This document shows, in pieces, positions 1-64,000 of a DNA stretch of 64,000 bases. The stretch comes from Candidatus Woesearchaeota archaeon. Its GTDB lineage: Archaea; Nanobdellota; Nanobdellia; SCGC-AAA011-G17; JACPIM01. Within the stretch, counting starts at the first letter, position 1. Every line of letters starts with the position of its first letter. The stretch is from NCBI GenBank assembly GCA_964457785.1, contig CAYWEX010000001.1, positions 54,477 to 118,476 of the forward strand. Direction: 5' to 3'. Made by a program: the position numbers and the translations under genes. The notes under the pieces were generated by a model. It had not been told where the DNA came from, did not search any database, and worked only from the letters and a program-made list of their open reading frames with translations.

Positions 1-48
1 TGGAGTTTAAGTAAGCTTTTAGGAAAAGTTTAAGTAAAAATTAAAAAA

Positions 49-228
49 ATGATGAATGAACCAGTATCAAAATTTGTAAAAGTAAGATGTCCAAAATGCA
101 AGAATGAGCAAATAATATTTGGAAAGCCATCAACAAAAGTAAAATGCTTAGTTTGTTCTTCAATATTATCTGAGCCAGAGGGCGGCAAAGGAAAAATAAA
201 AGCAAGAGTACTTGAGGTTCTTGAGTAA
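49..228 (+). CDS. rps27e: 30S ribosomal protein S27e (C4 zinc ribbon)
   Basis: 59-aa ORF missed by the ORF track (below 60 aa): MMNEPVSKFVKVRCPKCKNEQIIFGKPSTKVKCLVCSSILSEP... with a CxxC...CxxC zinc ribbon typical of S27e. Its stop overlaps the next start (taATG). Confidence 0.75.
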   Translation: MMNEPVSKFVKVRCPKCKNEQIIFGKPSTKVKCLVCSSILSEPEGGKGKIKARVLEVLE

Positions 229-1025
229 TGTTTTATAAAAAACCAGGCCTGCCAAACAGCAATGATTTTGTTTTATGTACAGTAAAAAAAATTCTACATC
301 ATTCTGTTTTTGTCAGTATAGATGAATATAATAATTTAGAAGGATTGATCAATATATCTGAAATTGCTCCTGGAAGAATAAGAAACATTAGAGACTATGT
401 AAAACCAGACAAAACAATTGTCTGCAAAGTTCTGAAAGTTAATTATCAAACAAGACAGATTGATCTTTCATTAAGAAGAGTTTCTGTAAATGCAATGAAG
501 ATTAAAATAGACGAATATAGACAAGAGGAAAAAGCGGAGAAACTACTTGAATTTATTGGAAAGCAACTTAATCTTGATATGGAAAGAATGTATAAGGAAG
601 CAGGAATAAAAATCATTGACGAGTTTGGAAGCTTACATGAATGCTTCAATAAAATAGCCAACAATGAAGAAGATATTTTAAAAAAATTAGAGATAAATGA
701 AAAGATAGCGAGCTTATTAAATAAAACAGTCAAGGAGAAAATCAAACCCCCAAGAACAAAAATAAAATTAGTTTTGGAATTAAGGAGTTTTGAATATAAT
801 GGATTGGAAAACATAAAAAATTTATTAATTAAATCAGGAAATGAATATAAAAAGAAAGTGGAAAATCTTGAAATCAGATATATAAGTGCACCAAGATATC
901 AATTAGAAATTACAACTACATCTGATATTAAAAGTGCAGAAATTCTGGGAGAGACTATTGCTAATGAAATAGTATTACAAGCTAAAAAGTCAAATATAAT
1001 TGGAAAATGGCAAAAAGCATCTTAA
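228..1025 (+). CDS. eif2a: Translation initiation factor 2 alpha subunit (aIF2-alpha), S1 domain
   Basis: N-terminal S1/OB region 'LPNSNDFVLCTVKKI...GLINISEIAPGRIRNIRDYVKP...VCKVLKVN' and overall length typical of aIF2-alpha. Confidence 0.8.
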   Translation: MFYKKPGLPNSNDFVLCTVKKILHHSVFVSIDEYNNLEGLINISEIAPGRIRNIRDYVKPDKTIVCKVLKVNYQTRQIDLSLRRVSVNAMKIKIDEYRQEEKAEKLLEFIGKQLNLDMERMYKEAGIKIIDEFGSLHECFNKIANNEEDILKKLEINEKIASLLNKTVKEKIKPPRTKIKLVLELRSFEYNGLENIKNLLIKSGNEYKKKVENLEIRYISAPRYQLEITTTSDIKSAEILGETIANEIVLQAKKSNIIGKWQKAS

Positions 1026-1168
1026 AATGTATTAAATGTCAAAATTATACATTAAAAACAGAACACTGCGGGGAAAAAACTATTAACCCAAAACCTGCTA
1101 AATACTCTCCAGAAGACAAATATCAAGAGTATAGGATAAAATACAAAAAATCACATAATAATCTTTAA
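1007..1168 (+). CDS. nop10: H/ACA RNP protein Nop10
   Basis: 53-aa ORF 'MAKSILKCIKCQNYTLKTEHCGEKTINPKPAKYSPEDKYQEYRIKYKK'. Zinc ribbon plus the PxKYSPxDKY motif is the Nop10 signature. It overlaps the end of eif2a in another frame, the usual eIF2a-nop10 linkage. Confidence 0.75.
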   Translation: MAKSILKCIKCQNYTLKTEHCGEKTINPKPAKYSPEDKYQEYRIKYKKSHNNL

Positions 1169-1181
1169 ATAGGCTTCTATC

Positions 1182-1955
1182 TTGCTAACTGAAATGGCTG
1201 AAATGAACTGGAAAATAAATCAAATAACTAAGGTTAATATGAAAAATCCTATTCTAATAGAGGGATTGCCAGGAGTTGGAAATGTAGGAAAAATAGCTGT
1301 TGACTTTATTATAGACAGCTTAAAAGCTAAAAAGGTTTTTGAAATAACTTCTTATAATTTTCCTCATTGTGTTTTTGTAAATGAAGATAATTTAGTTGAA
1401 TTGCCTGCTATTGAGATATTTCATAAAAAAATGGGCAATAATGATTTCTTATTTTTAGCAGGAGATATTCAGCCATTGGATGAAAGAAGCTGTTATGAAT
1501 TTTGTGATAATATATTAGATTTATTTGAACAATATAAAGGAAAAGAAATTATTACTTTAGGCGGGATTGCCTTAGACAGAATACCAAAACAGTCCAGAGT
1601 TTACTGCACAGGAACTAATCCCAAGATAATTAAAAGATACCAGACTAATGTTGTAAATAATATTTATGGAGTAATCGGACCTATTATTGGTGTTTCTGGT
1701 TTATTAACTGGACTAGCAAGAAGAAGAAATCTAGATGCTGTTTCAATATTGGCTGAAACTTTTGGACATCCGACTTATTTAGGTGTAAAGAGTGCTAAAG
1801 AAATATTGAAAGTCCTTAATAGCAAACTGCATTTACATTTAGATGTTGAATTACTAGATAAAGAAGTCAATGAAATTGAAAAAGAAATTGCTGAAAAAAC
1901 AAATAAAATTTCTAAACCTACAAAAACAAAGAGAGATGTAAGTTATATTGGGTGA
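1182..1955 (+). CDS. PAC2-family protein (proteasome assembly chaperone-like)
   Basis: Motif 'NPILIEGLPGVGNVGKIA' near the N-terminus, as in PAC2/COG1938. A paralog lies at 47495..48187. The true start may be an internal Met (~1239). Confidence 0.5.
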   Translation: MLTEMAEMNWKINQITKVNMKNPILIEGLPGVGNVGKIAVDFIIDSLKAKKVFEITSYNFPHCVFVNEDNLVELPAIEIFHKKMGNNDFLFLAGDIQPLDERSCYEFCDNILDLFEQYKGKEIITLGGIALDRIPKQSRVYCTGTNPKIIKRYQTNVVNNIYGVIGPIIGVSGLLTGLARRRNLDAVSILAETFGHPTYLGVKSAKEILKVLNSKLHLHLDVELLDKEVNEIEKEIAEKTNKISKPTKTKRDVSYIG

Positions 1956-2159
1956 GATAAATTTTATTTAAACTATTGTGGGCTTTGGTTTTGTTTTTAT
2001 TAGGGTTAAGTGCATTAAATAATTATTTTAACTTATTTTTTAATTTGATTTATTTGGATGACAGAACATTGATGCTTTTAAATGGGATTTTTTTGATTAT
2101 AGCTGGATTGATAATACTTACACAAAGGATGCTTTTAAAGTTTCACGAGAATTTTTAAT

Positions 2160-3440
2160 TTAATGACTGTAAGAATCCAAACCTTTTTGGGTTTCTTCTA
2201 ATATTTTAGAAGCTTTTTTAATTTCTTTTATTTTTGGAACTTCATTATTAAAATATGGAATCCCATAATTTCCGTCAAATCCAGCCACATACTTAACTTT
2301 ACCATTCCTTATATTTATTACTGCTTCAGCTATCTTTTCATGAGTTACTTTTTTTAAATCTTCAAAATTAACATCCATAAGTATATTAAACTCAGTATTG
2401 AATTTTGAGATTAGGGAATGATATTCATTTAAAACTGTTTTTGTATTTACTCCTTTTTTTAAAATTAAAGATATTAAATCAGCAAGAGGAACAAAACTAT
2501 AAAATTTTTTTGCATCTTTTTTAATATGGTTTTCAGGCCTGTCAGCTAATGTTTCTATTCTGCTTAATACTCCTATTGTTAATTCTTGTCTGCATTTTGG
2601 ACAAATATTGTTATATTTTTTAGATTCTTCTGGCGAGAATGAAATACCACAATTTCTATGGCCATCAAAATGATATTTACCATAATTAGGATCTACCTCT
2701 ATTGTACCAGCAATGCCTTCTCCAGTTCTAATAGCCTCTAAAATGGTTTTATAACTTAAATTTTTCAAGTCAAAAATTGTAGCTTCTCTCCCAAGTCTAT
2801 GCGAATGATAAGAATGAGGATCGGAAAAACTAACTAAATTTAATTTATCGAAATTTGAAACTCTGTTTAACATTGGAGGGTCTGCAGATAATCCTGTTTC
2901 TACAGCATGAATATATTTTGATTTTTCTTTAAAACATTGTTCTATTGAATCAAATCCTGTTTTACTGCCAAAAATTCCAAAAAAAGGAGTAAGTGCGTGC
3001 GCAGGAATAATTTCTATTTGATCTGAAATTGATCTCAGCATATCAACTAATTCTATACTTGAAAAACCAAAAATAGGTCTACCATTATAATCTAATCTGC
3101 CTTTTTTTAAGAAAGAGTCAATGACTTGAATAACTACTTCTTTATTTGGCATTAAAATTACATGGTGTATTCTTCTGCCTTTTCCATCTTGAGTATACAT
3201 TAAAGAAATCTCAGTTTGCCAAATAAATGGAAATTTATCTTTTGTCCATAATATTCCATTTCCATCTTCAGTTAATTCAGAAGTAATGCTTTGAAACCAT
3301 TTTGGATGAAGAGCATCACCAGTACCAAGAACATCTAGACCTTTAAGTTTTGCATTGTCAGCAAGCTTTTGTATAGTAGTTTGTTTACTACAAGCCATAG
3401 CATGTGGTCCGTGAATGTGGAAATCACCAATTATTTTCAT
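2160..3440 (-). CDS. endoQ: Endonuclease Q-like PHP-domain nuclease with C-terminal zinc ribbon
   Basis: Motifs 'DFHIHGPHAMACS', 'LGTGDALHP', 'GLSADPP', 'DPHSYHSHRLGRE', 'GKYHFDG' and 'CPKCRQE'. Length ~426 aa matches EndoQ architecture. Confidence 0.55.
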   Translation of the reverse strand: MKIIGDFHIHGPHAMACSKQTTIQKLADNAKLKGLDVLGTGDALHPKWFQSITSELTEDGNGILWTKDKFPFIWQTEISLMYTQDGKGRRIHHVILMPNKEVVIQVIDSFLKKGRLDYNGRPIFGFSSIELVDMLRSISDQIEIIPAHALTPFFGIFGSKTGFDSIEQCFKEKSKYIHAVETGLSADPPMLNRVSNFDKLNLVSFSDPHSYHSHRLGREATIFDLKNLSYKTILEAIRTGEGIAGTIEVDPNYGKYHFDGHRNCGISFSPEESKKYNNICPKCRQELTIGVLSRIETLADRPENHIKKDAKKFYSFVPLADLISLILKKGVNTKTVLNEYHSLISKFNTEFNILMDVNFEDLKKVTHEKIAEAVINIRNGKVKYVAGFDGNYGIPYFNNEVPKIKEIKKASKILEETQKGLDSYSH

Positions 3441-3486
3441 ATTAACTAAGAATTTGAGATTGATTTATAATAATTTAGGTAAATTA

Positions 3487-3705
3487 TCAGAATGATTTTT
3501 CAAAGATTTTCTGGACTTTTTTTCCGAAATAATAGTAGTTTATTATCAGGATAACAATTGCAAACAACATCCAAAGTTCAGAGTCAATGTTGTATGGATC
3601 AATAGCTACATTTTGCACCAAGTAAACAGCAATACTAAACCCAAGAATTAAAGCACAGAAAGCAAGAAGATTATAAAAAATAAAGATTTCCTGATTTTTT
3701 CTCAT
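3487..3705 (-). CDS. small membrane protein (2 TM)
   Basis: 72-aa ORF with two hydrophobic segments. The stop overlaps the start of the neighbouring gene. Confidence 0.3.
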   Translation of the reverse strand: MRKNQEIFIFYNLLAFCALILGFSIAVYLVQNVAIDPYNIDSELWMLFAIVILIINYYYFGKKVQKIFEKSF

Positions 3706-4652
3706 TGCTCTGAGTTCAACACAGTAATTTGTTTTTCTATTGAACCTTTATAGAAATAAGACAAGACTATATTAACTGGTTCTTCAAAAGCAGTTTCCTG
3801 CAGATTAGAAGTTGGAATATCGCAGTTTATTGTTTTTTCATTTAATGCTAATTTAATTATTCCTTTATTAGAGTCCTGCATTTGGGAGCATTTTATATTA
3901 ACTCCTGATGACGGGGAAGAAACTTCAACATGCAATCTGTTTTTTTCTGAAGAAACATCTGTGCATTTATCTGAAAAAGTTTGTGGGGGATAAATGTCGC
4001 CTTTCCCCTGATTTACAATTTTAAAAGTTAATTTTATTTCCTGAGCTGCAGCACTTCTTTGCTTTACATCTTTTATTTGCACTGGGGCTGAAGAAGTTTC
4101 TGTAACAACAGAATCAGAGAGAACTGAACATTTGTCTTCCAATACTTTTTCAACTGCTTTTCTTTTCAAGCAAACTTTTGAAATTGATTTTGTCTTATAT
4201 TCATAACAAACATCTACTCTTAGTGAAGTTGGAAAATCTGCATTTAAATCGTGCTTGTAATTGGCTTCATCAAATTGTATTTCTTCAGGTGAATTCTCAA
4301 TTATCTGATCTCCTGATTTTACTTTTCCTTCCAAAGGAATTGCTAATTTTGCATGTAAAGATGACAATGAAAAAGATTCCTGATTTATTCCAGACAATGA
4401 AGCTATAACTTTATTTGCTGGAATTTCATACTCTCCCTTATTTTGCACTTTTAATCCGATGAAAAAAGGCTCTTCTAAGTTATCCAATACTTTTGCAGGA
4501 GGCTGGCCCTCAATAAAAGAAAAATCTAGAGCATCTAGGCCACCAATAAAAATCCCTAATGTCTTTTTATCTTTTTTTTGCGTTCCTGTACAACCTACAA
4601 TAAATAAAGATAATAGTATTACTAAAATTAACACACTCTTTTTATTCATCAT
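3702..4652 (-). CDS. secreted or surface protein with class-III-like ('MNKKS' + hydrophobic) N-terminus, also lipobox-like
   Basis: N-terminus 'MMNKKSVLILVILLSLFIVGCTG'. Cys-rich extracellular part. Paralog of 4709..5659 (same 316-aa length, shared C-terminal 'SYFYKG/SYEYPYK'). Confidence 0.5.
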   Translation of the reverse strand: MMNKKSVLILVILLSLFIVGCTGTQKKDKKTLGIFIGGLDALDFSFIEGQPPAKVLDNLEEPFFIGLKVQNKGEYEIPANKVIASLSGINQESFSLSSLHAKLAIPLEGKVKSGDQIIENSPEEIQFDEANYKHDLNADFPTSLRVDVCYEYKTKSISKVCLKRKAVEKVLEDKCSVLSDSVVTETSSAPVQIKDVKQRSAAAQEIKLTFKIVNQGKGDIYPPQTFSDKCTDVSSEKNRLHVEVSSPSSGVNIKCSQMQDSNKGIIKLALNEKTINCDIPTSNLQETAFEEPVNIVLSYFYKGSIEKQITVLNSEQ

Positions 4653-4708
4653 ATCACTATAGTTTTAGAACTAATTATTATTTAAATAGTTTACTTTTAT
4701 TGGTTTTA

Positions 4709-5659
4709 TTAAATTTCCAATTTTGTTACTTTTATAGGACCCAGAGTTTCTATTATCTTGTAAGGATATTCATAGGAAATTTCAAGCACTAAGTCTTCTC
4801 TAATTGTATCTTCATCTATTGATATTTCTGATGTACAAGTGATTGTTCTTTCTCCTTCTTTTAATGATATTCTGTCTTTATTTGAACAGGTTAAAGCTGA
4901 TTCTCCCTGCAAATTTATGTAAAATGAATTAAGAACTTGATCTTCATTGTCTATTTTTCCATTTCCTTTATTTTTTAAGAATATTTTTAAATTTAAAGTT
5001 GTAAAACCCTCGTCTGGAATTATGGTTTTCTCTATTTTTGAAATTTTTATAGGGCCCAAGTTTGTTCTTTTTTCAAAACTTGAGATTGTTTCTTTATTCG
5101 GGCATCTTAATTCCTGAGAATTACTTGATTTTACACATAATTGAGTATTTACAATTGTATTATGATTTGTTATTATTTCAGTTATAAAATTAGTTGTCAT
5201 TCCCTTGAAAGCTTTTTGTTCTTCATAAACATAAGGGCCAAAAGTAATCTTTTCTATTGAAGGAAGAACTCTAGTTTCCAATAATTCTGCAGATCCCAAG
5301 TAGAAGCTTTGTTCTTCTTTTCCTTGCAAAGAACCATATTCATCTGAAGGAGTATCTGATAATTTTACTGTTCCTGTAACTGCTTCTGGATCATTATTTG
5401 ACAATTCTAAAGAAACTTTAAAGTTTTGACCAGCTATGATTTCATCTAATGGGGGTTGATTTTCCAAGAATCTTATTGTCAATCCTTTACTTTCTGTCAC
5501 TACTTTTTCTTTTGGATTTATTACTGGCAGATTAGGCAATCTATTTTTTAGATTTAAATCACCACCTGGGATTTGAGTACAACCAGAAATAATTAAAATT
5601 GAAATTACAAATAGTATGATTAAACCTCTTTTCATTATTCTTTTATTTTTCATTAACAT
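4709..5659 (-). CDS. secreted or surface protein, paralog of 3702..4652
   Basis: N-terminus 'MKRGLIILFVISILIISGCTQ' (KRG + hydrophobic), 316 aa, similar domain order. Confidence 0.5.
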   Translation of the reverse strand: MLMKNKRIMKRGLIILFVISILIISGCTQIPGGDLNLKNRLPNLPVINPKEKVVTESKGLTIRFLENQPPLDEIIAGQNFKVSLELSNNDPEAVTGTVKLSDTPSDEYGSLQGKEEQSFYLGSAELLETRVLPSIEKITFGPYVYEEQKAFKGMTTNFITEIITNHNTIVNTQLCVKSSNSQELRCPNKETISSFEKRTNLGPIKISKIEKTIIPDEGFTTLNLKIFLKNKGNGKIDNEDQVLNSFYINLQGESALTCSNKDRISLKEGERTITCTSEISIDEDTIREDLVLEISYEYPYKIIETLGPIKVTKLEI

Positions 5660-5671
5660 ATAAATACCTTT

Positions 5672-7126
5672 CTAACTAATTGGAAGAGTTGGTGACAAGG
5701 CTGAATTTGAAATTGTTGCAGCTGCATAAGCTTCAAAATCATAATCAAATTTAGCTTCAGCTTCAATAAAAGCATAATCTAAAGAGTCTGTTACAGCTGA
5801 CGAATCTAAGGTTATTTCGCAGTATAATCTTTCTTTATCTATTTTTTCAGGAGTATTTATTTTTGCTTCATTTAATTTATTTAATTCAGCTTGATTAAAT
5901 ATTAAAGTATTATCTCCTGAAAGTCTAAATCCCTTACATTCATCTTGATTTTCAAATGAAAAGCCTTGTGGTAGTTTTATTTTTAATTCTTTAAGAGCTG
6001 CAATTTTTCCATTCCACAACTTATCATTAGATAATTCAATACCTAGTAAATAGGAGCGATCTGATGTTAATGGCTGGGCATCCAACAAAGTCAAGATTAA
6101 AACTCCTGGGCTTTGAGATAATTGTTCTGATCTTACAGACTGGTCATTATTAGATACTAAAGGGTCACTAATTTTAAAATAATTAAATGGATTGATATTT
6201 TCAGATTCTAATTTTTCAAAAGTTGAAGACTCCAGAGTATAAATCTTTAATCTGGAATTTACTTTAAAATCTTCATAGGTAGCTGTTAAAGTAAGTTTTC
6301 TTTGAACTGTTTGTTTCTTTGCTGAGGCAAGATCAGCAGTAATGTCAATTGGACTAAATTTACACTCCACATTTTTATTTATTTCTCTTTTTTCAGATAC
6401 AGTAACTTTAGGTTCATTTTCTCCAAAAACTTTAATTTCTTTTGCTGGAATTGATTGTGTTTCTCCAACAACTCCAACTAAAGTATTAGCTACATTTCTG
6501 GTTGTTGCAACATCTTCAAGCTTACAATTAAAAGTAACTGTTGTTGGATTATCTTCCAACCCATAAATTTTAACATTAGCTACTGTTTCAATTTCTTCTC
6601 CTGATTTATGAATTGGTCTTTTTGTTTCAAATTTTCTAAATTCAACTCCCTGCGGTTTTCTTTTTTCAACTGTTTCTGGAGGTTTAAAAGTTCCAAATTG
6701 CGCTATTGTTCCAACTGGATCTTTATAAAAATTATAAATTGGAGTTATAATTGCTTTTATTGGTGTGCTTGAATATAAAACAGACAACTGTGTACCAAAA
6801 ACAGAAACTCCTCCGCCAGTAAGCAAACTATAGAGAAAAGCCCAACCAAATGAAACTATAAATAAAATAAATAATAAAAGAATAATTTTTCCTACATAAG
6901 GAATTTTAAGGATACCAGCAATTATTTTAAAAGGCAGAAAGAAAATTTTTTTTAAATCTGGATGTTCTAAATCATCAACAATTTGTCCTAAAAAACTTTC
7001 TTTGAATTTTCTTTTCTTTTCTTCTTTTTCAGATTTTTCTCTCTGAGACCTATAATGTTTTTCCTGTTCGCTTTCGCTTGCTTCTTCTTTCGCTTCTTCT
7101 TTAGGTTTATCAGAATCTTCAATCAT
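5672..7126 (-). CDS. membrane-anchored protein with highly charged N-terminal region
   Basis: 484 aa. KE-rich N-terminus, then TM helices ('IILLLFILFIVSFGWAFLYSLL'), then a large extracellular domain. Part of the 3.7-8.3 kb surface-protein cluster. Confidence 0.45.
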   Translation of the reverse strand: MIEDSDKPKEEAKEEASESEQEKHYRSQREKSEKEEKKRKFKESFLGQIVDDLEHPDLKKIFFLPFKIIAGILKIPYVGKIILLLFILFIVSFGWAFLYSLLTGGGVSVFGTQLSVLYSSTPIKAIITPIYNFYKDPVGTIAQFGTFKPPETVEKRKPQGVEFRKFETKRPIHKSGEEIETVANVKIYGLEDNPTTVTFNCKLEDVATTRNVANTLVGVVGETQSIPAKEIKVFGENEPKVTVSEKREINKNVECKFSPIDITADLASAKKQTVQRKLTLTATYEDFKVNSRLKIYTLESSTFEKLESENINPFNYFKISDPLVSNNDQSVRSEQLSQSPGVLILTLLDAQPLTSDRSYLLGIELSNDKLWNGKIAALKELKIKLPQGFSFENQDECKGFRLSGDNTLIFNQAELNKLNEAKINTPEKIDKERLYCEITLDSSAVTDSLDYAFIEAEAKFDYDFEAYAAATISNSALSPTLPIS

Positions 7127-7153
7127 TACTTACCTCTTTTTAATATAAAAAAT

Positions 7154-8335
7154 TTATTTTGAAAATACTTCCAATGAAACAATTTCAAATTCATTCTTTG
7201 GTATTATTTTTATAAAATTTTCATCTTCTTTTAAAAATGCACTTATATCTTTTGAAAAGACATTTCTTTCTGTATCTAAAGTAATTGTATTTGAATTTAC
7301 TAATATTGTTGCTGAACTTCTTTCATCTTCCTCGTTTGGAACTAAGTGCAGTCTTAATGTAAACTCTTCATTCAAGTCTTCTTCGTTTAAATCAAAGAAA
7401 TATGTAGGGGATTTTCTTTTTTCAAGTTCAACTTCTAATTCAACCTGCTCAAGTATAAAGTCACCATAATTTTTTTCAAAAGCCAATGTGTTTTGCTCTT
7501 CTTCAAAATAAGATCTAGGAACAACAAATTCCTGCTGGGCAGCATCACAAATTATTTGGGCTGAATGGACATTAAACTGATTTAGGAAGACTTTCAATAG
7601 TCCTTGAGATTCAGTGTCTTTTAAGCAATTAATGAAATAAGACAGGGTTGCTTTTTTTATTTTTCCTTTATTTAAAGAAAATGATCTTGATTCCTGCACA
7701 TTTTCAGAAGTTTCTTCTATAACTAATTTTACATCTTTTAATTCATATCTATTTACAGATAAAAATTTCCAGCTAGGTGAAGAAGCTTCAAATCTTAATG
7801 TATTTTCTGTTTTTAAATTTGAAACTGGAAGTTCTAAAGGCAGAATATCCGATGATGGAGAACCTTTGAAAGCTAACTTTCCATTTACATAAATCAATAA
7901 AGAACCTTTGTTGTTTATTGTATTGAAAAAAAGTCTTAATTTATTTGTATTTTCTGGATTAATAATTGTAAAGCTTAAGTCTTGATAATTGCTGTTAAAC
8001 AAATTTCTGGAAACAGAAACTAAGTTTGATAAATGAGCTATTTTTTGAGATGTTTTTGAGAATAGATTTATTGATGGAATTTTTACTGTTTCTTTATCTT
8101 TTGTTTCTGGAAATAACAAACCAGGAGATTCTAATAGTAATGTTTTTCCTTCTGTTCTTTCCCCTGTTCCTCTAGGAGAAAAATCATTATCAATTTCCCT
8201 TCCTTCAAGAATGTCTCTTTGAGCTTCTGGCGGTATTAAGAACATATAAAGAATGATAAGAATAGCCATAAGGATTATAAGGCCTGTAACGTGTATTGTT
8301 TCTGATTCTACAGCCCCTCTCTTACCTTTAATCAT
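7154..8335 (-). CDS. secreted or surface protein, class-III-like N-terminus
   Basis: N-terminus 'MIKGKRGAVESETIHVTGLIILMAILIILYMFLI'. 393 aa. Confidence 0.45.
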   Translation of the reverse strand: MIKGKRGAVESETIHVTGLIILMAILIILYMFLIPPEAQRDILEGREIDNDFSPRGTGERTEGKTLLLESPGLLFPETKDKETVKIPSINLFSKTSQKIAHLSNLVSVSRNLFNSNYQDLSFTIINPENTNKLRLFFNTINNKGSLLIYVNGKLAFKGSPSSDILPLELPVSNLKTENTLRFEASSPSWKFLSVNRYELKDVKLVIEETSENVQESRSFSLNKGKIKKATLSYFINCLKDTESQGLLKVFLNQFNVHSAQIICDAAQQEFVVPRSYFEEEQNTLAFEKNYGDFILEQVELEVELEKRKSPTYFFDLNEEDLNEEFTLRLHLVPNEEDERSSATILVNSNTITLDTERNVFSKDISAFLKEDENFIKIIPKNEFEIVSLEVFSK

Positions 8336-8530
8336 TTGTTAAATAAGGAAATCTGATTTATATAAAGCTTACGAGAAAAGGCTGAATTTTAGCTTATTTG
8401 TAGTTATTGGAAGGTAATAACAATACCGAAAGATTTATAAATATGTTATTTCTTTAAAGTAGTAATAAAAATATCAATTTTAAGGTTTGTAAAAACCTTA
8501 AATTGTTCAAAATAATATGGAGGAAAAATT

Positions 8531-8914
8531 ATGGCAACATTAGCAGAATATATGGCTACTTTAGGGACAATGACTCCTGGCGAAGTTTTAAAAACAGCAG
8601 CTAAAAAGTCATTGTATGTAATTGTTCCAGTAGCAGCTTTAGCAGCAACTTTTGGAGCTGGAAGATATACTGCACCTAGTACAGTTGAAAAAGGAAATGC
8701 AACAATTCAAGGTGTAGAAATGTTCAAGTTCAATGATTTTATCTTAAAACAAGAAGGCGCTGAAGTTAAAGTTGTTAAAGTGGATGAAAGCAATAGAGAA
8801 ACTTATTCTCAATTGTTAAACAAAGAAGGCCAAGTTCTAGAATTACGTGTTTTAGGAACAGAGTCTTCAATAGTAGAAAATCCTACAAGAACAGCTAAAT
8901 TAGTTTTTAAATAA
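8531..8914 (+). CDS. hypothetical small secreted protein
   Basis: 127-aa ORF with a GGAGG-like motif upstream. It carries 'AAKKSLYVIVPVAALAATFGAG' (KKS + hydrophobic). Confidence 0.4.
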   Translation: MATLAEYMATLGTMTPGEVLKTAAKKSLYVIVPVAALAATFGAGRYTAPSTVEKGNATIQGVEMFKFNDFILKQEGAEVKVVKVDESNRETYSQLLNKEGQVLELRVLGTESSIVENPTRTAKLVFK

Positions 8915-8962
8915 GAGATTAAAGGAAGAAATTCCTTTCTCTATTTTTTCTTTTTAAATTTT

Positions 8963-10039
8963 TTAAATTAAATATTTTGCAAAAGAAATTAATCTAGGTT
9001 CATTAATCAGAAGTCTGAATAATAATTTAGATGGGAAATCCCTGTCATAAGTTTCCAGGATATTTTTAACATTGGCTTTTTTTACCAAATAGATTAACTT
9101 ATCAAGATCATTTTCTGACAATTTATCAAGAACTTTTCTTATCCAGAGATTATATCTTAATTCTCTTCTTAATGAACTAAGAAGCCATTTGTAATTTTTA
9201 TTTTCCAAGATTGCCTTTGATAAATGCTGAGAAGCTATCAGACCTTGAATTATTCCACCATGACTTGGATTTTTAGTGTGACAGGCAGCATCCCCAATAA
9301 GGAAAACTCTTTGATTTTGCAGTTTTTGCTTAGGATCATACATTGGAATTACACCTGACTGGTATTCACGTATTTTTGTATGGGGGGCTCTTTTGCTTAA
9401 CAAAGACCTGAAAAAGAAATTTGAATTTTTATAAGAAGCTGTACCTATTCTTGCAATATTATTATCTTCAGGCACTAACCAGCCAAAATATCCTTCTCCA
9501 ACATAAACTTCAATTACTTCTGGATCTTCAACAGGCAAGGTTACTCTTGCCTGAATGCCTATCATGAATTTTCTGTTATTGTAAATATTTACTGATTTAG
9601 CTACTTGGCTAAAAGGACCATCTGCACCAACCAAGTAATCTGTTTTGAAAATCTTATTATTAGCCATAAACTCTACACTATCTTTATTTAATTTGCAAGT
9701 TTCAAACCTATGATTTAAGAAAAATTTAGCTCCTGAATCTTCTGCTTTTTCTGCAATAAATCTGTCAAATTTCATTCTGTCCAAAACTAAATTAGGATTT
9801 TTGAAATTTATTTCAACAGAATGATTTCTTGAAAATACCTTAAAGCTTTTTATTTTATTTACAATTACTTTTTCTGGTATTTTTATTATCTGATTTATAG
9901 AATCTGTAACCAGGCCGGTACATTGGACTGGATTTCCAATTGTTTTATGGTCTTCATATACATTAACTTCCTGTCTTTTTTTAGCCAGTAAATAAGCTAA
10001 ATGACTTCCAGCTGGGCCTGCCCCTATAATTGATATCAT
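8963..10039 (-). CDS. Geranylgeranyl reductase family FAD-dependent oxidoreductase
   Basis: N-terminal FAD fold 'ISIIGAGPAGSHLAYLLAKK', 'VYEDH...G' and a C-terminal 'GDAACHTKNPSHGGI' motif. Confidence 0.7.
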   Translation of the reverse strand: MISIIGAGPAGSHLAYLLAKKRQEVNVYEDHKTIGNPVQCTGLVTDSINQIIKIPEKVIVNKIKSFKVFSRNHSVEINFKNPNLVLDRMKFDRFIAEKAEDSGAKFFLNHRFETCKLNKDSVEFMANNKIFKTDYLVGADGPFSQVAKSVNIYNNRKFMIGIQARVTLPVEDPEVIEVYVGEGYFGWLVPEDNNIARIGTASYKNSNFFFRSLLSKRAPHTKIREYQSGVIPMYDPKQKLQNQRVFLIGDAACHTKNPSHGGIIQGLIASQHLSKAILENKNYKWLLSSLRRELRYNLWIRKVLDKLSENDLDKLIYLVKKANVKNILETYDRDFPSKLLFRLLINEPRLISFAKYLI

Positions 10040-10947
10040 GGCTCAATTATACTATAAAAAAACTTTATAAATCTATATGGTTGAAAGTATTTATGCTTGT
10101 TGAAACTTTATTGATTTCTCTAGGAATTTTAGGTTTATTGATTGCAACTATCACTGATTTAAGAACAAGAGAAGTTCCTGACTATCTTAATTATTTTTTA
10201 ATAGGGACGGGATTTAGTTTCAGGATTTTTCATTCAATTTTGTTCAATGAATGGACTTATTTTCTTTATGGATTACTAGGATTTTTAGCTGCTTTTTTTA
10301 TAAGTTTATTATTATATTTTACAAGACAGTGGGGGGGCGGGGATGCAAAATTATTAATGTCATTAGGAGTTATTTTTGGGACACAACCTATTTTTTTAAA
10401 AGATGAAGGAATATTTTTCTTGAATTTACTCTTGAATATTTTTATAGCTGGATCTATTTATGGATTAATTTATAGTATTTATCTTGCTTTAAAAAATAAG
10501 AAAGAATTTAAGAAAGAATTTAAGAATGTGCTAAATGGAGACAAAATAATAGTTATAAGAAATATTTCATTTATTGTCGGTATTATTTCATTTACACTTT
10601 CTTTTTTCAGCTCTGATTTGGCTACTAAAGTAATTTTGATTGGCTTTTCCGGTTTCCTTATATTTTACATATATTTCTGGATTTTTGTCAAGGCTGTTGA
10701 AAATACATGTATGTTTAAGGTTATTCCAGTTGACAAATTAACAGACGGAGACTGGGTAGTTGATGATATTTATTCAAATAAAAAATTAATCTACAGCAAA
10801 AACAAACTAGCAGTAGATAAAAATGATATTTTGAGATTTATTAAAGAGGGTGTGAAAAAAGTAAAAATAAAAAATGGGATTCCTTTTGTTCCCTCTTTTT
10901 TAATAGGAACAATTTTAACTTTGATTTTAGGAAATTTATTTATTTGA
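10030..10947 (+). CDS. A24-family prepilin/preflagellin peptidase (PibD/FlaK-like)
   Basis: Polytopic membrane protein with 'ITDLRTREVPD' (first catalytic Asp region) and the 'WGGGDAKLLMSLG' signature of type IV prepilin peptidases. The start may be an internal Met (~10093). Confidence 0.55.
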   Translation: MISWLNYTIKKLYKSIWLKVFMLVETLLISLGILGLLIATITDLRTREVPDYLNYFLIGTGFSFRIFHSILFNEWTYFLYGLLGFLAAFFISLLLYFTRQWGGGDAKLLMSLGVIFGTQPIFLKDEGIFFLNLLLNIFIAGSIYGLIYSIYLALKNKKEFKKEFKNVLNGDKIIVIRNISFIVGIISFTLSFFSSDLATKVILIGFSGFLIFYIYFWIFVKAVENTCMFKVIPVDKLTDGDWVVDDIYSNKKLIYSKNKLAVDKNDILRFIKEGVKKVKIKNGIPFVPSFLIGTILTLILGNLFI

Positions 10948-11469
10948 TTTTTCTCTTGCGACTTTAAGTACCATTGGTTGATCTAAAAGATCAATGTTGA
11001 TATGAGTCATAAATCCTGAAACTGCTTTTTTTATTCTATTTGCTGTATTTTTAGAAGCTCCTTTTGATTCAAAATCTAGTTTATTTGTTTTTTCGAGGGT
11101 TTCAAGACAATCTCTAAGTTTTTTTACAGCTTTGGCTGTGCTTCCTGAAAGATTTGATTTTAAAAGTTTAACTGCTTCATTATAATCTTTTAAAGCATCT
11201 TCTTTCAAACTGTCAAATTCTAAAAGGAGCTCTTCAAGTTCTGGGGATTGTTGAGCAGTTGTTGTAACATTTTGAAGAGCATCATCAATGTTAGCAATAA
11301 AACTATTTAGTTCTGAGTTATCTATATTTATTGTTCTAGTAATTTCTGGTCCTGATTTAAAAACATCAACTACAAAATCTTTAGCTGGATTAAGAACATA
11401 ACTTAATGCAAAACCAACAACTCCAGCAACTACATAACCCCACATACTCTTTTTTTGCGGTCTTGGCAT
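10936..11469 (-). CDS. membrane-anchored hypothetical protein (KKS + hydrophobic N-terminus)
   Basis: N-terminus 'MPRPQKKSMWGYVVAGVVGFALSYV', then a helical or coiled-coil domain. Confidence 0.4.
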   Translation of the reverse strand: MPRPQKKSMWGYVVAGVVGFALSYVLNPAKDFVVDVFKSGPEITRTINIDNSELNSFIANIDDALQNVTTTAQQSPELEELLLEFDSLKEDALKDYNEAVKLLKSNLSGSTAKAVKKLRDCLETLEKTNKLDFESKGASKNTANRIKKAVSGFMTHINIDLLDQPMVLKVAREKSNK

Positions 11470-11518
11470 AATGATTTAGAATTAAGATAGTATAAAAAGA
11501 TTTCTGTAATTTGCTTAT

Positions 11519-12172
11519 TTAAGGTATTCTTTCTTCCTTTCTAGCAACCTTAATCGGTTTTGGTTGTGGTTTTTCAAGTTCCTTTTTTTCAGCTACAATT
11601 TTTCCTTTTAATGAGGAGTGTATTTTATCAAGATCTTCTTCAGAAGCTTTTTTTCTGGGCAAATTAAATGATAGTTTATCTTTTTCAAACCTAGGCATTA
11701 CTTCCACGACTAAATGTGGAATTACCTGGCCAGCTGCTGGACCATTTGAAACAAGAATATTTGTGCCTTGTGCTTTTAAAGTTTCAAATAAAACAGAAGA
11801 AATTTTATTTGTCATATTGAACAAATGACTAACATCTTTTAACTGGGCTAAAACAGAAACATGTTTTTTAGGAAAAATTAAAGTATGTCCTATTGAAACT
11901 GGGTTTATTTCAAGAGCAGCTATTATCTCATTATCTTCGTAGATTTTTTTTGCTTTTATTTTCCCCTCTACAATCAAGCAAAAGGGACATTGAGACGGTT
12001 GAGATTGTTTTAGAGAATTTAATTGTTCTGGTGATAATTTCTTTAGAAATTCAGGAAGAACTTTTTTCTGCTCTTCTTCAGACATTTGAGATATTTTATT
12101 TAGCTCTTCAATCTGTTCTTCTGAAAAAATTGATTCATCCATTTTAACCTTTTTGCGAAAAAGCTTAACCAA
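11519..12172 (-). CDS. HIT-family (histidine triad-like) protein
   Basis: 'CPFCLIVEGKIKAKKIYEDNEIIAALEINPVSIGHTLIFPKKH' matches the HIT N-terminal core. The C-terminal triad is degenerate ('VIPHLVVEV'). Confidence 0.45.
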   Translation of the reverse strand: MVKLFRKKVKMDESIFSEEQIEELNKISQMSEEEQKKVLPEFLKKLSPEQLNSLKQSQPSQCPFCLIVEGKIKAKKIYEDNEIIAALEINPVSIGHTLIFPKKHVSVLAQLKDVSHLFNMTNKISSVLFETLKAQGTNILVSNGPAAGQVIPHLVVEVMPRFEKDKLSFNLPRKKASEEDLDKIHSSLKGKIVAEKKELEKPQPKPIKVARKEERIP

Positions 12173-12180
12173 AAAAAACT

Positions 12181-12456
12181 TTAAATCAAAGCCCTCCTAA
12201 CTTCTATTGTTTCAACACTTTCAACTTCTTCTATCTGTCTTAACATATCTTCCAAAGGATCTAAATTTGACTTAGCTTCTTCTGAGAAAAAGGAAATTTT
12301 AACTGCTTTTAATCCAAAAGCTATTGGTTCTTGTTCGATTCTTCCTATTTGGCCGCCAAAATTCTTAATTTCCTTTACTGCTTCTTCTTCTATCTTCTTT
12401 AAATCTGATTCTGGACTAGAAGGCATTAATTTTATAGTGACTATTACTTGAGCCAT
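12181..12456 (-). CDS. ef1b: Translation elongation factor aEF-1 beta
   Basis: 'MAQVIVTIKLMPSSPE...LKKIEEEAVK...' about 91 aa, typical aEF-1beta. The start is chosen at MAQ because an upstream gene's TAA overlaps this ATG by 1 nt. Confidence 0.8.
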   Translation of the reverse strand: MAQVIVTIKLMPSSPESDLKKIEEEAVKEIKNFGGQIGRIEQEPIAFGLKAVKISFFSEEAKSNLDPLEDMLRQIEEVESVETIEVRRALI

Positions 12457-12629
12457 TAATTTGGTCCTGAGAACTGGCAACTAAGACATACGTATTTTGA
12501 GCCTAATTCTCTGCATTTAAAACATCTTGTGATTTTTGATTTATTGCAGTTTGGACAATTGAATTCTACTGAGCCTTTTAGATTAGCTATATTGGTTTTA
12601 CAACTTGTACATATTTTCTTTTCTACCAT
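12456..12629 (-). CDS. small C4 zinc-ribbon protein, conserved partner gene upstream of ef1b
   Basis: Not in the ORF track. Translation by hand gives 'MVEKKICTSCKTNIANLKGSVEFNCPNCNKSKITRCFKCRELGSKYVCLSCQFSGPN' (57 aa, two CxxC pairs plus CxxC). Confidence 0.6.
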   Translation of the reverse strand: MVEKKICTSCKTNIANLKGSVEFNCPNCNKSKITRCFKCRELGSKYVCLSCQFSGPN

Positions 12630-12709
12630 TGGATTTTTGGCATCAATAAATATTTATAAAGCTTTTGTAACCCTTTTAAGAAAAGCGTTTGCGGAAAATA
12701 GATTAAAAT

Positions 12710-12824
12710 GGGCCTATAGTTTAGCCTGGATGTGAGCTTTTAAAGAAAAGCTTAAGCAAAAAGATACCAGAAAGAACATGAGATTGCGGATCTCAGAAGC
12801 GAGGTTCAAATCCTCGTAGGCCCG
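12710..12824 (+). tRNA. tRNA-Arg (anticodon GCG) with ~42-nt non-canonical intron in the D-arm
   Basis: Acceptor gggccta / taggccc plus discriminator g. D-stem gttt / gaac. Anticodon arm tgaga-ttGCGga-tctca. T-arm cgagg-ttcaaat-cctcg. An intervening 12732..12773 segment sits between the D-loop and the 3' D-stem. No CCA is encoded. Confidence 0.65.
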
Positions 12825-12826
12825 AA

Positions 12827-12997
12827 TCATTTTAAAACAGAATCAATGAATTCTTTTTGGTCAGAACTCCATTTCTTATTTGGTGTTTTTTTGATCCAAT
12901 TAGCATAAAACCTAACAAAATCCAATCTATTTTTGAAATTCTGTTCTTTTTGTTTTTTTAACTCTATTAAATCAATGTTTAATTTTGGGAATTTCAT
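12827..12997 (-). CDS. possible small ORF (56 aa)
   Basis: 'MKFPKLNIDLIELKKQKEQNFKNRLDFVRFYANWIKKTPNKKWSSDQKEFIDSVLK'. No recognisable motif. Coding status is uncertain. Confidence 0.2.
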   Translation of the reverse strand: MKFPKLNIDLIELKKQKEQNFKNRLDFVRFYANWIKKTPNKKWSSDQKEFIDSVLK

Positions 12998-13016
12998 TTT
13001 AAAAAAATAAAAAAAA

Positions 13017-15641
13017 TTAATTTACATCTACAATTCCCTTATCTATAACTTGGAATATTGCTTCAGTTTCGGCCAAATGCGGTGCATCTACCATTTTAGC
13101 TACTCTTGTTCCCTTCTTACCTTTTCTTAAGTAAACCCTGTAAGTTGAATTATGAACTATAAAGCTATTAGCTATATAATTCTCAGAACCTGGAATTGTT
13201 AAATCATAAAATAACTCTTTGTTTTCTTTTCGTGTTATTTTTCTAATTTTTTCCCAGCGAACTGGCATATTTAGTAATTTTTTTAGCCAATCAACTTCTT
13301 TTTGAACTTCTGGATTTAATTTTTTCTTTTCAAGAGCAGAGACTATCTTCTCAAAATTTTTCTTTGTAACTGTTTTATATTCTGGTGACCTATAAGTCAA
13401 AACTGAAAAAGGCTTTATATTGGCTCTTCTTAATAAATTGATTAAATAACTTCTACTAATAGGGATTGCCTCTCTATTGAATTTTTGTTTTTTACCATAT
13501 TGCAGCCACTTGTTTATTTGTTCTTTTTTATCTTTTGCAGTCATTCCTATCTTTTCTCCAAATGAATAACAGTCCCTGTTATCAAAACGAAGATTATAAA
13601 TTAGATCTCCATCTGAATTTACAGATTCTTCGAAAACAGAACGAATATTAAACCTAAGTAAAAGCATTTGGATTATATGCAGCAAACGTTCATTTTTTTG
13701 AGAAATTGTTATTCTGGGTCTATCTTTATCCACTGAGCCTTCTGCATCTGCAAATCCCTTAATAAATGATTTTACACATTCATCCCGAGATTGTGACACT
13801 AATCTTACTGCTTCTAATAAAGCGTAATTTAGTACTTTAGTTATTGCTTTGCTATTTACTTCTAATTCAAAACAGTTTTTATCTTTTAATTTGAATATCC
13901 TTCCTCCTAAATTGAAAGTTGTTTGCATTAATTTTTGGTAATATTCAAGAATGTCTCTTCTTTCATCTCTAAAGCTAATACTATAATTTTCTTGACTTAT
14001 ATTTCCATCCCCAATAAAATAACCTAGAATTCCAGACAATTCTGGGGTGAATTCTTCTGGTATTGTTGTCACATGGTGTTTATTTGTTTCGACTTGCACT
14101 GTATTAATCAGCACTTGCCCATTTCCTTGCTGATTTATATTCTCAATTATCTTTTTATTTGTCGGATAATTCTGATTAAGAATCCTTCTTAATTGTCTTG
14201 GTCTTATTCCTATCTCTTCACAAAATTCTTTTCTTGTAATTTTATTATCTGATAACCAAGATTTTAATTTCTGCGATTCTAACTTTGGAATTTCAAAAAC
14301 TTCATCAACTTCAAATTTAGGCAGTCTCTGAATTTTTCCTTTTACCTTGATTTCTTTTGTTAAAGCTAAATAGTCCCCCTCTTTCAGATCCTGAGCATAG
14401 GTTTCTTCAATTAATCCTTCTCTGTTTAATCTAAAAAATCTATGAGTTGGTGAAGAAGTTATTCGCGATCCAGCATCTATCTCATAAGCTTCATTTAAAT
14501 TTACATTTACAAAAAGAGTTTTTAGTTCTTTTGGACAAAATGCAAATCCATTTTTCATATCTAAAGAGATTACTTGATTTGTTGTCGGTTCAAATAAGTC
14601 TCCTATTGCTTGAATTGTTCCATCAGCCAACTGGATTAACGTTCCAGCAGCAAGACAGTTATGTCCAACTATATGCCCACCAATTGCAGTGGTTGGATCA
14701 CCAAAAAAAGTATCAGGTTTAGACATAACTTGATTGGTAATATAAACAACTAGATTATAAGTTGAAGCTAATTTTTGCAGAGTATGTAAATGCTTATTTA
14801 ATTTCTGCTGCCTGTCGGCAAGTTGACCCCTTCCCGAAAAGTCGGATCTAAAATGCCCCATTAAAGAATCCACAATTACTAATTTTATTGGGAGATTGTC
14901 TTTATTAATTAAATCTTCAACTTTATCTGCCAACAACATTTGATGGTCTGAATTAAAACATCTTGCAACTTTTATATTCTTTAAAATTTTATCAGGATCT
15001 AATCCATTTAATTCCGCAATTTGTTTAATTCTTTCTGGTCTAAATGTGGACTCAGTATCCAACCACACTATCATCCCTTCTGCCCCGCCTTTTTCTTTAG
15101 ATAATTGAACATTTACAGCAAGTTGATGTGCGAGAGATGATTTTCCTGAACCGAATTCGCCGTAGCATTCTGTTATAGCTCCGCTTTCCACTCCCCCACC
15201 AAATAGTGTGTTCAAAGCCTGTGAGTTTGTATTAATTTTCAAAATATTTTTTCTTTTCTCTAATAATTCATCTCCAGATACAAAACCCATGTCCATTTTT
15301 GATCTTGCTGTATTTATTATTTTACGAGCTGTTGCTTCTGTCAATCCAGCAATTTCAGTTAATTCTCCTGGAGAAGCTACTGCTATTGCAAGCATAGTAT
15401 CAAAGCCAGCTTCTCTTAATTTTTCAGCTGTTGCAGCACCTACACCTGGAAGCTCTTCAATAGAAAGTTCTTTTTTTACTGGTTTTTTCTCTTCTAGTTT
15501 TTCTTCAACTTTCAAAACAATTACTTTTTCCTCTTTTTTTTCTTCTAATTTTTGTGAAGCTAAAGGCTTCTTCTCAACTTCTTCTTCTTTCATCTCTTTT
15601 TTCTTCTCAACTAATAATGTTTTTTCAACCATGAATATCAC
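13017..15641 (-). CDS. radA: RadA recombinase interrupted by a LAGLIDADG intein, with KE-rich N-terminal extension
   Basis: HhH 'LPGVGAATAEKLREAGF', Walker A 'GEFGSGKS', '...AIGGHIVGHN' then intein 'CLAAGTL...FIVHN', followed by 'STYRVYLRKGKKGTRVAKMVDAPHL' as in contiguous RadA ('GGHxxAHAxTTRxYLRKGKG'). Confidence 0.85.
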   Translation of the reverse strand: MIFMVEKTLLVEKKKEMKEEEVEKKPLASQKLEEKKEEKVIVLKVEEKLEEKKPVKKELSIEELPGVGAATAEKLREAGFDTMLAIAVASPGELTEIAGLTEATARKIINTARSKMDMGFVSGDELLEKRKNILKINTNSQALNTLFGGGVESGAITECYGEFGSGKSSLAHQLAVNVQLSKEKGGAEGMIVWLDTESTFRPERIKQIAELNGLDPDKILKNIKVARCFNSDHQMLLADKVEDLINKDNLPIKLVIVDSLMGHFRSDFSGRGQLADRQQKLNKHLHTLQKLASTYNLVVYITNQVMSKPDTFFGDPTTAIGGHIVGHNCLAAGTLIQLADGTIQAIGDLFEPTTNQVISLDMKNGFAFCPKELKTLFVNVNLNEAYEIDAGSRITSSPTHRFFRLNREGLIEETYAQDLKEGDYLALTKEIKVKGKIQRLPKFEVDEVFEIPKLESQKLKSWLSDNKITRKEFCEEIGIRPRQLRRILNQNYPTNKKIIENINQQGNGQVLINTVQVETNKHHVTTIPEEFTPELSGILGYFIGDGNISQENYSISFRDERRDILEYYQKLMQTTFNLGGRIFKLKDKNCFELEVNSKAITKVLNYALLEAVRLVSQSRDECVKSFIKGFADAEGSVDKDRPRITISQKNERLLHIIQMLLLRFNIRSVFEESVNSDGDLIYNLRFDNRDCYSFGEKIGMTAKDKKEQINKWLQYGKKQKFNREAIPISRSYLINLLRRANIKPFSVLTYRSPEYKTVTKKNFEKIVSALEKKKLNPEVQKEVDWLKKLLNMPVRWEKIRKITRKENKELFYDLTIPGSENYIANSFIVHNSTYRVYLRKGKKGTRVAKMVDAPHLAETEAIFQVIDKGIVDVN
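13149..14657 (-). mobile_element. RadA intein (503 aa) with HTH plus LAGLIDADG homing-endonuclease domain
   Basis: It starts with Cys ('CLAAGTLIQLADGT', block A) and carries an HTH-like 'ITRKEFCEEIGIRPRQLRRILNQ', LAGLIDADG motifs 'LSGILGYFIGDGN' and 'FIKGFADAEGS', block F/G 'LFYDLTIPGSENYIANSFIVHN', then +1 Ser. Confidence 0.75.
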
Positions 15642-15753
15642 CTTCTTTATAAGAACCTAGGTTCTTATCATCTCCTAATTTTTTATCAATTTGTTTATCA
15701 TAATAAAAAAGTAAATAAAGTTTTGTATGAAATTTCTCATATATTGGAAATTT

Positions 15754-16128
15754 TTAATGAGTTTCTATTTTGTCCAAGTAAAGATCTTTTGATGCTTCAG
15801 TTAACAAAGTCAATACTCTAGGAAGATCCATTCTTCTTAAGTTTATTACTTCATTTCTCCATAGTTCTTCATCTTTCTTTTTAAAAGACCTTGACAAAGA
15901 CATTGTCTTGAACTCTACTAGATTTCCATTAACTTCACGTTCATTAGACCACAAAGCAATCTTAAAATTGCTAGATCTCCATTCTTTTATAGGTCTATTT
16001 GACCTTGGTTTAGAATTTTTTGGTTTTTCCATTTTTTTCACACTCCAATTGTTGCTCTCGCATTTTTTTTCACAACCCAAAAGAACCAATGTTCTTATCA
16101 AAGCCTTCAAAATATAATGGCTAGCCAT
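15754..16128 (-). CDS. hypothetical protein, possibly a PC4-like ssDNA-binding protein
   Basis: The C-terminal part 'NGNLVEFKTMSLSRSFKKKDEELWRNEVINLRRMDLPRVLTLL' loosely resembles PC4/YdbC-like domains. The true start may be the internal 'MEKPKNSK' (~16032). Confidence 0.3.
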   Translation of the reverse strand: MASHYILKALIRTLVLLGCEKKCESNNWSVKKMEKPKNSKPRSNRPIKEWRSSNFKIALWSNEREVNGNLVEFKTMSLSRSFKKKDEELWRNEVINLRRMDLPRVLTLLTEASKDLYLDKIETH

Positions 16129-16190
16129 CCCTTATATTAAAGAGGCTTAAAGGGTTAAATACATAAAAGACAATTTTGTTTATAAAGATT

Positions 16191-16242
16191 AGGCAGGTCC
16201 CTGAAATGTCCAGTGAATTTGTCCAGTGAAATTTATAAAGAG
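16191..16242. promoter_or_regulatory. conserved ~52-nt element, copy A: TATA-like box plus tandem TTCACTGGACA repeats
   Basis: 'aggcaggtccctgaaatgtccagtgaatttgtccagtgaaatttataaagag' is near-identical to 59725..59775. It lies in the divergent intergenic region between 16128 (-) and 16317 (+). Confidence 0.45.
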
Positions 16243-16316
16243 ATGAAGTTCTAATTTACAAGTAATAAAAAACAAACAAAATAAAAATTTATAATGTTTA
16301 ATTCTCTAGATAATTT

Positions 16317-16874
16317 ATGCAAATAGATGATAGGACTATTTTAGATAAATTCTGCACTGATTTCTGCAAAATTATTGATAAATATACAAAATATATTATT
16401 GTTTCTGGATTTGTTGCTATTGCTTCAGGCAGAGTAAGAGGTACAGAAGACATAGACATGATTATCGAAAAAATAAATAAGAAAAATTTTGTGAAATTGC
16501 ATAATGAATTAATTAACTCTGGTTTTGTATGCATGCAAAGTGATGATGTTGAAGAAATTTATGATTTATACTTAAATGATAATATTTCTATTAGATATAC
16601 TCCCAAAAACAAGCTTGTTCCACAGATGGAGATTAAATTTACAAAAGATGCCTTGGATGAATATCAGCTTAAAACAAGAATTAAACTCCCATTAACTGGA
16701 TTAGATGTGTGGTTTAGTTCAATTAACATGAATATAGCATTTAAAGAAGAATATTTAAAATCTGATAAAGATATAGAAGATGCAAGCCATTTAAGAATTA
16801 TTTATGAAGATCAAGTTGATGAAAAAGAAATTAATAAAATAAAGGAAATGATTAAAAAAATGAGGTTAAATTGA
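16317..16874 (+). CDS. minimal nucleotidyltransferase-fold protein
   Basis: 'GFVAIASGRVRGTEDIDMII' fits the hG[GS]x(n)DhD motif of polymerase-beta-type NTases. Confidence 0.4.
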   Translation: MQIDDRTILDKFCTDFCKIIDKYTKYIIVSGFVAIASGRVRGTEDIDMIIEKINKKNFVKLHNELINSGFVCMQSDDVEEIYDLYLNDNISIRYTPKNKLVPQMEIKFTKDALDEYQLKTRIKLPLTGLDVWFSSINMNIAFKEEYLKSDKDIEDASHLRIIYEDQVDEKEINKIKEMIKKMRLN

Positions 16875-17089
16875 GAGATAAAACGCACATGGAGTTTATA
16901 GAAAAATGGGCAGATTATGTTAAAAAAAATCCTGACTGGAAAAAACAACATTCTGAATTTATCAATGCCCAATTTCAACATTCTGAAGAATTTATTAAAA
17001 GACTGCTTAAAGAGAAAAATGGAAGAGAAAAAGTAATCAGGCTCTATAATATTAAAAATCTTAATGGATATAAAGAACTTCTTGGATAA
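16871..17089 (+). CDS. small helical protein, partner of the NTase
   Basis: It overlaps the NTase stop. The track uses a TTG start, and an internal ATG (MEFIEKW..) gives ~66 aa. There is no clear HEPN Rx4-6H motif. Confidence 0.3.
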   Translation: MRDKTHMEFIEKWADYVKKNPDWKKQHSEFINAQFQHSEEFIKRLLKEKNGREKVIRLYNIKNLNGYKELLG

Positions 17090-17133
17090 GAAAACCTAAA
17101 AATTTATAATAAAACGATAGTTATAGATATCTA

Positions 17134-17730
17134 ATGAAAGAGTGGTTAAGAAAATTAGAGGTATTTATTGACAAGTTTATCCCTTATTTACTTGTTTTGT
17201 TAATCTTTGTCATAGTTATAGAATTATTTTTTCATAATATTGCTGAAGAATACAGATATCACATTAATTTATTAGATGGGCTAATTGTAGTTGTATTTTT
17301 ATTGGATTTATATTTTAAATACCAAAGAACAAGGAACATTCCTCAGTTTGTCGGAAAATACTGGCTTGAAATTCTAGCTGTATTTCCTTTTTATTTATTA
17401 TTTAGATTTGTAGAAACTACTCTTGGATTTTTAGAGATAAGCGGAGCAGTAAAACAAGGACAAAATATATTACATAGCGGGATTGAAGCTGAAAAAGAAG
17501 TTACTTTAATTGGAAAAGAAGTTGGTGAAGCTGAGAAATTGGGAGTAAGGGCGAAGGCATTAACTAGAACATTCAGAACTGTAAGCAGAACACCGAGATT
17601 AGTAGCAGCTGCTCAGTTTTATGAACAACCAAAATTTTTGAAAAAAGCTTCAAAAGAAACTAAAAAAGAGTTAAGAAAATTTTCAAAAGAAACTAAAAAT
17701 AAGCTAAAAAGAATAAAAAAGAAATTATAA
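17134..17730 (+). CDS. membrane protein with lysine-rich C-terminal tail
   Basis: 3-4 TM segments, then a KE-rich tail. No selectivity-filter motif was seen. Confidence 0.4.
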   Translation: MKEWLRKLEVFIDKFIPYLLVLLIFVIVIELFFHNIAEEYRYHINLLDGLIVVVFLLDLYFKYQRTRNIPQFVGKYWLEILAVFPFYLLFRFVETTLGFLEISGAVKQGQNILHSGIEAEKEVTLIGKEVGEAEKLGVRAKALTRTFRTVSRTPRLVAAAQFYEQPKFLKKASKETKKELRKFSKETKNKLKRIKKKL

Positions 17731-18201
17731 ATATTTTATATTATATTTTGGAATAATTCCTAATTCTATATATTTCTCTTTAACTTTTTTAGGCAGATAC
17801 TTGAAATCTTTTATTATTTTTCTGCAGTTTTTGCTTTTACAATTGCATTTCATTGTAAAATCATCTTCATTCATTGAAGTTGAATAATCCCAAGTTATTT
17901 CCTTGCCTTTTTTTATGTTTTTAATTGAGATTAATCTTGCTTTTTTGTTTTTAATTATTAATCCTGAATTTGGACTGCAAGAATGATTAATATAATCATC
18001 CAAACTATTAGAAGGACCAAGCAGCAGATTTTTTCCAATCTGGACATAATGATCTTCTACTTTATCATAAGGACTAGGTAATTGTTTAAAAGTAAAATAC
18101 TTTCCTTTGAAATCAATTATTTTATCTCCTTTTTTTAAATCTCTATTTGTAAATACTCCTTTTCCATTTTTTCCCGATGTTTTTAATATTAGAGCATCCA
18201 T
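17725..18201 (-). CDS. SET-domain protein lysine methyltransferase
   Basis: 'GKGVFTNRDLKKGD', 'NHSCSPN', 'EITWDY', and a post-SET Cys cluster 'CNCKSKNCRK'. Confidence 0.75.
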   Translation of the reverse strand: MDALILKTSGKNGKGVFTNRDLKKGDKIIDFKGKYFTFKQLPSPYDKVEDHYVQIGKNLLLGPSNSLDDYINHSCSPNSGLIIKNKKARLISIKNIKKGKEITWDYSTSMNEDDFTMKCNCKSKNCRKIIKDFKYLPKKVKEKYIELGIIPKYNIKYL

Positions 18202-18707
18202 TTTAAAGATTCAGATTGGGAAATGTAAAAAGACAGGTTTTGAATAATAAATAATGTAATTAGAAGCAACAAAATTACAAAAAATATCTTTTCAGTTAAA
18301 CTATTCGTCCTAATAAAACCTTTAATTCTTTTGGTTGAAAATGGAGAAAATAATGATATTCCGTCTATTGTTAACATGTCAAGTAATAAATGAGATGATA
18401 TTCCTAAAAAAATAGCCAAGGCCATTTCTTTTAATTCAATAATAAAAGCCAAAGTAAAGTAAATTATTAACGGAAACAGCAAGGAATGAAAAAAACCACG
18501 ATGAGAGAATATTTTATTTAAGATAAAAGAAGAGGTTTTGAATTTTCTTCCTATTTTTGAATTTGTATTATCTATATCTGGAATAAATGAAGATATTAAA
18601 ACTAAAATAACGAAAAATAGTTTTGATTCTAAATTCATTGAATAAACCAATAATAAAGAAACCAATAATGCAAATGCTAAATGGGTTTTATACATCATAA
18701 ATATCAA
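18189..18707 (-). CDS. membrane-bound metal-dependent hydrolase-like protein (DUF457/YdjM-like)
   Basis: Polytopic protein with 'SHRGFFHS' and 'SSHLLLDMLT' His motifs. Confidence 0.45.
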   Translation of the reverse strand: MIFMMYKTHLAFALLVSLLLVYSMNLESKLFFVILVLISSFIPDIDNTNSKIGRKFKTSSFILNKIFSHRGFFHSLLFPLIIYFTLAFIIELKEMALAIFLGISSHLLLDMLTIDGISLFSPFSTKRIKGFIRTNSLTEKIFFVILLLLITLFIIQNLSFYISQSESLKWML

Positions 18708-18754
18708 CTCTTTTTATAACATATTAAGCTGAGTTAATATTTAAAACTATCAAA

Positions 18755-18803
18755 ATCAAGAAATCTGTATTTCTTCAACAGAATTAGAATCTATTATTCT
18801 CAG
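18755..18803. repeat. direct repeat copy 1: duplicated 3' end of the RPA gene
   Basis: 'tcaagaaatctgtatttcttcaacagaattagaatctattattctcagg'. Its reverse complement reads LRIIDSNSVEEIQIS*, matching the C-terminus of 19452..20447. Confidence 0.6.
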
Positions 18804-18891
18804 GCTATTAAGTTTTTAAAAAAATTAATTTCCTGAAATATAGAAAAGTTTTTATAGTATAAATGACTATTAATTTATAGTTAAAAAACAT

Positions 18892-19104
18892 GTGAATATG
18901 TATTGGAAAGAAATCAAAAAAAGTGAACATTTTGAACAATATCATAAAGGAACTTTGGCCTGGAATGATGTTATAACTTTAATTTACAAGATAAAAAATA
19001 AAAGGAAAAAAGGAGACAAACTTGAAATCGAAGATGATAAATTTTACATTTTGTGCGAACTCAAGGATCAGATATTATATGTAATAAATGTTAAAAGAAA
19101 ATAA
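18892..19104 (+). CDS. small protein, possible toxin component of a TA-like pair
   Basis: 70 aa. It overlaps the downstream Zn-ribbon/AbrB-like gene and is flanked by direct repeats. Confidence 0.3.
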   Translation: MNMYWKEIKKSEHFEQYHKGTLAWNDVITLIYKIKNKRKKGDKLEIEDDKFYILCELKDQILYVINVKRK

Positions 19105-19438
19105 GGTTAAAAATATGCAATGCCCACAATGTAATTCAGAATTGAGAAAAATAAAAGTACGAATCCAGGAAGCAGATAGTCCTGTAACTAGTTATCAATG
19201 CGCTAAATGTGGTTATTTTGAGTTTGAAGAGAAGTCCATAAATAAAGCAATAGAAGAAATAAAAATAAAAGAAGCACCACTGAAAATTAAACAGAAAATA
19301 ATAAAGCTTTCTCATGACAGGCTTGGCATGTATATAAATAGAGATATCGCAAGAAGCCTTGATCTTAAGGGTGGAGAAGAAGTTTATGTTTCTATGCCAG
19401 ATAAAAAACATATATTAATCAATGTTGAGAAAAAATAA
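19088..19438 (+). CDS. Zn-ribbon plus AbrB/MazE/SpoVT-like swapped-hairpin DNA-binding protein (antitoxin-like)
   Basis: 'CPQCNSEL...CAKCGY' zinc ribbon (MqsA/YgiT-like) and a C-terminal 'KLSHDRLGMYINRDIARSLDLKGGEEVYV'. Confidence 0.4.
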   Translation: MLKENKVKNMQCPQCNSELRKIKVRIQEADSPVTSYQCAKCGYFEFEEKSINKAIEEIKIKEAPLKIKQKIIKLSHDRLGMYINRDIARSLDLKGGEEVYVSMPDKKHILINVEKK

Positions 19439-19451
19439 GTTCATTATTTTA

Positions 19452-19505
19452 TTAAGAAATCTGTATTTCTTCAACAGCATTAGAATTAGAATCTATAATT
19501 CTCTG
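19452..19505. repeat. direct repeat copy 2 (native 3' end of the RPA gene)
   Basis: 'ttaagaaatctgtatttcttcaacagcattagaattagaatctataattctctgg'. It has a 6-nt in-frame insertion (tagaat) relative to copy 1. Confidence 0.6.
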
Positions 19506-20447
19506 GACATTTAATTCTTTTCTGTCAAACATTTCGTTTTTATTTACCTTAACAACAAGGTTTATTTGCTTTCCAAGAACTTTACCTTTTAATTCCTCAA
19601 TCTTTTCAGGAAACTGCCTTAATTCATATAATTGTTGGGAAGTTTTATCTAAGATTTTTTCAGCATGATTTCTAAAAGCTGTTGTCCTTATGCTTTCTGT
19701 ACCATCATCAAAAATAAAATTCAATATTGGGACAAGTTTTTCCTGAACTGAACCATGAGAGTCACAGATAAATTTGCCATCATAAAGCCTTACTTTTTTA
19801 TTGCATTCTGGACAAGCTTCATAAAACCTTGGCTCAAATATCTGAGTTATCGTACCAAAAACAGAAATATTTACATCAGTATCAGTAAGGTCTTTAATTT
19901 GTTTTTTGGGAAAATCTTCCTGTCCTTTAAATTCCCGGACTGATACTGTCTCATTTTCAGGGTTAATTATTATTTGAGACCTGTTGCCTAAGTGAAATTC
20001 CTTGAAAGCATTATTTTCTTTAATGTAACCATTTTTTAATTTTAAAATCGAACCTTCTTTTATTTGAAGGTCTTCTAAATATTTTATTAGATTAGTGTCC
20101 CACAAAACTAATTTTATGATTCCTGTTTCATCTCCAACTAATATATTAGCTACTTTTCCTGATCTTTTTTCTGTCTTGAATTCGCGAACTCCGAAAATTT
20201 TAACAACTTTGCACAATAAATTTACAGAATTCATTCCAGCAATCAATTTATCTACTGTTACTTTTCCAACTGGCTGGAATATTTTAATACCTAGTTCATG
20301 AGCAACTATGTGAGCAGCACCCTCTTTTGTTACAAGGTCTGACATTTTTGCCAGTTTTTCCTTTACTTTTATTTCAATTTCCTGCTCAGGAATATTTGCT
20401 TCCTGGTTTATTCTTTTTATTATATCTTGATAAGACATGCCAAACAT
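19452..20447 (-). CDS. rpa: Replication protein A-like ssDNA-binding protein (OB folds plus C4 zinc finger)
   Basis: OB-fold segments 'GKVANILVGDETGIIKLVLWD' and 'VNISVFGTITQI', and zinc finger 'CPECNKKV...CDSHG'. Confidence 0.65.
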   Translation of the reverse strand: MFGMSYQDIIKRINQEANIPEQEIEIKVKEKLAKMSDLVTKEGAAHIVAHELGIKIFQPVGKVTVDKLIAGMNSVNLLCKVVKIFGVREFKTEKRSGKVANILVGDETGIIKLVLWDTNLIKYLEDLQIKEGSILKLKNGYIKENNAFKEFHLGNRSQIIINPENETVSVREFKGQEDFPKKQIKDLTDTDVNISVFGTITQIFEPRFYEACPECNKKVRLYDGKFICDSHGSVQEKLVPILNFIFDDGTESIRTTAFRNHAEKILDKTSQQLYELRQFPEKIEELKGKVLGKQINLVVKVNKNEMFDRKELNVQRIIDSNSNAVEEIQIS

Positions 20448-20535
20448 TTTAATTAAAAACTCAAGGTTATATTAAAAGATTACTATACTTCTGAATAGAT
20501 ATATTTTTATGAGTTTCTAACACATAGATAAGGGC

Positions 20536-22326
20536 ATGGGGGAAGATAATGGATTAATGAGAAAACTAAGTGAATGGCCTCAATTAATGCTATATTTGGG
20601 ATTTTTATCTGGGGGATATTTACATTTTGGCAAAGGAATAGGTTTTGGTGGAGAAGTCCAAAGTAGAGATGCTTTTCTTGAGAGAACTGGTTATTCTATG
20701 GCAGCTATGCTTGCAGTTGGATTTTTCTTCACAATGTATGGTTTTTTCTGCACATCAAAAAGATTAAAGGAACCTGTTTTAGAAAATTATCTTAAATACT
20801 TAAGCATGCCGTATGTTGACTTTCCAAAATTATTAGAATTAAACAAAAAAGAAGATGTTGCTGGAAAAATTGATTTATTAGAAGAACAAAAGAAAATATT
20901 CAAGCATGAAGGATTATTGGATTTAAAAATTGGGGGGCTGTATTTTAAATTAGGGGAACTAGAAAGAGGAATTGACAAATTAAGATCTGCTTTTCAAGAT
21001 ATTTCAAGAGATGATTTTGACGGATTTATAGAAATTGAAAAAAAAGTTTATTCTTTATTTACAAAAATTGTTAATCTTGAAAAAATGGAAAGAAATCCAA
21101 AAAATATTGAGAATTATTTTAATTTTATTGCTGCATCTTTGCTCGGCGGTAATTTAGAAGAGGCAGCTGGCTGTTTCCAAAAATTAAGCAACTTAGATTT
21201 AGAGAACAGGCTTGAGTTTAATATTTTATTTTCTTTATTTTTAGATTCTACAGCAGAAAATCCCCTTAATAGGAAAATTCGGGAAAAAGAAGAGTATAAG
21301 AGCAGCGAGCAATGGAAGAAAACAATTAGGCTAATTTTAGGAAATAAAGCTCTTCAATTCCTATCTTTTGGAGTAGATTCAAGAAACAGGATTTTAGAAA
21401 TTGGACCAAATGAATTCTTGAGAAGCACTTTTGCATTTAAAACTGGGAAAAATGAAGAAGAATTAAGTAGGGGCTTTTATGTAAATTTGGGATTAAAAAA
21501 ATTAGGAGAGAAAGTTTTAGGCAAAGGAGAATTAAAACTAATAAGAGGGCTGGATTTTTTTGAAGTTGAAGGAGAATTTTACGATGTCAGCCAGAGAAAA
21601 CCATCAAAAAATTTAGAAGATCTATTTGACGATGTAAAGGTTTCAATAGATAAAGGAAGGTATATTGTTCAAGCTTTAAGAAACCAGAGGAAAATTCACG
21701 AAGTTTCAAGAGAAGGAATTAAGAAAGAGTATTTTACAATTGATGGAATTAAGGTTAAATTAAAAGAATATGATTATAGGGAAACTTTAGAGAGAAGATT
21801 AATAAAAAGATTTGGAGAAAATAGAAAAGGAGAAGAGTTAGTTGAAGCAATAGTTGAAAGTGTTATGCCTTATACTAAAGAATTTAGCTGTTTAATTAAT
21901 GGGGATTTGGCAATTTCTAATATATTTGATGATGGAACTGTATTTGATTTTGAAAGAGCCTGTATTGGAAATCCTGTTATTGATGCTGCAACTACATTAG
22001 AAGATCCTAAAAATGGGAAAATAGGAAGAACTGGAATGTTTAGGGATTTTTATTTGGAAAATGTTGATGGCAGAGAAAGGGAATTTTTAGAAGAAAGCTA
22101 TTTACCTCACAGTGTTTTTATTTCTGCCTGCCAGACAGGAAGCAAATTTGCCCAAGGAATTAAAAAAAGAGAAAACGGAGAAATAGAAAAATCTGAAAAA
22201 GATTTTGAGAGAAGCAATGGGTTTGTAAGACAGGTGCTTGATAAGGGAAATCCAGAAATAAAAGACAGATTTATTGGATATTTAAAAAGTTCTGATCAAG
22301 GAAAAGAATTGATTAAGGCAGTTTAA
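20536..22326 (+). CDS. large protein with C-terminal protein-kinase-like (APH/phosphotransferase-type) domain
   Basis: 'LINGDLAISNIFDDGTVFDFERACIGNPVIDAATTL' resembles the HGDxxxxN...DFE catalytic and Mg-binding loops of the APH/kinase-like fold. N-terminal TM segments. Confidence 0.35.
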   Translation: MGEDNGLMRKLSEWPQLMLYLGFLSGGYLHFGKGIGFGGEVQSRDAFLERTGYSMAAMLAVGFFFTMYGFFCTSKRLKEPVLENYLKYLSMPYVDFPKLLELNKKEDVAGKIDLLEEQKKIFKHEGLLDLKIGGLYFKLGELERGIDKLRSAFQDISRDDFDGFIEIEKKVYSLFTKIVNLEKMERNPKNIENYFNFIAASLLGGNLEEAAGCFQKLSNLDLENRLEFNILFSLFLDSTAENPLNRKIREKEEYKSSEQWKKTIRLILGNKALQFLSFGVDSRNRILEIGPNEFLRSTFAFKTGKNEEELSRGFYVNLGLKKLGEKVLGKGELKLIRGLDFFEVEGEFYDVSQRKPSKNLEDLFDDVKVSIDKGRYIVQALRNQRKIHEVSREGIKKEYFTIDGIKVKLKEYDYRETLERRLIKRFGENRKGEELVEAIVESVMPYTKEFSCLINGDLAISNIFDDGTVFDFERACIGNPVIDAATTLEDPKNGKIGRTGMFRDFYLENVDGREREFLEESYLPHSVFISACQTGSKFAQGIKKRENGEIEKSEKDFERSNGFVRQVLDKGNPEIKDRFIGYLKSSDQGKELIKAV

Positions 22327-23081
22327 CTTTGTACTTTTGGTATCTTAAATTCCAAAACTGGTTGGATTGGATATTCAAAAGAATTTGGGTTATTGTTTAA
22401 ATAAAACTTTTCCTTCCTATAGAAAAATTCAAGCATGTCTGATTTGTCTGATTCCCTGCATTCTAAACCAGCTATCAACTTTTCAGGTTCAGGGCACTTT
22501 TCAAGGATTTTATTATGGTAAACTGCATACAACTCAGAAATCTGGCTTAAATCATAAGTCACTTCCTTAGTAAATTTATGATCTATTACAAATTCTATAT
22601 CACCTTTTGTAAATTTTATATTTGGAGAATGGAATGTAAAGATTAATTTATTTTTTTCCTGAACAAGATCAATTGAATATAGATTTAGATTATTATCTCT
22701 AGCATATTGGTTAAACGAATCCTGTAAATAATTTTTTAAATTATACCTTATTTTTTCTTTAGTTAAAATACAGTCTTCAAATATCTTGTAATCGTTCCAG
22801 AATATACAAACCTTTTCTTTTTTTAATTTTTTGTTATATCCGCTGTTTTTATTTAGTTCAATTATGGAATTATACATGTGATAAGTAGATGACTCTTCAA
22901 TCAGATCTAACTTTAATTTAACTTCTCTGTCAAATTCGATTAAACTTCCAGGATATTTTCCAACATCAGCTTCTATTCCTTTATTTACCAGTACATAAAA
23001 AGCGATTATAGAAAAAACAACTATAACTCCCAAGACAAGCATTGGTTCAAGCACCAGACCTTTTTTATTTATTTTTTGCAA
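22323..23081 (-). CDS. pilin-like protein (class-III-like N-terminus)
   Basis: N-terminus 'MQKINKKGLVLEPMLVLGVIVVFSIIAFYVLV'. Last gene of a tandem pilin array. Confidence 0.45.
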   Translation of the reverse strand: MQKINKKGLVLEPMLVLGVIVVFSIIAFYVLVNKGIEADVGKYPGSLIEFDREVKLKLDLIEESSTYHMYNSIIELNKNSGYNKKLKKEKVCIFWNDYKIFEDCILTKEKIRYNLKNYLQDSFNQYARDNNLNLYSIDLVQEKNKLIFTFHSPNIKFTKGDIEFVIDHKFTKEVTYDLSQISELYAVYHNKILEKCPEPEKLIAGLECRESDKSDMLEFFYRKEKFYLNNNPNSFEYPIQPVLEFKIPKVQS

Positions 23082-23848
23082 ATTAAATAGTCCCCTTTAC
23101 ATTTGATTACTTCTTCTTTTTTATAAAACTTTGAACAACCATCATTTATTGGGCTGCATAATAATTCATCTTCAGTCATAAACCATAAATCTTTAGACGG
23201 TGAGATTAAGCTGTACCATAATTCTTCTGAATTTATGGTTTTTTCAAATAATTCTTTAGAATTAATTATTTTAATATTTTTTAACGGTACAGGAATTTCA
23301 TGGCTTTTTGAAACTGGGGGAGTTAAAAAGCTTAGATCTGAATACGATGCTTTTTGCTTTTTACCAACCCCTACCCCAATACAATTATTTAACTCTGGAT
23401 TTAAGGCAGGAAATTTTTGAATTAATGATGTATCAACATTTCCAGTTTTAATTATTGTAGCTACATCAGCAGTTTCTTTATTTAGTTTTGTACAATCATC
23501 TATTTTTTGCTTTCCACAGAATATTGATACTGAAGAAGGTTTTGGAGCCAAGGAAATAACTGCCCTTTCAAGGTATTCCAGCAGATTTTTATTAGTTGTA
23601 TTACAATAAAGAGAACTTAACTGCTTTATTGTTGTTTCTTTTTCTTCAGTTCTAAATTTTACATTTAACAAATAATCTGTAAACTCATGCACTTCAGTAT
23701 TTGCTTCGCTTAGACTAATAGAAAATTCCTCGTTTGCTGAAAACTGGAGATAAAAGAAAAAAACGCCAAAAATAATTACTATCATTACCAAGGCATAAAT
23801 AGACGTTGAAAAAGTCAGGAAATCTCCAATTATAGCTTTTTTATTCAA
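23069..23848 (-). CDS. pilin-like protein
   Basis: 'MNKKAIIGDFLTFSTSIYALVMIVIIFGVFFFYL'. Confidence 0.45.
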   Translation of the reverse strand: MNKKAIIGDFLTFSTSIYALVMIVIIFGVFFFYLQFSANEEFSISLSEANTEVHEFTDYLLNVKFRTEEKETTIKQLSSLYCNTTNKNLLEYLERAVISLAPKPSSVSIFCGKQKIDDCTKLNKETADVATIIKTGNVDTSLIQKFPALNPELNNCIGVGVGKKQKASYSDLSFLTPPVSKSHEIPVPLKNIKIINSKELFEKTINSEELWYSLISPSKDLWFMTEDELLCSPINDGCSKFYKKEEVIKCKGDYLICKK

Positions 23849-24275
23849 GATTAATCACCATCTCTACCTGAATTTCCTGAAATTCATTATTTATTTTTAT
23901 TAAAAAATTATCTTTAGGACAAATATAATCATTGCTTAACCTGCAAAACTGTTCATCAAAATTATTTTCATTAATAAAAAATTTATCTGAATTAGAAGTT
24001 ATTTTTATACCAATATTATTTCTGTTAAAACAAGAACTTAATTTTTCCTTTACCAGACCCTCTTTTTCCAAACAAATTTTCAATTCTGCAAGAGCAATAC
24101 TTTTTTCCTGCAATTTAACTTTTCTTAAAGCCAATTCCTGATTTTGAGAAAAACATCCAGTTGGAAGCGCTATAAGAAAAGCAACAAAAACAATTAAAAA
24201 TAAGCGGGGTATTGAAAACATTCCCTGAGATATATCATCAAAAACAGTGCCTTTTTTATCAAGCAATTTTTTCAT
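23841..24275 (-). CDS. pilin-like protein
   Basis: 'MKKLLDKKGTVFDDISQGMFSIPRLFLIVFVAFLIAL'. Confidence 0.4.
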   Translation of the reverse strand: MKKLLDKKGTVFDDISQGMFSIPRLFLIVFVAFLIALPTGCFSQNQELALRKVKLQEKSIALAELKICLEKEGLVKEKLSSCFNRNNIGIKITSNSDKFFINENNFDEQFCRLSNDYICPKDNFLIKINNEFQEIQVEMVINLE

Positions 24276-24627
24276 TTTTTTCTAGAATTAATGTCTCCTT
24301 TTGTCTTTTAAATTTTAAAGAAATATCATGATTTTTTCTATATGGGACTTTTATCTCAGCTTTACCATCATTGATTAAAACAAAATTTTCATTTAAATCA
24401 AATTTAAAATTTTCCGGAAGATGATAAGAAATCTTTATATTTTCTTCAGGCAAAAACTGCATTACTTCTAAAGTATTTGCAATATCTTCACCAAAGATCC
24501 GAGCTTTTAGTGTTGTATCGTTTAATTTAGAGACAACAAAATAAATTGATATGCCAATAATGAATAAACCGAATAAGATAAAACCAACCTCATTCATCAA
24601 TCTCCTTGAATCGCCTCTTTTATTCAT
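24259..24627 (-). CDS. pilin-like protein
   Basis: 'MNKRGDSRRLMNEVGFILFGLFIIGISIYFVV'. Confidence 0.45.
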   Translation of the reverse strand: MNKRGDSRRLMNEVGFILFGLFIIGISIYFVVSKLNDTTLKARIFGEDIANTLEVMQFLPEENIKISYHLPENFKFDLNENFVLINDGKAEIKVPYRKNHDISLKFKRQKETLILEKNEKIA

Positions 24628-24673
24628 TAAAAAAATTAAGGGTTACAAATTTATAAAGTTAAGTAAAGAATTA

Positions 24674-25363
24674 TTAGCTTACATGTGGCGATATAACTAT
24701 AAGTTCAGTTATATAATCTTTTTTTAACAGCTCTAATTTGAGATTATAAGAATTAGGATTCTCTTTTAACAAGCTATCTTTATTATCTAAGGCAAAAAAG
24801 AATTCAGTTGTATAAACTGGTAATGGTACTGAACTTGAAACGTATATTGAGCCAGCTATATCGTTAAAATTATCCAAATTAGTACAATCTATTGTTTTTT
24901 CTTCACATTTAGTGCTTACTATCTTTACTTCACCAGCTTCTTTTGTTTCTGATTCTGATAATTTGCATTTACAAATACATACTGAATCTGTTTGGCATTC
25001 CTTTGGCCGAATAATCGCATTAAAATTTATATCTTTGTTAGAAATTGGCTCTTTATAAGAAATTAATTTATTATTATCATCAAAATAAAAATCATGTGAA
25101 TCGCTGATACTAAATAAAACTTCCTGATTATTTAAATTTAATTTTACTTTTTTATATTGACTATCTTCTAATTCTTCAATAATTTTCTTAAATCCGTCAA
25201 AATCAACAGTTAAAATTTCTTCTTGAGTAAAAGCTGGCGCTATAGCATTATATAATTTATATCCTGAAAAACCCAATAAAAGTATTAAAGGAATAGCTAA
25301 AATAATAGCTCCTAAACTAGAGGGTAGAATAGCTGTTGATTCTTCTTCACCTTTTTTATTCAT
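24674..25363 (-). CDS. pilin-like protein
   Basis: 'MNKKGEEESTAILPSSLGAIILAIPLILLLGF'. Cys-rich extracellular part. Confidence 0.45.
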   Translation of the reverse strand: MNKKGEEESTAILPSSLGAIILAIPLILLLGFSGYKLYNAIAPAFTQEEILTVDFDGFKKIIEELEDSQYKKVKLNLNNQEVLFSISDSHDFYFDDNNKLISYKEPISNKDINFNAIIRPKECQTDSVCICKCKLSESETKEAGEVKIVSTKCEEKTIDCTNLDNFNDIAGSIYVSSSVPLPVYTTEFFFALDNKDSLLKENPNSYNLKLELLKKDYITELIVISPHVS

Positions 25364-25399
25364 GAATAATAAGAAAATAAAAAGGATATATAAGGTTTA

Positions 25400-25825
25400 T
25401 TAATCACAGATTGAACCGGGACCATCTAATTGACATCCTACGCCTAAGCTTTGCTCTTCTGCCAATACTGTTGTTCTATAACAATAATATTTCACAAAAG
25501 GCTTGCCTTTGTCTTCATCATTTCCACCAACCCTGTCTGCAAAACCATTACCATCATTATCTATGTTGAATGATGCTTTACAAAAAGCAGAATTTCTTCT
25601 TAATGGATCTGATAATAATTTAGCCTGCTCACATCTTTGATCACAAGTCTGAACTGCTATTGTTAAATCAGTACCAGAAGCTATTGGGAAGAATACTCTT
25701 GAAATTACTTCAGTAATTCTTCCAAAACCACCTAAAAAGAATGTTGTTACAACAATTAAGACAAGAACAACTAGAACTGCAATGATAATAGTATTTATTG
25801 TTAAATCAACACCTTTTTTATTCAT
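25400..25825 (-). CDS. pilin-like protein
   Basis: 'MNKKGVDLTINTIIIAVLVVLVLIVV'. Cys-rich C-terminal domain. Confidence 0.5.
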   Translation of the reverse strand: MNKKGVDLTINTIIIAVLVVLVLIVVTTFFLGGFGRITEVISRVFFPIASGTDLTIAVQTCDQRCEQAKLLSDPLRRNSAFCKASFNIDNDGNGFADRVGGNDEDKGKPFVKYYCYRTTVLAEEQSLGVGCQLDGPGSICD

Positions 25826-25879
25826 TTACATAACCTCTTTATTGTTTTAAGATAATTGATTGATATTTAAAGGTTTTTA

Positions 25880-26482
25880 TTAACTGCAGGAAATTGCAGT
25901 AATTTTGACTTTTGGTTCTTTTTGTTCTGGCTTGAATTTACATTCTTTATTGGAATTGAAACCACATGGATTAGATTCACAAAGAGATTTATCAGTTTTA
26001 TAAATTTCGGAGCTTTCTTTATATTCTTCTTGAAAAGCTGATAAAAAAACTAATTTATCCTCTTTTAGTTCGCCACGATTAAAACTAGTAAACACTTGAT
26101 TATAACCTTTACATAAACCATAATAATTCTTAAAATATTCTTCATTTTCACAGGAAAAACAATCTACTTTGCCTTCTGCTCGGCCCCAAAAACATTTAGT
26201 AATACTTGTTTTTTGATTTTTAGCATCTAAACCCATACAAGCTTGGTAAGAATTGTATTTTCTACAGGCTTTATCTTCTTCATTTCCCCCACCAATATTT
26301 AGAGAGGGTTTTATATCTTCTATTTTTATGAGATTTTTTGCTTGGGAAAATTTAGAATCTTTGCCAGTAGCTAAATCAGAGGAACTTGAAGAAAGGAAAT
26401 AGATTATTAAACCAGTGGCTACTACTGCTAAAACCAATATAGGTACTGTGTCTATAGTTAAATACGAACCTCTTTTATTCAT
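25880..26482 (-). CDS. pilin-like protein
   Basis: 'MNKRGSYLTIDTVPILVLAVVATGLIIYF'. Cys-rich. Confidence 0.5.
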   Translation of the reverse strand: MNKRGSYLTIDTVPILVLAVVATGLIIYFLSSSSSDLATGKDSKFSQAKNLIKIEDIKPSLNIGGGNEEDKACRKYNSYQACMGLDAKNQKTSITKCFWGRAEGKVDCFSCENEEYFKNYYGLCKGYNQVFTSFNRGELKEDKLVFLSAFQEEYKESSEIYKTDKSLCESNPCGFNSNKECKFKPEQKEPKVKITAISCS

Positions 26483-26503
26483 TTTATTTTTTAATTTATT
26501 TGA

Positions 26504-26653
26504 TTATTTAAATATTGCTTTAGCAAAATCAAAAAAAGATTTTAATACTTCTTCCAAATTACTTTTAAAAGCAAAATAAATTAATATTAAAGCAAATAAA
26601 GCAATAATTAAAGCTACAACTTTTTCAATTGAAATTTCGGCTTTTTTGTTCAT
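26504..26653 (-). CDS. mini pilin-like protein (49 aa, not in ORF track)
   Basis: 'MNKKAEISIEKVVALIIALFALILIYFAFKSNLEEVLKSFFDFAKAIFK'. ATGA overlap with the upstream gene. Confidence 0.4.
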   Translation of the reverse strand: MNKKAEISIEKVVALIIALFALILIYFAFKSNLEEVLKSFFDFAKAIFK

Positions 26654-26808
26654 TTTAATCTCAATATACTACTTAAATCTATTTCTTCAAATAAAAATTT
26701 CTTGATCATAGCTATCATTAAAAAGATAAGCACAGCTATCATTAACCACTTTAAAAGATCTAAAATAGTCCAATCAATTTCTGAAGATGCTTTTTTATTT
26801 AGTTTCAT
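26650..26808 (-). CDS. mini pilin-like protein (52 aa, not in ORF track)
   Basis: 'MKLNKKASSEIDWTILDLLKWLMIAVLIFLMIAMIKK...'. ATGA overlaps on both sides. Confidence 0.4.
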   Translation of the reverse strand: MKLNKKASSEIDWTILDLLKWLMIAVLIFLMIAMIKKFLFEEIDLSSILRLK

Positions 26809-27524
26809 ATTGACCTACAATGTTTTACGAGAGTATCTTGCGATACTAAAGCAACATATGTTCTTAAATTAGATCTTAAATCCTTATCAAAAATGTTATT
26901 ATAAACGTAAACATTTAGCTGATTTAATCCTAAAGTAAATAGTCCTTGAGCTTCTACATTTAAATAATCTTTATCAGTTACCAAAACAGTATAAACTCTT
27001 TGATCTTTACTAATTTTATTGGGTGCGAAAGCAAAGGCAGCTGGTATTTGTTTATATTCTTCTTTACTCCTCATAAAAGTCCCTAAAGAAGTTGATGATA
27101 TATCTACTTCATTCTTAAACTGAAATTTTGAACAAACAAAACAATAATTATCAAAACTAAAATCCTTAAAAAAATCTAATTTACTTTGGCCAAAATTGTC
27201 CCAGCAAGTATAAAGACTGTTAGCCAATAAATCACGTACCTTTTTAGGATCTGTTTCAGTAATTGCATTTTTTCCTGTTTTATCTTCTGTTTTGCATCCT
27301 TTTAATTCTTTAAATGATTTTATTCCTTGTAGTTTTACACCCTGCAATTGTGCTGCATTAGCTATTGCAGCTGCATTTTGCACACTGGCTTTACAAGAAG
27401 CATTTTCAATTATAAGTTCAGTTTCTGGATATAATTTATTAAATATCCACTGGCCCAAAGCCACAAATGAAATCAGTAAAACAATCAAAGTCACTACTAT
27501 TGACATACTTGCTTTTTTGTTCAT
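26805..27524 (-). CDS. pilin-like protein
   Basis: 'MNKKASMSIVVTLIVLLISFVALGQ'. Cys-containing extracellular domain. Confidence 0.5.
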   Translation of the reverse strand: MNKKASMSIVVTLIVLLISFVALGQWIFNKLYPETELIIENASCKASVQNAAAIANAAQLQGVKLQGIKSFKELKGCKTEDKTGKNAITETDPKKVRDLLANSLYTCWDNFGQSKLDFFKDFSFDNYCFVCSKFQFKNEVDISSTSLGTFMRSKEEYKQIPAAFAFAPNKISKDQRVYTVLVTDKDYLNVEAQGLFTLGLNQLNVYVYNNIFDKDLRSNLRTYVALVSQDTLVKHCRSI

Positions 27525-27631
27525 TTATAAACAACCCCGAATATTTTTTGACCAATTTTAATAAGTAAGAATAAAAATAAGATAACTAATAAAATTTCAA
27601 TAATTGTTTTTAGATCTGCTTTTTTGTTCAT
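27521..27631 (-). CDS. mini pilin-like protein (36 aa, not in ORF track)
   Basis: 'MNKKADLKTIIEILLVILFLFLLIKIGQKIFGVVYK'. The start overlaps the stop of the 917-aa gene (taATG). Confidence 0.35.
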   Translation of the reverse strand: MNKKADLKTIIEILLVILFLFLLIKIGQKIFGVVYK

Positions 27632-30384
27632 TATCTATAATTTACTATCCCTTTTTCTGTAAATCCGCCCATTAAAAAACGATACTTCCTTGTCAATTCC
27701 TGGTCTCGTAAGATAATCTCTTTGAATCTTTGAATTTCTTCATAAATAGTTTTTAGATCGTTTGGATTTGGATGTCTATATCTTAATAATTTGTTAGCAA
27801 CATCAAAGGCAGCATTTATCTGATCAATAATTTTTGATTCTTCTGTTTTTTGAGATTCTAACTTAACTTCTTGTTTTTCCTCCACAGTTAGCTGTTCAAT
27901 TTCTTCCCCCCATTTACGGTTAAATCTGTAAACTAGGTCTTTATATCTTGCTTTTATTTCATCATCAATATACTCCCGATATCTCATTGGAAAGGCATTC
28001 ATTTCACTCAAAGCCTTATATAATTCATTGTCACTAACTGTTCTATTGCTTATTATTTTATCAATATAAACAAAAAAAGAATTTATTTCTTTACGAACTT
28101 CTGCTGGATCACCTTCTAGTTTTAAGAATTCCTCTTTTTTTTCTGAATTATTTACAGAAAGCTTAGCAGCGATTTTCTCCATAATTTCAATTACATTTTT
28201 CTCTAACTCTGGATGCTCTTGAGTATAATTTTTAGCTTTACCGAAAAAAATAGCAGCTTCAATCTGTGCTTTTTCAAGATCGACCTTGGTTGTAGCTGGA
28301 TTGGATAATAAAGTTTCGAGAGCAAAGATTTTTTTATTTATTTCTGCATCAGTAATCTTTCCCAACCATGAAAGTCTGCTCCCCAATGTTTTTCCAAAGA
28401 GATTGCCAAAAAAACTGGTTTTTTCTTTTGTTTCTGTTGGAGTTGTTGTAGTGATAGCTGGTTTGGTTTTGCTAGATTTTAAACCTGAGTGTAGTTTTTT
28501 TAATTCTTCATACAATTCATTTTTTTGATAAATAATTTTTTTGTTTTTTACAAAAAATGTAATGCCCCATATATATGCCTCTTCCATATTATTCCAACTA
28601 TATTTGGCAAGACTGTTTTTAAAAAACAATTTTGATAAAAAGCCTTTTCTTAAGTCTTCTTCATGAGACAAATTAAAGAAATTTCTGTTTATTTCCCTTA
28701 AGCCTTCTATTATTCTTTTTGCTTCTATTTCTGCCGGCAATTTGTCCAGCCATACCTGAATTTCCTTTTTTAACTCTTCATTTGCACTTTTACTGGTTTC
28801 TTTATTGAATAAGTCTTTATGGTACCTATATAACTGATCTAATTCTGCAAATGATAAATTTGTATAAGCTTCGTAATCTTTAGGCATTTTTTCTTTAGCC
28901 AAGCCCTTAAAAATTGCGACTAAAATTAGATACTGGCTTTTTATTTTATCTTCCCTATTTAAACTAACATTTAAATCTGACTGGCCTTTTTTAAAATTAA
29001 TTAATGAATCAAATTTATTGAGCAAGGCTTCTATTTCTTTATTTCTAGAAGATTTAATTGTATTTTTATACTGCAATGTGTTTTCCTTATACAATTCAAA
29101 ATAAGACTTTAATTTGGTTGAGTCAAGATTTTTAATGTCTTTTCCCTTAGCAAAATTTTCTAATTCAGAAATTATTTTATTTAAGGAAGTAATTTGTTCA
29201 TTAGCTTCTTTTTCTAATTCCAAAAATGGTAATTTTGCCTCTTTTTCTGAAATTATTTTTGTTAATTCTCTTAATGAATAATCAATTGATCCTTTATATG
29301 TTGAACCTTGTGGAAGTTCATCATGAAGAGCTTGAGCATTAGTATATATAGATTTTAAGGCTTCTAAATTATATCTTGAATGATTTGGATCTTTTTTTAA
29401 AATAGCTATAATTTTCTGAAGATCTACAGAAATTTGTTCACTTCTTTTTTGAGATTCATTTAATTTTTGATTGTTCTGATAAGTTGTTTTTGTATTTTGA
29501 AGACGCTGCTGCAACTGAGCATAAAAGGGAATATATTTTTCATTTTCCCTGTATTGAGTTGAAAATTTATTTAAAACTGCCTGCGCTTTATCATATTGCT
29601 CATTGAAAAAAACAGGTGTCTTTTCGATATCTTTGGCGTAATTTTCAAGAGCCTCTATCCAGGTTTTAGCAGCACCAAGATCTTTATCTGCCTGAGTTTT
29701 AGGCCCAAAGAAAGACCAGCTCGAAGGTGTTGAAGTTGAAGATTCTCCGGATCCACCTGCTCCACCTGAAGAACTTTCAGTAGCATGATGACTTTTAATG
29801 TAAAAAAAGTAAGATAAAGCTCCAATTACAGCAGCAAATACAATAAACCCAAATAATTGGGTTCCTGTAAATGGCAGAGAAAAAGATGAAAATGTTGAAG
29901 AATCTTTTAAGAAAAAACCAAGAGCAACTAAAAGAGCAACAACAAACAAAACAGTTCCTGCAGCTGAGGAAGGCCTGTGCTCATGGAATTTTTCAAATAT
30001 TTTTTTAGCTAATAAAAGAACAACCATCAATAATGCGAGCAAGAAAACCAAGCCAGCTACTGCCCCAAAATCACCAATATTAAAATCTAACTGCTTTTCC
30101 AGAGCCACAAAACCAAGAGCCAGAACCAAAGAAAGAACAACTGGGGTATGACTGCCTAATTTCTTTTCAAGAGTAAGATTAAGAATTCCTATCATTAATG
30201 CAAAAGTTATAAAAAAATCCAACCACTGGGCATTTGAATTGTAAAAATTAGAGATGTCACCCAAATCAAAGAATGGGAAGGATAAAGAAGAAAAACCAAA
30301 ACTTTCATCATAGTAAAACTGAGCATTAACAAGAGGCACTAAATAAAATATTGCAAGAATTAAAATAATTAATTTAAGTTTCAT
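27631..30384 (-). CDS. giant pilus-locus protein: N-terminal polytopic membrane domain, Gly/Ser linker, long coiled-coil region
   Basis: 917 aa. Signal 'LVNAQFYYDESFGF', then 4-5 TM segments, 'SSGGAGGSGESSTST', then ~650 aa of heptad-rich sequence. The N-domain is paralogous to 32474..33106. Confidence 0.5.
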   Translation of the reverse strand: MKLKLIILILAIFYLVPLVNAQFYYDESFGFSSLSFPFFDLGDISNFYNSNAQWLDFFITFALMIGILNLTLEKKLGSHTPVVLSLVLALGFVALEKQLDFNIGDFGAVAGLVFLLALLMVVLLLAKKIFEKFHEHRPSSAAGTVLFVVALLVALGFFLKDSSTFSSFSLPFTGTQLFGFIVFAAVIGALSYFFYIKSHHATESSSGGAGGSGESSTSTPSSWSFFGPKTQADKDLGAAKTWIEALENYAKDIEKTPVFFNEQYDKAQAVLNKFSTQYRENEKYIPFYAQLQQRLQNTKTTYQNNQKLNESQKRSEQISVDLQKIIAILKKDPNHSRYNLEALKSIYTNAQALHDELPQGSTYKGSIDYSLRELTKIISEKEAKLPFLELEKEANEQITSLNKIISELENFAKGKDIKNLDSTKLKSYFELYKENTLQYKNTIKSSRNKEIEALLNKFDSLINFKKGQSDLNVSLNREDKIKSQYLILVAIFKGLAKEKMPKDYEAYTNLSFAELDQLYRYHKDLFNKETSKSANEELKKEIQVWLDKLPAEIEAKRIIEGLREINRNFFNLSHEEDLRKGFLSKLFFKNSLAKYSWNNMEEAYIWGITFFVKNKKIIYQKNELYEELKKLHSGLKSSKTKPAITTTTPTETKEKTSFFGNLFGKTLGSRLSWLGKITDAEINKKIFALETLLSNPATTKVDLEKAQIEAAIFFGKAKNYTQEHPELEKNVIEIMEKIAAKLSVNNSEKKEEFLKLEGDPAEVRKEINSFFVYIDKIISNRTVSDNELYKALSEMNAFPMRYREYIDDEIKARYKDLVYRFNRKWGEEIEQLTVEEKQEVKLESQKTEESKIIDQINAAFDVANKLLRYRHPNPNDLKTIYEEIQRFKEIILRDQELTRKYRFLMGGFTEKGIVNYR

Positions 30385-30386
30385 TT

Positions 30387-32474
30387 TTAAAGCAGTTTTG
30401 TTCTTAATTCTAAGAGAGATTTTTTTCTTAATGGCAGGGTTGTATTTGTCAGCTCCATTAATTTTACTATGGCTTCATTTAGAGAATCTTTATCATTTTT
30501 GGATATTTTATTTGATAGTTCAAGAAATGTTTCTTTTAAATCTGCATTTGACTGGTGTTTCTTTGCATTTATGAGATTATTAATCAACAATTTTATGTAA
30601 GCGTTATGAGATAAATTCAAAGAGATAATCTTGTTATTTACATCTTCAAGCATTAATTTTCTTTCAATTTCCAAGTTAAAGACTTTTTCAAGCTTGTTTA
30701 AAGATCTTCTCGAGCTTAAATTAAACAAAAATCTTGTTCCAAAAGAAAAAAACTGTGAGTAAGTGTTAAAAACCAGATTCCTCAAAAATACTCTTTGTTT
30801 TTCTGTAATTAAAAGATCTTTTTCTATATATGAAATGAGGATTGTTAATAAAGAAAAGGTATTTGAAATGCTCTGCAAGGAAAATTCTATATTTCTTGCA
30901 AATTTTGAGTTTCTGTAATATTTGTTGTATTCATCTGTTGATTTTTCCAGAACATTTGACAAGTAAGCAACAGAATAATTTTCAAAATTGGAGATCACTT
31001 GATTTAGGTTATTTAAGAAGATTTTTGACATATCTTCATGTATTGTTCTCCTGTTTGAAAGCGTGTTTATATAACTGTTTAATTGGTTTAAATAAGAATT
31101 TATTCTTAATCCAAACATAGTGTATTTGGAAAAATTTTTGTACTGCTCCAAATTCTTTTCAAACATCACTTGCAATTCCTCCAGAGTATAGTTTTCAAGA
31201 GAGGAGTTTACATTCTTCAATAAGTTATATGAGTCCTTAGCTATTGCATCTCTCTTTACTTTGGATTTTTTTTCTTCATCAAATTTATTTATGTTATTTT
31301 CCAGATCATCCAACAATGACTTAACAAGCATACTATAATCTGTGTTTAAAATGAATTTTTCATAAACAGCAAAATTATTTGTAAATATATCTTTTAATTC
31401 CTCTGAATCATAAACATCAACATTATTTAGGACTTCTGTCAAAATATTTACTGTTTGCTCTGCCATTAACTGCTGCTTTTTTCTTATTTTATTTTTGTTT
31501 GTTCTTAATCTAAATACTGGGCTGGGCTTAAAAGATTTTAAAACATCAAAGAAACTTACAGAAATCTGCCTTATAGGAAGCTCTATTTTTACTGACTTTT
31601 CTTTTTCAAGAGAAGCTAATTTTTCAAGATAAGCAATGTAACGAGAATTAACTTCGCTATACGAAGAATCAAGATTTTTTAAGAAAGATTCTTTCTCAGA
31701 TTCAGATAATCTTGTGCTGATTATTTCTTTTGTTTCAATGTATTTTTCCTTTATTTCAAATAATCTGTTGTTTATTTCCAGAATTTGGTGCTCTGTTTTG
31801 TTTTTTAAATTTATTAATGAATTTAATGATTCTGCGCCAGATTTAAATGAATTAAGCGATGAATTTGCCAGATTTAGATTATTTTCTTTATTTTGTTTTA
31901 TTTCGTGTTCTTCATATTCTGACTGAATATTTTTATAAAAAGAAATTAATTTGTTTTTGAGATCTATAAACTTGAATTTATAATCTTTGTCAGATTTTTT
32001 TACTATTTCCCTTATTTCATCATTAAACAAAAGAATAAAATTTTCTATTTCATCTTCAGTCAATGTTTTAACTGATTCTTTAAAATTATTCAATCTTTTT
32101 CTTAAGTCATCATATATTGACTCAAAATTTAGCTTCGGCTCTTCTTTTTTTTCTTCTTTTTTAGATATTGGCTCGTCTGTATAAAGATTTATATGGGCTT
32201 TAAAGTAATTATAATATTTGCTTAAATTTTGGGATAATTCAACTGCCTTTTCACCATAAATAGAATTTCTTCCATGCTTGTTTATGAATTCAATTAATCT
32301 TAAATCCAAAATATCATAATCTTTTAAAATTAGATTTTTGCTTGAAGATTTTTGCAATAAAGAAACAAAATTATCCAGGTTTTGGGATATTTCCATAAAT
32401 TCATTTTCAGGAGCATTTTCCTTTAATTGTAAAGGTTCTTTTTGTTTTTTGAAATTAAATAAATTTCTTAGCAT
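30387..32474 (-). CDS. large coiled-coil protein of the pilus locus
   Basis: 695 aa, predominantly K/E/N/L heptad-like sequence. Translationally coupled to its neighbours. Confidence 0.45.
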   Translation of the reverse strand: MLRNLFNFKKQKEPLQLKENAPENEFMEISQNLDNFVSLLQKSSSKNLILKDYDILDLRLIEFINKHGRNSIYGEKAVELSQNLSKYYNYFKAHINLYTDEPISKKEEKKEEPKLNFESIYDDLRKRLNNFKESVKTLTEDEIENFILLFNDEIREIVKKSDKDYKFKFIDLKNKLISFYKNIQSEYEEHEIKQNKENNLNLANSSLNSFKSGAESLNSLINLKNKTEHQILEINNRLFEIKEKYIETKEIISTRLSESEKESFLKNLDSSYSEVNSRYIAYLEKLASLEKEKSVKIELPIRQISVSFFDVLKSFKPSPVFRLRTNKNKIRKKQQLMAEQTVNILTEVLNNVDVYDSEELKDIFTNNFAVYEKFILNTDYSMLVKSLLDDLENNINKFDEEKKSKVKRDAIAKDSYNLLKNVNSSLENYTLEELQVMFEKNLEQYKNFSKYTMFGLRINSYLNQLNSYINTLSNRRTIHEDMSKIFLNNLNQVISNFENYSVAYLSNVLEKSTDEYNKYYRNSKFARNIEFSLQSISNTFSLLTILISYIEKDLLITEKQRVFLRNLVFNTYSQFFSFGTRFLFNLSSRRSLNKLEKVFNLEIERKLMLEDVNNKIISLNLSHNAYIKLLINNLINAKKHQSNADLKETFLELSNKISKNDKDSLNEAIVKLMELTNTTLPLRKKSLLELRTKLL

Positions 32475-33106
32475 TATGAACTCCTAGCTGGGGTTGCTGC
32501 AAACAAACCAATTATTCCAATAATTATTGCAACCCAAAACAACAAGTAAAGCAGCTGAAACAAACCACCAAAATAATCAACTACATTTGACAACAAATTG
32601 TGGCCGAAAATCATCAAACCAGCAAAACAAATTACATAAGCCCATGCAACTGATGCTACCCAGCCAACACCTAATTTTTTTAAAAATTCAAATATTACAA
32701 AAAAAAGCAACAATAGAAATATTAACAGGGCAATTGGGCCGAATGATAAAAGTGTTACTCCATTATATCTTTCCCAAGAAACTAAAGCAAATGACAAGGC
32801 CAAAGAAATTCCTATTGACAATGGCTTTGCCTGAGAACTTAAATGACTTCCCTGAAATACAGCCTGGGTTAAGCCTAGAAATATTAAAAGGAACAGGAAA
32901 AAGTCTATCCAGCCAGAATAGATTTCATAAATATATAAAACATCATCCAACCCTCCAGCTGATAAAAATCCATAATCAAAACTTTGGTCATAATAGTATT
33001 GGGCACTAGCTAAATTTAACAGTAAAATAAGGAAAATACTAATTAACACCACTTTTTTTAACATTGAATAATTGAATATAAGATTGTATTTAAGGTTTTC
33101 TCTCAC
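32474..33106 (-). CDS. membrane protein paralogous to N-domain of 27631..30384
   Basis: 'NLASAQYYYDQSFDYGFL...IYSGWIDFFLFLLIFLGL' parallels 'NAQFYYDESFGFSSL...NAQWLDFFITFALMIGIL'. Confidence 0.45.
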   Translation of the reverse strand: MRENLKYNLIFNYSMLKKVVLISIFLILLLNLASAQYYYDQSFDYGFLSAGGLDDVLYIYEIYSGWIDFFLFLLIFLGLTQAVFQGSHLSSQAKPLSIGISLALSFALVSWERYNGVTLLSFGPIALLIFLLLLFFVIFEFLKKLGVGWVASVAWAYVICFAGLMIFGHNLLSNVVDYFGGLFQLLYLLFWVAIIIGIIGLFAATPARSS

Positions 33107-33313
33107 AAAACTAGTTTATAGGGGTTATAAACAGAATAAAAATATTTCCTTTAATCTTTGGCTTCTAATTTTTCTTTTTCCCAGACTTTTAAAAGTTTGT
33201 GAATTTCGTTTGTTATTTCCTGCATAAATAATAGAATATCTTTTTTAATCATTCAAACATTAATTTGTTAAGCATAATAAAGTTTAAATAGATTATTATT
33301 TGTAAAATAATCA

Positions 33314-33745
33314 ATGGCAGAGGTGTTGATTTTACCAGCAGTTTACATGGGTTTGGTTTTAGGATTATATGAATTTTTTGCAATTCACAAAGACTTGGCT
33401 TTTAGAGGAAGCCATTTTTTAAAACATTTCTGGCATTCATTATTAACTACTATGTTTTTTATTTTTGTATTAATGAATATTTCTTTTGTTTTTGAAGCTG
33501 TTCCGAGCTTAAACACAGTTCCTTTTTTAGGAAATGAAATTGTTGTAAGGGTAATTATTGGATTAGTAACAATAGCAAAAGTTCATGGAGCTGGTGTTGT
33601 TGCAAGAGGAGCTGGAGGAATGGGAAGCATTGGAGAAACTTGGGCTCATGCTTTGATTATTACAGCTTTAATTCAGGCAGCCCCATTTGCATGGCCATTA
33701 GTACAAGGATTACTACAACAATATTTACCTTTCTTGCCTATTTAA
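33314..33745 (+). CDS. small polytopic membrane protein
   Basis: 143 aa, 4 hydrophobic segments. Only plus-strand gene inside the pilus locus. Confidence 0.35.
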   Translation: MAEVLILPAVYMGLVLGLYEFFAIHKDLAFRGSHFLKHFWHSLLTTMFFIFVLMNISFVFEAVPSLNTVPFLGNEIVVRVIIGLVTIAKVHGAGVVARGAGGMGSIGETWAHALIITALIQAAPFAWPLVQGLLQQYLPFLPI

Positions 33746-33943
33746 ATTTTGTAAAATAATTTGTATCCTGACAAAAACTTAATTAAAATCTACCTCTCTT
33801 GTCTTAAATTTTTTCCTTTCTTCTTCTAATGTTTTTTTTATATTTTCGACTTCTTCTTCTGAACCAACCCATTTACCTAAAAAATATGATAATGGTTTCT
33901 TTTTTGTTTTATTTACTAATTTTATAGGTTTCATTGATCTGGA

Positions 33944-36133
33944 TTAAGCATTTATATTTGAAATTCCGCTTGCCAATAAGCTAAATACCAAAATTCCGAT
34001 TGTTGATATTATTACATAAAGCAAAGTTGAGATTAAAATATTTTTTCCAATAAGATTTTTTTCAGACAGTCTGTCTATGCCTTTTTCAATTCCGCTTGCC
34101 AATATTGTTAAAATGATTCCTATTTCAATAACATATAAACCAATAACCAGCTGCAAATAAAATCCAGGGATAACATCCTTGATATTAATTATGTTTGGCA
34201 ATGCATTAATTCCAACTGCTGATTCTGGAGCCAGAGTTGTTGCTTTTGCAAATTCTTCACCTAACTTGTTAATAACAGTTGTAATCATTGAACCAACTGC
34301 AATTACAATGCCAGCTATCATAGGAGTTAAAAAGGCAACCTGTGATTTCATTGAAGAAATTATGTCTGCCAACAAGTCCTTTAATCTTTCATCAACAACA
34401 TGTATTTTCTTTATATAATTTGAAATTGTCAACAAGGATTTTGAAACTGTCATGGGAGATTTTTTTGCAGCCTGTATCAAGACTTTCATTGAAGTTTCAA
34501 TTAAAGAACTTGGATAATAATTTAGGGCGCCTCTTTCCTTGTCAAAAACAGCCTCTTTAACATTCATACCAAGCCTTCTTATATTATAATCTATAATCCT
34601 GAATAAATTTCCAGTTGGAGTGTTTTTCATATTTTCTGCTACCTGACTAAAAGCAATTTCAACAGGAATTCCGTCTCCCACTCTGTTTCCTAACTGGAAC
34701 AAGGCTGCTGTAAATTCTTTTTCAAGATCCAAAGTTTCTTTTCTAACTTTTATTATGTCTTTAGTTGTCATATAATAATACAAACCAATAGATATTGCAA
34801 TTCCAAATGGAATTAAAAGGCTAATTAACATTGAAAAAGTACTGTAAGGACCAATGCATTTATTATCTTCACACTTATAATCGAGTAATTTGACACCAAA
34901 AAATTCTGCCTGATTTAAAGAAGGGTCAGCTAAATGCAAAATAATTGGAGTAAATCCAATTAAAACAAAAAAAGAACCTAATAATATTGACAAGGTTTTT
35001 ACACTGAATTTCTGCCCTAAAAATTCTGTTTTTTGAAATTTTTCTGATGATAATTGTTTTGAAAAAAATTCTGCTTCAGAATAACCAGTTGGTCTTTTTG
35101 CCAACAAACTATTTCCTATTGTTATAATTAGAATTGGCAGAAAAACATTGTAAACAAAAGCAAGATGATACCATTTTACCAAGCCGCCAATAAAACTTCC
35201 CATTAATGGAAAAATTACCAAACCCAGAATTGGAAGTATTACACCAAGCATATGAAGCATAGTAATTGGGGTTTTTAGATCCTGGGCATAATGGAGCATT
35301 CTTTCATAAACTGATGTTAGAATTGTTTCCAAAGATTTTTCCAATAATTTTACTCTTCTTATTTCATCAGGCTCGTACAAAGAACCCTGAATTAAATGAA
35401 AGGATTCTATAAACTCAAGATTATACTGCCTCCAATATTTTAAATATTCATCCAAGCTGTCTTTTATTGTAACAAATTTTCCAGTTTCCACATCCCATAA
35501 AATTTTTCTTAAATCCAAAGATAAAGGAGGGGCTAAATGTTCGCCAGCAAATTTAACTGCATTTTCCAAATTAGATGTATGACGCATGTAAGTTACAATA
35601 TAAAGAATACAAAGAACCATCTGGTTGCTTGCTTTTAGCCTGTAATCATTTGCCAACTTTAAAGGATATTTGCTCAGTGGCATTATAGAAAACAAACCAA
35701 GAGCTAAGAGGGATAGTGGAATGAACAAAGGAATTTCTTTTATCAACACAGTTATTTTTACTCCTTCTAAAAAAAATAAAGTCGCTAAAGGAACTACTAA
35801 AGTTAAAAGACCGCACAACATAATAGAAATACCAACTAAAGCAGCGAAGCTCATTGCTCCCTCTGGCGTTATATCAAGCTGCAATCTTTCAATAGATTCT
35901 GTTATTTTCGGAACATCTTTTTTGTTTGGGGAAATTTTTATTATTTTCTCAGCAGAATTACATAATTGCTCATAACGCGAGAGATTTTTCTCAAGGTTTT
36001 CTTTTCTGAATATTTTATACTCTATAGAAAAAGAATCATTTGGAAAATTTTCTTCATCACTAAATTTTATTTGTTTTGAAATAGCTTCTCTATATTTTGC
36101 CAATATTTCTTCTGTGCTTTCTTGTGATTTCAT
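33944..36133 (-). CDS. FlaJ/TadC/PilC-like polytopic membrane platform protein
   Basis: 729 aa with ~9 TM segments and cytoplasmic helical domains. ATGA-coupled immediately downstream of the secretion ATPase, the canonical ATPase-platform pair. Confidence 0.45.
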   Translation of the reverse strand: MKSQESTEEILAKYREAISKQIKFSDEENFPNDSFSIEYKIFRKENLEKNLSRYEQLCNSAEKIIKISPNKKDVPKITESIERLQLDITPEGAMSFAALVGISIMLCGLLTLVVPLATLFFLEGVKITVLIKEIPLFIPLSLLALGLFSIMPLSKYPLKLANDYRLKASNQMVLCILYIVTYMRHTSNLENAVKFAGEHLAPPLSLDLRKILWDVETGKFVTIKDSLDEYLKYWRQYNLEFIESFHLIQGSLYEPDEIRRVKLLEKSLETILTSVYERMLHYAQDLKTPITMLHMLGVILPILGLVIFPLMGSFIGGLVKWYHLAFVYNVFLPILIITIGNSLLAKRPTGYSEAEFFSKQLSSEKFQKTEFLGQKFSVKTLSILLGSFFVLIGFTPIILHLADPSLNQAEFFGVKLLDYKCEDNKCIGPYSTFSMLISLLIPFGIAISIGLYYYMTTKDIIKVRKETLDLEKEFTAALFQLGNRVGDGIPVEIAFSQVAENMKNTPTGNLFRIIDYNIRRLGMNVKEAVFDKERGALNYYPSSLIETSMKVLIQAAKKSPMTVSKSLLTISNYIKKIHVVDERLKDLLADIISSMKSQVAFLTPMIAGIVIAVGSMITTVINKLGEEFAKATTLAPESAVGINALPNIINIKDVIPGFYLQLVIGLYVIEIGIILTILASGIEKGIDRLSEKNLIGKNILISTLLYVIISTIGILVFSLLASGISNINA

Positions 36134-38382
36134 TTTGTTTCTCTTTTTAACCAGTCTTCCCAGGCAGAATATATTTTTTGATTATCTAAAACACCAGTTT
36201 CTTCTTTTACTTGTTCTATTATTTTATGGAAAGCATCATTTGATCTTGCTATGAAATTAGCTTCTAATATTTGGGGCTTGTTTAATTTAAGAGAAAAATC
36301 CACCAAAGCCTGATTAATTTTAGATCTTAACATAACTGCATCCCAAAGAGAATTCCAGTCAGAAGACCATTCTTTTGTATTTGCAGCTATTGATTTAAGA
36401 ACTTCAGAATCTCCATTGATTAAATCCTCTGTTGGCTCCAACTGATCTGTCTGAGGATTATATTTCATTAAATCTACAAAACCTTTTTCAGCCAAGGGAT
36501 CTTTTTCCCAGTGCTTTCTAACTTCTGTTATTGACAAGACCCTTCTAAATTTATGGAGGCCATCTGGACTTCGGATTGGATTTGAAATTACGATTATGTC
36601 AGCTGCTTTGAAAGAAGTTTTTGGAACTTTAAGATCATTTACAACTCTGTCAAAAACACCATAAGGAGAATCTCCATGTATTGTTCCTGCAACAACATTT
36701 GCAGCAGCTCCGATTCTCATAGACTCAAAAAGACTTATAGCTTCTGCAGATCTAATTTCGCCGACAATTATAGCTGAATCTCCTAATCTTAATGAAGTTC
36801 TAATTCCTTCATCTGCTGGAACTTCTGTTGATGAATGTGATAAAGCTGAACGAACTTTCATTGATTGAATATTGTAACCTATTTGTCTCATTGCTTCTGT
36901 ATTAATTTCTTCTGTATCTTCAATTACAAGAATTCTATTTTTTTTCATGATTTCAAATAATGATGCGCCCAAAATCGAGGTTTTACCCGAACTACGAGTG
37001 CCTGCAAAAATTATGGCTTTGGAATTTTCAAAGAAAAAACTTAATAACGCAGCACCCATAGAATTAATCATTTTATTTTTCATGAATAATGGCAGAGTCC
37101 ATGGATTGTCTCTGTGTCTTCTAAAAGCATAAGCTAGTCCAAGCCTGCTTAAAGGTTCTGAAATAACAGCAACTCTTGATCTTGCGCCTGGAATTGATAA
37201 TTCAGTATCTAAAATTGGATTTGCCTGATCTAAAGGCCTGCCAGACAATAACCTGAACTTTGTTGCCCAGCTTTCTGCATCTTCTGAACTTGGAATAATA
37301 TTTGTTACACAATCACCAAAATCTTCATGAACTAAGAAAATTGGAGTTTGTCCTATTGGACTATTAACTGATATATCTTGAATTTTTGGATCTTGCAACA
37401 ATAATTCAACAGCACCGAAACCTATAGTGTATCTTACAAGAATTTTTGCTAATTCATTTATTTCTTCCAGCGGCATTTCGAAATTTTTGTTATTAATTAA
37501 ATCTATCAATAAATCACGGCCAATGTTAAAGAATGTTCTTCTTAATTTTTGAGGTTCGAGAAATTCTTCATCTTTTGGCTTGTGCTCTGAAAGGACTTTT
37601 CTTGCAACATTTAATATTTCATACTGGTCTTCTGTTAATTTTAATTCAGGAGGAATTAGCCTATAAAAGTTTTTTACATCTTCCTTTATTTTGTAAATAA
37701 AGATATCTGAATTTTTATTGGAATAAGCATCCAATTGTTTTGCTTGTTCTGGAATTTTAACAGAGATTTTTGTGAAAAGAAAAATTGGAGTTATATTTGG
37801 CCTGAAAAACTGCTTATATAATTCTCTTGATCCAACTACATATCCATTTAACTGGTTTTCAAAAATCCTGAGCAGCTTTGTTTTCCCAAGAACTCTTGTA
37901 ATATATTCCAGCTTTTCAAAATAATCCTGCTCTTCAACAAGCTTGTCCTGATCTTTTTCTTTTGAAATAAAAATCCTGCTTTCCCTAGCCAATCTTTTAG
38001 ATTCAACATAAGCACCAAGAGGATCTGTTTTTAACAATGTAAAAATCAGATATTGCAAAGACAAAGCCTTGTTTCTAAAACTTTCAGAGGAAACATCAGT
38101 TGTCTTTAATGCTAAAATCCTTTTTTGTTTTGTCATATGTTTGTATAAATTAGCAAGTTCAATCATGGCCTGAGTTTGTTCATAATCATATTCATAATTT
38201 CTTTTTTGAATCAAAATTATTCTTGCAGAAGAAGGAAACTCAACTAATCTTTCAATTATTTTTGACATTACAACAGGATTTTCTTCAATTGAAGGAGAGT
38301 ATGGCCATTTTGAAGCATCAATTTTAAGAACCTCTTCCTGACCTTCTCTTATAATTTCATATTCTTTTATAATAGCAGCCAT
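36130..38382 (-). CDS. Type II/IV secretion-system ATPase (FlaI/PilB/TadA/VirB11 family) with long N-terminal domain
   Basis: Walker A 'FAGTRSSGKTSILGA', Asp box 'LVIEDTEEI', 'IVGEIRSAEA', and His box 'AGTIHGDSP'. Confidence 0.75.
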   Translation of the reverse strand: MAAIIKEYEIIREGQEEVLKIDASKWPYSPSIEENPVVMSKIIERLVEFPSSARIILIQKRNYEYDYEQTQAMIELANLYKHMTKQKRILALKTTDVSSESFRNKALSLQYLIFTLLKTDPLGAYVESKRLARESRIFISKEKDQDKLVEEQDYFEKLEYITRVLGKTKLLRIFENQLNGYVVGSRELYKQFFRPNITPIFLFTKISVKIPEQAKQLDAYSNKNSDIFIYKIKEDVKNFYRLIPPELKLTEDQYEILNVARKVLSEHKPKDEEFLEPQKLRRTFFNIGRDLLIDLINNKNFEMPLEEINELAKILVRYTIGFGAVELLLQDPKIQDISVNSPIGQTPIFLVHEDFGDCVTNIIPSSEDAESWATKFRLLSGRPLDQANPILDTELSIPGARSRVAVISEPLSRLGLAYAFRRHRDNPWTLPLFMKNKMINSMGAALLSFFFENSKAIIFAGTRSSGKTSILGASLFEIMKKNRILVIEDTEEINTEAMRQIGYNIQSMKVRSALSHSSTEVPADEGIRTSLRLGDSAIIVGEIRSAEAISLFESMRIGAAANVVAGTIHGDSPYGVFDRVVNDLKVPKTSFKAADIIVISNPIRSPDGLHKFRRVLSITEVRKHWEKDPLAEKGFVDLMKYNPQTDQLEPTEDLINGDSEVLKSIAANTKEWSSDWNSLWDAVMLRSKINQALVDFSLKLNKPQILEANFIARSNDAFHKIIEQVKEETGVLDNQKIYSAWEDWLKRETK

Positions 38383-38450
38383 TTTACCTCTTTAAAATAA
38401 AATAATTTAAATACTATTTAATTAGGTTATGTATATAAATTTGGTGAAAA

Positions 38451-38843
38451 ATGGCTTTAGTTACACAGAATCCAGAGGATATAATTTCTGATATTAACAG
38501 TAAAATTAGAAGTCTGGAAAACAAGAACAGCATGCTAACTGAACATCTTTTAACTGTTAACCAAAACAGCATTGAAGAATATAAAAGATTAGGCAAAGAA
38601 ATAAGCAATTTGAGTTCAGAAATAAGAAAATTAAAAGATGAATTGTTTAATGTTAAACAGGTTTTAAATGGTTTTTTAAGAGAAACAGATTTTTTTGCGA
38701 AGAAAAATGATATTAAAATTTTGGAAAAGTATATTAATTTGTGGAACCCATTAGATTTTGTTACTGAAGATGAAATTGAAATGATTATTGAAAAGAAACT
38801 CGAGAAATTAAAAAATAAAAAGGTGAAAAATAATGCTGAATAA
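38451..38843 (+). CDS. coiled-coil protein
   Basis: 130 aa, heptad-rich. Divergent from the pilus ATPase gene. Confidence 0.4.
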   Translation: MALVTQNPEDIISDINSKIRSLENKNSMLTEHLLTVNQNSIEEYKRLGKEISNLSSEIRKLKDELFNVKQVLNGFLRETDFFAKKNDIKILEKYINLWNPLDFVTEDEIEMIIEKKLEKLKNKKVKNNAE

Positions 38844-39480
38844 TGGCGATATTTTAGGTAAGGTAGGAGAATTACAAAATAATGGATTTTCTAGCTCTCA
38901 AATTTATAATTCATTAAATAAAGCTGGTTATAACAGTGTTCAAATTGGTGATGCAATAAATCAAAAAAGACTAGTTGCTCAGGAAAGTGAAAGTGGATTA
39001 GAGGATGTGCCTGAGCCTGGATTAAAACCTTCTTTAATGGATGAACCTGAAAAACCAAGACAGGCTGAAGCAACTGAAAGCAGTTTTGGCGGAGGAAGTT
39101 TTTCTAATGTTAATTTTCAAGGAGATTTTCAAAATTCAAGAGCTGGAATGGATGATGTAGAAGCTTTGATTGAACAGATTATAGAAGAAAAATGGAAAAC
39201 AACAATAGAAAGGATGGGAAATTTAGATGTCTGGAAAGAAAAAGTAAAGACAGATGTTTCTTCTATTAAGCAAGAGTTAATAAGATTAGAGCATAGATTT
39301 GAAAATATTGAAAAAGCAGTTCTAGGAAAGATTTCACAATATGATAGAAATATAGTTAATATTGGAAATGAAATTAAAGTTTTGGAACAAGTATTTCAGA
39401 AAATAATCACGCCCTTGACAACAAATATTAAAGAATTAGGTAGAATTACAAAAGAACTGAAAGGGGAAACTGAAAAATAA
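38833..39480 (+). CDS. coiled-coil protein with acidic low-complexity N-terminal region
   Basis: 215 aa. 'DVEALIEQIIEEKWK...IKQELIRLEHRFENIEKAV'. Confidence 0.4.
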   Translation: MLNNGDILGKVGELQNNGFSSSQIYNSLNKAGYNSVQIGDAINQKRLVAQESESGLEDVPEPGLKPSLMDEPEKPRQAEATESSFGGGSFSNVNFQGDFQNSRAGMDDVEALIEQIIEEKWKTTIERMGNLDVWKEKVKTDVSSIKQELIRLEHRFENIEKAVLGKISQYDRNIVNIGNEIKVLEQVFQKIITPLTTNIKELGRITKELKGETEK

Positions 39481-39484
39481 TTAT

Positions 39485-40012
39485 TTATTTTGTTGGATAA
39501 CCGACGCGTCTGACTACTTCTCCAACAATAATTAACATTATTAAAAGACCAAGAATTTTTGGATGCAGAATAGTTCGTTTTAACAAAGACAAAACTCCAA
39601 TATCACCTGATCCTGGATACTGCAATATTGATGGACCGAAAACTTGAGTTACTGAAAACAAGAATATTAAAGCAATTCCACCAATTGTGACTCCAATTAC
39701 AACTGCATTTTCTTCTGCTGTTGATTTTATAAACGCAGGATCAATACCTAAGATCATGAAACTCATTATTAATAATAAACCAGCTACCACAAAAATAACA
39801 AACCAAGGAGTAGCTACTTCTATAATTTGACGAGCTTCTGGAACAACTATAAACAAAATTGTGACTGCAAAGGCGATTAAAGAATTTAAAGGCTTATTCT
39901 CTGAAAATAGTTTTATTTTAGTTAAAATAGCAAAAAATATAGAAAAAATAAAAATAAAAATAACTATTGGCATAAAAAAATTCAAAAGATTAGTTGAAAG
40001 TACTGTTGCCAT
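39485..40012 (-). CDS. polytopic membrane protein, tandem paralog 1 of 3
   Basis: 175 aa. Shares N-terminal pattern and TM layout with the two upstream genes. Confidence 0.45.
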   Translation of the reverse strand: MATVLSTNLLNFFMPIVIFIFIFSIFFAILTKIKLFSENKPLNSLIAFAVTILFIVVPEARQIIEVATPWFVIFVVAGLLLIMSFMILGIDPAFIKSTAEENAVVIGVTIGGIALIFLFSVTQVFGPSILQYPGSGDIGVLSLLKRTILHPKILGLLIMLIIVGEVVRRVGYPTK

Positions 40013-40013
40013 T

Positions 40014-40580
40014 TTATCGAGTTCCTCCAGATCCTCTCAATCCCAAATCATTCCCTAATTCTTTTATTTTCTTCCACCAGTCTGTTGATTCTGAAGATGT
40101 TAAATAAATTACTATTATAATTCCACCAATAAATAACAATGTTGCTCTTGTCTGATAATCATATAATAAATCAGTTAAAAATAAAGGCATTACAAATCCG
40201 TAACCTAATAAGACATCTGAACTTAAAGATAAAATTACAAAAATTGCTGCTATGATAAATGCTAAAATTGCAGCTGCATTTTGAAAACCCTGCAGTGCGC
40301 CACCAAAAGTTCCTAAAATTAATAAAAACATCAAAGAAATTATCAAGAACATGGCAATATTTGGCAAAAACCTATTAAGCACTTCAATGAAAAATGGATT
40401 TCTTATTGCAAGAAATGCCAAGACTAAAGAAACTATTAAATCAATATTTTTTTTATTATTGCCAAACAATTGGATTTTTTGGAGAACTCCAAATGTTAAA
40501 GTGAACACTAACAGAAAAGGCATTGCTATATCAAATACACCAATTGATTCAAATGATGTTATAATATCGTAGAGAGACAT
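40014..40580 (-). CDS. polytopic membrane protein, tandem paralog 2 of 3
   Basis: 'MSLYDIITSFESIGVFDIAMPFLLVFTLTFGVLQK' parallels 'MPSPLEIAVNFLKDFGFFDVVLPFLLVFTIVFAVLEK'. Confidence 0.45.
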   Translation of the reverse strand: MSLYDIITSFESIGVFDIAMPFLLVFTLTFGVLQKIQLFGNNKKNIDLIVSLVLAFLAIRNPFFIEVLNRFLPNIAMFLIISLMFLLILGTFGGALQGFQNAAAILAFIIAAIFVILSLSSDVLLGYGFVMPLFLTDLLYDYQTRATLLFIGGIIIVIYLTSSESTDWWKKIKELGNDLGLRGSGGTR

Positions 40581-40592
40581 TTTTCTTCTTTT

Positions 40593-41174
40593 TTATGAAC
40601 GACCTTGTTGCCCTTCAGCTCCACCCGGGAAAGCATCCAAGACATAAAGTATTACTAAAATAATTATTCCTAAAAAGACAATTCCTGAAAATGCCGGACC
40701 TGTAAACCAGTTTTCCTGAACATAATCCCAAATCACTCTTAACCAAGAATCGCCATTATCTGATTCTATTGCCCCTAAAAAAATTAGTGAAATGCCAATA
40801 ATCAAGAATAAAACTAAAAAATATTTTGTATATTTATAATTATTAAAAGAAAACTCGCCTGTGCCCATGAAACTTCCCATCAACAACATGAAACTTATTA
40901 TAACAATTAAAACTAGAGTTACCATTGGTAAGGATTGCTGAAGCACTGCAACGACATTGCTTGCTGCAACAACAAACAACGCAATTGAAAATGCAACCAT
41001 AGCATCAATATTTTTCTTTGGCTTGTCTTCACCACCAACTTTTTCCTTACCCAAAATCATAGTTTTTTCTAGAACTGCAAAAACTATTGTAAAAACAAGC
41101 AAGAATGGAAGAACTACATCGAAAAAACCAAAGTCTTTTAAAAAATTAACTGCTATTTCCAATGGCGAAGGCAT
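40593..41174 (-). CDS. polytopic membrane protein, tandem paralog 3 of 3
   Basis: 193 aa. See previous entry. Confidence 0.45.
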   Translation of the reverse strand: MPSPLEIAVNFLKDFGFFDVVLPFLLVFTIVFAVLEKTMILGKEKVGGEDKPKKNIDAMVAFSIALFVVAASNVVAVLQQSLPMVTLVLIVIISFMLLMGSFMGTGEFSFNNYKYTKYFLVLFLIIGISLIFLGAIESDNGDSWLRVIWDYVQENWFTGPAFSGIVFLGIIILVILYVLDAFPGGAEGQQGRS

Positions 41175-41232
41175 AAATTTAAAAAGATTAACTTACTATA
41201 TAAAGGTTACGTCAGTATATTCTAAAACACTT

Positions 41233-41403
41233 ATGGAAGAAATTACAGAATCAGAAAGAAGAATTTTTGAACAAAGAGAATTATTAGAAGAAAGGCTGAA
41301 TTTTCTTGAAAGCAGAAAGAGAAAAATAAGAAATAATGTCAGAATTGAAGAAATTGAAATTAGAAAAGAACATAATTGGAAGAGTTTAGAGAAAAGAGAT
41401 TAG
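41233..41403 (+). CDS. possible small charged helical protein (56 aa)
   Basis: 'MEEITESERRIFEQRELLEERLNFLESRKRKIRNN...'. The longer track ORF 40957..41403 overlaps a minus-strand gene and is unlikely. Confidence 0.2.
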   Translation: MEEITESERRIFEQRELLEERLNFLESRKRKIRNNVRIEEIEIRKEHNWKSLEKRD

Positions 41404-41549
41404 GTGGAGAATATATTGTTAAAGCTAATAGCTTAATTTGGAATATTAATAGAAAAATAAGCACAATTTATACAAGATTAAGTGATTTATCTATAGATCA
41501 ACAAAATATAGATAGTGCCAGAGAATATCTTAGAGGAATGCCTTAAAAT

Positions 41550-41843
41550 TTATTGCTGCTGCTGTTCAAGTTCTTTTATTTCTCTGTCATCGAAAGAAGG
41601 AATAGCTGCTCGGCTAATAATCATAATTCCACCAATTGCTTTTACTAACTGGTGCGGAACAATAACGCCCTTAGCTCCACCAATAAGTTGAGTTAAAGCA
41701 GAGTTTTTTGTTGCCTTTATTTTCCAACCAAAAATCTTAGAAGTAGTAATGATGCTTTCTTCTACATCACCAAAATAGTCTCCTTGGTCTGTAAAAACCT
41801 TCATTTCATAAATATCACTTACTTTTTTTATTGCTAAAGCCAT
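41550..41843 (-). CDS. PRC-barrel domain protein
   Basis: 97 aa. 'KVFTDQGDYFGDVEESIITTSKIFGWKI...'. Second PRC-like gene at 60848..61111. Confidence 0.5.
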   Translation of the reverse strand: MALAIKKVSDIYEMKVFTDQGDYFGDVEESIITTSKIFGWKIKATKNSALTQLIGGAKGVIVPHQLVKAIGGIMIISRAAIPSFDDREIKELEQQQQ

Positions 41844-41902
41844 GTTAATAACCTATTTACATTGCGGAAACCTTTTAAGTATTTAAATATTTTTGTTTTT
41901 CA

Positions 41903-42568
41903 ATGATTAAATACAAAAATCTATACTTGATAGGTACTTCACACATATCAAGAGAAAGTGTAGAAGAAGTTGAAAAGACTATCTTAAAAGTCAAACCTAG
42001 ATTTGTTGCCTTAGAGTTAGACAAGAGAAGACTTAGACTTTTAGAAGACAAAACCCAAAGCAGATTAAGATTAAGAGATGTTAAAAGCCTTGGAATTAAA
42101 GGATTTTTATTAAATTTGATAGGAGCCTGGTTTGAAAAAAGGATGGGAAAAAAAGTCGGAATAGAACCTGGGTCTGAAATGAAAAAAGCAATTGAATTAT
42201 CAAGACAATTTAATATTCATCTGGTTTTAATTGACCAGGATATTAAGTTTACAATAACTAAATTCTTATCAAGGATTACAAGAAGGGAAAAATTAAAGTT
42301 TTTAAAAGACTTAATTTTTAGCAGGGAAGATGTATCTTTGGACATAAAAAAAGTACCAAATCAAAAAGAAATAAGAAAAATAATAACAAAAATAAAAAAG
42401 GATTATCCTTCATTTTATTTAACAATAATTAAAGAGAGAAACGAATATATGGCACAAAATCTTTATAATTTAATGCAAAAGTATCCTGAAAACAATATTG
42501 TTGGTGTAGTTGGTGCAGGACATGAGAAAGAAATAGTTGGTGAGATAAAATTACAAGAAAAAATTTAA
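41903..42568 (+). CDS. TraB/PrgY/GumN-family protein
   Basis: 'LYLIGTSHISRESVEEVEKTI...' and C-terminal 'VVGAGHEKEIVGEI' characteristic of the TraB family. Confidence 0.65.
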   Translation: MIKYKNLYLIGTSHISRESVEEVEKTILKVKPRFVALELDKRRLRLLEDKTQSRLRLRDVKSLGIKGFLLNLIGAWFEKRMGKKVGIEPGSEMKKAIELSRQFNIHLVLIDQDIKFTITKFLSRITRREKLKFLKDLIFSREDVSLDIKKVPNQKEIRKIITKIKKDYPSFYLTIIKERNEYMAQNLYNLMQKYPENNIVGVVGAGHEKEIVGEIKLQEKI

Positions 42569-42573
42569 TAATC

Positions 42574-43296
42574 TTGATTATTGCAGCTATTTTAAGCGGT
42601 TTTGTTTTTGGCTTTGATGACAAGGAAGTTAGATTTATTTTTTCAAACTGGTTTTTGAATTTCCTGAAATTTATATTTTTTAGCGCTATTGCTTTGGGAG
42701 TTTATGCAGCAGCACAATATTTTGTTGCAGATAAATATGGCACTAGAGTAGATTATAGTCTTTGGGGAGTACAAAGATTTGGATATCATAAAGCAGCATA
42801 TGTTCACCCAATAAGATTTGGACCCTTATCAATCAAGAAATTCCCTCTTGGTATAATTTTACCATTATTAATTTCTTTTTTATCCTCAGGAGGATTATAT
42901 TTTGTTGGAATTATAGCTTCTGCATTTACAATAAATCCATTATATAGACTGGGAAGACTTTTCATGAAATTGACTGAATTTGAAGAAGCTAAGATTGCTG
43001 TTTCAGGACCAATGGCAAATATCTTACTAGCTATCATAATAAAAATGCTTAACTTAGATATTTTGAATGGTTTGGTTTTTGTTTGTTCAATAACAGCTGT
43101 CTGTTATATTCTTCCTTTACCAGGACTGGAAGGACCAAAAATTTTATTTGGATCTAGATTTTTATATATTTTTAGCTCTGCTTTTATTTTAATCAGTGCA
43201 TTTTTATTAAATTTCTTAAGCGGATTTTGGGTTTTGTTTTTAAGCCTTTTAATTGCTTTAGTTATTTTAGGACATTATTTTTACAAACACAGCTGA
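42574..43296 (+). CDS. polytopic membrane protein
   Basis: 240 aa, ~6 TM. No HExxH motif was seen. Confidence 0.4.
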   Translation: MIIAAILSGFVFGFDDKEVRFIFSNWFLNFLKFIFFSAIALGVYAAAQYFVADKYGTRVDYSLWGVQRFGYHKAAYVHPIRFGPLSIKKFPLGIILPLLISFLSSGGLYFVGIIASAFTINPLYRLGRLFMKLTEFEEAKIAVSGPMANILLAIIIKMLNLDILNGLVFVCSITAVCYILPLPGLEGPKILFGSRFLYIFSSAFILISAFLLNFLSGFWVLFLSLLIALVILGHYFYKHS

Positions 43297-43300
43297 AATT

Positions 43301-43972
43301 TTAAGAATTTTTAAGAATTTTTGCAGGACGCACACCACGCCAATCATGAGAGTTTTCAGGATGCATACTAAAACAAATGCCAACATAACGAGAATCAGCA
43401 GAAAAGAAGGGAACTGCTCTAGAAAAAGAATTAGAAAGATATTTTTGAATTGATTTTCTTGGAAGTCCTTGTGAGGTTGAATTATTTAACCAATCTTCTA
43501 AAATCTCTATATCATTCTTTTCTAAAGCAACATCTCCAATAAAAGTATCTTCATCTAAAGGCTCGGTTATTTTAATTAATTTTCCATTTACAAATTTTGG
43601 ATAAGATACTTGAAGAGTTCCAAACTCAAGAGAATATTCATGGTTTAACCATTCGCTTCGTTCGGGATCTCTTTTTGACAACCTTTCTTCTAGTAGATTC
43701 TCCAATCTTTTAGGATTAACTTTTTTCCCTAATTCATTAAAGGCTTTCCCAGTTCTGCACATTTTTAGAAATTCTACGAATAAATTTGGAGGTAGTATAA
43801 AACGCATATCATCAAAAATATTTCTTTGTTTCAAAAGTTCGTGAGTTTTTTTATAAGTATGATTATGATAGGTTACTTCTTCAGCTATTAATAAATCCGG
43901 GTGAGAAGCTGTTTCTGGAAGAATTAAATAGTTTGGAAGTTCTTTCTTATCTTCAGTTTTTAATTTTGCCAT
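43301..43972 (-). CDS. hypothetical protein, paralog of 44978..45658
   Basis: Shared motifs 'ILPETASHPDLLIAEEVT.H', 'FLKMC.TGKA.N.LG', 'SQGLPR' and 'GVRPAKIL'. Confidence 0.5.
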   Translation of the reverse strand: MAKLKTEDKKELPNYLILPETASHPDLLIAEEVTYHNHTYKKTHELLKQRNIFDDMRFILPPNLFVEFLKMCRTGKAFNELGKKVNPKRLENLLEERLSKRDPERSEWLNHEYSLEFGTLQVSYPKFVNGKLIKITEPLDEDTFIGDVALEKNDIEILEDWLNNSTSQGLPRKSIQKYLSNSFSRAVPFFSADSRYVGICFSMHPENSHDWRGVRPAKILKNS

Positions 43973-43976
43973 TTTT

Positions 43977-44249
43977 TTAATAATAAATTAAACTAAACAA
44001 GCCTTTCTGCAATAACCATATTGCGAATATCCAAGTGAAACTAAAATAATATCCAAGTGCAGCCGAAAAGAAAAATACAGCTGTAATTAAATCAATTACA
44101 CTTGCTACATCTTTTATGAAAATTATACTTTTTATTGCCAAAAAAATAGCCAATAATAAACCAAGATCAACAAAAAAACCGAATTTAAGAATAAGTATTA
44201 CTAAAGCAGATACAATATCCAATAATCCTAAAAATTTCAACAAGACCAT
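43977..44249 (-). CDS. small membrane protein (3 TM)
   Basis: 90 aa, hydrophobic. Confidence 0.35.
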   Translation of the reverse strand: MVLLKFLGLLDIVSALVILILKFGFFVDLGLLLAIFLAIKSIIFIKDVASVIDLITAVFFFSAALGYYFSFTWIFAIWLLQKGLFSLIYY

Positions 44250-44286
44250 AGCGTGTTATTTGAATCACCTCTATTTTTAAAGTTTT

Positions 44287-44901
44287 TTATAAATTTATAA
44301 TTTTTCCTTTTTTTCCTACATTTAATACTCTTGTTTTTCCAACAATTTCTTCTATTCCTTCAGCTTCATGAACATGGCCACAAATTAATAAATCCGGCTT
44401 GAATTTATCAATTGCTTTTTTCAATCCCTTGCTGCCCTGAACAAATTTTGAAAATAATTCCATTTTAGTATCTGCTGGGTGAACATGAGTAACCATTATT
44501 TTTTTAGGCATATCTTTTATTTTTTCAAAACCTTTTTTCAGAGTTTCGTAAATTTCATCTTCTGTCAACTGAGACAAACCAACATTAGCACCACCACATC
44601 CAAAGAAACCAATATCGCCAAATTTCATATAATAACCATGCAGATTAGTAATATTGTATAATTCAGCCAGGAAATCTGCTGTTGCAATAGTTTCATGATT
44701 TCCAGGAAGAATAATTACTTTTTTATTTTTAGCAAGAAATGGACCAATAATCCCAGAAGTATCTTCTTCTTCAACTAAGTCACCATTTAATACAACTAAA
44801 TCGACATTTTCCTTTTCAGCTAATTCTGCTAATTTTTTAGCTGCTGATTTATCTCCGTGAAAATCCCCTGCAGCCAATAATTTGAATTGTTTTTTTGACA
44901 T
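44287..44901 (-). CDS. Calcineurin-like metallophosphoesterase (YfcE/MJ0936-like)
   Basis: 'LLAAGDFHGD', 'VVLNGDLV', 'ILPGNHE', 'VTHVHP' and 'ICGHVHE'. Start taken at 'MSKKQF'. Confidence 0.75.
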   Translation of the reverse strand: MSKKQFKLLAAGDFHGDKSAAKKLAELAEKENVDLVVLNGDLVEEEDTSGIIGPFLAKNKKVIILPGNHETIATADFLAELYNITNLHGYYMKFGDIGFFGCGGANVGLSQLTEDEIYETLKKGFEKIKDMPKKIMVTHVHPADTKMELFSKFVQGSKGLKKAIDKFKPDLLICGHVHEAEGIEEIVGKTRVLNVGKKGKIINL

Positions 44902-44977
44902 GTAACCTTTTAAGAAAAGTTTAATCAAAAAGCTTTCGGTTTAAGATTTTGGGAAAAGTTTAATCGAAACAAATTAA

Positions 44978-45658
44978 CTATTTCTGGTCTAAAATTTTTG
45001 CACGACGTACCCCGGGAGGATATTCTGAGGCTAATGGAAAGTCATCGCCACCTAAGCAGATGCCCCCGGCAGAATTAGAGAGCCAAACAGCAAGCCAAGC
45101 GACCCGCCCATCTTCGGGAGGCCTGTAAAATGATCTTCCACTAGATATTTTTGTTCTTGGTAATCCTTGGGAAGTTCTATCCCTCCCATTTATCCAACCT
45201 TCTAAATTTATTTTACTATTTTCAATTAATGTATCTTGATCTAAGTTTTCTGTAACTTCAATTAATTTTCCTGAAGAATCAAATTTATGATAAGCAACTT
45301 GTAATTGATTATCTTGTTTAGAATATCTATCATCGAGAAATTCATGAGCTACCCCCCCTCCCCTGGGGCGAGTTCTTGATTCAGAAATTTCTCCCAATAT
45401 TTGCTCAAGTTTTGCAGGATCAACTTGATTCCCCAACCCATTATGGGCTTTTCCGGACTTGCACATTTTTAAGAATTCAGCCAACAAATCAAAAGACAAC
45501 ATAAAACAATCTTCTTTTTCTAATAATTCTTTGTATTGATTATGATCATAACCATGATCTGTTACTTGTTCTGAGATTAACAAATCTGGGTGTGTTGTTG
45601 TTTGTGGTAAGATAATATATTTTGCTAAGTTTATCATTTCATTCATTAATAAAATCAA
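44978..45658 (-). CDS. hypothetical protein, paralog of 43301..43972, with GC-rich 3' third
   Basis: 'ILPQTTTHPDLLISEQVTDH', 'FLKMCKSGKAHNGLG', 'SQGLPR' and 'GVRRAKIL'. The 45000-45400 region is much more GC-rich than the surroundings. Confidence 0.5.
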   Translation of the reverse strand: MILLMNEMINLAKYIILPQTTTHPDLLISEQVTDHGYDHNQYKELLEKEDCFMLSFDLLAEFLKMCKSGKAHNGLGNQVDPAKLEQILGEISESRTRPRGGGVAHEFLDDRYSKQDNQLQVAYHKFDSSGKLIEVTENLDQDTLIENSKINLEGWINGRDRTSQGLPRTKISSGRSFYRPPEDGRVAWLAVWLSNSAGGICLGGDDFPLASEYPPGVRRAKILDQK

Positions 45659-45701
45659 TATTTATAAAATCGATTTATTACTTGTTTTAAGTAAATTAAA
45701 A

Positions 45702-46988
45702 TTATTTTTTCTTTACTGCCTTTATTTCCTTGAAACTAGTGTATTTATGAAGAACTTTTGGGATTTTTATTGAGCCGTCTTTTTGCTGGAAATTTTCCAA
45801 TATGCAAGCAATTGTTCTTTGTACAGCCAAGGCAGTATTATTTAATGTAAAGACAAATTCAGTTTCATTATTTTTTGTTTTATATTTGATGTTTGATCTT
45901 CTTGCCTGAAAATCTTTGCAGTTTGAACATGAAGCTAATTCCCTATATGTTTTTTGAGCAGGGAACCAAGCTTCCAAGTCTATTGTTTTAGCCGCAACAT
46001 TACCAGTATCTGCTGAACATAATAATGATAATCTATAAGGTAATTTTAAGGCTTTATAGATTTCTTCCAAGTTCTTTAAAATTAAACTATATTCTTTTTC
46101 AGCCTGAGCAGGAGTGCAGAAAACAAACTGCTCTATTTTCTCAAACTGGTGAACTCTGAAAATGCCTTTAGTATCTTTTCCATGAGCTCCAGCTTCTTTT
46201 CTGAAACAAGGGGAAATACCAGCAAATCTTATTGGCAATTCCTGTTCATTTAAAATATCATTTGAGTGATATGCATTTAATGCATGTTCTGCTGTACCAA
46301 TTAAGTATAAATCCTCATTATCAATTTTATAAATTGTATCTTCGAATGTTGAAAATGTTATTGCTCCAGATAATGCTGACTTTCTTAACATATAAGGAGG
46401 CTGCATTAAATTAAATTTCTTTTTGATTAAATGATCTAAAGCAAAATTTAACAAAGCCTGATTTAGTTTTACGAGTTCGTTTTTCAAGTAATAAAAACGA
46501 GCGCCTGCAACTTTGGATGCTTTTTCCAAATCCAAAATATTTAATGCTAATGCTAGATCTGTATGGTCTTTTGGAATGAATTTAAATTTTGGGATTTTTC
46601 CAAAGACTTTTATTGTCTTATTATCTTTTTCATCTTTGCCAACTGGAACAGATTTATCCAAAATATTTGGTAAATTGGATAATTTTTCATTTACATCATG
46701 CTCTAAATGATTATAGCTCTCTTCCAATTCTTTTATTTTATGAGGTAATTCTTTGATTTCTTTTATTTTATCAGAAATGTCTTTTCCTTCTTTTTTCAAT
46801 AAATTAATTTCTTCTGAGAGTATATTTCTTCTATGTCTTGAGTAATCAAGCTCTTTTTTAATCTTGATAGATGAGTCGTGATTTTTTATTATTTCATCTA
46901 TCCATTTTATTTTTTCAATTTGATTTCTATTTTTCAGATTATTTTTTACGACTTCTGGGTTACTTTTTATAAATTTTATGTCAAGCAT
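45702..46988 (-). CDS. serS: Seryl-tRNA synthetase
   Basis: N-terminal coiled-coil arm 'MLDIKFIKSNPEVV...' plus class II motifs 'FRKEAGAHGKDTKGIFRVHQFEKIEQF' and 'GNVAAKTIDLEAWFP'. The track ORF extends to 47078. Confidence 0.9.
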   Translation of the reverse strand: MLDIKFIKSNPEVVKNNLKNRNQIEKIKWIDEIIKNHDSSIKIKKELDYSRHRRNILSEEINLLKKEGKDISDKIKEIKELPHKIKELEESYNHLEHDVNEKLSNLPNILDKSVPVGKDEKDNKTIKVFGKIPKFKFIPKDHTDLALALNILDLEKASKVAGARFYYLKNELVKLNQALLNFALDHLIKKKFNLMQPPYMLRKSALSGAITFSTFEDTIYKIDNEDLYLIGTAEHALNAYHSNDILNEQELPIRFAGISPCFRKEAGAHGKDTKGIFRVHQFEKIEQFVFCTPAQAEKEYSLILKNLEEIYKALKLPYRLSLLCSADTGNVAAKTIDLEAWFPAQKTYRELASCSNCKDFQARRSNIKYKTKNNETEFVFTLNNTALAVQRTIACILENFQQKDGSIKIPKVLHKYTSFKEIKAVKKK

Positions 46989-47154
46989 AAGTTTAAAAAC
47001 TAATAAAGGAGCTTTTAAAATTTTTGGTAGAACATTTATAAAATAATTGTTTTCAAATATATTTTGAAAAAGAAACATTTAAATACAAGTTGCATTTTTT
47101 ACGCTTAATCATGAATTATAAAAAAGAGGTACTTATGGAAGAGGAGGAAGCTTA

Positions 47155-47433
47155 ATGGTGAAAGTACCGAAAGATATTTTTGAGGTTTTTTTTAGAAGAA
47201 AACCAGCAATGATTTTAGTGGCTTTAAGAAAGGGTGGCAAAAATAGATATGGTTCTGTATTAGCAAAAGAAGTTGATTGCACTTATTCTCATGCTGTAAA
47301 GATTTTACAGGAAATGGAGAAAGCAAAACTAGTTGATTTTGAAAAATCTGGAAGAATTAAGACAATCAAGTTAACTGTTAATGGGGATAGAATAGCAGAC
47401 CATATAGAGAAAATAAAAAATATTTTATTTTAA
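47155..47433 (+). CDS. winged-helix transcriptional regulator
   Basis: 92 aa. 'ILVALRKGGKNRYGSVLAKEVDCTYSHAVKILQEMEKAKLV' has the HTH plus wing pattern. Confidence 0.5.
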   Translation: MVKVPKDIFEVFFRRKPAMILVALRKGGKNRYGSVLAKEVDCTYSHAVKILQEMEKAKLVDFEKSGRIKTIKLTVNGDRIADHIEKIKNILF

Positions 47434-47494
47434 GCAATCTTTTTATAAAAAAGCTTGACCAAAAATATATAAAAAAAGAGATTTATTTTTTGAT

Positions 47495-48187
47495 TTAACC
47501 CAAGTAAGTTAATTCTTTCTTTTCTTGATTGGAAACAACTTTTTCCTTTTTAGCCATTAAATCTTTTATTTTAGCTTCAAATTTAACAGCTTTTTCTAAT
47601 AAAGGTTTGTAATCAACTTTTAATCCTAAATATTTATCTAAAACTTCTATGACTTTTGCTGCTCCTCTTGAATCTGGCAGAGCTGAATGAGTTTCTACAA
47701 ACAAAGAAAGAAGATTGTTACAATTTTTTAATAATAAGGCGCCGCTAACACCTAAAATAATTCCTTCTTTTAAAGGATTTAAATTTAATTTTTTATCTAT
47801 TTTTTTATTAGCTAAGTAATAAACATTTACATTTTCTGCATTTTGGCTTCCAATCCCTTCAATTGAAATTATTTCCTTAACTTTTAACTCTTCCTGTAGT
47901 TTACAAATCTCATTTTGCAATGCCCATTCAATTCCTGCAACAGAAGTTAAGGCGTGAAGAATAACTAAATTGTATTTTTTACTATAAAATATCCCAATTG
48001 GCTCTACAACTTGGCCTTGATGAACTGCTACAATTGGGGGCAATTCATCTACTCTTATTTTACCAATTTGAACTGCACTTAAATGCTCAATCAAGAATTC
48101 TGTTGTAATTGTACCAATTAGACCAAAGCCAGGAAAACCTGTTATTAATCTTGCTCCTTTTGGTTTCTTCTCTAATTCTAACCTCAT
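47495..48187 (-). CDS. PAC2-family protein (second paralog)
   Basis: 'ARLITGFPGFGLIGTITTEFLIEHL'. Paralog of 1182..1955. Confidence 0.5.
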   Translation of the reverse strand: MRLELEKKPKGARLITGFPGFGLIGTITTEFLIEHLSAVQIGKIRVDELPPIVAVHQGQVVEPIGIFYSKKYNLVILHALTSVAGIEWALQNEICKLQEELKVKEIISIEGIGSQNAENVNVYYLANKKIDKKLNLNPLKEGIILGVSGALLLKNCNNLLSLFVETHSALPDSRGAAKVIEVLDKYLGLKVDYKPLLEKAVKFEAKIKDLMAKKEKVVSNQEKKELTYLG

Positions 48188-48265
48188 TTTTAATCTTTTA
48201 AATTAGCAGATATTTATATATGTTTGCATAGATTTTTAAATTAAAATTTTATTGAATTGGAATAT

Positions 48266-48388
48266 GGGCTCGTAGCTTAGTTTGGTAAACTTTAAAGTGA
48301 AACAAAACTTTGTTTGAGCAATTTGAGCACCTGGCTCTTAGCTTAGGAAGAAACCAGGAAGTCATGGGTTCAAATCCCATCGAGCCCG
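48266..48388 (+). tRNA. tRNA, tentatively Lys (CTT), with two introns (D-arm ~36 nt and anticodon-loop 12 nt)
   Basis: Acceptor gggctcg / cgagccc plus g. T-arm atggg-ttcaaat-cccat. D-stem gctt / gagc interrupted by 48289..48324. Anticodon stem cctgg / ccagg with loop ctCTTa, then a 12-nt insert, then a. The anticodon assignment depends on the intron parse. Confidence 0.55.
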
Positions 48389-48427
48389 TACAAACTTTTG
48401 TCTAAAAAGTTTGATCAAAAATTTAAA

Positions 48428-48961
48428 ATGAAAATAAATGTAGGATCAAAAAATAAGGTGAAAGTTGATGCTGTCAAGGAAACTATCCAGAGTTATAATT
48501 TTCTAAAAAATTTTGAAGTTAGTGGATTTGAAGTTCTTTCCAATGTTTCTGATCAGCCGAAAACTTTGGATGAAACTATTGAAGGTGCAAAAAACAGAGC
48601 AAAAAATGCATTTCTAAACTGTGATTTTAGTTTTGGTATTGAAAGTGGCTTGTTTAAAGTTCCTGGAACAAAAAGCGGTTACATGGATATTTGTGCATGC
48701 GCAATCTTTGATGGAAAGAATTTTCATATTGGGATGTCATCTGCTTTTGAATATCCAAAGAAAATGATGGAATTGATTTTGAAAAATAAGTTAGATGCAA
48801 GCAAAGCAATGTTCAAAGCAGGGTTTACTCAAAATCAAGATATAGGATCTGATATTGGAGCTATTGGATTTTTAACAAAAGGAAGATTAGTCAGAAAAGA
48901 ACTTACAAAACAAGCAATTGTAAATTCTTTGATACATTTAGAAAATCCAGAATTATATTAA
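48428..48961 (+). CDS. Non-canonical NTP pyrophosphatase (inosine/xanthosine triphosphatase, YjjX/Maf-Ham1-like)
   Basis: 'MKINVGSKNKVKVDAVKE...FGIESGL' pattern of the ITPase family. Confidence 0.55.
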   Translation: MKINVGSKNKVKVDAVKETIQSYNFLKNFEVSGFEVLSNVSDQPKTLDETIEGAKNRAKNAFLNCDFSFGIESGLFKVPGTKSGYMDICACAIFDGKNFHIGMSSAFEYPKKMMELILKNKLDASKAMFKAGFTQNQDIGSDIGAIGFLTKGRLVRKELTKQAIVNSLIHLENPELY

Positions 48962-49609
48962 TTATTTTTTTCTTGCTACAACATAAATCATCCATTTAAG
49001 AAAATGTGCTGGTGTTCTAGCATTACCTTCAATTTCTTTTGAAACTCTTTGGATATCGCCATTAAAAGCTTGAATTACAACAGACTCTAAATTTAATTTT
49101 TTTAAAAGTCTCTCCATTTCATCTTCAGTAAAAATAGCAACATCTAATTCTCTACCTACACCCAAAGAAAAATCTTCTTGTTTATAATAAGTAACATCTG
49201 TCCACCTATATTTTAATTCAGCATGAGAAACATTAAAATATAATCTATTTTTTGAAACTCTTTTCATTTCTTTCAGAGCTGTAATAATATCTGATCCTAA
49301 TGTACTTAGAATATCTATAGATACAACCATATCAAAAGAATTATCTCTGAATGGTAAATCAATTGCAGATGCAATTACTTTTTTATATTTACATGGTTTT
49401 GCTCTCCTTAACGCTTCATAAGATATATCTAAACCAACATAATTTTCGGCGCTTTGTGGAAAGGGTGAATCTTTTAAATCTCCACAACCAACTTCTAAAA
49501 TTGATTCTTGTTTAGGTGAAAAAGGAAGCTTTATGTAACTATCTCCAAAACCACATTCTGGTTTTATCCATTCAGTTTCCCATAATTCTTTCATTTCAAT
49601 TGTATTCAT
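48962..49609 (-). CDS. Class I SAM-dependent methyltransferase
   Basis: Motif I 'ILEVGCGDLKD' and 'LPFRDNSFDMVVSIDIL'. Tandem paralog of the next gene. Confidence 0.65.
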   Translation of the reverse strand: MNTIEMKELWETEWIKPECGFGDSYIKLPFSPKQESILEVGCGDLKDSPFPQSAENYVGLDISYEALRRAKPCKYKKVIASAIDLPFRDNSFDMVVSIDILSTLGSDIITALKEMKRVSKNRLYFNVSHAELKYRWTDVTYYKQEDFSLGVGRELDVAIFTEDEMERLLKKLNLESVVIQAFNGDIQRVSKEIEGNARTPAHFLKWMIYVVARKK

Positions 49610-50274
49610 TTTCTTGCATCAACAAAAATTCTAGAATTAACATTTGGAAATTCACAATCAAAAGAGCATACTGGAGATCCAACACCAAGATAAATAACAT
49701 CATACTCTGTAAGAACTTCAAGAGTTTCGATTTTTAATTCTAATTTTTTTAAAACACTTTCGATGTTTTCTTTAGTGAAGAAAGCTTTTTCTCCTGATGG
49801 CGAATGTTTAATTAGAAAATGATCTTCTTTTTTTATGAATTCTTTATCGGGATTATGTGCTTTTGCAATATCAATATGTGATAATGTAAAAACTAATTTG
49901 TCTTTTGAAACTCTTTTCATTTCTTGGAGAGCAGTATAAAAATCTGAACCGAGCAAAGTAATTGTTTCAATTGAAGTAACTAAATCAAAAGAGTTATCCT
50001 TGAAGGGTAAATGTGTTGCTGAAGCAACTACAACTGAAGCTGGTCTTTTTATATAAGTTAAAGCTTCTTTAGCTTTTTTTAAAGCATTATGAGAAATATC
50101 TATACCCACATAATAATCGCCATCTATACCATTATAACAAAGATCGCCACAACCAACTTCCAAAACTTTCCCAGATTTTTGCGAAAATAATTGATAGGCA
50201 TATCTAGTGCCTGCGCTATTCAAACTATCTTTATAAAATTCTTCCCAAAATTTTCTCTGTTCAGCCATAATCAT
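49606..50274 (-). CDS. Class I SAM-dependent methyltransferase (paralog)
   Basis: 'VLEVGCGDLCYNG' and 'LPFKDNSFDLVTSIETI'. Start taken at 'MIMAEQRKFWEEFY'. The track ORF extends N-terminally through low-complexity sequence. Confidence 0.6.
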   Translation of the reverse strand: MIMAEQRKFWEEFYKDSLNSAGTRYAYQLFSQKSGKVLEVGCGDLCYNGIDGDYYVGIDISHNALKKAKEALTYIKRPASVVVASATHLPFKDNSFDLVTSIETITLLGSDFYTALQEMKRVSKDKLVFTLSHIDIAKAHNPDKEFIKKEDHFLIKHSPSGEKAFFTKENIESVLKKLELKIETLEVLTEYDVIYLGVGSPVCSFDCEFPNVNSRIFVDARK

Positions 50275-50329
50275 CTTTTTTTGGCAAATAGAATTGTTTT
50301 TAAAGTTTATTATCTTGGTAAAATGTGAG

Positions 50330-50716
50330 ATGAAAACTAATTCTATACAAAATTTTGAAAAATTGGGAAAGGTGATATCTGTGATAAAAGATAAAGAAGA
50401 ATGGAAAGAAAAAATACAACAAACAGATAAAGTAATTATTGTTGAAGGCAAGAAAGATAAGGAAGCACTGAGTTCTTTAGGTGTAAAAAACATTGTTACT
50501 ATAAGTGGACCTTTATATAAAGTAGTTGAAGATGTAGCTGAAATTACTGATGAAGTTGTTATATTAACTGATTTTGACAGAGAAGGAAGAAAATTATATG
50601 GTTTTTTAAAAAATAATTTTCAAAGAAATGGCGTGAAAATTGACAGATATTTCAGAGAATTTTTAATGACAAATACAAAAATAAGTTGTATTGAAAGTAT
50701 AGAGAAAACTTTTTAA
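50330..50716 (+). CDS. small Toprim-domain protein
   Basis: 'VIIVEGKKDKEAL' (conserved Glu) and 'VVILTDFDREGRKL' (DxD). Start taken at 'MKTNSIQ'. Confidence 0.55.
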   Translation: MKTNSIQNFEKLGKVISVIKDKEEWKEKIQQTDKVIIVEGKKDKEALSSLGVKNIVTISGPLYKVVEDVAEITDEVVILTDFDREGRKLYGFLKNNFQRNGVKIDRYFREFLMTNTKISCIESIEKTF

Positions 50717-50758
50717 AAGCCTTTAGGGAAAAACAGAAAGAAAATATTTCAGCAAAAA

Positions 50759-51016
50759 TTAAGGATTATCTTCATTATTTGTTTTTTTCTTTTTTATTTT
50801 AAATGGGGTAACTTCTTTTAATGATAGCAAAATCTTTTCCATTTCTTCAATTCTTTCTTTGTGTTCTTTTAATACATTCTCATATTGATTATGCTTTGAT
50901 TTAACTTTAGAAAATGCCTGTTTAGTCTGGATCTTATGGTCCCTAAACTTCATCATTAAAATTTTAAATGCTTCACTTCTTGCTAAAAACCAGTCACCTA
51001 TTGGAATAATAATCAC
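50759..51016 (-). CDS. hypothetical small protein
   Basis: 85 aa, helical and charged. Confidence 0.3.
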   Translation of the reverse strand: MIIIPIGDWFLARSEAFKILMMKFRDHKIQTKQAFSKVKSKHNQYENVLKEHKERIEEMEKILLSLKEVTPFKIKKKKTNNEDNP

Positions 51017-51236
51017 CTCTTAATTAAGATATAAAATTGATTCTTTTATTTATAAATATTTCTTTAATTTTGTTACTGACTGAAAGAACAAAGGATATTT
51101 AAAGAAAAAAATACTAATTAAATTTAATCATATTCATGGGTTTCACAGCTCAGAGAAAAAGGGGGAGAATTGTTTCTGGGTTTTCTTATAGGGACTTAGC
51201 TCATTTTGCATTTTTAAAAAATTTCTGGGGTGATTT

Positions 51237-51878
51237 ATGACTCTCTATTTGGGAATTGATGAGAGCATTGTTAATTTAAGAAGCAGTAGCAGAAATGCAT
51301 TTATCTATGTTGGGACTTTTTCTGAATATGATTCTTTTGGTGAAGAAAATCAAAGAAAATCTAAAAAATTAAGACATGATAAAAATCTTTCTTCCTTGGA
51401 CCTTAATGGATTATTTGGGTTTTTATTTGGTATTTTTATTTTCGAGAAAAATAAACTCGATATCGGCATCCAACAGCTAATCAGCATTTATACTTTAATC
51501 AAAGAAGGAACTGATATTGTAAGGGAGAAATTTTCTTTAAAAGATGAAAAAATAGATATTGATATTGATGGAAGTGATAGTTTTTCTATTGGTGGAAACC
51601 TAAATGAATTACTTTTAAAAAAATATGGATACGGGATTAAATTAAATTTTATACCACAAGGAGATCAAAAAGTCAGAGTTATTCATTTTGCTGATGCTAT
51701 TGCTTATATTCTTAGAGAATTAGATGGTTTTGAAAAAAATAAACCAGAAGTTATAGATAAAAATTTAAAAGAAAAGGGATTAGCAACTTTAGTGAGAGAT
51801 GATAATCCAAGAATTAAAAGAATTATTCCCTATCATTTAGGATATTCACCAGAAGTTTTAGAGAAGAAAGTTGCCTGA
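51237..51878 (+). CDS. hypothetical protein, possibly RNase-H-like fold
   Basis: 'MTLYLGIDES' N-terminus and 'IHFADAIAYIL'. Very tentative. Confidence 0.3.
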   Translation: MTLYLGIDESIVNLRSSSRNAFIYVGTFSEYDSFGEENQRKSKKLRHDKNLSSLDLNGLFGFLFGIFIFEKNKLDIGIQQLISIYTLIKEGTDIVREKFSLKDEKIDIDIDGSDSFSIGGNLNELLLKKYGYGIKLNFIPQGDQKVRVIHFADAIAYILRELDGFEKNKPEVIDKNLKEKGLATLVRDDNPRIKRIIPYHLGYSPEVLEKKVA

Positions 51879-52335
51879 AAACATATTTATGAGATTGATA
51901 AAGAAAGAACCTATAGAACCGTTATATCTAGCTTATTTAGCAACACAAAGTTCGGCCCAACATAATGACAATATAAACTGGAGTATAGCAGTTTCATTTT
52001 GGGTATTAATTTCTGCTTTACTGGCTTTTGTTAGTTTAAATTTTTTTCAAAATAAAATAGATATTTTAATTTTATTGGCTTCTTTAATTGGTAGTGTTCT
52101 GTGTTTTGTTGCTTTAAAATATTCTATTAAATATAATGAGAGAATAAACAAAAAATATGAGCTTCTTAAAGAGATAGAAGGGAAAATTGAAGAAAAAACT
52201 AATTGTGAGTTTTTTAAACAACACAGGATAATTCAAAAAAGGAAAAGAAAAATTACAGATTATCAAATTATTTGTTGTGTTGGAATTTTGTATTTTGCTT
52301 TGGTTTTTCTTATGAGCATATTTTATTATTTTTGA
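51871..52335 (+). CDS. hypothetical membrane protein
   Basis: 154 aa, 3-4 TM. Confidence 0.35.
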   Translation: MPENIFMRLIKKEPIEPLYLAYLATQSSAQHNDNINWSIAVSFWVLISALLAFVSLNFFQNKIDILILLASLIGSVLCFVALKYSIKYNERINKKYELLKEIEGKIEEKTNCEFFKQHRIIQKRKRKITDYQIICCVGILYFALVFLMSIFYYF

Positions 52336-52448
52336 TTAAATGTTTTGATCTATTTAAAGATTATAAGTTTTAATCTTTGTTTAGAATTTATTAGCTAAGT
52401 ATATGATTAAATGTTTTGAGCAAAGATTAAATTTTACTATTTGTAAAT

Positions 52449-52940
52449 TTAGTATACTCTTTTAACAAAATCTTGAGTTAGTGGAATGTGAACTGATTGG
52501 GCTTCAGAGTAATCTCCAGCAGTATAACCTCTGAATTTAACACCTATTACTTGCAAGAAATATTCTTCTGGCGCTAATTCTTTCTTTTTCATATCAAATA
52601 TTACTCCTCTAACAGAGATTGGGGTGTTGGTTTCTGATGATGCCTTTAACATACTAACTAGTTTACTTGTTTCCTTTTGGTTCTTAAAGGCTCTATTGCT
52701 TACCTCAAATTTTTCACTTTCACTTAACTCTTTCCGTTCCTTATTAGTAAAATAAAAATCTGGATTCCATTCAAATAATAAAAAATTTCCAGAATCTTGT
52801 AAAAACCCAGAAACTGAATATTCAGATGCAAAACGGTTTCTGGCAATACCCCTTGCAATGCCATTTACTTCTACCCTTTTTCCATGAAGATCGTGTTTCT
52901 CATTAATATTTAAAATATCTAACTTTTCGTAATTTTCCAT
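52449..52940 (-). CDS. hypothetical protein
   Basis: 163 aa. No recognisable motif. Confidence 0.35.
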   Translation of the reverse strand: MENYEKLDILNINEKHDLHGKRVEVNGIARGIARNRFASEYSVSGFLQDSGNFLLFEWNPDFYFTNKERKELSESEKFEVSNRAFKNQKETSKLVSMLKASSETNTPISVRGVIFDMKKKELAPEEYFLQVIGVKFRGYTAGDYSEAQSVHIPLTQDFVKRVY

Positions 52941-53079
52941 GTCTATTAAGTTAAACGTCTAATTTATATTCCTTTCTAATACGCGTAAAATACATTTATA
53001 GGCCTTATAGAGGCATTTCGTAAAGGTTATATATAACATTGGACTATAGAGATAGTTTAGTCCCGAATGAGATACTAGC

Positions 53080-53931
53080 ATGAAAAAAGAGGAAATTTCT
53101 AAATTTGAAGCTTTTCTTAGAAAGTTTACTAAAAAAAGTGGGAAGAAATTGGGTGAGAGAACTATTGTTGGAATTTTGATATTATCTAAATTTATTGAAC
53201 TAACAAAAGAAAATGAATCTTTAGAAAGTTTGATTTCAAAACATAAAGATTATTTAGAATCTAAAAACCATCCAATAGCAAGATATAGTTTGTGGCTTTA
53301 TTTAAAATCTTTAAATTACTCTGAAAAAATAATAAAAGAAGTGGTTAGTTTTCGAAAAAGAAATTTAACAGCACTAACTGATGAAGAAAAATTAGCCGCT
53401 TCTGTTTTATCTAAAAAAGAATTAATTTTTTTAGTCAATTCTATTACTAATCTCCGAAATAAAGTTCTTGTAAAAATGCTCTATGATAGTGGGGCAAGAA
53501 TATCTGAGATTCTTAATTTGACATTGAAAGATATTGATTTTGAGGCTGGCGAAATAAGTGTAATGGGAAAAGGTAGAAAACCCAGAACTAGTTTTATGCA
53601 AAAAAGTACTATTGACTTATTAAAACTTTTAATCAAAAGCAAAAATATAGTTTCTCCAAATTCTTTAATTTTTACAATAAAACCAAAAACAGCTTGGTAT
53701 CATTTAAAGAAATATGGGGAAAAATTCCTAAATAGAGACTTACACCCACATATGTTCCGACACAGCCGCTTACAACATCTCGCAGACAATGGTGTAGATG
53801 CTTTTGAAATTAAAGCTCTTGCAGGGCATTCTACAATTTCCATAACAGAAACTTATGTTAAATCTTCAAAGTATCAAGGAAAATTAGCTTTTCAAAAAGG
53901 TGGTGATATATGGGAGGAAAATCATGATTAA
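53080..53931 (+). CDS. Tyrosine site-specific recombinase (XerA-like / integrase)
   Basis: R-H-R-Y catalytic set: 'DSGARISEIL', 'HPHMFRHSRLQHL', 'LAGHSTISITETYV'. Confidence 0.8.
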   Translation: MKKEEISKFEAFLRKFTKKSGKKLGERTIVGILILSKFIELTKENESLESLISKHKDYLESKNHPIARYSLWLYLKSLNYSEKIIKEVVSFRKRNLTALTDEEKLAASVLSKKELIFLVNSITNLRNKVLVKMLYDSGARISEILNLTLKDIDFEAGEISVMGKGRKPRTSFMQKSTIDLLKLLIKSKNIVSPNSLIFTIKPKTAWYHLKKYGEKFLNRDLHPHMFRHSRLQHLADNGVDAFEIKALAGHSTISITETYVKSSKYQGKLAFQKGGDIWEENHD

Positions 53932-53955
53932 AAATTTTGCTTTAAAATTAAAACT

Positions 53956-54360
53956 TTATGAAGGAAAAATTTCATAAATACCCCTTCCAGGAAGTCTTTT
54001 TCGAAAACCAGATTTACTTTTTTTAACATCAGATTTCAAAATATTAAGATTAATCCAAGGATCCATCCAAACTTTTCCAGAAAATACTAAAAAATGACCT
54101 ACTGGATATTTTTTAGATCTTTTAATAAAAACAATAGTATTCTTTTTGAATCTTTTTCTATTTTTCACATATTTATAATCATATTTTTTACCTGCTTTTT
54201 TTAAGGCTTCTACAATATCTTTACAATAAAATCCATTTTTATTTGCATCTCCGAGTCCTTTAAAATATTTTTTCTTGGCTGTGCTGTAATTTGTTTTACA
54301 AATAAAAGCTACACAGGCTATACTGCATCCCAAGTTGTCTTCCTGCCTTATGGTTTTCAT
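53956..54360 (-). CDS. hypothetical basic protein, possible Cys/His papain-like (C39-type) peptidase fold
   Basis: 'DNLGCSIACVAFI' and 'GHFLVFSGKVWMDPW'. Speculative. Confidence 0.25.
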   Translation of the reverse strand: MKTIRQEDNLGCSIACVAFICKTNYSTAKKKYFKGLGDANKNGFYCKDIVEALKKAGKKYDYKYVKNRKRFKKNTIVFIKRSKKYPVGHFLVFSGKVWMDPWINLNILKSDVKKSKSGFRKRLPGRGIYEIFPS

Positions 54361-54391
54361 TATTATTCAAATAATTCAAGAATTATTAAAC

Positions 54392-55018
54392 CTAATGCTT
54401 CTTTAATATATCCAAAAGCTTCTTTCTCTTGGCTTTATCATAGAAAACAAGGCCTTTTTCTGTTGTAGAAATGAATATTTGACGACCCTTTCTGGTTTTT
54501 TTGACTAATCCATGTTCATTTAATAAATTAACATAATCAGAAATCATAGATCTAACATCGTTATAGGTTTTTTCAGGATATAATTCCTCAGCCAAATGCT
54601 TCATAGCTACCCTTCTTTGATTAGATTCTATCTGTAATAGACCTAGTCTCATGAACAAATTCTGCTGAATATTTGTTAAATCCTCCCATTTAATGGTTGG
54701 ATTGTTTATAGGAATATCAGTATTGATAACTTGTTGTTCAATAGTTTCTTTTTTACTAGACTTTTCTTTTGGCGATTCTTCAACAGAGTCTAATTCTTTT
54801 AGATTTCTTATTATATTCTCCAAATAGTGGACTCTTTCTTTTAAGTGATTTATCTTATCATCATGAGAAAAAACTACATTATTTACTTTGTGAATATCTT
54901 TTTTAATATTAAAGAAAGAATTTTTTAGATTCTCTTCCATAGTTTTCATTCTACTAAATAAATGAATATCATGAGAACTACTAGTTTCCCTCTTTTTATT
55001 TGAAAATAACCACCACAT
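54392..55018 (-). CDS. coiled-coil plus C-terminal winged-helix regulator
   Basis: C-terminal 'NIQQNLFMRLGLLQIESNQRRVAMKHLAEELYPEKTYNDVRSMISDYVNLLNEHGLVKK' (MarR/TrmB-like wHTH). Confidence 0.45.
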   Translation of the reverse strand: MWWLFSNKKRETSSSHDIHLFSRMKTMEENLKNSFFNIKKDIHKVNNVVFSHDDKINHLKERVHYLENIIRNLKELDSVEESPKEKSSKKETIEQQVINTDIPINNPTIKWEDLTNIQQNLFMRLGLLQIESNQRRVAMKHLAEELYPEKTYNDVRSMISDYVNLLNEHGLVKKTRKGRQIFISTTEKGLVFYDKAKRKKLLDILKKH

Positions 55019-55065
55019 TGGTTAAATTTAATAGAATTTTTTTGTTTAAATAAATTTCTGTTATT

Positions 55066-55128
55066 ATGACGCGTCACTGGAAGTTCCTATGACGTCAGTG
55101 ACGCGTCACTGACGTCAGTGACGTCTCG
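55066..55128. repeat. GC-rich array of palindromes: 3 copies of TGACGTC(A) and 2 copies of TGACGCGTCA
   Basis: 'tgacgcgtcactggaagttcctatgacgtcagtgacgcgtcactgacgtcagtgacgtc', flanked by 'ttattat' direct repeats. About 60% GC in an AT-rich intergenic region. Confidence 0.7.
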
Positions 55129-55249
55129 TTTTATTATTATGAAGTAATTATTTGAAAATTTTTATTCAAAATTAATGATTAATTAAAAAAATTATGTAAA
55201 TCGAGAAACAAAAATAGAATGAAAAATTAAAAGAAACTAGAGAGTTTAG

Positions 55250-55930
55250 CTATGTGAGAGTTGTTTGTATTGGATCAGATCGAGAAAATAGATTAACTAA
55301 ACGACCCTTAAGATTCAAAGATCTGAAAGAATTATCAATTAGGAGGAGAGTGAGTTTATTATTAAGACGGATTTTTTGCAAGGGAACTGCCTTTTTTAGC
55401 ATTTGTGAGACATAAGTTCTAATACAACCTTCTGATAGAGATAAGTGTCGTGAGAGTTCAAGATAAGAAACTCCCCTATTTAGATCTTCTTCAAGTTGAT
55501 AAATAGTTAAAAAACATAGAAATTCTCCTTTTGTGAGAGTTAAAAATAAAGAATCAATATCTTTTAAGTTAGATAATGACCATTCTTTAGAAATTTGTTG
55601 AGATTGTTTAGCTAGGTGAGAGTTTATTTGCGTATCTGTTTGTTTGCTTGTCTGTTGAATGTCTGTTGAATGTCTGTTGAATGAATGCATATGTGAATGA
55701 ATGAATGAATGAATGTCTGCATAGACCCCTTGATTTCCTGTGGAACTTATTTCCTGTGGAACTTCTTCGTTTGTTGATGGTTTTGAATCTAATTTTTGTT
55801 CAGAATTTTCTTTTTTTGTCAGTTCTTTAATAAGGCTTTTAACCTCATTTAATTGGCTTTTTAGGGTTTCTATGTCTTCTTTTACTTTTAAGAAAGATTG
55901 TTTTATTTTCTCTTTTTCATCTATGTCCAT
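55250..55930 (-). CDS. coiled-coil plus C-terminal winged-helix regulator, with internal His-rich tandem repeats
   Basis: wHTH 'GEFLCFLTIYQLEEDLNRGVSYLELSRHLSLSEGCIRTYVSQMLKK'. The CDS contains (GAAT)n and 11-nt tandem repeats at 55621..55725. Confidence 0.45.
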   Translation of the reverse strand: MDIDEKEKIKQSFLKVKEDIETLKSQLNEVKSLIKELTKKENSEQKLDSKPSTNEEVPQEISSTGNQGVYADIHSFIHSHMHSFNRHSTDIQQTSKQTDTQINSHLAKQSQQISKEWSLSNLKDIDSLFLTLTKGEFLCFLTIYQLEEDLNRGVSYLELSRHLSLSEGCIRTYVSQMLKKAVPLQKIRLNNKLTLLLIDNSFRSLNLKGRLVNLFSRSDPIQTTLT

Positions 55931-56023
55931 AAGAAGTTGTATTTCTGGAAAATTTATATTGATTATGTCAGTTAACTGACTATGTTTATGTGTTTAGAAT
56001 GTGCATAAGATGTGCATGAATGT

Positions 56024-56521
56024 TTAGAATAATTTTAATTTATTAAAAACTTCTAGATATTGTTCTTTATCTGGTTTTATACCTGCATCTAAAAGCAGCC
56101 TAATCAGGATTTTACTTGATTCTTTTTTGTTTTTTAAGTTATGTTTAAAATTTAGTAATTTCTTTAATGTATAAGAACAAAGAAAACCTTGGTTTAAGCC
56201 TATACAGACTGAATTCTTATTAGATTTATTTAAAACCTCCCTTTTATTTAAATTCACTATAATGTCATTTGGATGTATGAATAGGTTTTTTTGTTCTTTA
56301 AAATTATGTGATAACAGTTCTTTTTTTAACAAAGAAATCAGAATATTTTTATGTTTTGGCAAAATTATGTTTGTTTGTTTAGATTCTAATTTATAATATC
56401 TTCCCAAATATAGGGAAACTTTTTGTTTTGGAAGATTTTTTTTCCAGGTATTATGTACTAAATAAGCATAGAAATTTTCTTTTGTCTTTGTAGTTCTTTT
56501 TTTTAATCTGATAAATGTCAT
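56024..56521 (-). CDS. hypothetical lysine-rich protein
   Basis: 165 aa, basic. Confidence 0.35.
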   Translation of the reverse strand: MTFIRLKKRTTKTKENFYAYLVHNTWKKNLPKQKVSLYLGRYYKLESKQTNIILPKHKNILISLLKKELLSHNFKEQKNLFIHPNDIIVNLNKREVLNKSNKNSVCIGLNQGFLCSYTLKKLLNFKHNLKNKKESSKILIRLLLDAGIKPDKEQYLEVFNKLKLF

Positions 56522-56599
56522 AATGTATTGGGCACTATGAAAGTATATATATTTTACGACAATTTAACAGAATTTTAATAAAACTTTTTTTGAAAGTTT

Positions 56600-57040
56600 T
56601 TAACCAATATAGCTTTCTGGACTAGATTTTGGATTTACTGTTGGGAGAGGTAAATGCGGCGGAAGATTAACTTCTTGTGATAAAGATAATGCTTTAATTG
56701 TCCCTTTTACTAGCACAGCATTTACTAAAGCAGAAGTAATATTTTGTGGTATTTTTTTATCTTTTTTCCAAGATTTAAAAATATCCTTAATTACTTCTGG
56801 CTCATCAAGATAATAAATAAAACCAATTAGTTCAACTTCTCCAACTTCCGGCTCATATTTTAAAGAAAATTTAAAATCAAATTTTAAACCATCTGATTTT
56901 GCTTTTCCTGTTGGAAGCTTTTCCTCTTGCACATTTGTAATTAGAACATCATTCTTTATTTGAATGTTTGTAGGTTGGTTGTCTGCTTTTTCTTTCTTTT
57001 CTACATGTACTTTATTAAAATTGAATCCGACTATTGGCAT
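56600..57040 (-). CDS. hypothetical protein
   Basis: 146 aa. Confidence 0.35.
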   Translation of the reverse strand: MPIVGFNFNKVHVEKKEKADNQPTNIQIKNDVLITNVQEEKLPTGKAKSDGLKFDFKFSLKYEPEVGEVELIGFIYYLDEPEVIKDIFKSWKKDKKIPQNITSALVNAVLVKGTIKALSLSQEVNLPPHLPLPTVNPKSSPESYIG

Positions 57041-57061
57041 GGGTTTTAATAAAAATAGTGG

Positions 57062-64000: not shown

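What the first reader, a model, noticed from the sequence alone, without database searches (positions are those of the whole stretch)
16191..16242. Highly conserved ~52-nt element present twice (also 59725..59775): TATA-like box plus tandem direct repeats TTCACTGGACA
The two copies are ~87% identical ('aggcaggtcc-N5-tgtcYagtgaa(a)tttgtccagtgaaatttataaagRg') in otherwise unrelated AT-rich intergenic DNA. This is far above what promoters normally share. Read on the minus strand, each has 'cTTTATAAAtttcactggacaaa(t)ttcactRgaca...ggacctgcc': a TATA-like box followed by two ~11-nt direct repeats that would overlap the transcription start. That is the geometry of a repressor operator. Copy A sits between a PC4-like gene (15754..16128, minus) and an NTase gene (16317..16874, plus). 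Copy B sits just upstream of the free-standing LAGLIDADG gene inside the split Lon locus. It could be a shared operator, a small-RNA gene, or the footprint of a mobile cassette that delivered the endonuclease gene.
Basis: seen in the sequence. Interest (0 to 1): 0.6.

Follow-up and report, generated by a model that had tools for sequence, protein, structure and literature searches.

The report
Copied radA promoter drives endonuclease gene
The repeated ~52-nt element is the core of a ~105-nt promoter and regulator-binding module that sits in front of the recombinase (radA) operon in this group of small archaea, and a second copy lies in front of a selfish homing-endonuclease gene, which probably ties that gene's expression to the cell's recombination genes.

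Summary
Both copies exist at the stated coordinates and are far more alike than chance allows. The homology is longer than reported: about 105 nt (16163-16268 vs 59697-59801).

Read on the minus strand, each copy has this order:
- an AAGTA-like motif
- a palindromic TATA box (TATA1)
- two direct repeats (core GGACAA)
- CTGCCTAA (BRE-like)
- a second TATA box (TATA2)
- AAAATTRTCTT

Copy A is the ancestral copy. The same architecture, with the same spacing, lies upstream of the conserved "92-aa protein + RadA" operon in five other related lineages. Copy B was found only in this genome. It puts TATA2 29 nt before the ATG of the free-standing LAGLIDADG endonuclease gene inside a split LonB intein. 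That matches the modal TATA-to-ATG distance of leaderless genes in this window.

The repeat flanks differ between lineages but match within each genome. This points to a sequence-specific factor, which I could not identify.

I found no RNA structure, no Rfam match, no transposon features and no further copies.

Best reading: a radA-operon regulatory module was duplicated onto the endonuclease gene, so the two are co-regulated. This is a new member of a known kind and is moderately interesting.

The parts
16156..16268 (-). Copy A: complete ~105-nt promoter/regulatory module upstream of the 92-aa-protein/RadA operon (ancestral location)
   Evidence: Local alignment with copy B. nhmmer E=8e-24. 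Orthologous modules in L081, L084, L087, L093 and L099.
16232..16239 (.). TATA1 of copy A: palindromic TTTATAAA, invariant in all 7 modules
   Evidence: Alignment A2. No BRE-like flank in the operon direction.
16220..16230 (-). Repeat 1 of copy A (minus strand TTCACTGGACA; conserved core GGACAA). The core starts 7-8 nt after TATA1.
16207..16217 (-). Repeat 2 of copy A (TTCACTGGACA), 13 nt after repeat 1. The core lies about 25 nt before TATA2.
   Evidence: and sequence read directly.
16187..16200 (-). GGACCTGCCTAATC block. CTGCCTAA-NN directly upstream of TATA2 matches this genome's BRE-like consensus (AA at -4/-3, C at -1).
16179..16186 (-). TATA2 of copy A (TTTATAAA), 53 nt downstream of TATA1. 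Inferred core promoter of the operon; predicted start near 16156.
   Evidence: TATA1-TATA2 distance is 52-54 nt in all 7 modules.
16165..16178 (-). Conserved CAAAATTGTCTTTT block between TATA2 and the predicted start site
   Evidence: Alignment A2.
16260..16268 (+). AAGTAATAA motif 20 nt beyond TATA1 on the + strand. Possible start site of a divergent transcript, or a relic of the ancestral divergent gene's start.
   Evidence: Conserved in winA, winB, L081, L084 and L087. In L087 it holds the ATG of the divergent membrane-protein gene.
15754..16032 (-). 92-aa conserved protein, first gene of the operon (start corrected from 16128)
   Evidence: Synteny with RadA.
13017..15641 (-). RadA recombinase carrying a LAGLIDADG intein, second gene of the operon
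   Evidence: Pfam Rad51, Intein_splicing and LAGLIDADG_3.
59689..59801 (-). Copy B: complete module in the spacer between the LonB-N/intein-N ORF and the free-standing endonuclease ORF
   Evidence: E=7.5e-22. The same sequence is in an independent Logan contig, L001.
59766..59773 (.). TATA1 of copy B (TTTATAAA)
59754..59764 (-). Repeat 1 of copy B (TTCACTGGACA). Together with TATA1 it is part of the 23-nt block identical to copy A.
59739..59749 (-). Repeat 2 of copy B (TTCACTAGACA), 15 nt after repeat 1
59725..59734 (-). GGACCTGCCT block of copy B
59712..59719 (-). TATA2 of copy B (TTATATAC). The 8-mer starts at -29 from the endonuclease ATG (59690), so a leaderless mRNA is inferred.
   Evidence: In this window, TATA start positions peak at -30 (range -32 to -28) before ATGs.
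58608..59690 (-). Free-standing LAGLIDADG homing endonuclease gene (360 aa) inside the split LonB intein
   Evidence: AlphaFold pLDDT 93.8. Foldseek to I-DmoI, E-DreI and the TliVMA intein endonuclease: probability 1.00, E down to 4e-6. Homologues fused to intein-N exist.
59816..60811 (-). LonB N-terminal part plus N-intein
   Evidence: Pfam AAA-type hits and a weak Intein_splicing hit at residues 256-323. Colinear with fused homologues.
57062..58426 (-). C-intein (...[13 protein letters not shown]) plus LonB C-terminal part
   Evidence: Pfam Lon_C and LonB_AAA-LID. Translation.

Best explanation
The element is the centre of a ~105-nt cis-regulatory module of an AT-rich DPANN-type archaeon. 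The relatives are labelled Woesearchaeota or Nanoarchaeota.

On the minus strand the module reads: AAGTA-like motif, about 20 nt, TATA1 (palindromic TTTATAAA), 4 nt, repeat 1, repeat 2 (13-15 nt later; conserved core GGACAA), 8-10 nt, CTGCCTAA-NN (BRE-like), TATA2, AAAATTRTCTT, then the start site.

Shown:
- Its native place is the divergent intergenic region upstream of the conserved '92-aa protein + RadA' operon.
- This genome has a second copy in the spacer that splits the LonB intein.
- In that copy, TATA2 lies 29 nt before the ATG of the free-standing LAGLIDADG endonuclease gene.

Inferred:
- TATA2 with its BRE-like flank is the core promoter that fires toward the genes. The endonuclease mRNA is leaderless. 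The radA-operon mRNA has a 5' leader of about 125 nt.
- The two repeats are binding sites for a sequence-specific DNA-binding factor that I could not identify. They lie between the two TATA boxes, 52-54 nt apart, upstream of TATA2 and next to TATA1.
- TATA1 is either the promoter of a divergent transcript, as in one relative, or a second upstream promoter.
- Because both loci carry the same sites, the endonuclease should be switched on and off together with the RadA operon, whose recombinase is what homing depends on.
For: 1. The duplication is real: alignment score 85 vs 18.6 +/- 2.5 for shuffles, about 105 nt long.
2. Orthologous conservation: the regions upstream of the 92-aa-protein/RadA operon in L081, L084, L087, L093 and L099 carry the same blocks in the same order. 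TATA1 is invariant and the TATA1-TATA2 distance is 52-54 nt. nhmmer E-values run from 1e-16 to 1e-25.
3. The blocks conserved between A and B (TATA1, repeats, CTGCCT, TATA2, AAATTRTCTT) are the same ones conserved among orthologues. The spacers differ.
4. Promoter logic of this genome: TATA 8-mers peak at -30 from ATGs, which implies leaderless mRNAs, with AA at -4/-3 and C at -1. Copy B's TATA2 starts at -29 from the endonuclease ATG. The TATA2 flank GCCTAAYC scores in the 87th-93rd percentile of a BRE-position matrix in five of the seven modules; copy B (65th) and L099 (78th) score lower. TATA1's flank in the gene direction scores in the 23rd-57th percentile in six of seven (73rd in L099).
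5. Repeat flanks match within a genome (5.9 of 7 positions) but not between lineages (3.0 of 7). All four repeats of A and B share the flank TTCACT. This fits a co-evolving or homogenised protein site.
6. A second lineage (L094) also has an extra exact copy of 'TATA1 + one repeat', 19 nt identical, 6 kb from its radA module.
7. Endonuclease orthologues (62-67% identity) in the same PRC / LonB-N / HE / LonB-C synteny lack the module, so copy B is specific to this lineage.
8. Copy B is also present in an independently assembled contig.
Against: - No transcript data exist. Start sites and promoter directions are inferred from spacing only.
- No binding protein is identified. No obvious regulator gene is conserved next to either locus.
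- Only two copies were found in about 70 kb of this genome, so calling this a 'regulon' rests on two targets.
- Copy B's BRE-like flank is degraded (CCTGACGC, 65th percentile).
- Repeat spacing varies from 13 to 15 nt, which is unusual for a rigid dimeric binder.
- A-B identity (76%) equals A-L081 identity (76%). The age and direction of the copy are therefore uncertain, and the perfect 23-nt block could be a short gene-conversion tract rather than the result of selection.
I cannot exclude that reading.
Confidence: 0.6

Rival explanations
1. TATA1 is the working promoter toward the genes. Transcription starts inside repeat 2, near 16210 or 59743 on the minus strand. The two repeats are a repressor operator between the TATA box and the start site that blocks RNA polymerase recruitment. 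TATA2 is a second, downstream promoter or is irrelevant.
For: - TATA1 is the best-conserved block: invariant in 7 of 7 modules.
- Repeat 1 sits at a fixed 4 nt after TATA1.
- The block 'TATA1 + repeat 1' is 100% identical between A and B over 23 nt.
- The same block is what was duplicated again in L094.
- From established knowledge, repressors that bind between the TATA box and the start site are the commonest archaeal mode.
Against: - The flank of TATA1 in the gene direction is pyrimidine-rich and lacks the AA/C signature of promoters in this genome (23rd-57th percentile in six of seven modules, 73rd in L099).
- TATA2, not TATA1, is at the leaderless distance from the endonuclease ATG.
- In L087 the reverse side of TATA1 is 24 nt from the ATG of the divergent gene.
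- In L094 the extra copy has no gene downstream in this direction, but has a tRNA-Thr on the other side.
Confidence: 0.17
2. The repeats are mini-ORB-like sites bound by the Orc1/Cdc6 initiator (gene at 61466-62677) acting as a transcription regulator. This would couple the RadA operon and the endonuclease to replication or DNA damage.
For: - The + strand unit TGTCCAGTGAAA resembles the Pyrococcus 13-bp mini-ORB TTCCAGTGGAACT (PMC1904270).
- It also resembles ORB cores of this clade: GTTCCAGTGGAAA in L077, TTCCAGTGAAAA in the L079 origin region, and TCTCCAGAAGAAA at window 61161-61199.
- Asymmetric sites in direct repeat with flexible spacing fit a protein that binds as a monomer.
- Copy B lies 1.7 kb from cdc6.
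Against: - The two ORB core motifs defined in PMC1904270 (TTCC and GAA) are not met. All radA modules have GTCC. The GAA half is present only in this genome; other lineages have AGTAG, AGTGGG, TTTGGC or AATAC.
- The TCC-to-GAAA spacing is 3 nt, against 4 nt in the G-string ORBs of this clade.
- There is no G-string and no AT-rich unwinding region.
- Copy A is 45 kb from cdc6.
Confidence: 0.08
3. Copy B is simply a duplicated piece of DNA that happened to supply a usable TATA box. The repeats have no function at the endonuclease locus, and their identity to copy A reflects recent ectopic gene conversion rather than selection.
For: - Identity is uneven: a perfect 23-nt tract within a 76% background.
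- Copy B's BRE-like flank is decaying.
- Endonuclease orthologues work with unrelated upstream sequences.
Against: - Every block conserved among orthologues is also retained in copy B, including CTGCCT and AAATTATCTT, which lie outside the perfect tract.
- The homology ends at both predicted start sites rather than at arbitrary points.
- Repeat 2 of copy B keeps the lineage-specific flank.
Confidence: 0.1
4. The element encodes or is part of a small structured RNA.
For: It is short, conserved, intergenic and flanked by TATA boxes.
Against: - Fold z-scores are -0.39, +0.67, -0.06 and +0.70 for both copies on both strands.
- RNAalifold finds no consensus pair in the 7-sequence alignment.
- No Rfam match up to E=1.
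- The conserved blocks are TATA boxes and direct repeats, not helices.
Confidence: 0.03
5. The element is the end of a MITE, an IS or another mobile cassette that delivered the endonuclease gene.
For: Two dispersed copies, one of them next to a selfish gene.
Against: - Copy A is at an orthologous, syntenic position in six lineages.
- There are only two copies in the window plus the 6-kb extension.
- I saw no terminal inverted repeats or target-site duplications in the sequence.
- Exact-pattern scans of the genome, metagenome and viral collections gave only chance hits.
- Endonuclease orthologues lack the element.
Confidence: 0.02

Closest known systems
Regulated archaeal BRE/TATA promoters with transcription-factor sites next to the TATA box, such as upstream activating sites of the Ptr2/Lrp type or repressors that bind between TATA and the start site (from established knowledge)
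   Same: TATA boxes at the canonical distance from the start site, a BRE-like flank, and short repeated protein-site-like motifs at fixed positions relative to the TATA boxes. The same motif occurs at more than one promoter.
   Different: The motif (core GGACAA in direct repeat, 13-15 nt apart, between two TATA boxes 52-54 nt apart) matches no regulator motif I know of. The factor is unidentified. The repeat flanks evolve in concert within each genome.
'Fractured genes': split inteins with a free-standing homing endonuclease gene between the halves (Dassa et al. 2009, PMC2677866)
   Same: The order is host-gene N-part plus N-intein, then a free-standing endonuclease ORF with its own control region, then C-intein plus host C-part. 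That paper stresses that gene breaking needs a new functional promoter.
   Different: - Those loci were mainly of phage origin, and half of them carried a Vsr-related endonuclease family.
- Their control elements were proposed to arrive with the invading endonuclease.
- Here the host is an archaeal chromosome (LonB) and the endonuclease is LAGLIDADG-type.
- Fused intein-N/endonuclease relatives exist.
- The promoter appears to be copied from a host operon (radA).
Archaeal origin recognition boxes (ORB and mini-ORB) bound by Orc1/Cdc6 (PMC1904270)
   Same: A 13-nt asymmetric unit containing TCCAGTG, arranged in tandem. It resembles ORB cores found next to cdc6 in this clade.
   Different: It lacks the defining TTCC and, in most lineages, the GAA. 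The half-site spacing is one base shorter. There is no G-string and no unwinding element. It is conserved upstream of radA, not next to cdc6.
Repeated intergenic promoter cassettes, e.g. halovirus HF2 intergenic repeats that carry promoters (PMC8707807, seen)
   Same: Near-identical short intergenic repeats that are promoters placed before different genes.
   Different: Those are many copies within one virus genome. Here there are two copies in a cellular genome, and one of them is orthologously conserved across lineages.
Homing limited to recombination-proficient states, e.g. yeast VMA1 intein endonuclease (PI-SceI/VDE) homing only in meiosis (from established knowledge)
   Same: The same idea: endonuclease activity coupled to the time when the host's recombination machinery is active.
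   Different: In yeast the control is not by sharing a recombinase promoter. Here the coupling is inferred from shared cis elements only.

Membership tests
Archaeal BRE/TATA core promoter (TATA2) | An A/T-rich TATA 8-mer about 22-25 nt upstream of the transcription start. In a leaderless genome this means it starts about 30 nt before the ATG. | tested here: met
   TATA starts peak at -30 (range -32 to -28) before ATGs in the window. Copy B's TATA2 starts at -29 from the endonuclease ATG. For copy A the gene has a long leader, so the distance cannot be checked this way.
Archaeal BRE/TATA core promoter (TATA2) | A BRE-like flank directly upstream that fixes the direction (in this genome AA at -4/-3 and C at -1). 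| tested here: met
   GCCTAA(T/C)C in copy A and most orthologues scores in the 87th-93rd percentile. Copy B (CCTGACGC) reaches only the 65th and L099 the 78th.
Archaeal BRE/TATA core promoter (TATA2) | An experimentally mapped transcription start. | not testable with these tools
   No transcriptome data are available.
Transcription-factor operator or upstream site (the two repeats) | The motif is conserved at orthologous promoters at a fixed position relative to core promoter elements. | tested here: met
   The GGACAA core is present twice in all 7 modules (GAGACAA and AGACA in two of them). The repeat 1 core lies 7-8 nt after TATA1 and the repeat 2 core 23-25 nt before TATA2.
Transcription-factor operator or upstream site (the two repeats) | The same motif occurs at more than one promoter of the same genome. 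| tested here: met
   Two loci in this window. A second site in L094. Only about 70 kb of this genome could be searched.
Transcription-factor operator or upstream site (the two repeats) | An identified cognate DNA-binding protein. | not testable with these tools
   No regulator gene is conserved beside either locus. Binding assays are needed.
ORB / mini-ORB (Orc1/Cdc6 sites) | The perfectly conserved core motifs TTCC and GAA (PMC1904270). | tested here: not met
   All modules have GTCC. GAA follows only in this genome's copies and not in L081, L084, L087, L093 or L099.
ORB / mini-ORB (Orc1/Cdc6 sites) | Clustered at an AT-rich unwinding region next to orc1/cdc6, with longer ORBs carrying a G-string. 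| tested here: not met
   The real ORB pair with GGGGTG lies at 61161-61404 next to cdc6. The module has no G-string, and copy A is 45 kb away.
MITE / IS end | Terminal inverted repeats, target-site duplication, and many copies at non-homologous sites. | tested here: not met
   Two copies only. Copy A is at an orthologous position in six lineages. I saw no inverted ends in the sequence.
Structured small RNA | Stability above shuffled controls, covarying helices, or a match to a known family. | tested here: not met
   Fold z-scores from -0.39 to +0.70. No consensus pairs. No Rfam hit up to E=1.
Fractured gene (split intein plus free-standing homing endonuclease) | The upstream ORF ends in an N-intein, the downstream ORF starts with a C-intein joined to the C-extein, and an endonuclease ORF lies between them. 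| tested here: met
   - Weak Intein_splicing hit at the end of LonB-N.
- LonB-C begins with ...[13 protein letters not shown].
- The middle ORF has an I-DmoI-like LAGLIDADG fold.
- The three-ORF synteny is conserved in L076, L077 and L079.
- Trans-splicing itself was not tested.

The most novel reading that the evidence does not exclude
A selfish homing endonuclease gene, freed from its intein by gene fracture, has been wired into the host's recombination regulon by acquiring the complete regulatory module of the RadA operon. A dedicated factor whose specificity drifts with each lineage then switches on the recombinase and the endonuclease together. That factor might be the Orc1/Cdc6 initiator acting through mini-ORB-like sites. 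If so, DNA cutting would happen only when repair by recombination is available.
Probability: 0.2. Interest if true: 0.7.

Novelty: new member of a known kind. Interest (0 to 1): 0.42.

Why it matters
- Transcriptional regulation in DPANN archaea is almost unexplored. This gives a defined, phylogenetically footprinted regulatory module for their recombinase operon, with a concrete motif to use for finding its regulator.
- It offers a plausible answer to a question raised for fractured genes: where does the new promoter come from? Here it appears to be copied from a host operon.
- It suggests that a homing endonuclease can be timed to the host's recombination capacity.
- All of this can be tested with start-site mapping and binding assays.

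Tried and rejected
- Exact-pattern scans for the tandem repeat in 185,579 genomes and in viral contigs, and for repeat + TATA in JGI metagenomes and viral contigs. All hits were chance matches or unrelated tandem repeats in bacteria and phages. The source genome is not in those collections.
- Extending the genome: only 6.2 kb to the left could be fetched (L101), and it holds no further copy.
- Profile search (nhmmer) with the 7-sequence module over the window and all fetched loci. No third copy in the window. The only weak hits were the partial copy in L094 (E=0.075) and the TATA2 part upstream of the endonuclease in L076/L077 (E about 2, not significant).
- Small-RNA reading: rejected.
- MITE/IS reading: rejected on orthologous position and copy number.
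- Endonuclease target-site reading: by eye, the LonB extein junction (...HDPLQ|SGGLGTP) shows no resemblance to the repeat.
- 'PC4-like' label for the 92-aa protein: no Pfam or PDB sequence hit, 0.1% hhalign probability against human PC4, and only a non-significant Foldseek match to Sub1 (E=0.36). Left as unknown.
- Search for a regulator gene near either locus: only a weak winged-helix hit at 54392-55018, inside a possible integrated element.
- Protein-based scans of viral contigs for more loci found nothing.

Full report
**1. The observation**

The two copies are at the stated coordinates. Over 16191-16242 vs 59725-59775, 46 of 54 alignment columns are identical. The 21-mer TGTCCAGTGAAATTTATAAAG occurs exactly twice, against 0.02 expected. 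Local alignment of the two intergenic regions scores 85, against 18.6 +/- 2.5 (maximum 30) for shuffles.

The similarity is longer than reported, about 105 nt: 16163-16268 vs 59697-59801. Read on the minus strand, which is the direction of both neighbouring genes, each copy has this order:
- an AAGTA(A/G)TAA motif
- about 20 nt of spacer
- TATA1, the palindrome TTTATAAA
- TTTC
- repeat 1 (ACTGGACAAA)
- repeat 2
- GGACCTGCCT
- TATA2 (TTTATAAA in A, TTATATAC in B)
- (C)AAATT(G/A)TCTT

**2. The organism and the neighbouring genes**

The window has 29% G+C. It encodes RadA with an intein, Cdc6/Orc1 and a split archaeal LonB, and an intron-containing tRNA. Named homologues come from Woesearchaeota and Nanoarchaeota MAGs.

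The ORF left of copy A is really 92 aa (15754-16032). All 20 homologues cover only that part. In every relative examined it is followed by radA.

I could not confirm that this protein is PC4-like. The '185-aa NTase' has no Pfam hit. It is an insertion shared with one other lineage (78% identity). It lies between the module and a membrane-protein gene (17134-17730), and that gene is the direct divergent neighbour of the module in L087 and L093.

The ORF right after copy B (58608-59690) is a LAGLIDADG endonuclease. The AlphaFold model has pLDDT 93.8. Foldseek gives probability 1.00 to I-DmoI, E-DreI and the TliVMA intein endonuclease. It sits between LonB-N + N-intein (59816-60811) and C-intein + LonB-C (57062-58426...[13 protein letters not shown]).

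The same three-ORF arrangement is conserved in relatives. Other relatives have the endonuclease fused to the N-intein. So the spacer that holds copy B interrupts what was once a contiguous intein.

**3. Where the element comes from**

Scans of the public genome, metagenome and viral collections with exact patterns gave only chance hits. The source genome is not in those collections.

I therefore fetched orthologous loci through the proteins. The regions upstream of the 92-aa-protein/radA operon in five other lineages (L081, L084, L087, L093, L099) all contain the same module:
- an invariant TTTATAAA
- two direct repeats with core GGACAA
- (C)TGCCTAA-NN
- TTTATAWA
- NAAAAT(T)RTCTTT

The TATA1-TATA2 distance is 52-54 nt in all seven modules, even though the repeat spacing varies from 13 to 15 nt. 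A profile of the module recovers these copies at E = 1e-16 to 1e-25 and finds no third copy in the window or in a 6-kb extension.

The endonuclease orthologues (62-67% identity) in the same synteny have different upstream sequences. Copy A is therefore at the ancestral position. Copy B was found only in this genome. It is also present in an independent Logan assembly.

A-B identity (76%) equals A-L081 identity (76%), so the duplication is not very recent. Alternatively, copy B has diverged faster outside the constrained blocks.

**4. How it most likely works**

In this window, TATA-like 8-mers pile up at -30 (range -32 to -28) from ATG codons. This means most mRNAs are leaderless. The flank has AA at -4/-3 and C at -1.

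Copy B's TATA2 starts at -29 from the endonuclease ATG. The TATA2 flank GCCTAAYC fits the flank consensus (87th-93rd percentile) in five of the seven modules; copy B (65th) and L099 (78th) fit less well. The flank of TATA1 in the gene direction scores in the 23rd-57th percentile in six of seven (73rd in L099). I therefore infer that TATA2 is the gene-directed core promoter.

Three observations suggest that TATA1, being palindromic, can fire the other way:
- In L087 its reverse side is 24 nt from the ATG of the divergent membrane-protein gene.
- A single palindromic TATA box visibly serves two divergent leaderless genes elsewhere in this window (8963-10039 and 10093-10947).
- In L094 an extra exact copy of 'TATA1 + one repeat' faces a tRNA-Thr gene in that direction.

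The A/B homology ends at the two predicted start sites. This fits the copying of a whole divergent promoter region.

The repeats lie between the two TATA boxes. Their 7-nt flanks are nearly identical within a genome (5.9 of 7 positions) but not between lineages (3.0 of 7). All four repeats of A and B share TTCACT. This is what one expects for sites read by a sequence-specific protein, or sites that are kept homogenised.

The shared sites imply that the RadA operon and the endonuclease are co-regulated. That step is inferred, not shown.

**5. Rivals**

It is disfavoured by the flank analysis and by the position of TATA2.
- The mini-ORB idea deserves mention. TGTCCAGTGAAA resembles the mini-ORB TTCCAGTGGAA (PMC1904270) and the ORB cores next to cdc6 in this clade. 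However, the defining TTCC and GAA are not conserved in the radA modules of the other lineages, and the half-site spacing differs.
- A structured RNA is rejected.
- A transposon end is rejected because copy A is at an orthologous position and there are only two copies.
- A functionless duplicate maintained by gene conversion remains possible for the repeats of copy B.

**6. Comparison with known systems**

Functionally this is a regulated archaeal BRE/TATA promoter with protein-site-like repeats. The motif and its target genes have not, to my knowledge, been described.

The locus around copy B is an archaeal, chromosomal, LAGLIDADG version of the 'fractured gene' arrangement (PMC2677866). That paper points out that gene breaking requires a new promoter. 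Here the promoter looks copied from the host's radA operon.

**7. Verdict**

This is a new member of a known kind, of moderate interest. The main open points are the start sites, the binding factor and the full list of targets in the genome.

Noticed in passing
window 57062-60811: LonB is encoded in three ORFs: the N-part with an N-intein, a free-standing LAGLIDADG endonuclease, and a C-intein with the C-part. This arrangement is conserved in several DPANN relatives. Other relatives have the endonuclease fused to the N-intein. It is an archaeal chromosomal version of a 'fractured gene'.
   Followed up: partly
window 61161-61404: Probable replication origin between the PRC-barrel gene and cdc6. 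Two inverted ORB-like elements with G-strings (reverse complement of 61161-61199: TCTCCAGAAGAAAGTAAGGGGTGGGTG; 61375-61404: GTCTCTACATGAAATTATGGGGTGAG) flank a very AT-rich stretch. Relatives have GTTCCAGTGGAAATCATAGGGAGAGGGGGG at the same place.
   Followed up: partly
window 55622-55764: A cluster of tandem repeats inside a doubtful ORF (55250-55930): TGTCTGTTGAA x3, (TGAA)n, and ATTTCCTGTGGAACTT x2, the last being mini-ORB-like (TTCC-N4-GGAA). It lies next to a winged-helix protein, a C39 peptidase and a tyrosine integrase (53080-55018). This may be an integrated element with its own origin.
   Followed up: no
window 16033-16156 (minus strand) and orthologous regions in L081, L084, L087, L093, L099: The radA-operon leader (about 80-160 nt) is unusual in a mostly leaderless genome. 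It has a long hairpin whose sequence varies between lineages, a tiny GNRA hairpin (GCGAGAGC or CCGAAAGG), and a near-invariant GGAGTGTGAAAAA-ATG. This suggests control after transcription.
   Followed up: partly
window 18757-18805 vs 19453-19507: An intergenic copy of about 50 nt of the 3' end of the RPA-like gene (24 nt identical). It is probably a gene-fragment remnant.
   Followed up: partly
window 16317-16874: The 185-aa ORF between the module and the membrane-protein gene is absent at this position in L087 and L093 but present in L099 (78% identity). It looks like an inserted gene that displaced the ancestral divergent neighbour.
   Followed up: partly
L094 7466-7485: In another lineage, an exact 19-nt copy of 'TATA1 + one repeat' (TTTATAAAGCCAAAGGACA) lies 6 kb from its radA module. 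It sits between a tRNA-Thr(CGT) gene and a 53-aa zinc-ribbon ORF. This hints that the motif has further targets.
   Followed up: partly
L082 and L083, position 1: Two Logan contigs from different runs both begin exactly inside the L081-type module, at repeat 2. This is an assembly break that could reflect another copy or strain variation in that genome.
   Followed up: no
L076 9900-10000 and L077 9900-10000: The endonuclease upstream spacer in these relatives has its own direct repeats (TTTCGGGAATTTCGGAAAA or TTCCGAAAATTCCGGAAAA). A similar TTTCGGAAATTTCG lies beside the ORB at window 61364-61377. The part near TATA2 (TGCCT...TTTATATAG.AAAATTAT) weakly resembles the radA module.
   Followed up: no
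window 10040-10092: A single palindromic TTTATAAA is centred between two divergent ATGs 53 nt apart (genes 8963-10039 and 10093-10947). It appears to be a bidirectional leaderless promoter that uses one TATA box.
   Followed up: no

What the first reader, a model, noticed from the sequence alone, without database searches (positions are those of the whole stretch)
22323..38382. Large type-IV-pilus-like locus: secretion ATPase, FlaJ/TadC-like platform, two giant coiled-coil proteins and 11 tandem pilin-like genes
A minus-strand operon runs from 38382 to 22323. It contains a FlaI/PilB-family ATPase (Walker A AGTRSSGKTS, VGEIR, His box) ATGA-coupled to a 729-aa polytopic platform protein. Next come a 210-aa membrane protein whose domain recurs as the N-terminus of a 917-aa protein (membrane domain, Gly/Ser linker, ~650 aa coiled coil), and a 695-aa coiled-coil protein. 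The operon ends with 11 tightly packed genes, three of them 36-52 aa and missed by the ORF track. All 11 begin 'MNK[KR][GA]', then a short polar stretch, then one hydrophobic helix, and many have Cys-rich C-terminal domains. This N-terminal pattern resembles archaeal class III (prepilin) signal peptides, though the polar spacer before the hydrophobic segment is longer than in textbook pilins. No FlaH/FlaG/FlaF archaellum genes were seen, so an adhesion pilus is more likely than an archaellum. The two giant coiled-coil proteins are unexplained accessory components and may be new. In small-genome archaea such filaments are candidates for host or partner attachment.
Basis: partly seen in the sequence, partly recalled or inferred. 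Interest (0 to 1): 0.65.

Follow-up and report, generated by a model that had tools for sequence, protein, structure and literature searches.

The report
Woesearchaeal type IV pilus-like locus
This is a real copy of the type-IV-pilus-like filament gene cluster found in essentially all Woesearchaeota (tiny DPANN archaea); the cluster itself is expected, and the unexplained part is two large lineage-specific proteins inserted in it.

Summary
The window comes from a ~29% GC Woesearchaeota/Nanoarchaeia (DPANN) archaeon.

**Core machine**
- It comprises a FlaI/PilB/TadA-type ATPase, ATGA-coupled to a very divergent GspF/TadC-like platform. Pfam does not recognise the platform; only the fold does.
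- Eleven consecutive genes carry class III (prepilin-type) signal peptides.
- An A24 prepilin peptidase lies 12 kb away (10030-10947), outside the finding.
- No archaellum-specific genes are present.

**Conservation**
- Platform relatives occur in at least 584 species-level genomes.
- The pilin gene order is kept in 23 of 24 informative loci.

**Corrections**
- This is not one operon. A conserved opposite-strand gene (33314-33745) splits it into two units.
- The "giant coiled coils" are not canonical coiled coils. The 695-aa protein has three ~72-aa tandem repeats and only 11 homologues among 1.84 billion representatives.
- The ~700-aa tail of the 917-aa protein matches nothing, not even orthologues in genomes whose platform is 82-84% identical.
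- Conserved neighbours were missed: two true coiled-coil proteins and three paralogous membrane proteins upstream of the ATPase.

**Verdict**
Woesearchaeal flaI/flaJ/flaK genes are already in the literature. This is a variant of a known kind, with one unexplained lineage-specific module.

The parts
36130..38382 (-). Secretion/assembly ATPase, 750 aa, of the FlaI/PilB/TadA type. It has about 220 extra N-terminal residues.
   Evidence: Pfam T2SSE 55 bits, above its cutoff. NCBIfam FlaI 141 bits, TadA 109, VirB11 60, all below equivalog cutoffs. Best PDB matches are 2oap (archaeal GspE), CpaF and FlaI. 83-87% identical in close relatives and 55% in L014.
33944..36133 (-). Polytopic platform protein, 729 aa. 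A divergent GspF/TadC/FlaJ-like protein, ATGA-coupled to the ATPase.
   Evidence: No Pfam, NCBIfam or PDB sequence hit. 3 of 20 homologues give weak T2SSF hits. AF2 pLDDT 78. Foldseek: EpsF/OutF/PilC cytoplasmic domains at probability 1.0 (PilC 0.99), target-normalised TM 0.66-0.73. More than 3281 homologues at about 50% identity. At least 584 species genomes.
33779..33934 (-). 51-aa ORF, 9 nt after the platform gene. Role unknown.
   Evidence: Conserved only in L004 and L006 at 62-64%. Called as a gene on the Logan contig.
33314..33745 (+). 143-aa four-helix membrane protein on the opposite strand. It splits the locus into two transcription units.
   Evidence: 79-93% identical in L003, L086, L087, L004 and L006. 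Lies next to long m210-domain proteins in L021, L022 and L024. No family hit.
32474..33106 (-). m210: Sec-type signal peptide plus a 5-TM membrane domain (likely start M15, coordinate 33064). First gene of the pilin operon.
   Evidence: Homologous to the N-terminus of the 917-aa protein. A family member lies within 1.6 kb downstream of the platform in 17 of 65 loci. 60-72% identical in close relatives.
30387..32474 (-). cc695: 695-aa protein with no signal peptide and no Cys, with three ~72-aa tandem repeats (aa 326-396, 400-470, 480-551).
   Evidence: Only 11 homologues, all at least 45% identical, among 1.84e9 representatives. Repeats shown. Short heptad segments only. Overlaps m210 by 1 nt.
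27631..30384 (-). cc917: m210-type membrane domain (aa 1-200), a Gly/Ser linker, then a ~700-aa K/E/L-rich tail unique to this lineage.
   Evidence: N-domain 34-45% identical to orthologues. Tail has no hit by blastp or tblastn. The relatives' tails are related to one another. Heptad test negative. Database search found only itself.
27521..27631 (-). pil1: 36-aa Flp-like pilin candidate (MNKKA|DLKTIIEILLVILFLFLL).
   Evidence: Class III motif. A 31-43 aa equivalent occupies the same position in many loci. 48-65% identical in close relatives.
26805..27524 (-). pil2: 239-aa pilin-like protein, 6 Cys.
   Evidence: Class III motif. Family found downstream in 26 of 36 loci with enough sequence.
26650..26808 (-). 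pil3: 52-aa Flp-like pilin candidate.
   Evidence: Class III motif. 49-53% identical in close relatives.
26504..26653 (-). pil4: 49-aa Flp-like pilin candidate.
   Evidence: Class III motif. Family found in 44 loci. Pfam Flp1_like 13 bits, below the 33.5 cutoff.
25880..26482 (-). pil5: 200-aa pilin-like protein, 10 Cys.
   Evidence: Class III motif. 27-32% identical in close relatives.
25400..25825 (-). pil6: 141-aa pilin with the best conservation and 6 conserved Cys. Candidate major subunit.
   Evidence: 67-68% identical in close relatives, 40% in L014. In the 29-sequence alignment, conservation starts at [KR]G and leader length varies. AF2 gives helix 10-45 plus a small head, pLDDT 78. No PDB fold match.
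24674..25363 (-). pil7: 229-aa pilin-like protein, 6 Cys.
   Evidence: Class III motif with a longer polar spacer. 29-34% identical in close relatives.
24259..24627 (-). pil8: 122-aa pilin-like protein.
   Evidence: Class III motif. Family found in 27 loci, in conserved order.
23841..24275 (-). pil9: 144-aa pilin-like protein, 5 Cys.
   Evidence: Class III motif. Family found in 26 loci.
23069..23848 (-). pil10: 259-aa pilin-like protein, 8 Cys, TTG start.
   Evidence: Class III motif. 27% identical in L086, L087 and L088.
22323..23081 (-). pil11: 252-aa pilin-like protein. Last gene of the array.
   Evidence: Class III motif. Family found in 26 loci, normally followed by the RPA gene.
38451..39480 (+). 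c130 (38451-38843) and c215 (38833-39480): two true coiled-coil proteins transcribed divergently from the ATPase. Outside the finding.
   Evidence: Continuous heptad pattern at aa 9-85 and aa 122-193. Present and divergent from the ATPase in 48 of 55 eligible loci. Only generic coiled-coil hits.
39485..41174 (-). Three paralogous 175-193 aa membrane proteins (mX). Conserved neighbours; membership in the machine is unproven.
   Evidence: Paralogy at E 1e-13, hhalign probability 98.9%. All three present in 42 of 49 eligible loci. No family hit. Relation to m210 not established, probability at most 57%.
10030..10947 (+). Class III signal (prepilin) peptidase of family A24, 305 aa.
   Evidence: Pfam Peptidase_A24 57.8 bits against a 26.5 cutoff. 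NCBIfam FlaK 54.9 bits, below the equivalog cutoff. Both Asp motifs present: TDLRTREVPD and WGGGDAKL.

Best explanation
The region encodes the type IV filament (pilus-like) machine that is standard in Woesearchaeota/Nanoarchaeia.

Proposed mechanism (inferred from established knowledge of type IV filament systems):
- A hexameric FlaI/PilB/TadA-type ATPase docks on a single, very divergent GspF/TadC-like platform.
- The A24 peptidase at 10030-10947 cuts after the conserved [KR][GA] of eleven class III signal peptide proteins.
- The machine lifts the processed proteins out of the membrane and polymerises them through their N-terminal hydrophobic helices into a surface filament.

Proposed roles of the eleven proteins (inferred):
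- The three tiny proteins (31-45 aa once processed) resemble Flp-type pilins.
- pil6 (141 aa) has a long N-terminal helix and a small six-Cys head, and it is the best conserved. Either pil6 or the tiny proteins could be the main subunit.
- The larger, Cys-rich, fast-evolving proteins are candidate minor or tip pilins and adhesins.
- Lacking ArlH, ArlF/G and archaellins, the filament is most likely non-rotary. It would serve adhesion or partner contact, possibly uptake.

Proposed role of the lineage-specific proteins (weakest inference): in this genus-level clade the pilin operon is headed by m210, cc695 and cc917. By the positive-inside rule, the long tail of cc917 lies in the cytoplasm. cc695 has no signal peptide. 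I infer that they form a membrane-tethered cytoplasmic scaffold or regulator at the machine.

Shown here: gene content, motifs, folds, conservation and synteny. Not shown: cleavage, filament formation, function, and the role of the accessory proteins.
For: - ATPase family and motifs.
- Platform fold, weak T2SSF hits in homologues, and one homologue named TadB by JGI.
- Eleven clustered class III motifs against 0.25 expected per shuffled window.
- Variable leader with conservation starting at [KR]G.
- pil6 model with a 36-residue N-terminal helix.
- A24 peptidase with both catalytic motifs.
- ATPase adjacent to platform in 63 of 69 loci. Pilin families present in 24-26 of 36 loci. Order kept in 23 of 24.
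- Tight coupling from m210 to pil11.
- Literature: flaI/J/K in Woesearchaeota, read as motility and/or adhesion (PMC5994134). High expression of 'archaellin type IV' genes in situ (PMC11606122). DPANN pilin islands made of unannotated genes (PMC6393860).
Against: - The platform fails Pfam T2SSF and every sequence search. No internal duplication is detectable.
- None of the 11 proteins matches a curated pilin or archaellin model.
- The pil6 head has no PDB fold match.
- Several candidates have 8-15 polar residues before the hydrophobic helix, longer than textbook pilins.
- cc695 and cc917 are absent from most Woesearchaeota loci, so they cannot be core parts.
- The cytoplasmic topology of the tail is judged by eye only.
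- No experimental data exist for this organism.
Confidence: 0.85

Rival explanations
1. The machine is a type IV filament system but makes no long adhesive pilus. Instead it builds a short pseudopilus for secretion, substrate capture (bindosome-like) or DNA/nutrient uptake, which a metabolically dependent DPANN cell would need.
For: - Eleven different pilin-like proteins in a fixed order resemble pseudopilus or minor-pilin sets more than a simple fibre.
- The platform is about 50% identical across at least 584 species. The ATPase and platform are more conserved than RPA between the window and L014 (55% and 52% against 41%). That suggests a near-essential function.
- Archaeal type IV filament machines carrying substrate-binding proteins have been proposed (bioRxiv 10.64898/2026.04.22.720090).
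Against: - No substrate-binding-protein domain and no ComEC-like gene was seen among the locus proteins that were scanned.
- BasE scores only 59 bits.
- Nothing in the sequence separates short filaments from long ones.
Confidence: 0.25
2. m143, m210, cc695 and cc917 are an unrelated lineage-specific module, for example a membrane-tethered cytoskeletal or envelope element. It was inserted between the platform and pilin genes and does not work with the pilus.
For: - They are absent from most Woesearchaeota loci, including the complete genomes AR20 (L041) and CP066683 (L014).
- cc695 has only 11 homologues.
- In L004 and L006, unrelated genes separate the platform from m210.
- The whole neighbourhood from the SerRS/TraB side of the cluster to RPA/RadA is syntenic anyway, so adjacency is weak evidence.
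Against: - The m210-cc695-cc917-pil1-pil2-pil3-pil4 junctions are -4 to +2 nt, which implies co-transcription and translational coupling with the pilins.
- Short m210-family genes sit directly after the platform in 17 of 65 loci from many lineages.
- Long m210-domain proteins recur at the same position in L009, L021 and L024.
Confidence: 0.35
3. The locus is an archaellum (motility) operon, as KEGG-style flaI/flaJ/flaK labels in published Woesearchaeota genomes suggest.
For: - The best NCBIfam hit of the ATPase is FlaI, and the peptidase's best NCBIfam hit is FlaK.
- Papers list fla genes in Woesearchaeota (PMC5994134, PMC11606122).
Against: - FlaI scores 141 bits against a 550 cutoff. FlaK scores 55 against 330.
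- No archaellin domain and no FlaF/G, FlaH or FlaC/D/E/X hit was found in any locus protein.
- The subunits are 36-259 aa proteins unlike archaellins.
Confidence: 0.03
4. The 11 'pilins' are ordinary signal-anchored or Sec-secreted membrane proteins that merely share an N-terminal motif.
For: - No curated pilin family matches.
- Some have long polar spacers.
- The pil6 head has no pilin-like PDB match.
Against: - The [KR][KR][GA]-plus-hydrophobic-helix motif occurs 11 times in a row next to a pilus ATPase and platform.
- Leader length varies while conservation begins at the putative cut site.
- An A24 peptidase is present.
- The array and its order are conserved across the order.
Confidence: 0.05

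Closest known systems
Archaeal adhesion-type type IV pili (Sulfolobus Aap, Methanococcus Epd, Haloferax PilA/PilB3C3; clades of Makarova, Koonin and Albers 2016, PMC4858521)
   Same: - FlaI/PilB-family ATPase next to a polytopic platform.
- Several class III signal peptide subunits.
- PibD/FlaK-type A24 peptidase.
- No retraction ATPase and no archaellum accessory genes.
   Different: - A single 729-aa platform that Pfam T2SSF does not recognise.
- An ATPase with about 220 extra N-terminal residues.
- A fixed array of 11 pilin-like genes with Cys-rich heads that match no arCOG- or Pfam-type pilin model available here.
- No hit to any Pfam or NCBIfam family of AapX-, UpsX- or EpdJ/K-type accessory proteins.
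- Its own conserved partners (c130, c215, three mX proteins).
Bacterial Tad/Flp pilus (CpaF/TadA, TadB/TadC, Flp)
   Same: - The ATPase aligns well with CpaF/TadA (71 bits to PDB CpaF, 109 bits to TIGR03819).
- Three subunits of 36-52 aa are as small as Flp pilins.
- One platform homologue is named TadB by JGI.
   Different: - One fused platform gene instead of TadB plus TadC.
- No TadZ, secretin or TadE/F found.
- The Flp1_like Pfam score is below its cutoff.
- Archaeal cell envelope.
Archaellum (ArlB, ArlF/G, ArlH, ArlI, ArlJ, ArlX or ArlCDE)
   Same: - Same ATPase and platform superfamilies.
- Same type of signal peptidase.
- In crenarchaeal systems ArlX is a membrane-anchored protein with a cytoplasmic helical domain that scaffolds the motor. 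It is a functional analogue for what cc917 might do.
   Different: - No archaellin, ArlF/G, ArlH, ArlCDE or ArlX match.
- The FlaI equivalog score is not reached.
- The comparison of cc917 with ArlX is an analogy only; no similarity was tested or found.
Minor-pilin / pseudopilin sets of bacterial type II secretion and type IVa pili (GspH-K; FimU-PilVWXE)
   Same: Multiple distinct pilin-like proteins encoded in a conserved order beside one probable major subunit.
   Different: - No sequence or fold relationship was detected.
- Eleven members rather than four or five.
- Archaeal class III leaders.
Type IV pili of episymbiotic Saccharibacteria (PMC9894109, PMC11623550)
   Same: Ecological parallel: ultrasmall, host-dependent cells in which type IV pili mediate host binding.
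   Different: - A bacterial type IVa machine with PilT and other parts.
- Not homologous in detail.
- No Woesearchaeota culture exists to test the parallel.

Membership tests
Type IV filament superfamily (archaeal type IV pilus) | PilB/GspE/FlaI-family ATPase with Walker A, Asp box, Walker B and His box | tested here: met
   Pfam T2SSE 55.2 bits against a 24.9 cutoff. Motifs read in the translation. PDB matches 2oap, CpaF and FlaI at E 1e-24 to 1e-16.
Type IV filament superfamily (archaeal type IV pilus) | Platform protein carrying the T2SSF (GspF/PilC/TadC/FlaJ) sequence signature | tested here: not met
   No Pfam, NCBIfam or PDB sequence hit for the window protein or its 20-sequence profile. 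Only 3 of 20 homologues give sub-threshold T2SSF hits, best E 0.009. No internal repeat by hhalign.
Type IV filament superfamily (archaeal type IV pilus) | Platform protein with the GspF-type cytoplasmic helical-bundle fold, polytopic, encoded next to the ATPase | tested here: met
   AF2 model pLDDT 78. The only high-probability Foldseek matches are EpsF, OutF and PilC cytoplasmic domains (probability 0.99-1.0, target-normalised TM 0.66-0.73, rmsd about 3 A), though E-values are 0.3-2. ATGA overlap with the ATPase. Adjacent in 63 of 69 loci.
Type IV filament superfamily (archaeal type IV pilus) | Subunits with class III signal peptides (short basic leader, G/A at -1, then about 20 hydrophobic residues) | tested here: met
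   Eleven contiguous ORFs carry the motif; shuffles give 0.25 per window. In the pil6 family the leader is 5-12 residues and conservation starts at [KR]G.
Type IV filament superfamily (archaeal type IV pilus) | Actual cleavage of the leader and assembly into a filament | not testable with these tools
   Needs proteomics, a cleavage assay, or EM.
Type IV filament superfamily (archaeal type IV pilus) | Class III signal peptidase (family A24) in the genome | tested here: met
   Window 10030-10947: Peptidase_A24 57.8 bits against a 26.5 cutoff. Both Asp motifs present.
Type IV filament superfamily (archaeal type IV pilus) | Pilin fold: long N-terminal alpha-helix carrying a globular head similar to known pilins | tested here: inconclusive
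   The pil6 AF2 model has helix 10-45 plus a small Cys-rich alpha/beta head, pLDDT 78. Foldseek against the PDB found no match at E up to 10.
Archaellum | ArlI (FlaI) equivalog-level ATPase | tested here: not met
   NF058587 scores 140.8 bits against a 550 cutoff.
Archaellum | Archaellin-domain subunits, ArlF/ArlG, ArlH (KaiC-like), and ArlCDE or ArlX in the locus | tested here: not met
   No such Pfam or NCBIfam hit on any protein of 22323-41174. The rest of the genome was not available.
Tad/Flp pilus | TadA/CpaF equivalog, separate TadB and TadC, TadZ, Flp-family pilin | tested here: not met
   TIGR03819 scores 108.8 bits against a 373 cutoff. There is one fused platform gene. Flp1_like scores 13 bits against 33.5 on pil4. 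No TadZ-like hit.
VirB11/TrbB-type type IV secretion ATPase | Best similarity to VirB11/TrbB, and a conjugation/T4SS gene context | tested here: not met
   VirB11 scores 59.8 and TrbB 66.4 bits, well below FlaI (140.8) and TadA (108.8). No T4SS genes in the neighbourhood.
   Crude heptad scan. cc917 tail: 1.2% of windows against 0.6% shuffled. cc695: 8% of windows, in six segments of 30-44 aa. Positive controls c130 and c215: 34% and 20%, continuous. No dedicated predictor or structure model was run.
ArlX-like membrane-anchored cytoplasmic scaffold (analogy for cc917) | Membrane anchor plus cytoplasmic helical domain that binds the ATPase | not tested
   Topology inferred by eye from the positive-inside rule. 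No sequence comparison with ArlX and no interaction prediction was run.

The most novel reading that the evidence does not exclude
The Woesearchaeota machine may be a distinct subtype of archaeal type IV filament. Its conserved set would be larger than currently recognised:
- a non-canonical single platform;
- a fixed 11-pilin array;
- a divergently transcribed pair of coiled-coil proteins (c130, c215);
- three paralogous membrane proteins.

In the window's clade it would also have gained a membrane-anchored protein (cc917) with an exchangeable tail. That tail was swapped or remade while the core stayed 82-87% identical. Together with the repeat protein cc695, it would tune the machine, for example in partner specificity or positioning.
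Probability: 0.25. Interest if true: 0.6.

Novelty: new variant of a known kind. Interest (0 to 1): 0.4.

Why it matters
Woesearchaeota are among the most widespread uncultured DPANN archaea and are thought to depend on partner cells. How they attach to or exchange material with partners is unknown.

This locus is their one near-universal surface-filament machine. Platform relatives occur in at least 584 species genomes. The ATPase and platform are better conserved than the replication protein RPA. Related genes are reported as highly expressed in situ (PMC11606122). The locus is therefore the obvious candidate for that contact function.

The analysis yields a concrete parts list for experiments:
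- the peptidase;
- a likely major pilin;
- fast-evolving Cys-rich candidate adhesins.

It also flags conserved partners that current annotation calls hypothetical.

The lineage-specific proteins matter less in general. They do show how accessory modules with exchangeable tails are grafted onto such machines. None of this changes the accepted picture of type IV filaments.

Tried and rejected
- **Word-indexed homology search with the 917-aa protein.** It returned only the query. This is partly an artefact, because orthologues of the N-terminal domain exist.
- **m210 domain homologous to the three upstream membrane paralogues?** Iterated HMMs merged the two families. hhalign gave at most 57% probability. 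I treat this as compositional drift and make no claim.
- **Internal duplication of the platform.** Not detectable by hhalign.
- **cc695 and the cc917 tail as paralogues.** Smith-Waterman z of 1.4-3.9. The cc695 repeat HMM found nothing in cc917 or in any other locus. Rejected.
- **Frameshifted remnant of the relatives' tail in the window.** tblastn in all six frames was negative.
- **c130 and c215 as known families.** Only generic coiled-coil matches in the PDB and Pfam.
- **Pfam on the long m210-domain proteins of other lineages.** Nothing informative.
- **Bacterial promoter/terminator scan.** At chance level and not applicable to archaea.
- **Structure prediction of cc695 and cc917.** Not done.

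Full report
**Source organism**

The window is archaeal and about 29% GC. It encodes:
- RadA with an intein, RPA, Orc1/Cdc6 and LonB;
- an intron-containing tRNA.

Homologues of the locus proteins come almost only from genomes labelled Woesearchaeota, Nanoarchaeota or Nanoarchaeia.

**Checking the observation**

All listed minus-strand ORFs exist.
- The ATPase has GTRSSGKTS, IIVGEIR and AGTIHGD. It overlaps the 729-aa ORF by ATGA.
- The 210-aa protein and the N-terminus of the 917-aa protein are homologous (31% identity, E 7e-10).
- Eleven consecutive ORFs in 22323-27631 have [KR][KR][GA] followed by a hydrophobic helix. The whole window has 13 such ORFs, and shuffled windows give 0.25.
- Junctions from the 210-aa gene to the last pilin gene are -17 to +54 nt.

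Two points fail.
- A 672-nt gap holds a plus-strand 143-aa membrane-protein gene (33314-33745). It is 79-93% identical in relatives. There are thus two transcription units, not one operon.
- A crude heptad scan does not support a long coiled coil in the 917-aa protein. It finds only short segments in the 695-aa protein. It clearly detects coiled coils in two neighbouring proteins that serve as positive controls.

**Core machine**

*ATPase.* It passes Pfam T2SSE. Its NCBIfam scores are 141 bits on FlaI, 109 on TadA and about 60 on VirB11/TrbB. Its best solved relatives are the Archaeoglobus GspE, CpaF and FlaI. It belongs to the archaeal FlaI/PilB/TadA branch. It is not an archaellum equivalog and not VirB11-like.

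*Platform.* The 729-aa protein has no sequence match in Pfam, NCBIfam or the PDB, even as a 20-sequence profile. Only 3 of 20 homologues give sub-threshold T2SSF hits. An AlphaFold2 model (pLDDT 78) gives specific Foldseek matches only to the cytoplasmic domains of EpsF, OutF and PilC (probability 0.99-1.0, target-normalised TM 0.66-0.73). JGI names one homologue TadB. I accept it as a very divergent GspF/TadC/FlaJ-type platform on fold and context, not on sequence.

*Peptidase.* An A24 prepilin peptidase with both catalytic Asp motifs lies at 10030-10947.

**The pilin-like genes**

- None of the eleven matches a curated pilin or archaellin model.
- In a 29-sequence alignment of the best-conserved one (pil6, 25400-25825), the basic leader varies from 5 to 12 residues. 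Conservation begins exactly at [KR]G. Six Cys are conserved.
- Its model has a 36-residue N-terminal helix and a small head. The head has no PDB fold match.
- Three members are 36-52 aa, about the size of Flp pilins.
- Seven of the eleven have 4-10 Cys.

**Conservation across Woesearchaeota**

The platform alignment found relatives in at least 584 GTDB species genomes. These include the complete genomes AR20 (CP010426) and CP066683. In 82 loci:
- the ATPase directly precedes the platform in 63 of 69 informative cases;
- six pilin families lie downstream in 24-26 of 36;
- their order is kept in 23 of 24.

The usual array ends at the RPA gene. In the window clade an APH-like kinase gene is inserted before RPA.

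Upstream of the ATPase, outside the finding, two features recur:
- two divergently transcribed coiled-coil proteins (38451-39480) in 48 of 55 loci;
- three paralogous membrane proteins (39485-41174) in 42 of 49.

Because the whole neighbourhood is syntenic, this adjacency suggests machine membership but does not prove it.

**The two large proteins**

They are lineage-specific.
- cc695 has 11 homologues among 1.84 billion representatives, all at least 45% identical. It carries three ~72-aa tandem repeats.
- cc917 consists of an m210-type membrane domain, a Gly/Ser linker and a ~700-aa tail.
- In four relatives whose platform is 82-84% identical and cc695 64-69% identical, the cc917 membrane domain is 34-45% identical. 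The tail shows no similarity at all by blastp or by tblastn in any frame.
- The relatives' tails are related to one another (60% identity between L003 and L086).

The tail was therefore replaced, or diverged beyond recognition, in the window lineage.

Short m210-family genes follow the platform in 17 of 65 loci. Long versions occur in L009, L021 and L024. The positive-inside rule, applied by eye, puts the tail in the cytoplasm. cc695 has no signal peptide. A scaffold or regulatory role is my inference, and I hold it with modest confidence.

**Comparison with what is known**

- Archaeal type IV pilus diversity and its rapidly evolving pilins are well described (PMC4858521).
- DPANN islands of unannotated pilin genes next to the ATPase and TadC have been noted (PMC6393860).
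- flaI/flaJ/flaK in Woesearchaeota have been reported and read as motility and/or adhesion (PMC5994134).
- High in-situ expression of 'archaellin type IV' genes has been reported (PMC11606122).
- A 2026 preprint reclassifies archaeal type IV filament systems and stresses variable ATPase N-domains and accessory genes (10.64898/2026.04.22.720090).

I found no description of the specific Woesearchaeota architecture or of the m210/cc695/cc917 module. The literature search was limited to the held library.

**Verdict**

This is a real, well-conserved type IV filament locus. The main novelty lies in details:
- the unrecognisable platform;
- the fixed 11-pilin array;
- the conserved unannotated partners;
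- a lineage-specific module with an exchangeable tail.

Interest is moderate (0.4).

Noticed in passing
window 10030-10947 (+): A24 prepilin (class III signal) peptidase with both catalytic Asp motifs. It lies 12 kb from the pilus locus and was not mentioned in the finding.
   Followed up: yes
window 3702-8335 (-): A second cluster of probable surface proteins next to the peptidase. The 393-aa protein (7154-8335) starts with a class III-like MIKGKRGAVESE plus a hydrophobic helix. The two 316-aa proteins (4709-5659, 3702-4652) have lipobox-like ISGC/IVGC N-termini. None has a Pfam hit.
   Followed up: partly
window 38451-41174: A conserved block upstream of the ATPase. It holds two divergently transcribed true coiled-coil proteins (130 and 215 aa) and three paralogous 175-193 aa membrane proteins. 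They are present in 48 of 55 and 42 of 49 Woesearchaeota loci, and no known family matches.
   Followed up: partly
window 33314-33745 (+): A 143-aa membrane protein on the opposite strand inside the locus, 79-93% identical in close relatives. In other lineages it sits next to long m210-domain proteins. Function unknown.
   Followed up: partly
loci L006, L033, L038, L043, L047, L051, L056, L065, L082 (ATPase ORFs): Orthologues of the pilus ATPase are 1259-1979 aa in these genomes instead of about 760 aa. They probably carry one or more inteins; this was not examined.
   Followed up: no
window 13017-15641 (-): RadA recombinase interrupted by an intein with a LAGLIDADG homing endonuclease domain (874 aa).
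   Followed up: no
window 48266-48388 (+): A 123-nt tRNA gene found by Rfam (51 bits) but missed by ARAGORN, consistent with an archaeal intron.
   Followed up: no
window 20536-22326 (+): A 596-aa APH-family kinase-like gene convergent with the pilin operon. It is inserted between the last pilin gene and RPA only in the window's close clade (L086, L087). Other Woesearchaeota have RPA directly after the pilins.
   Followed up: partly
window 33779-33934 (-): A 51-aa ORF 9 nt downstream of the platform gene. It is conserved only in L004 and L006 and has a charged C-terminal half. Role unknown.
   Followed up: no
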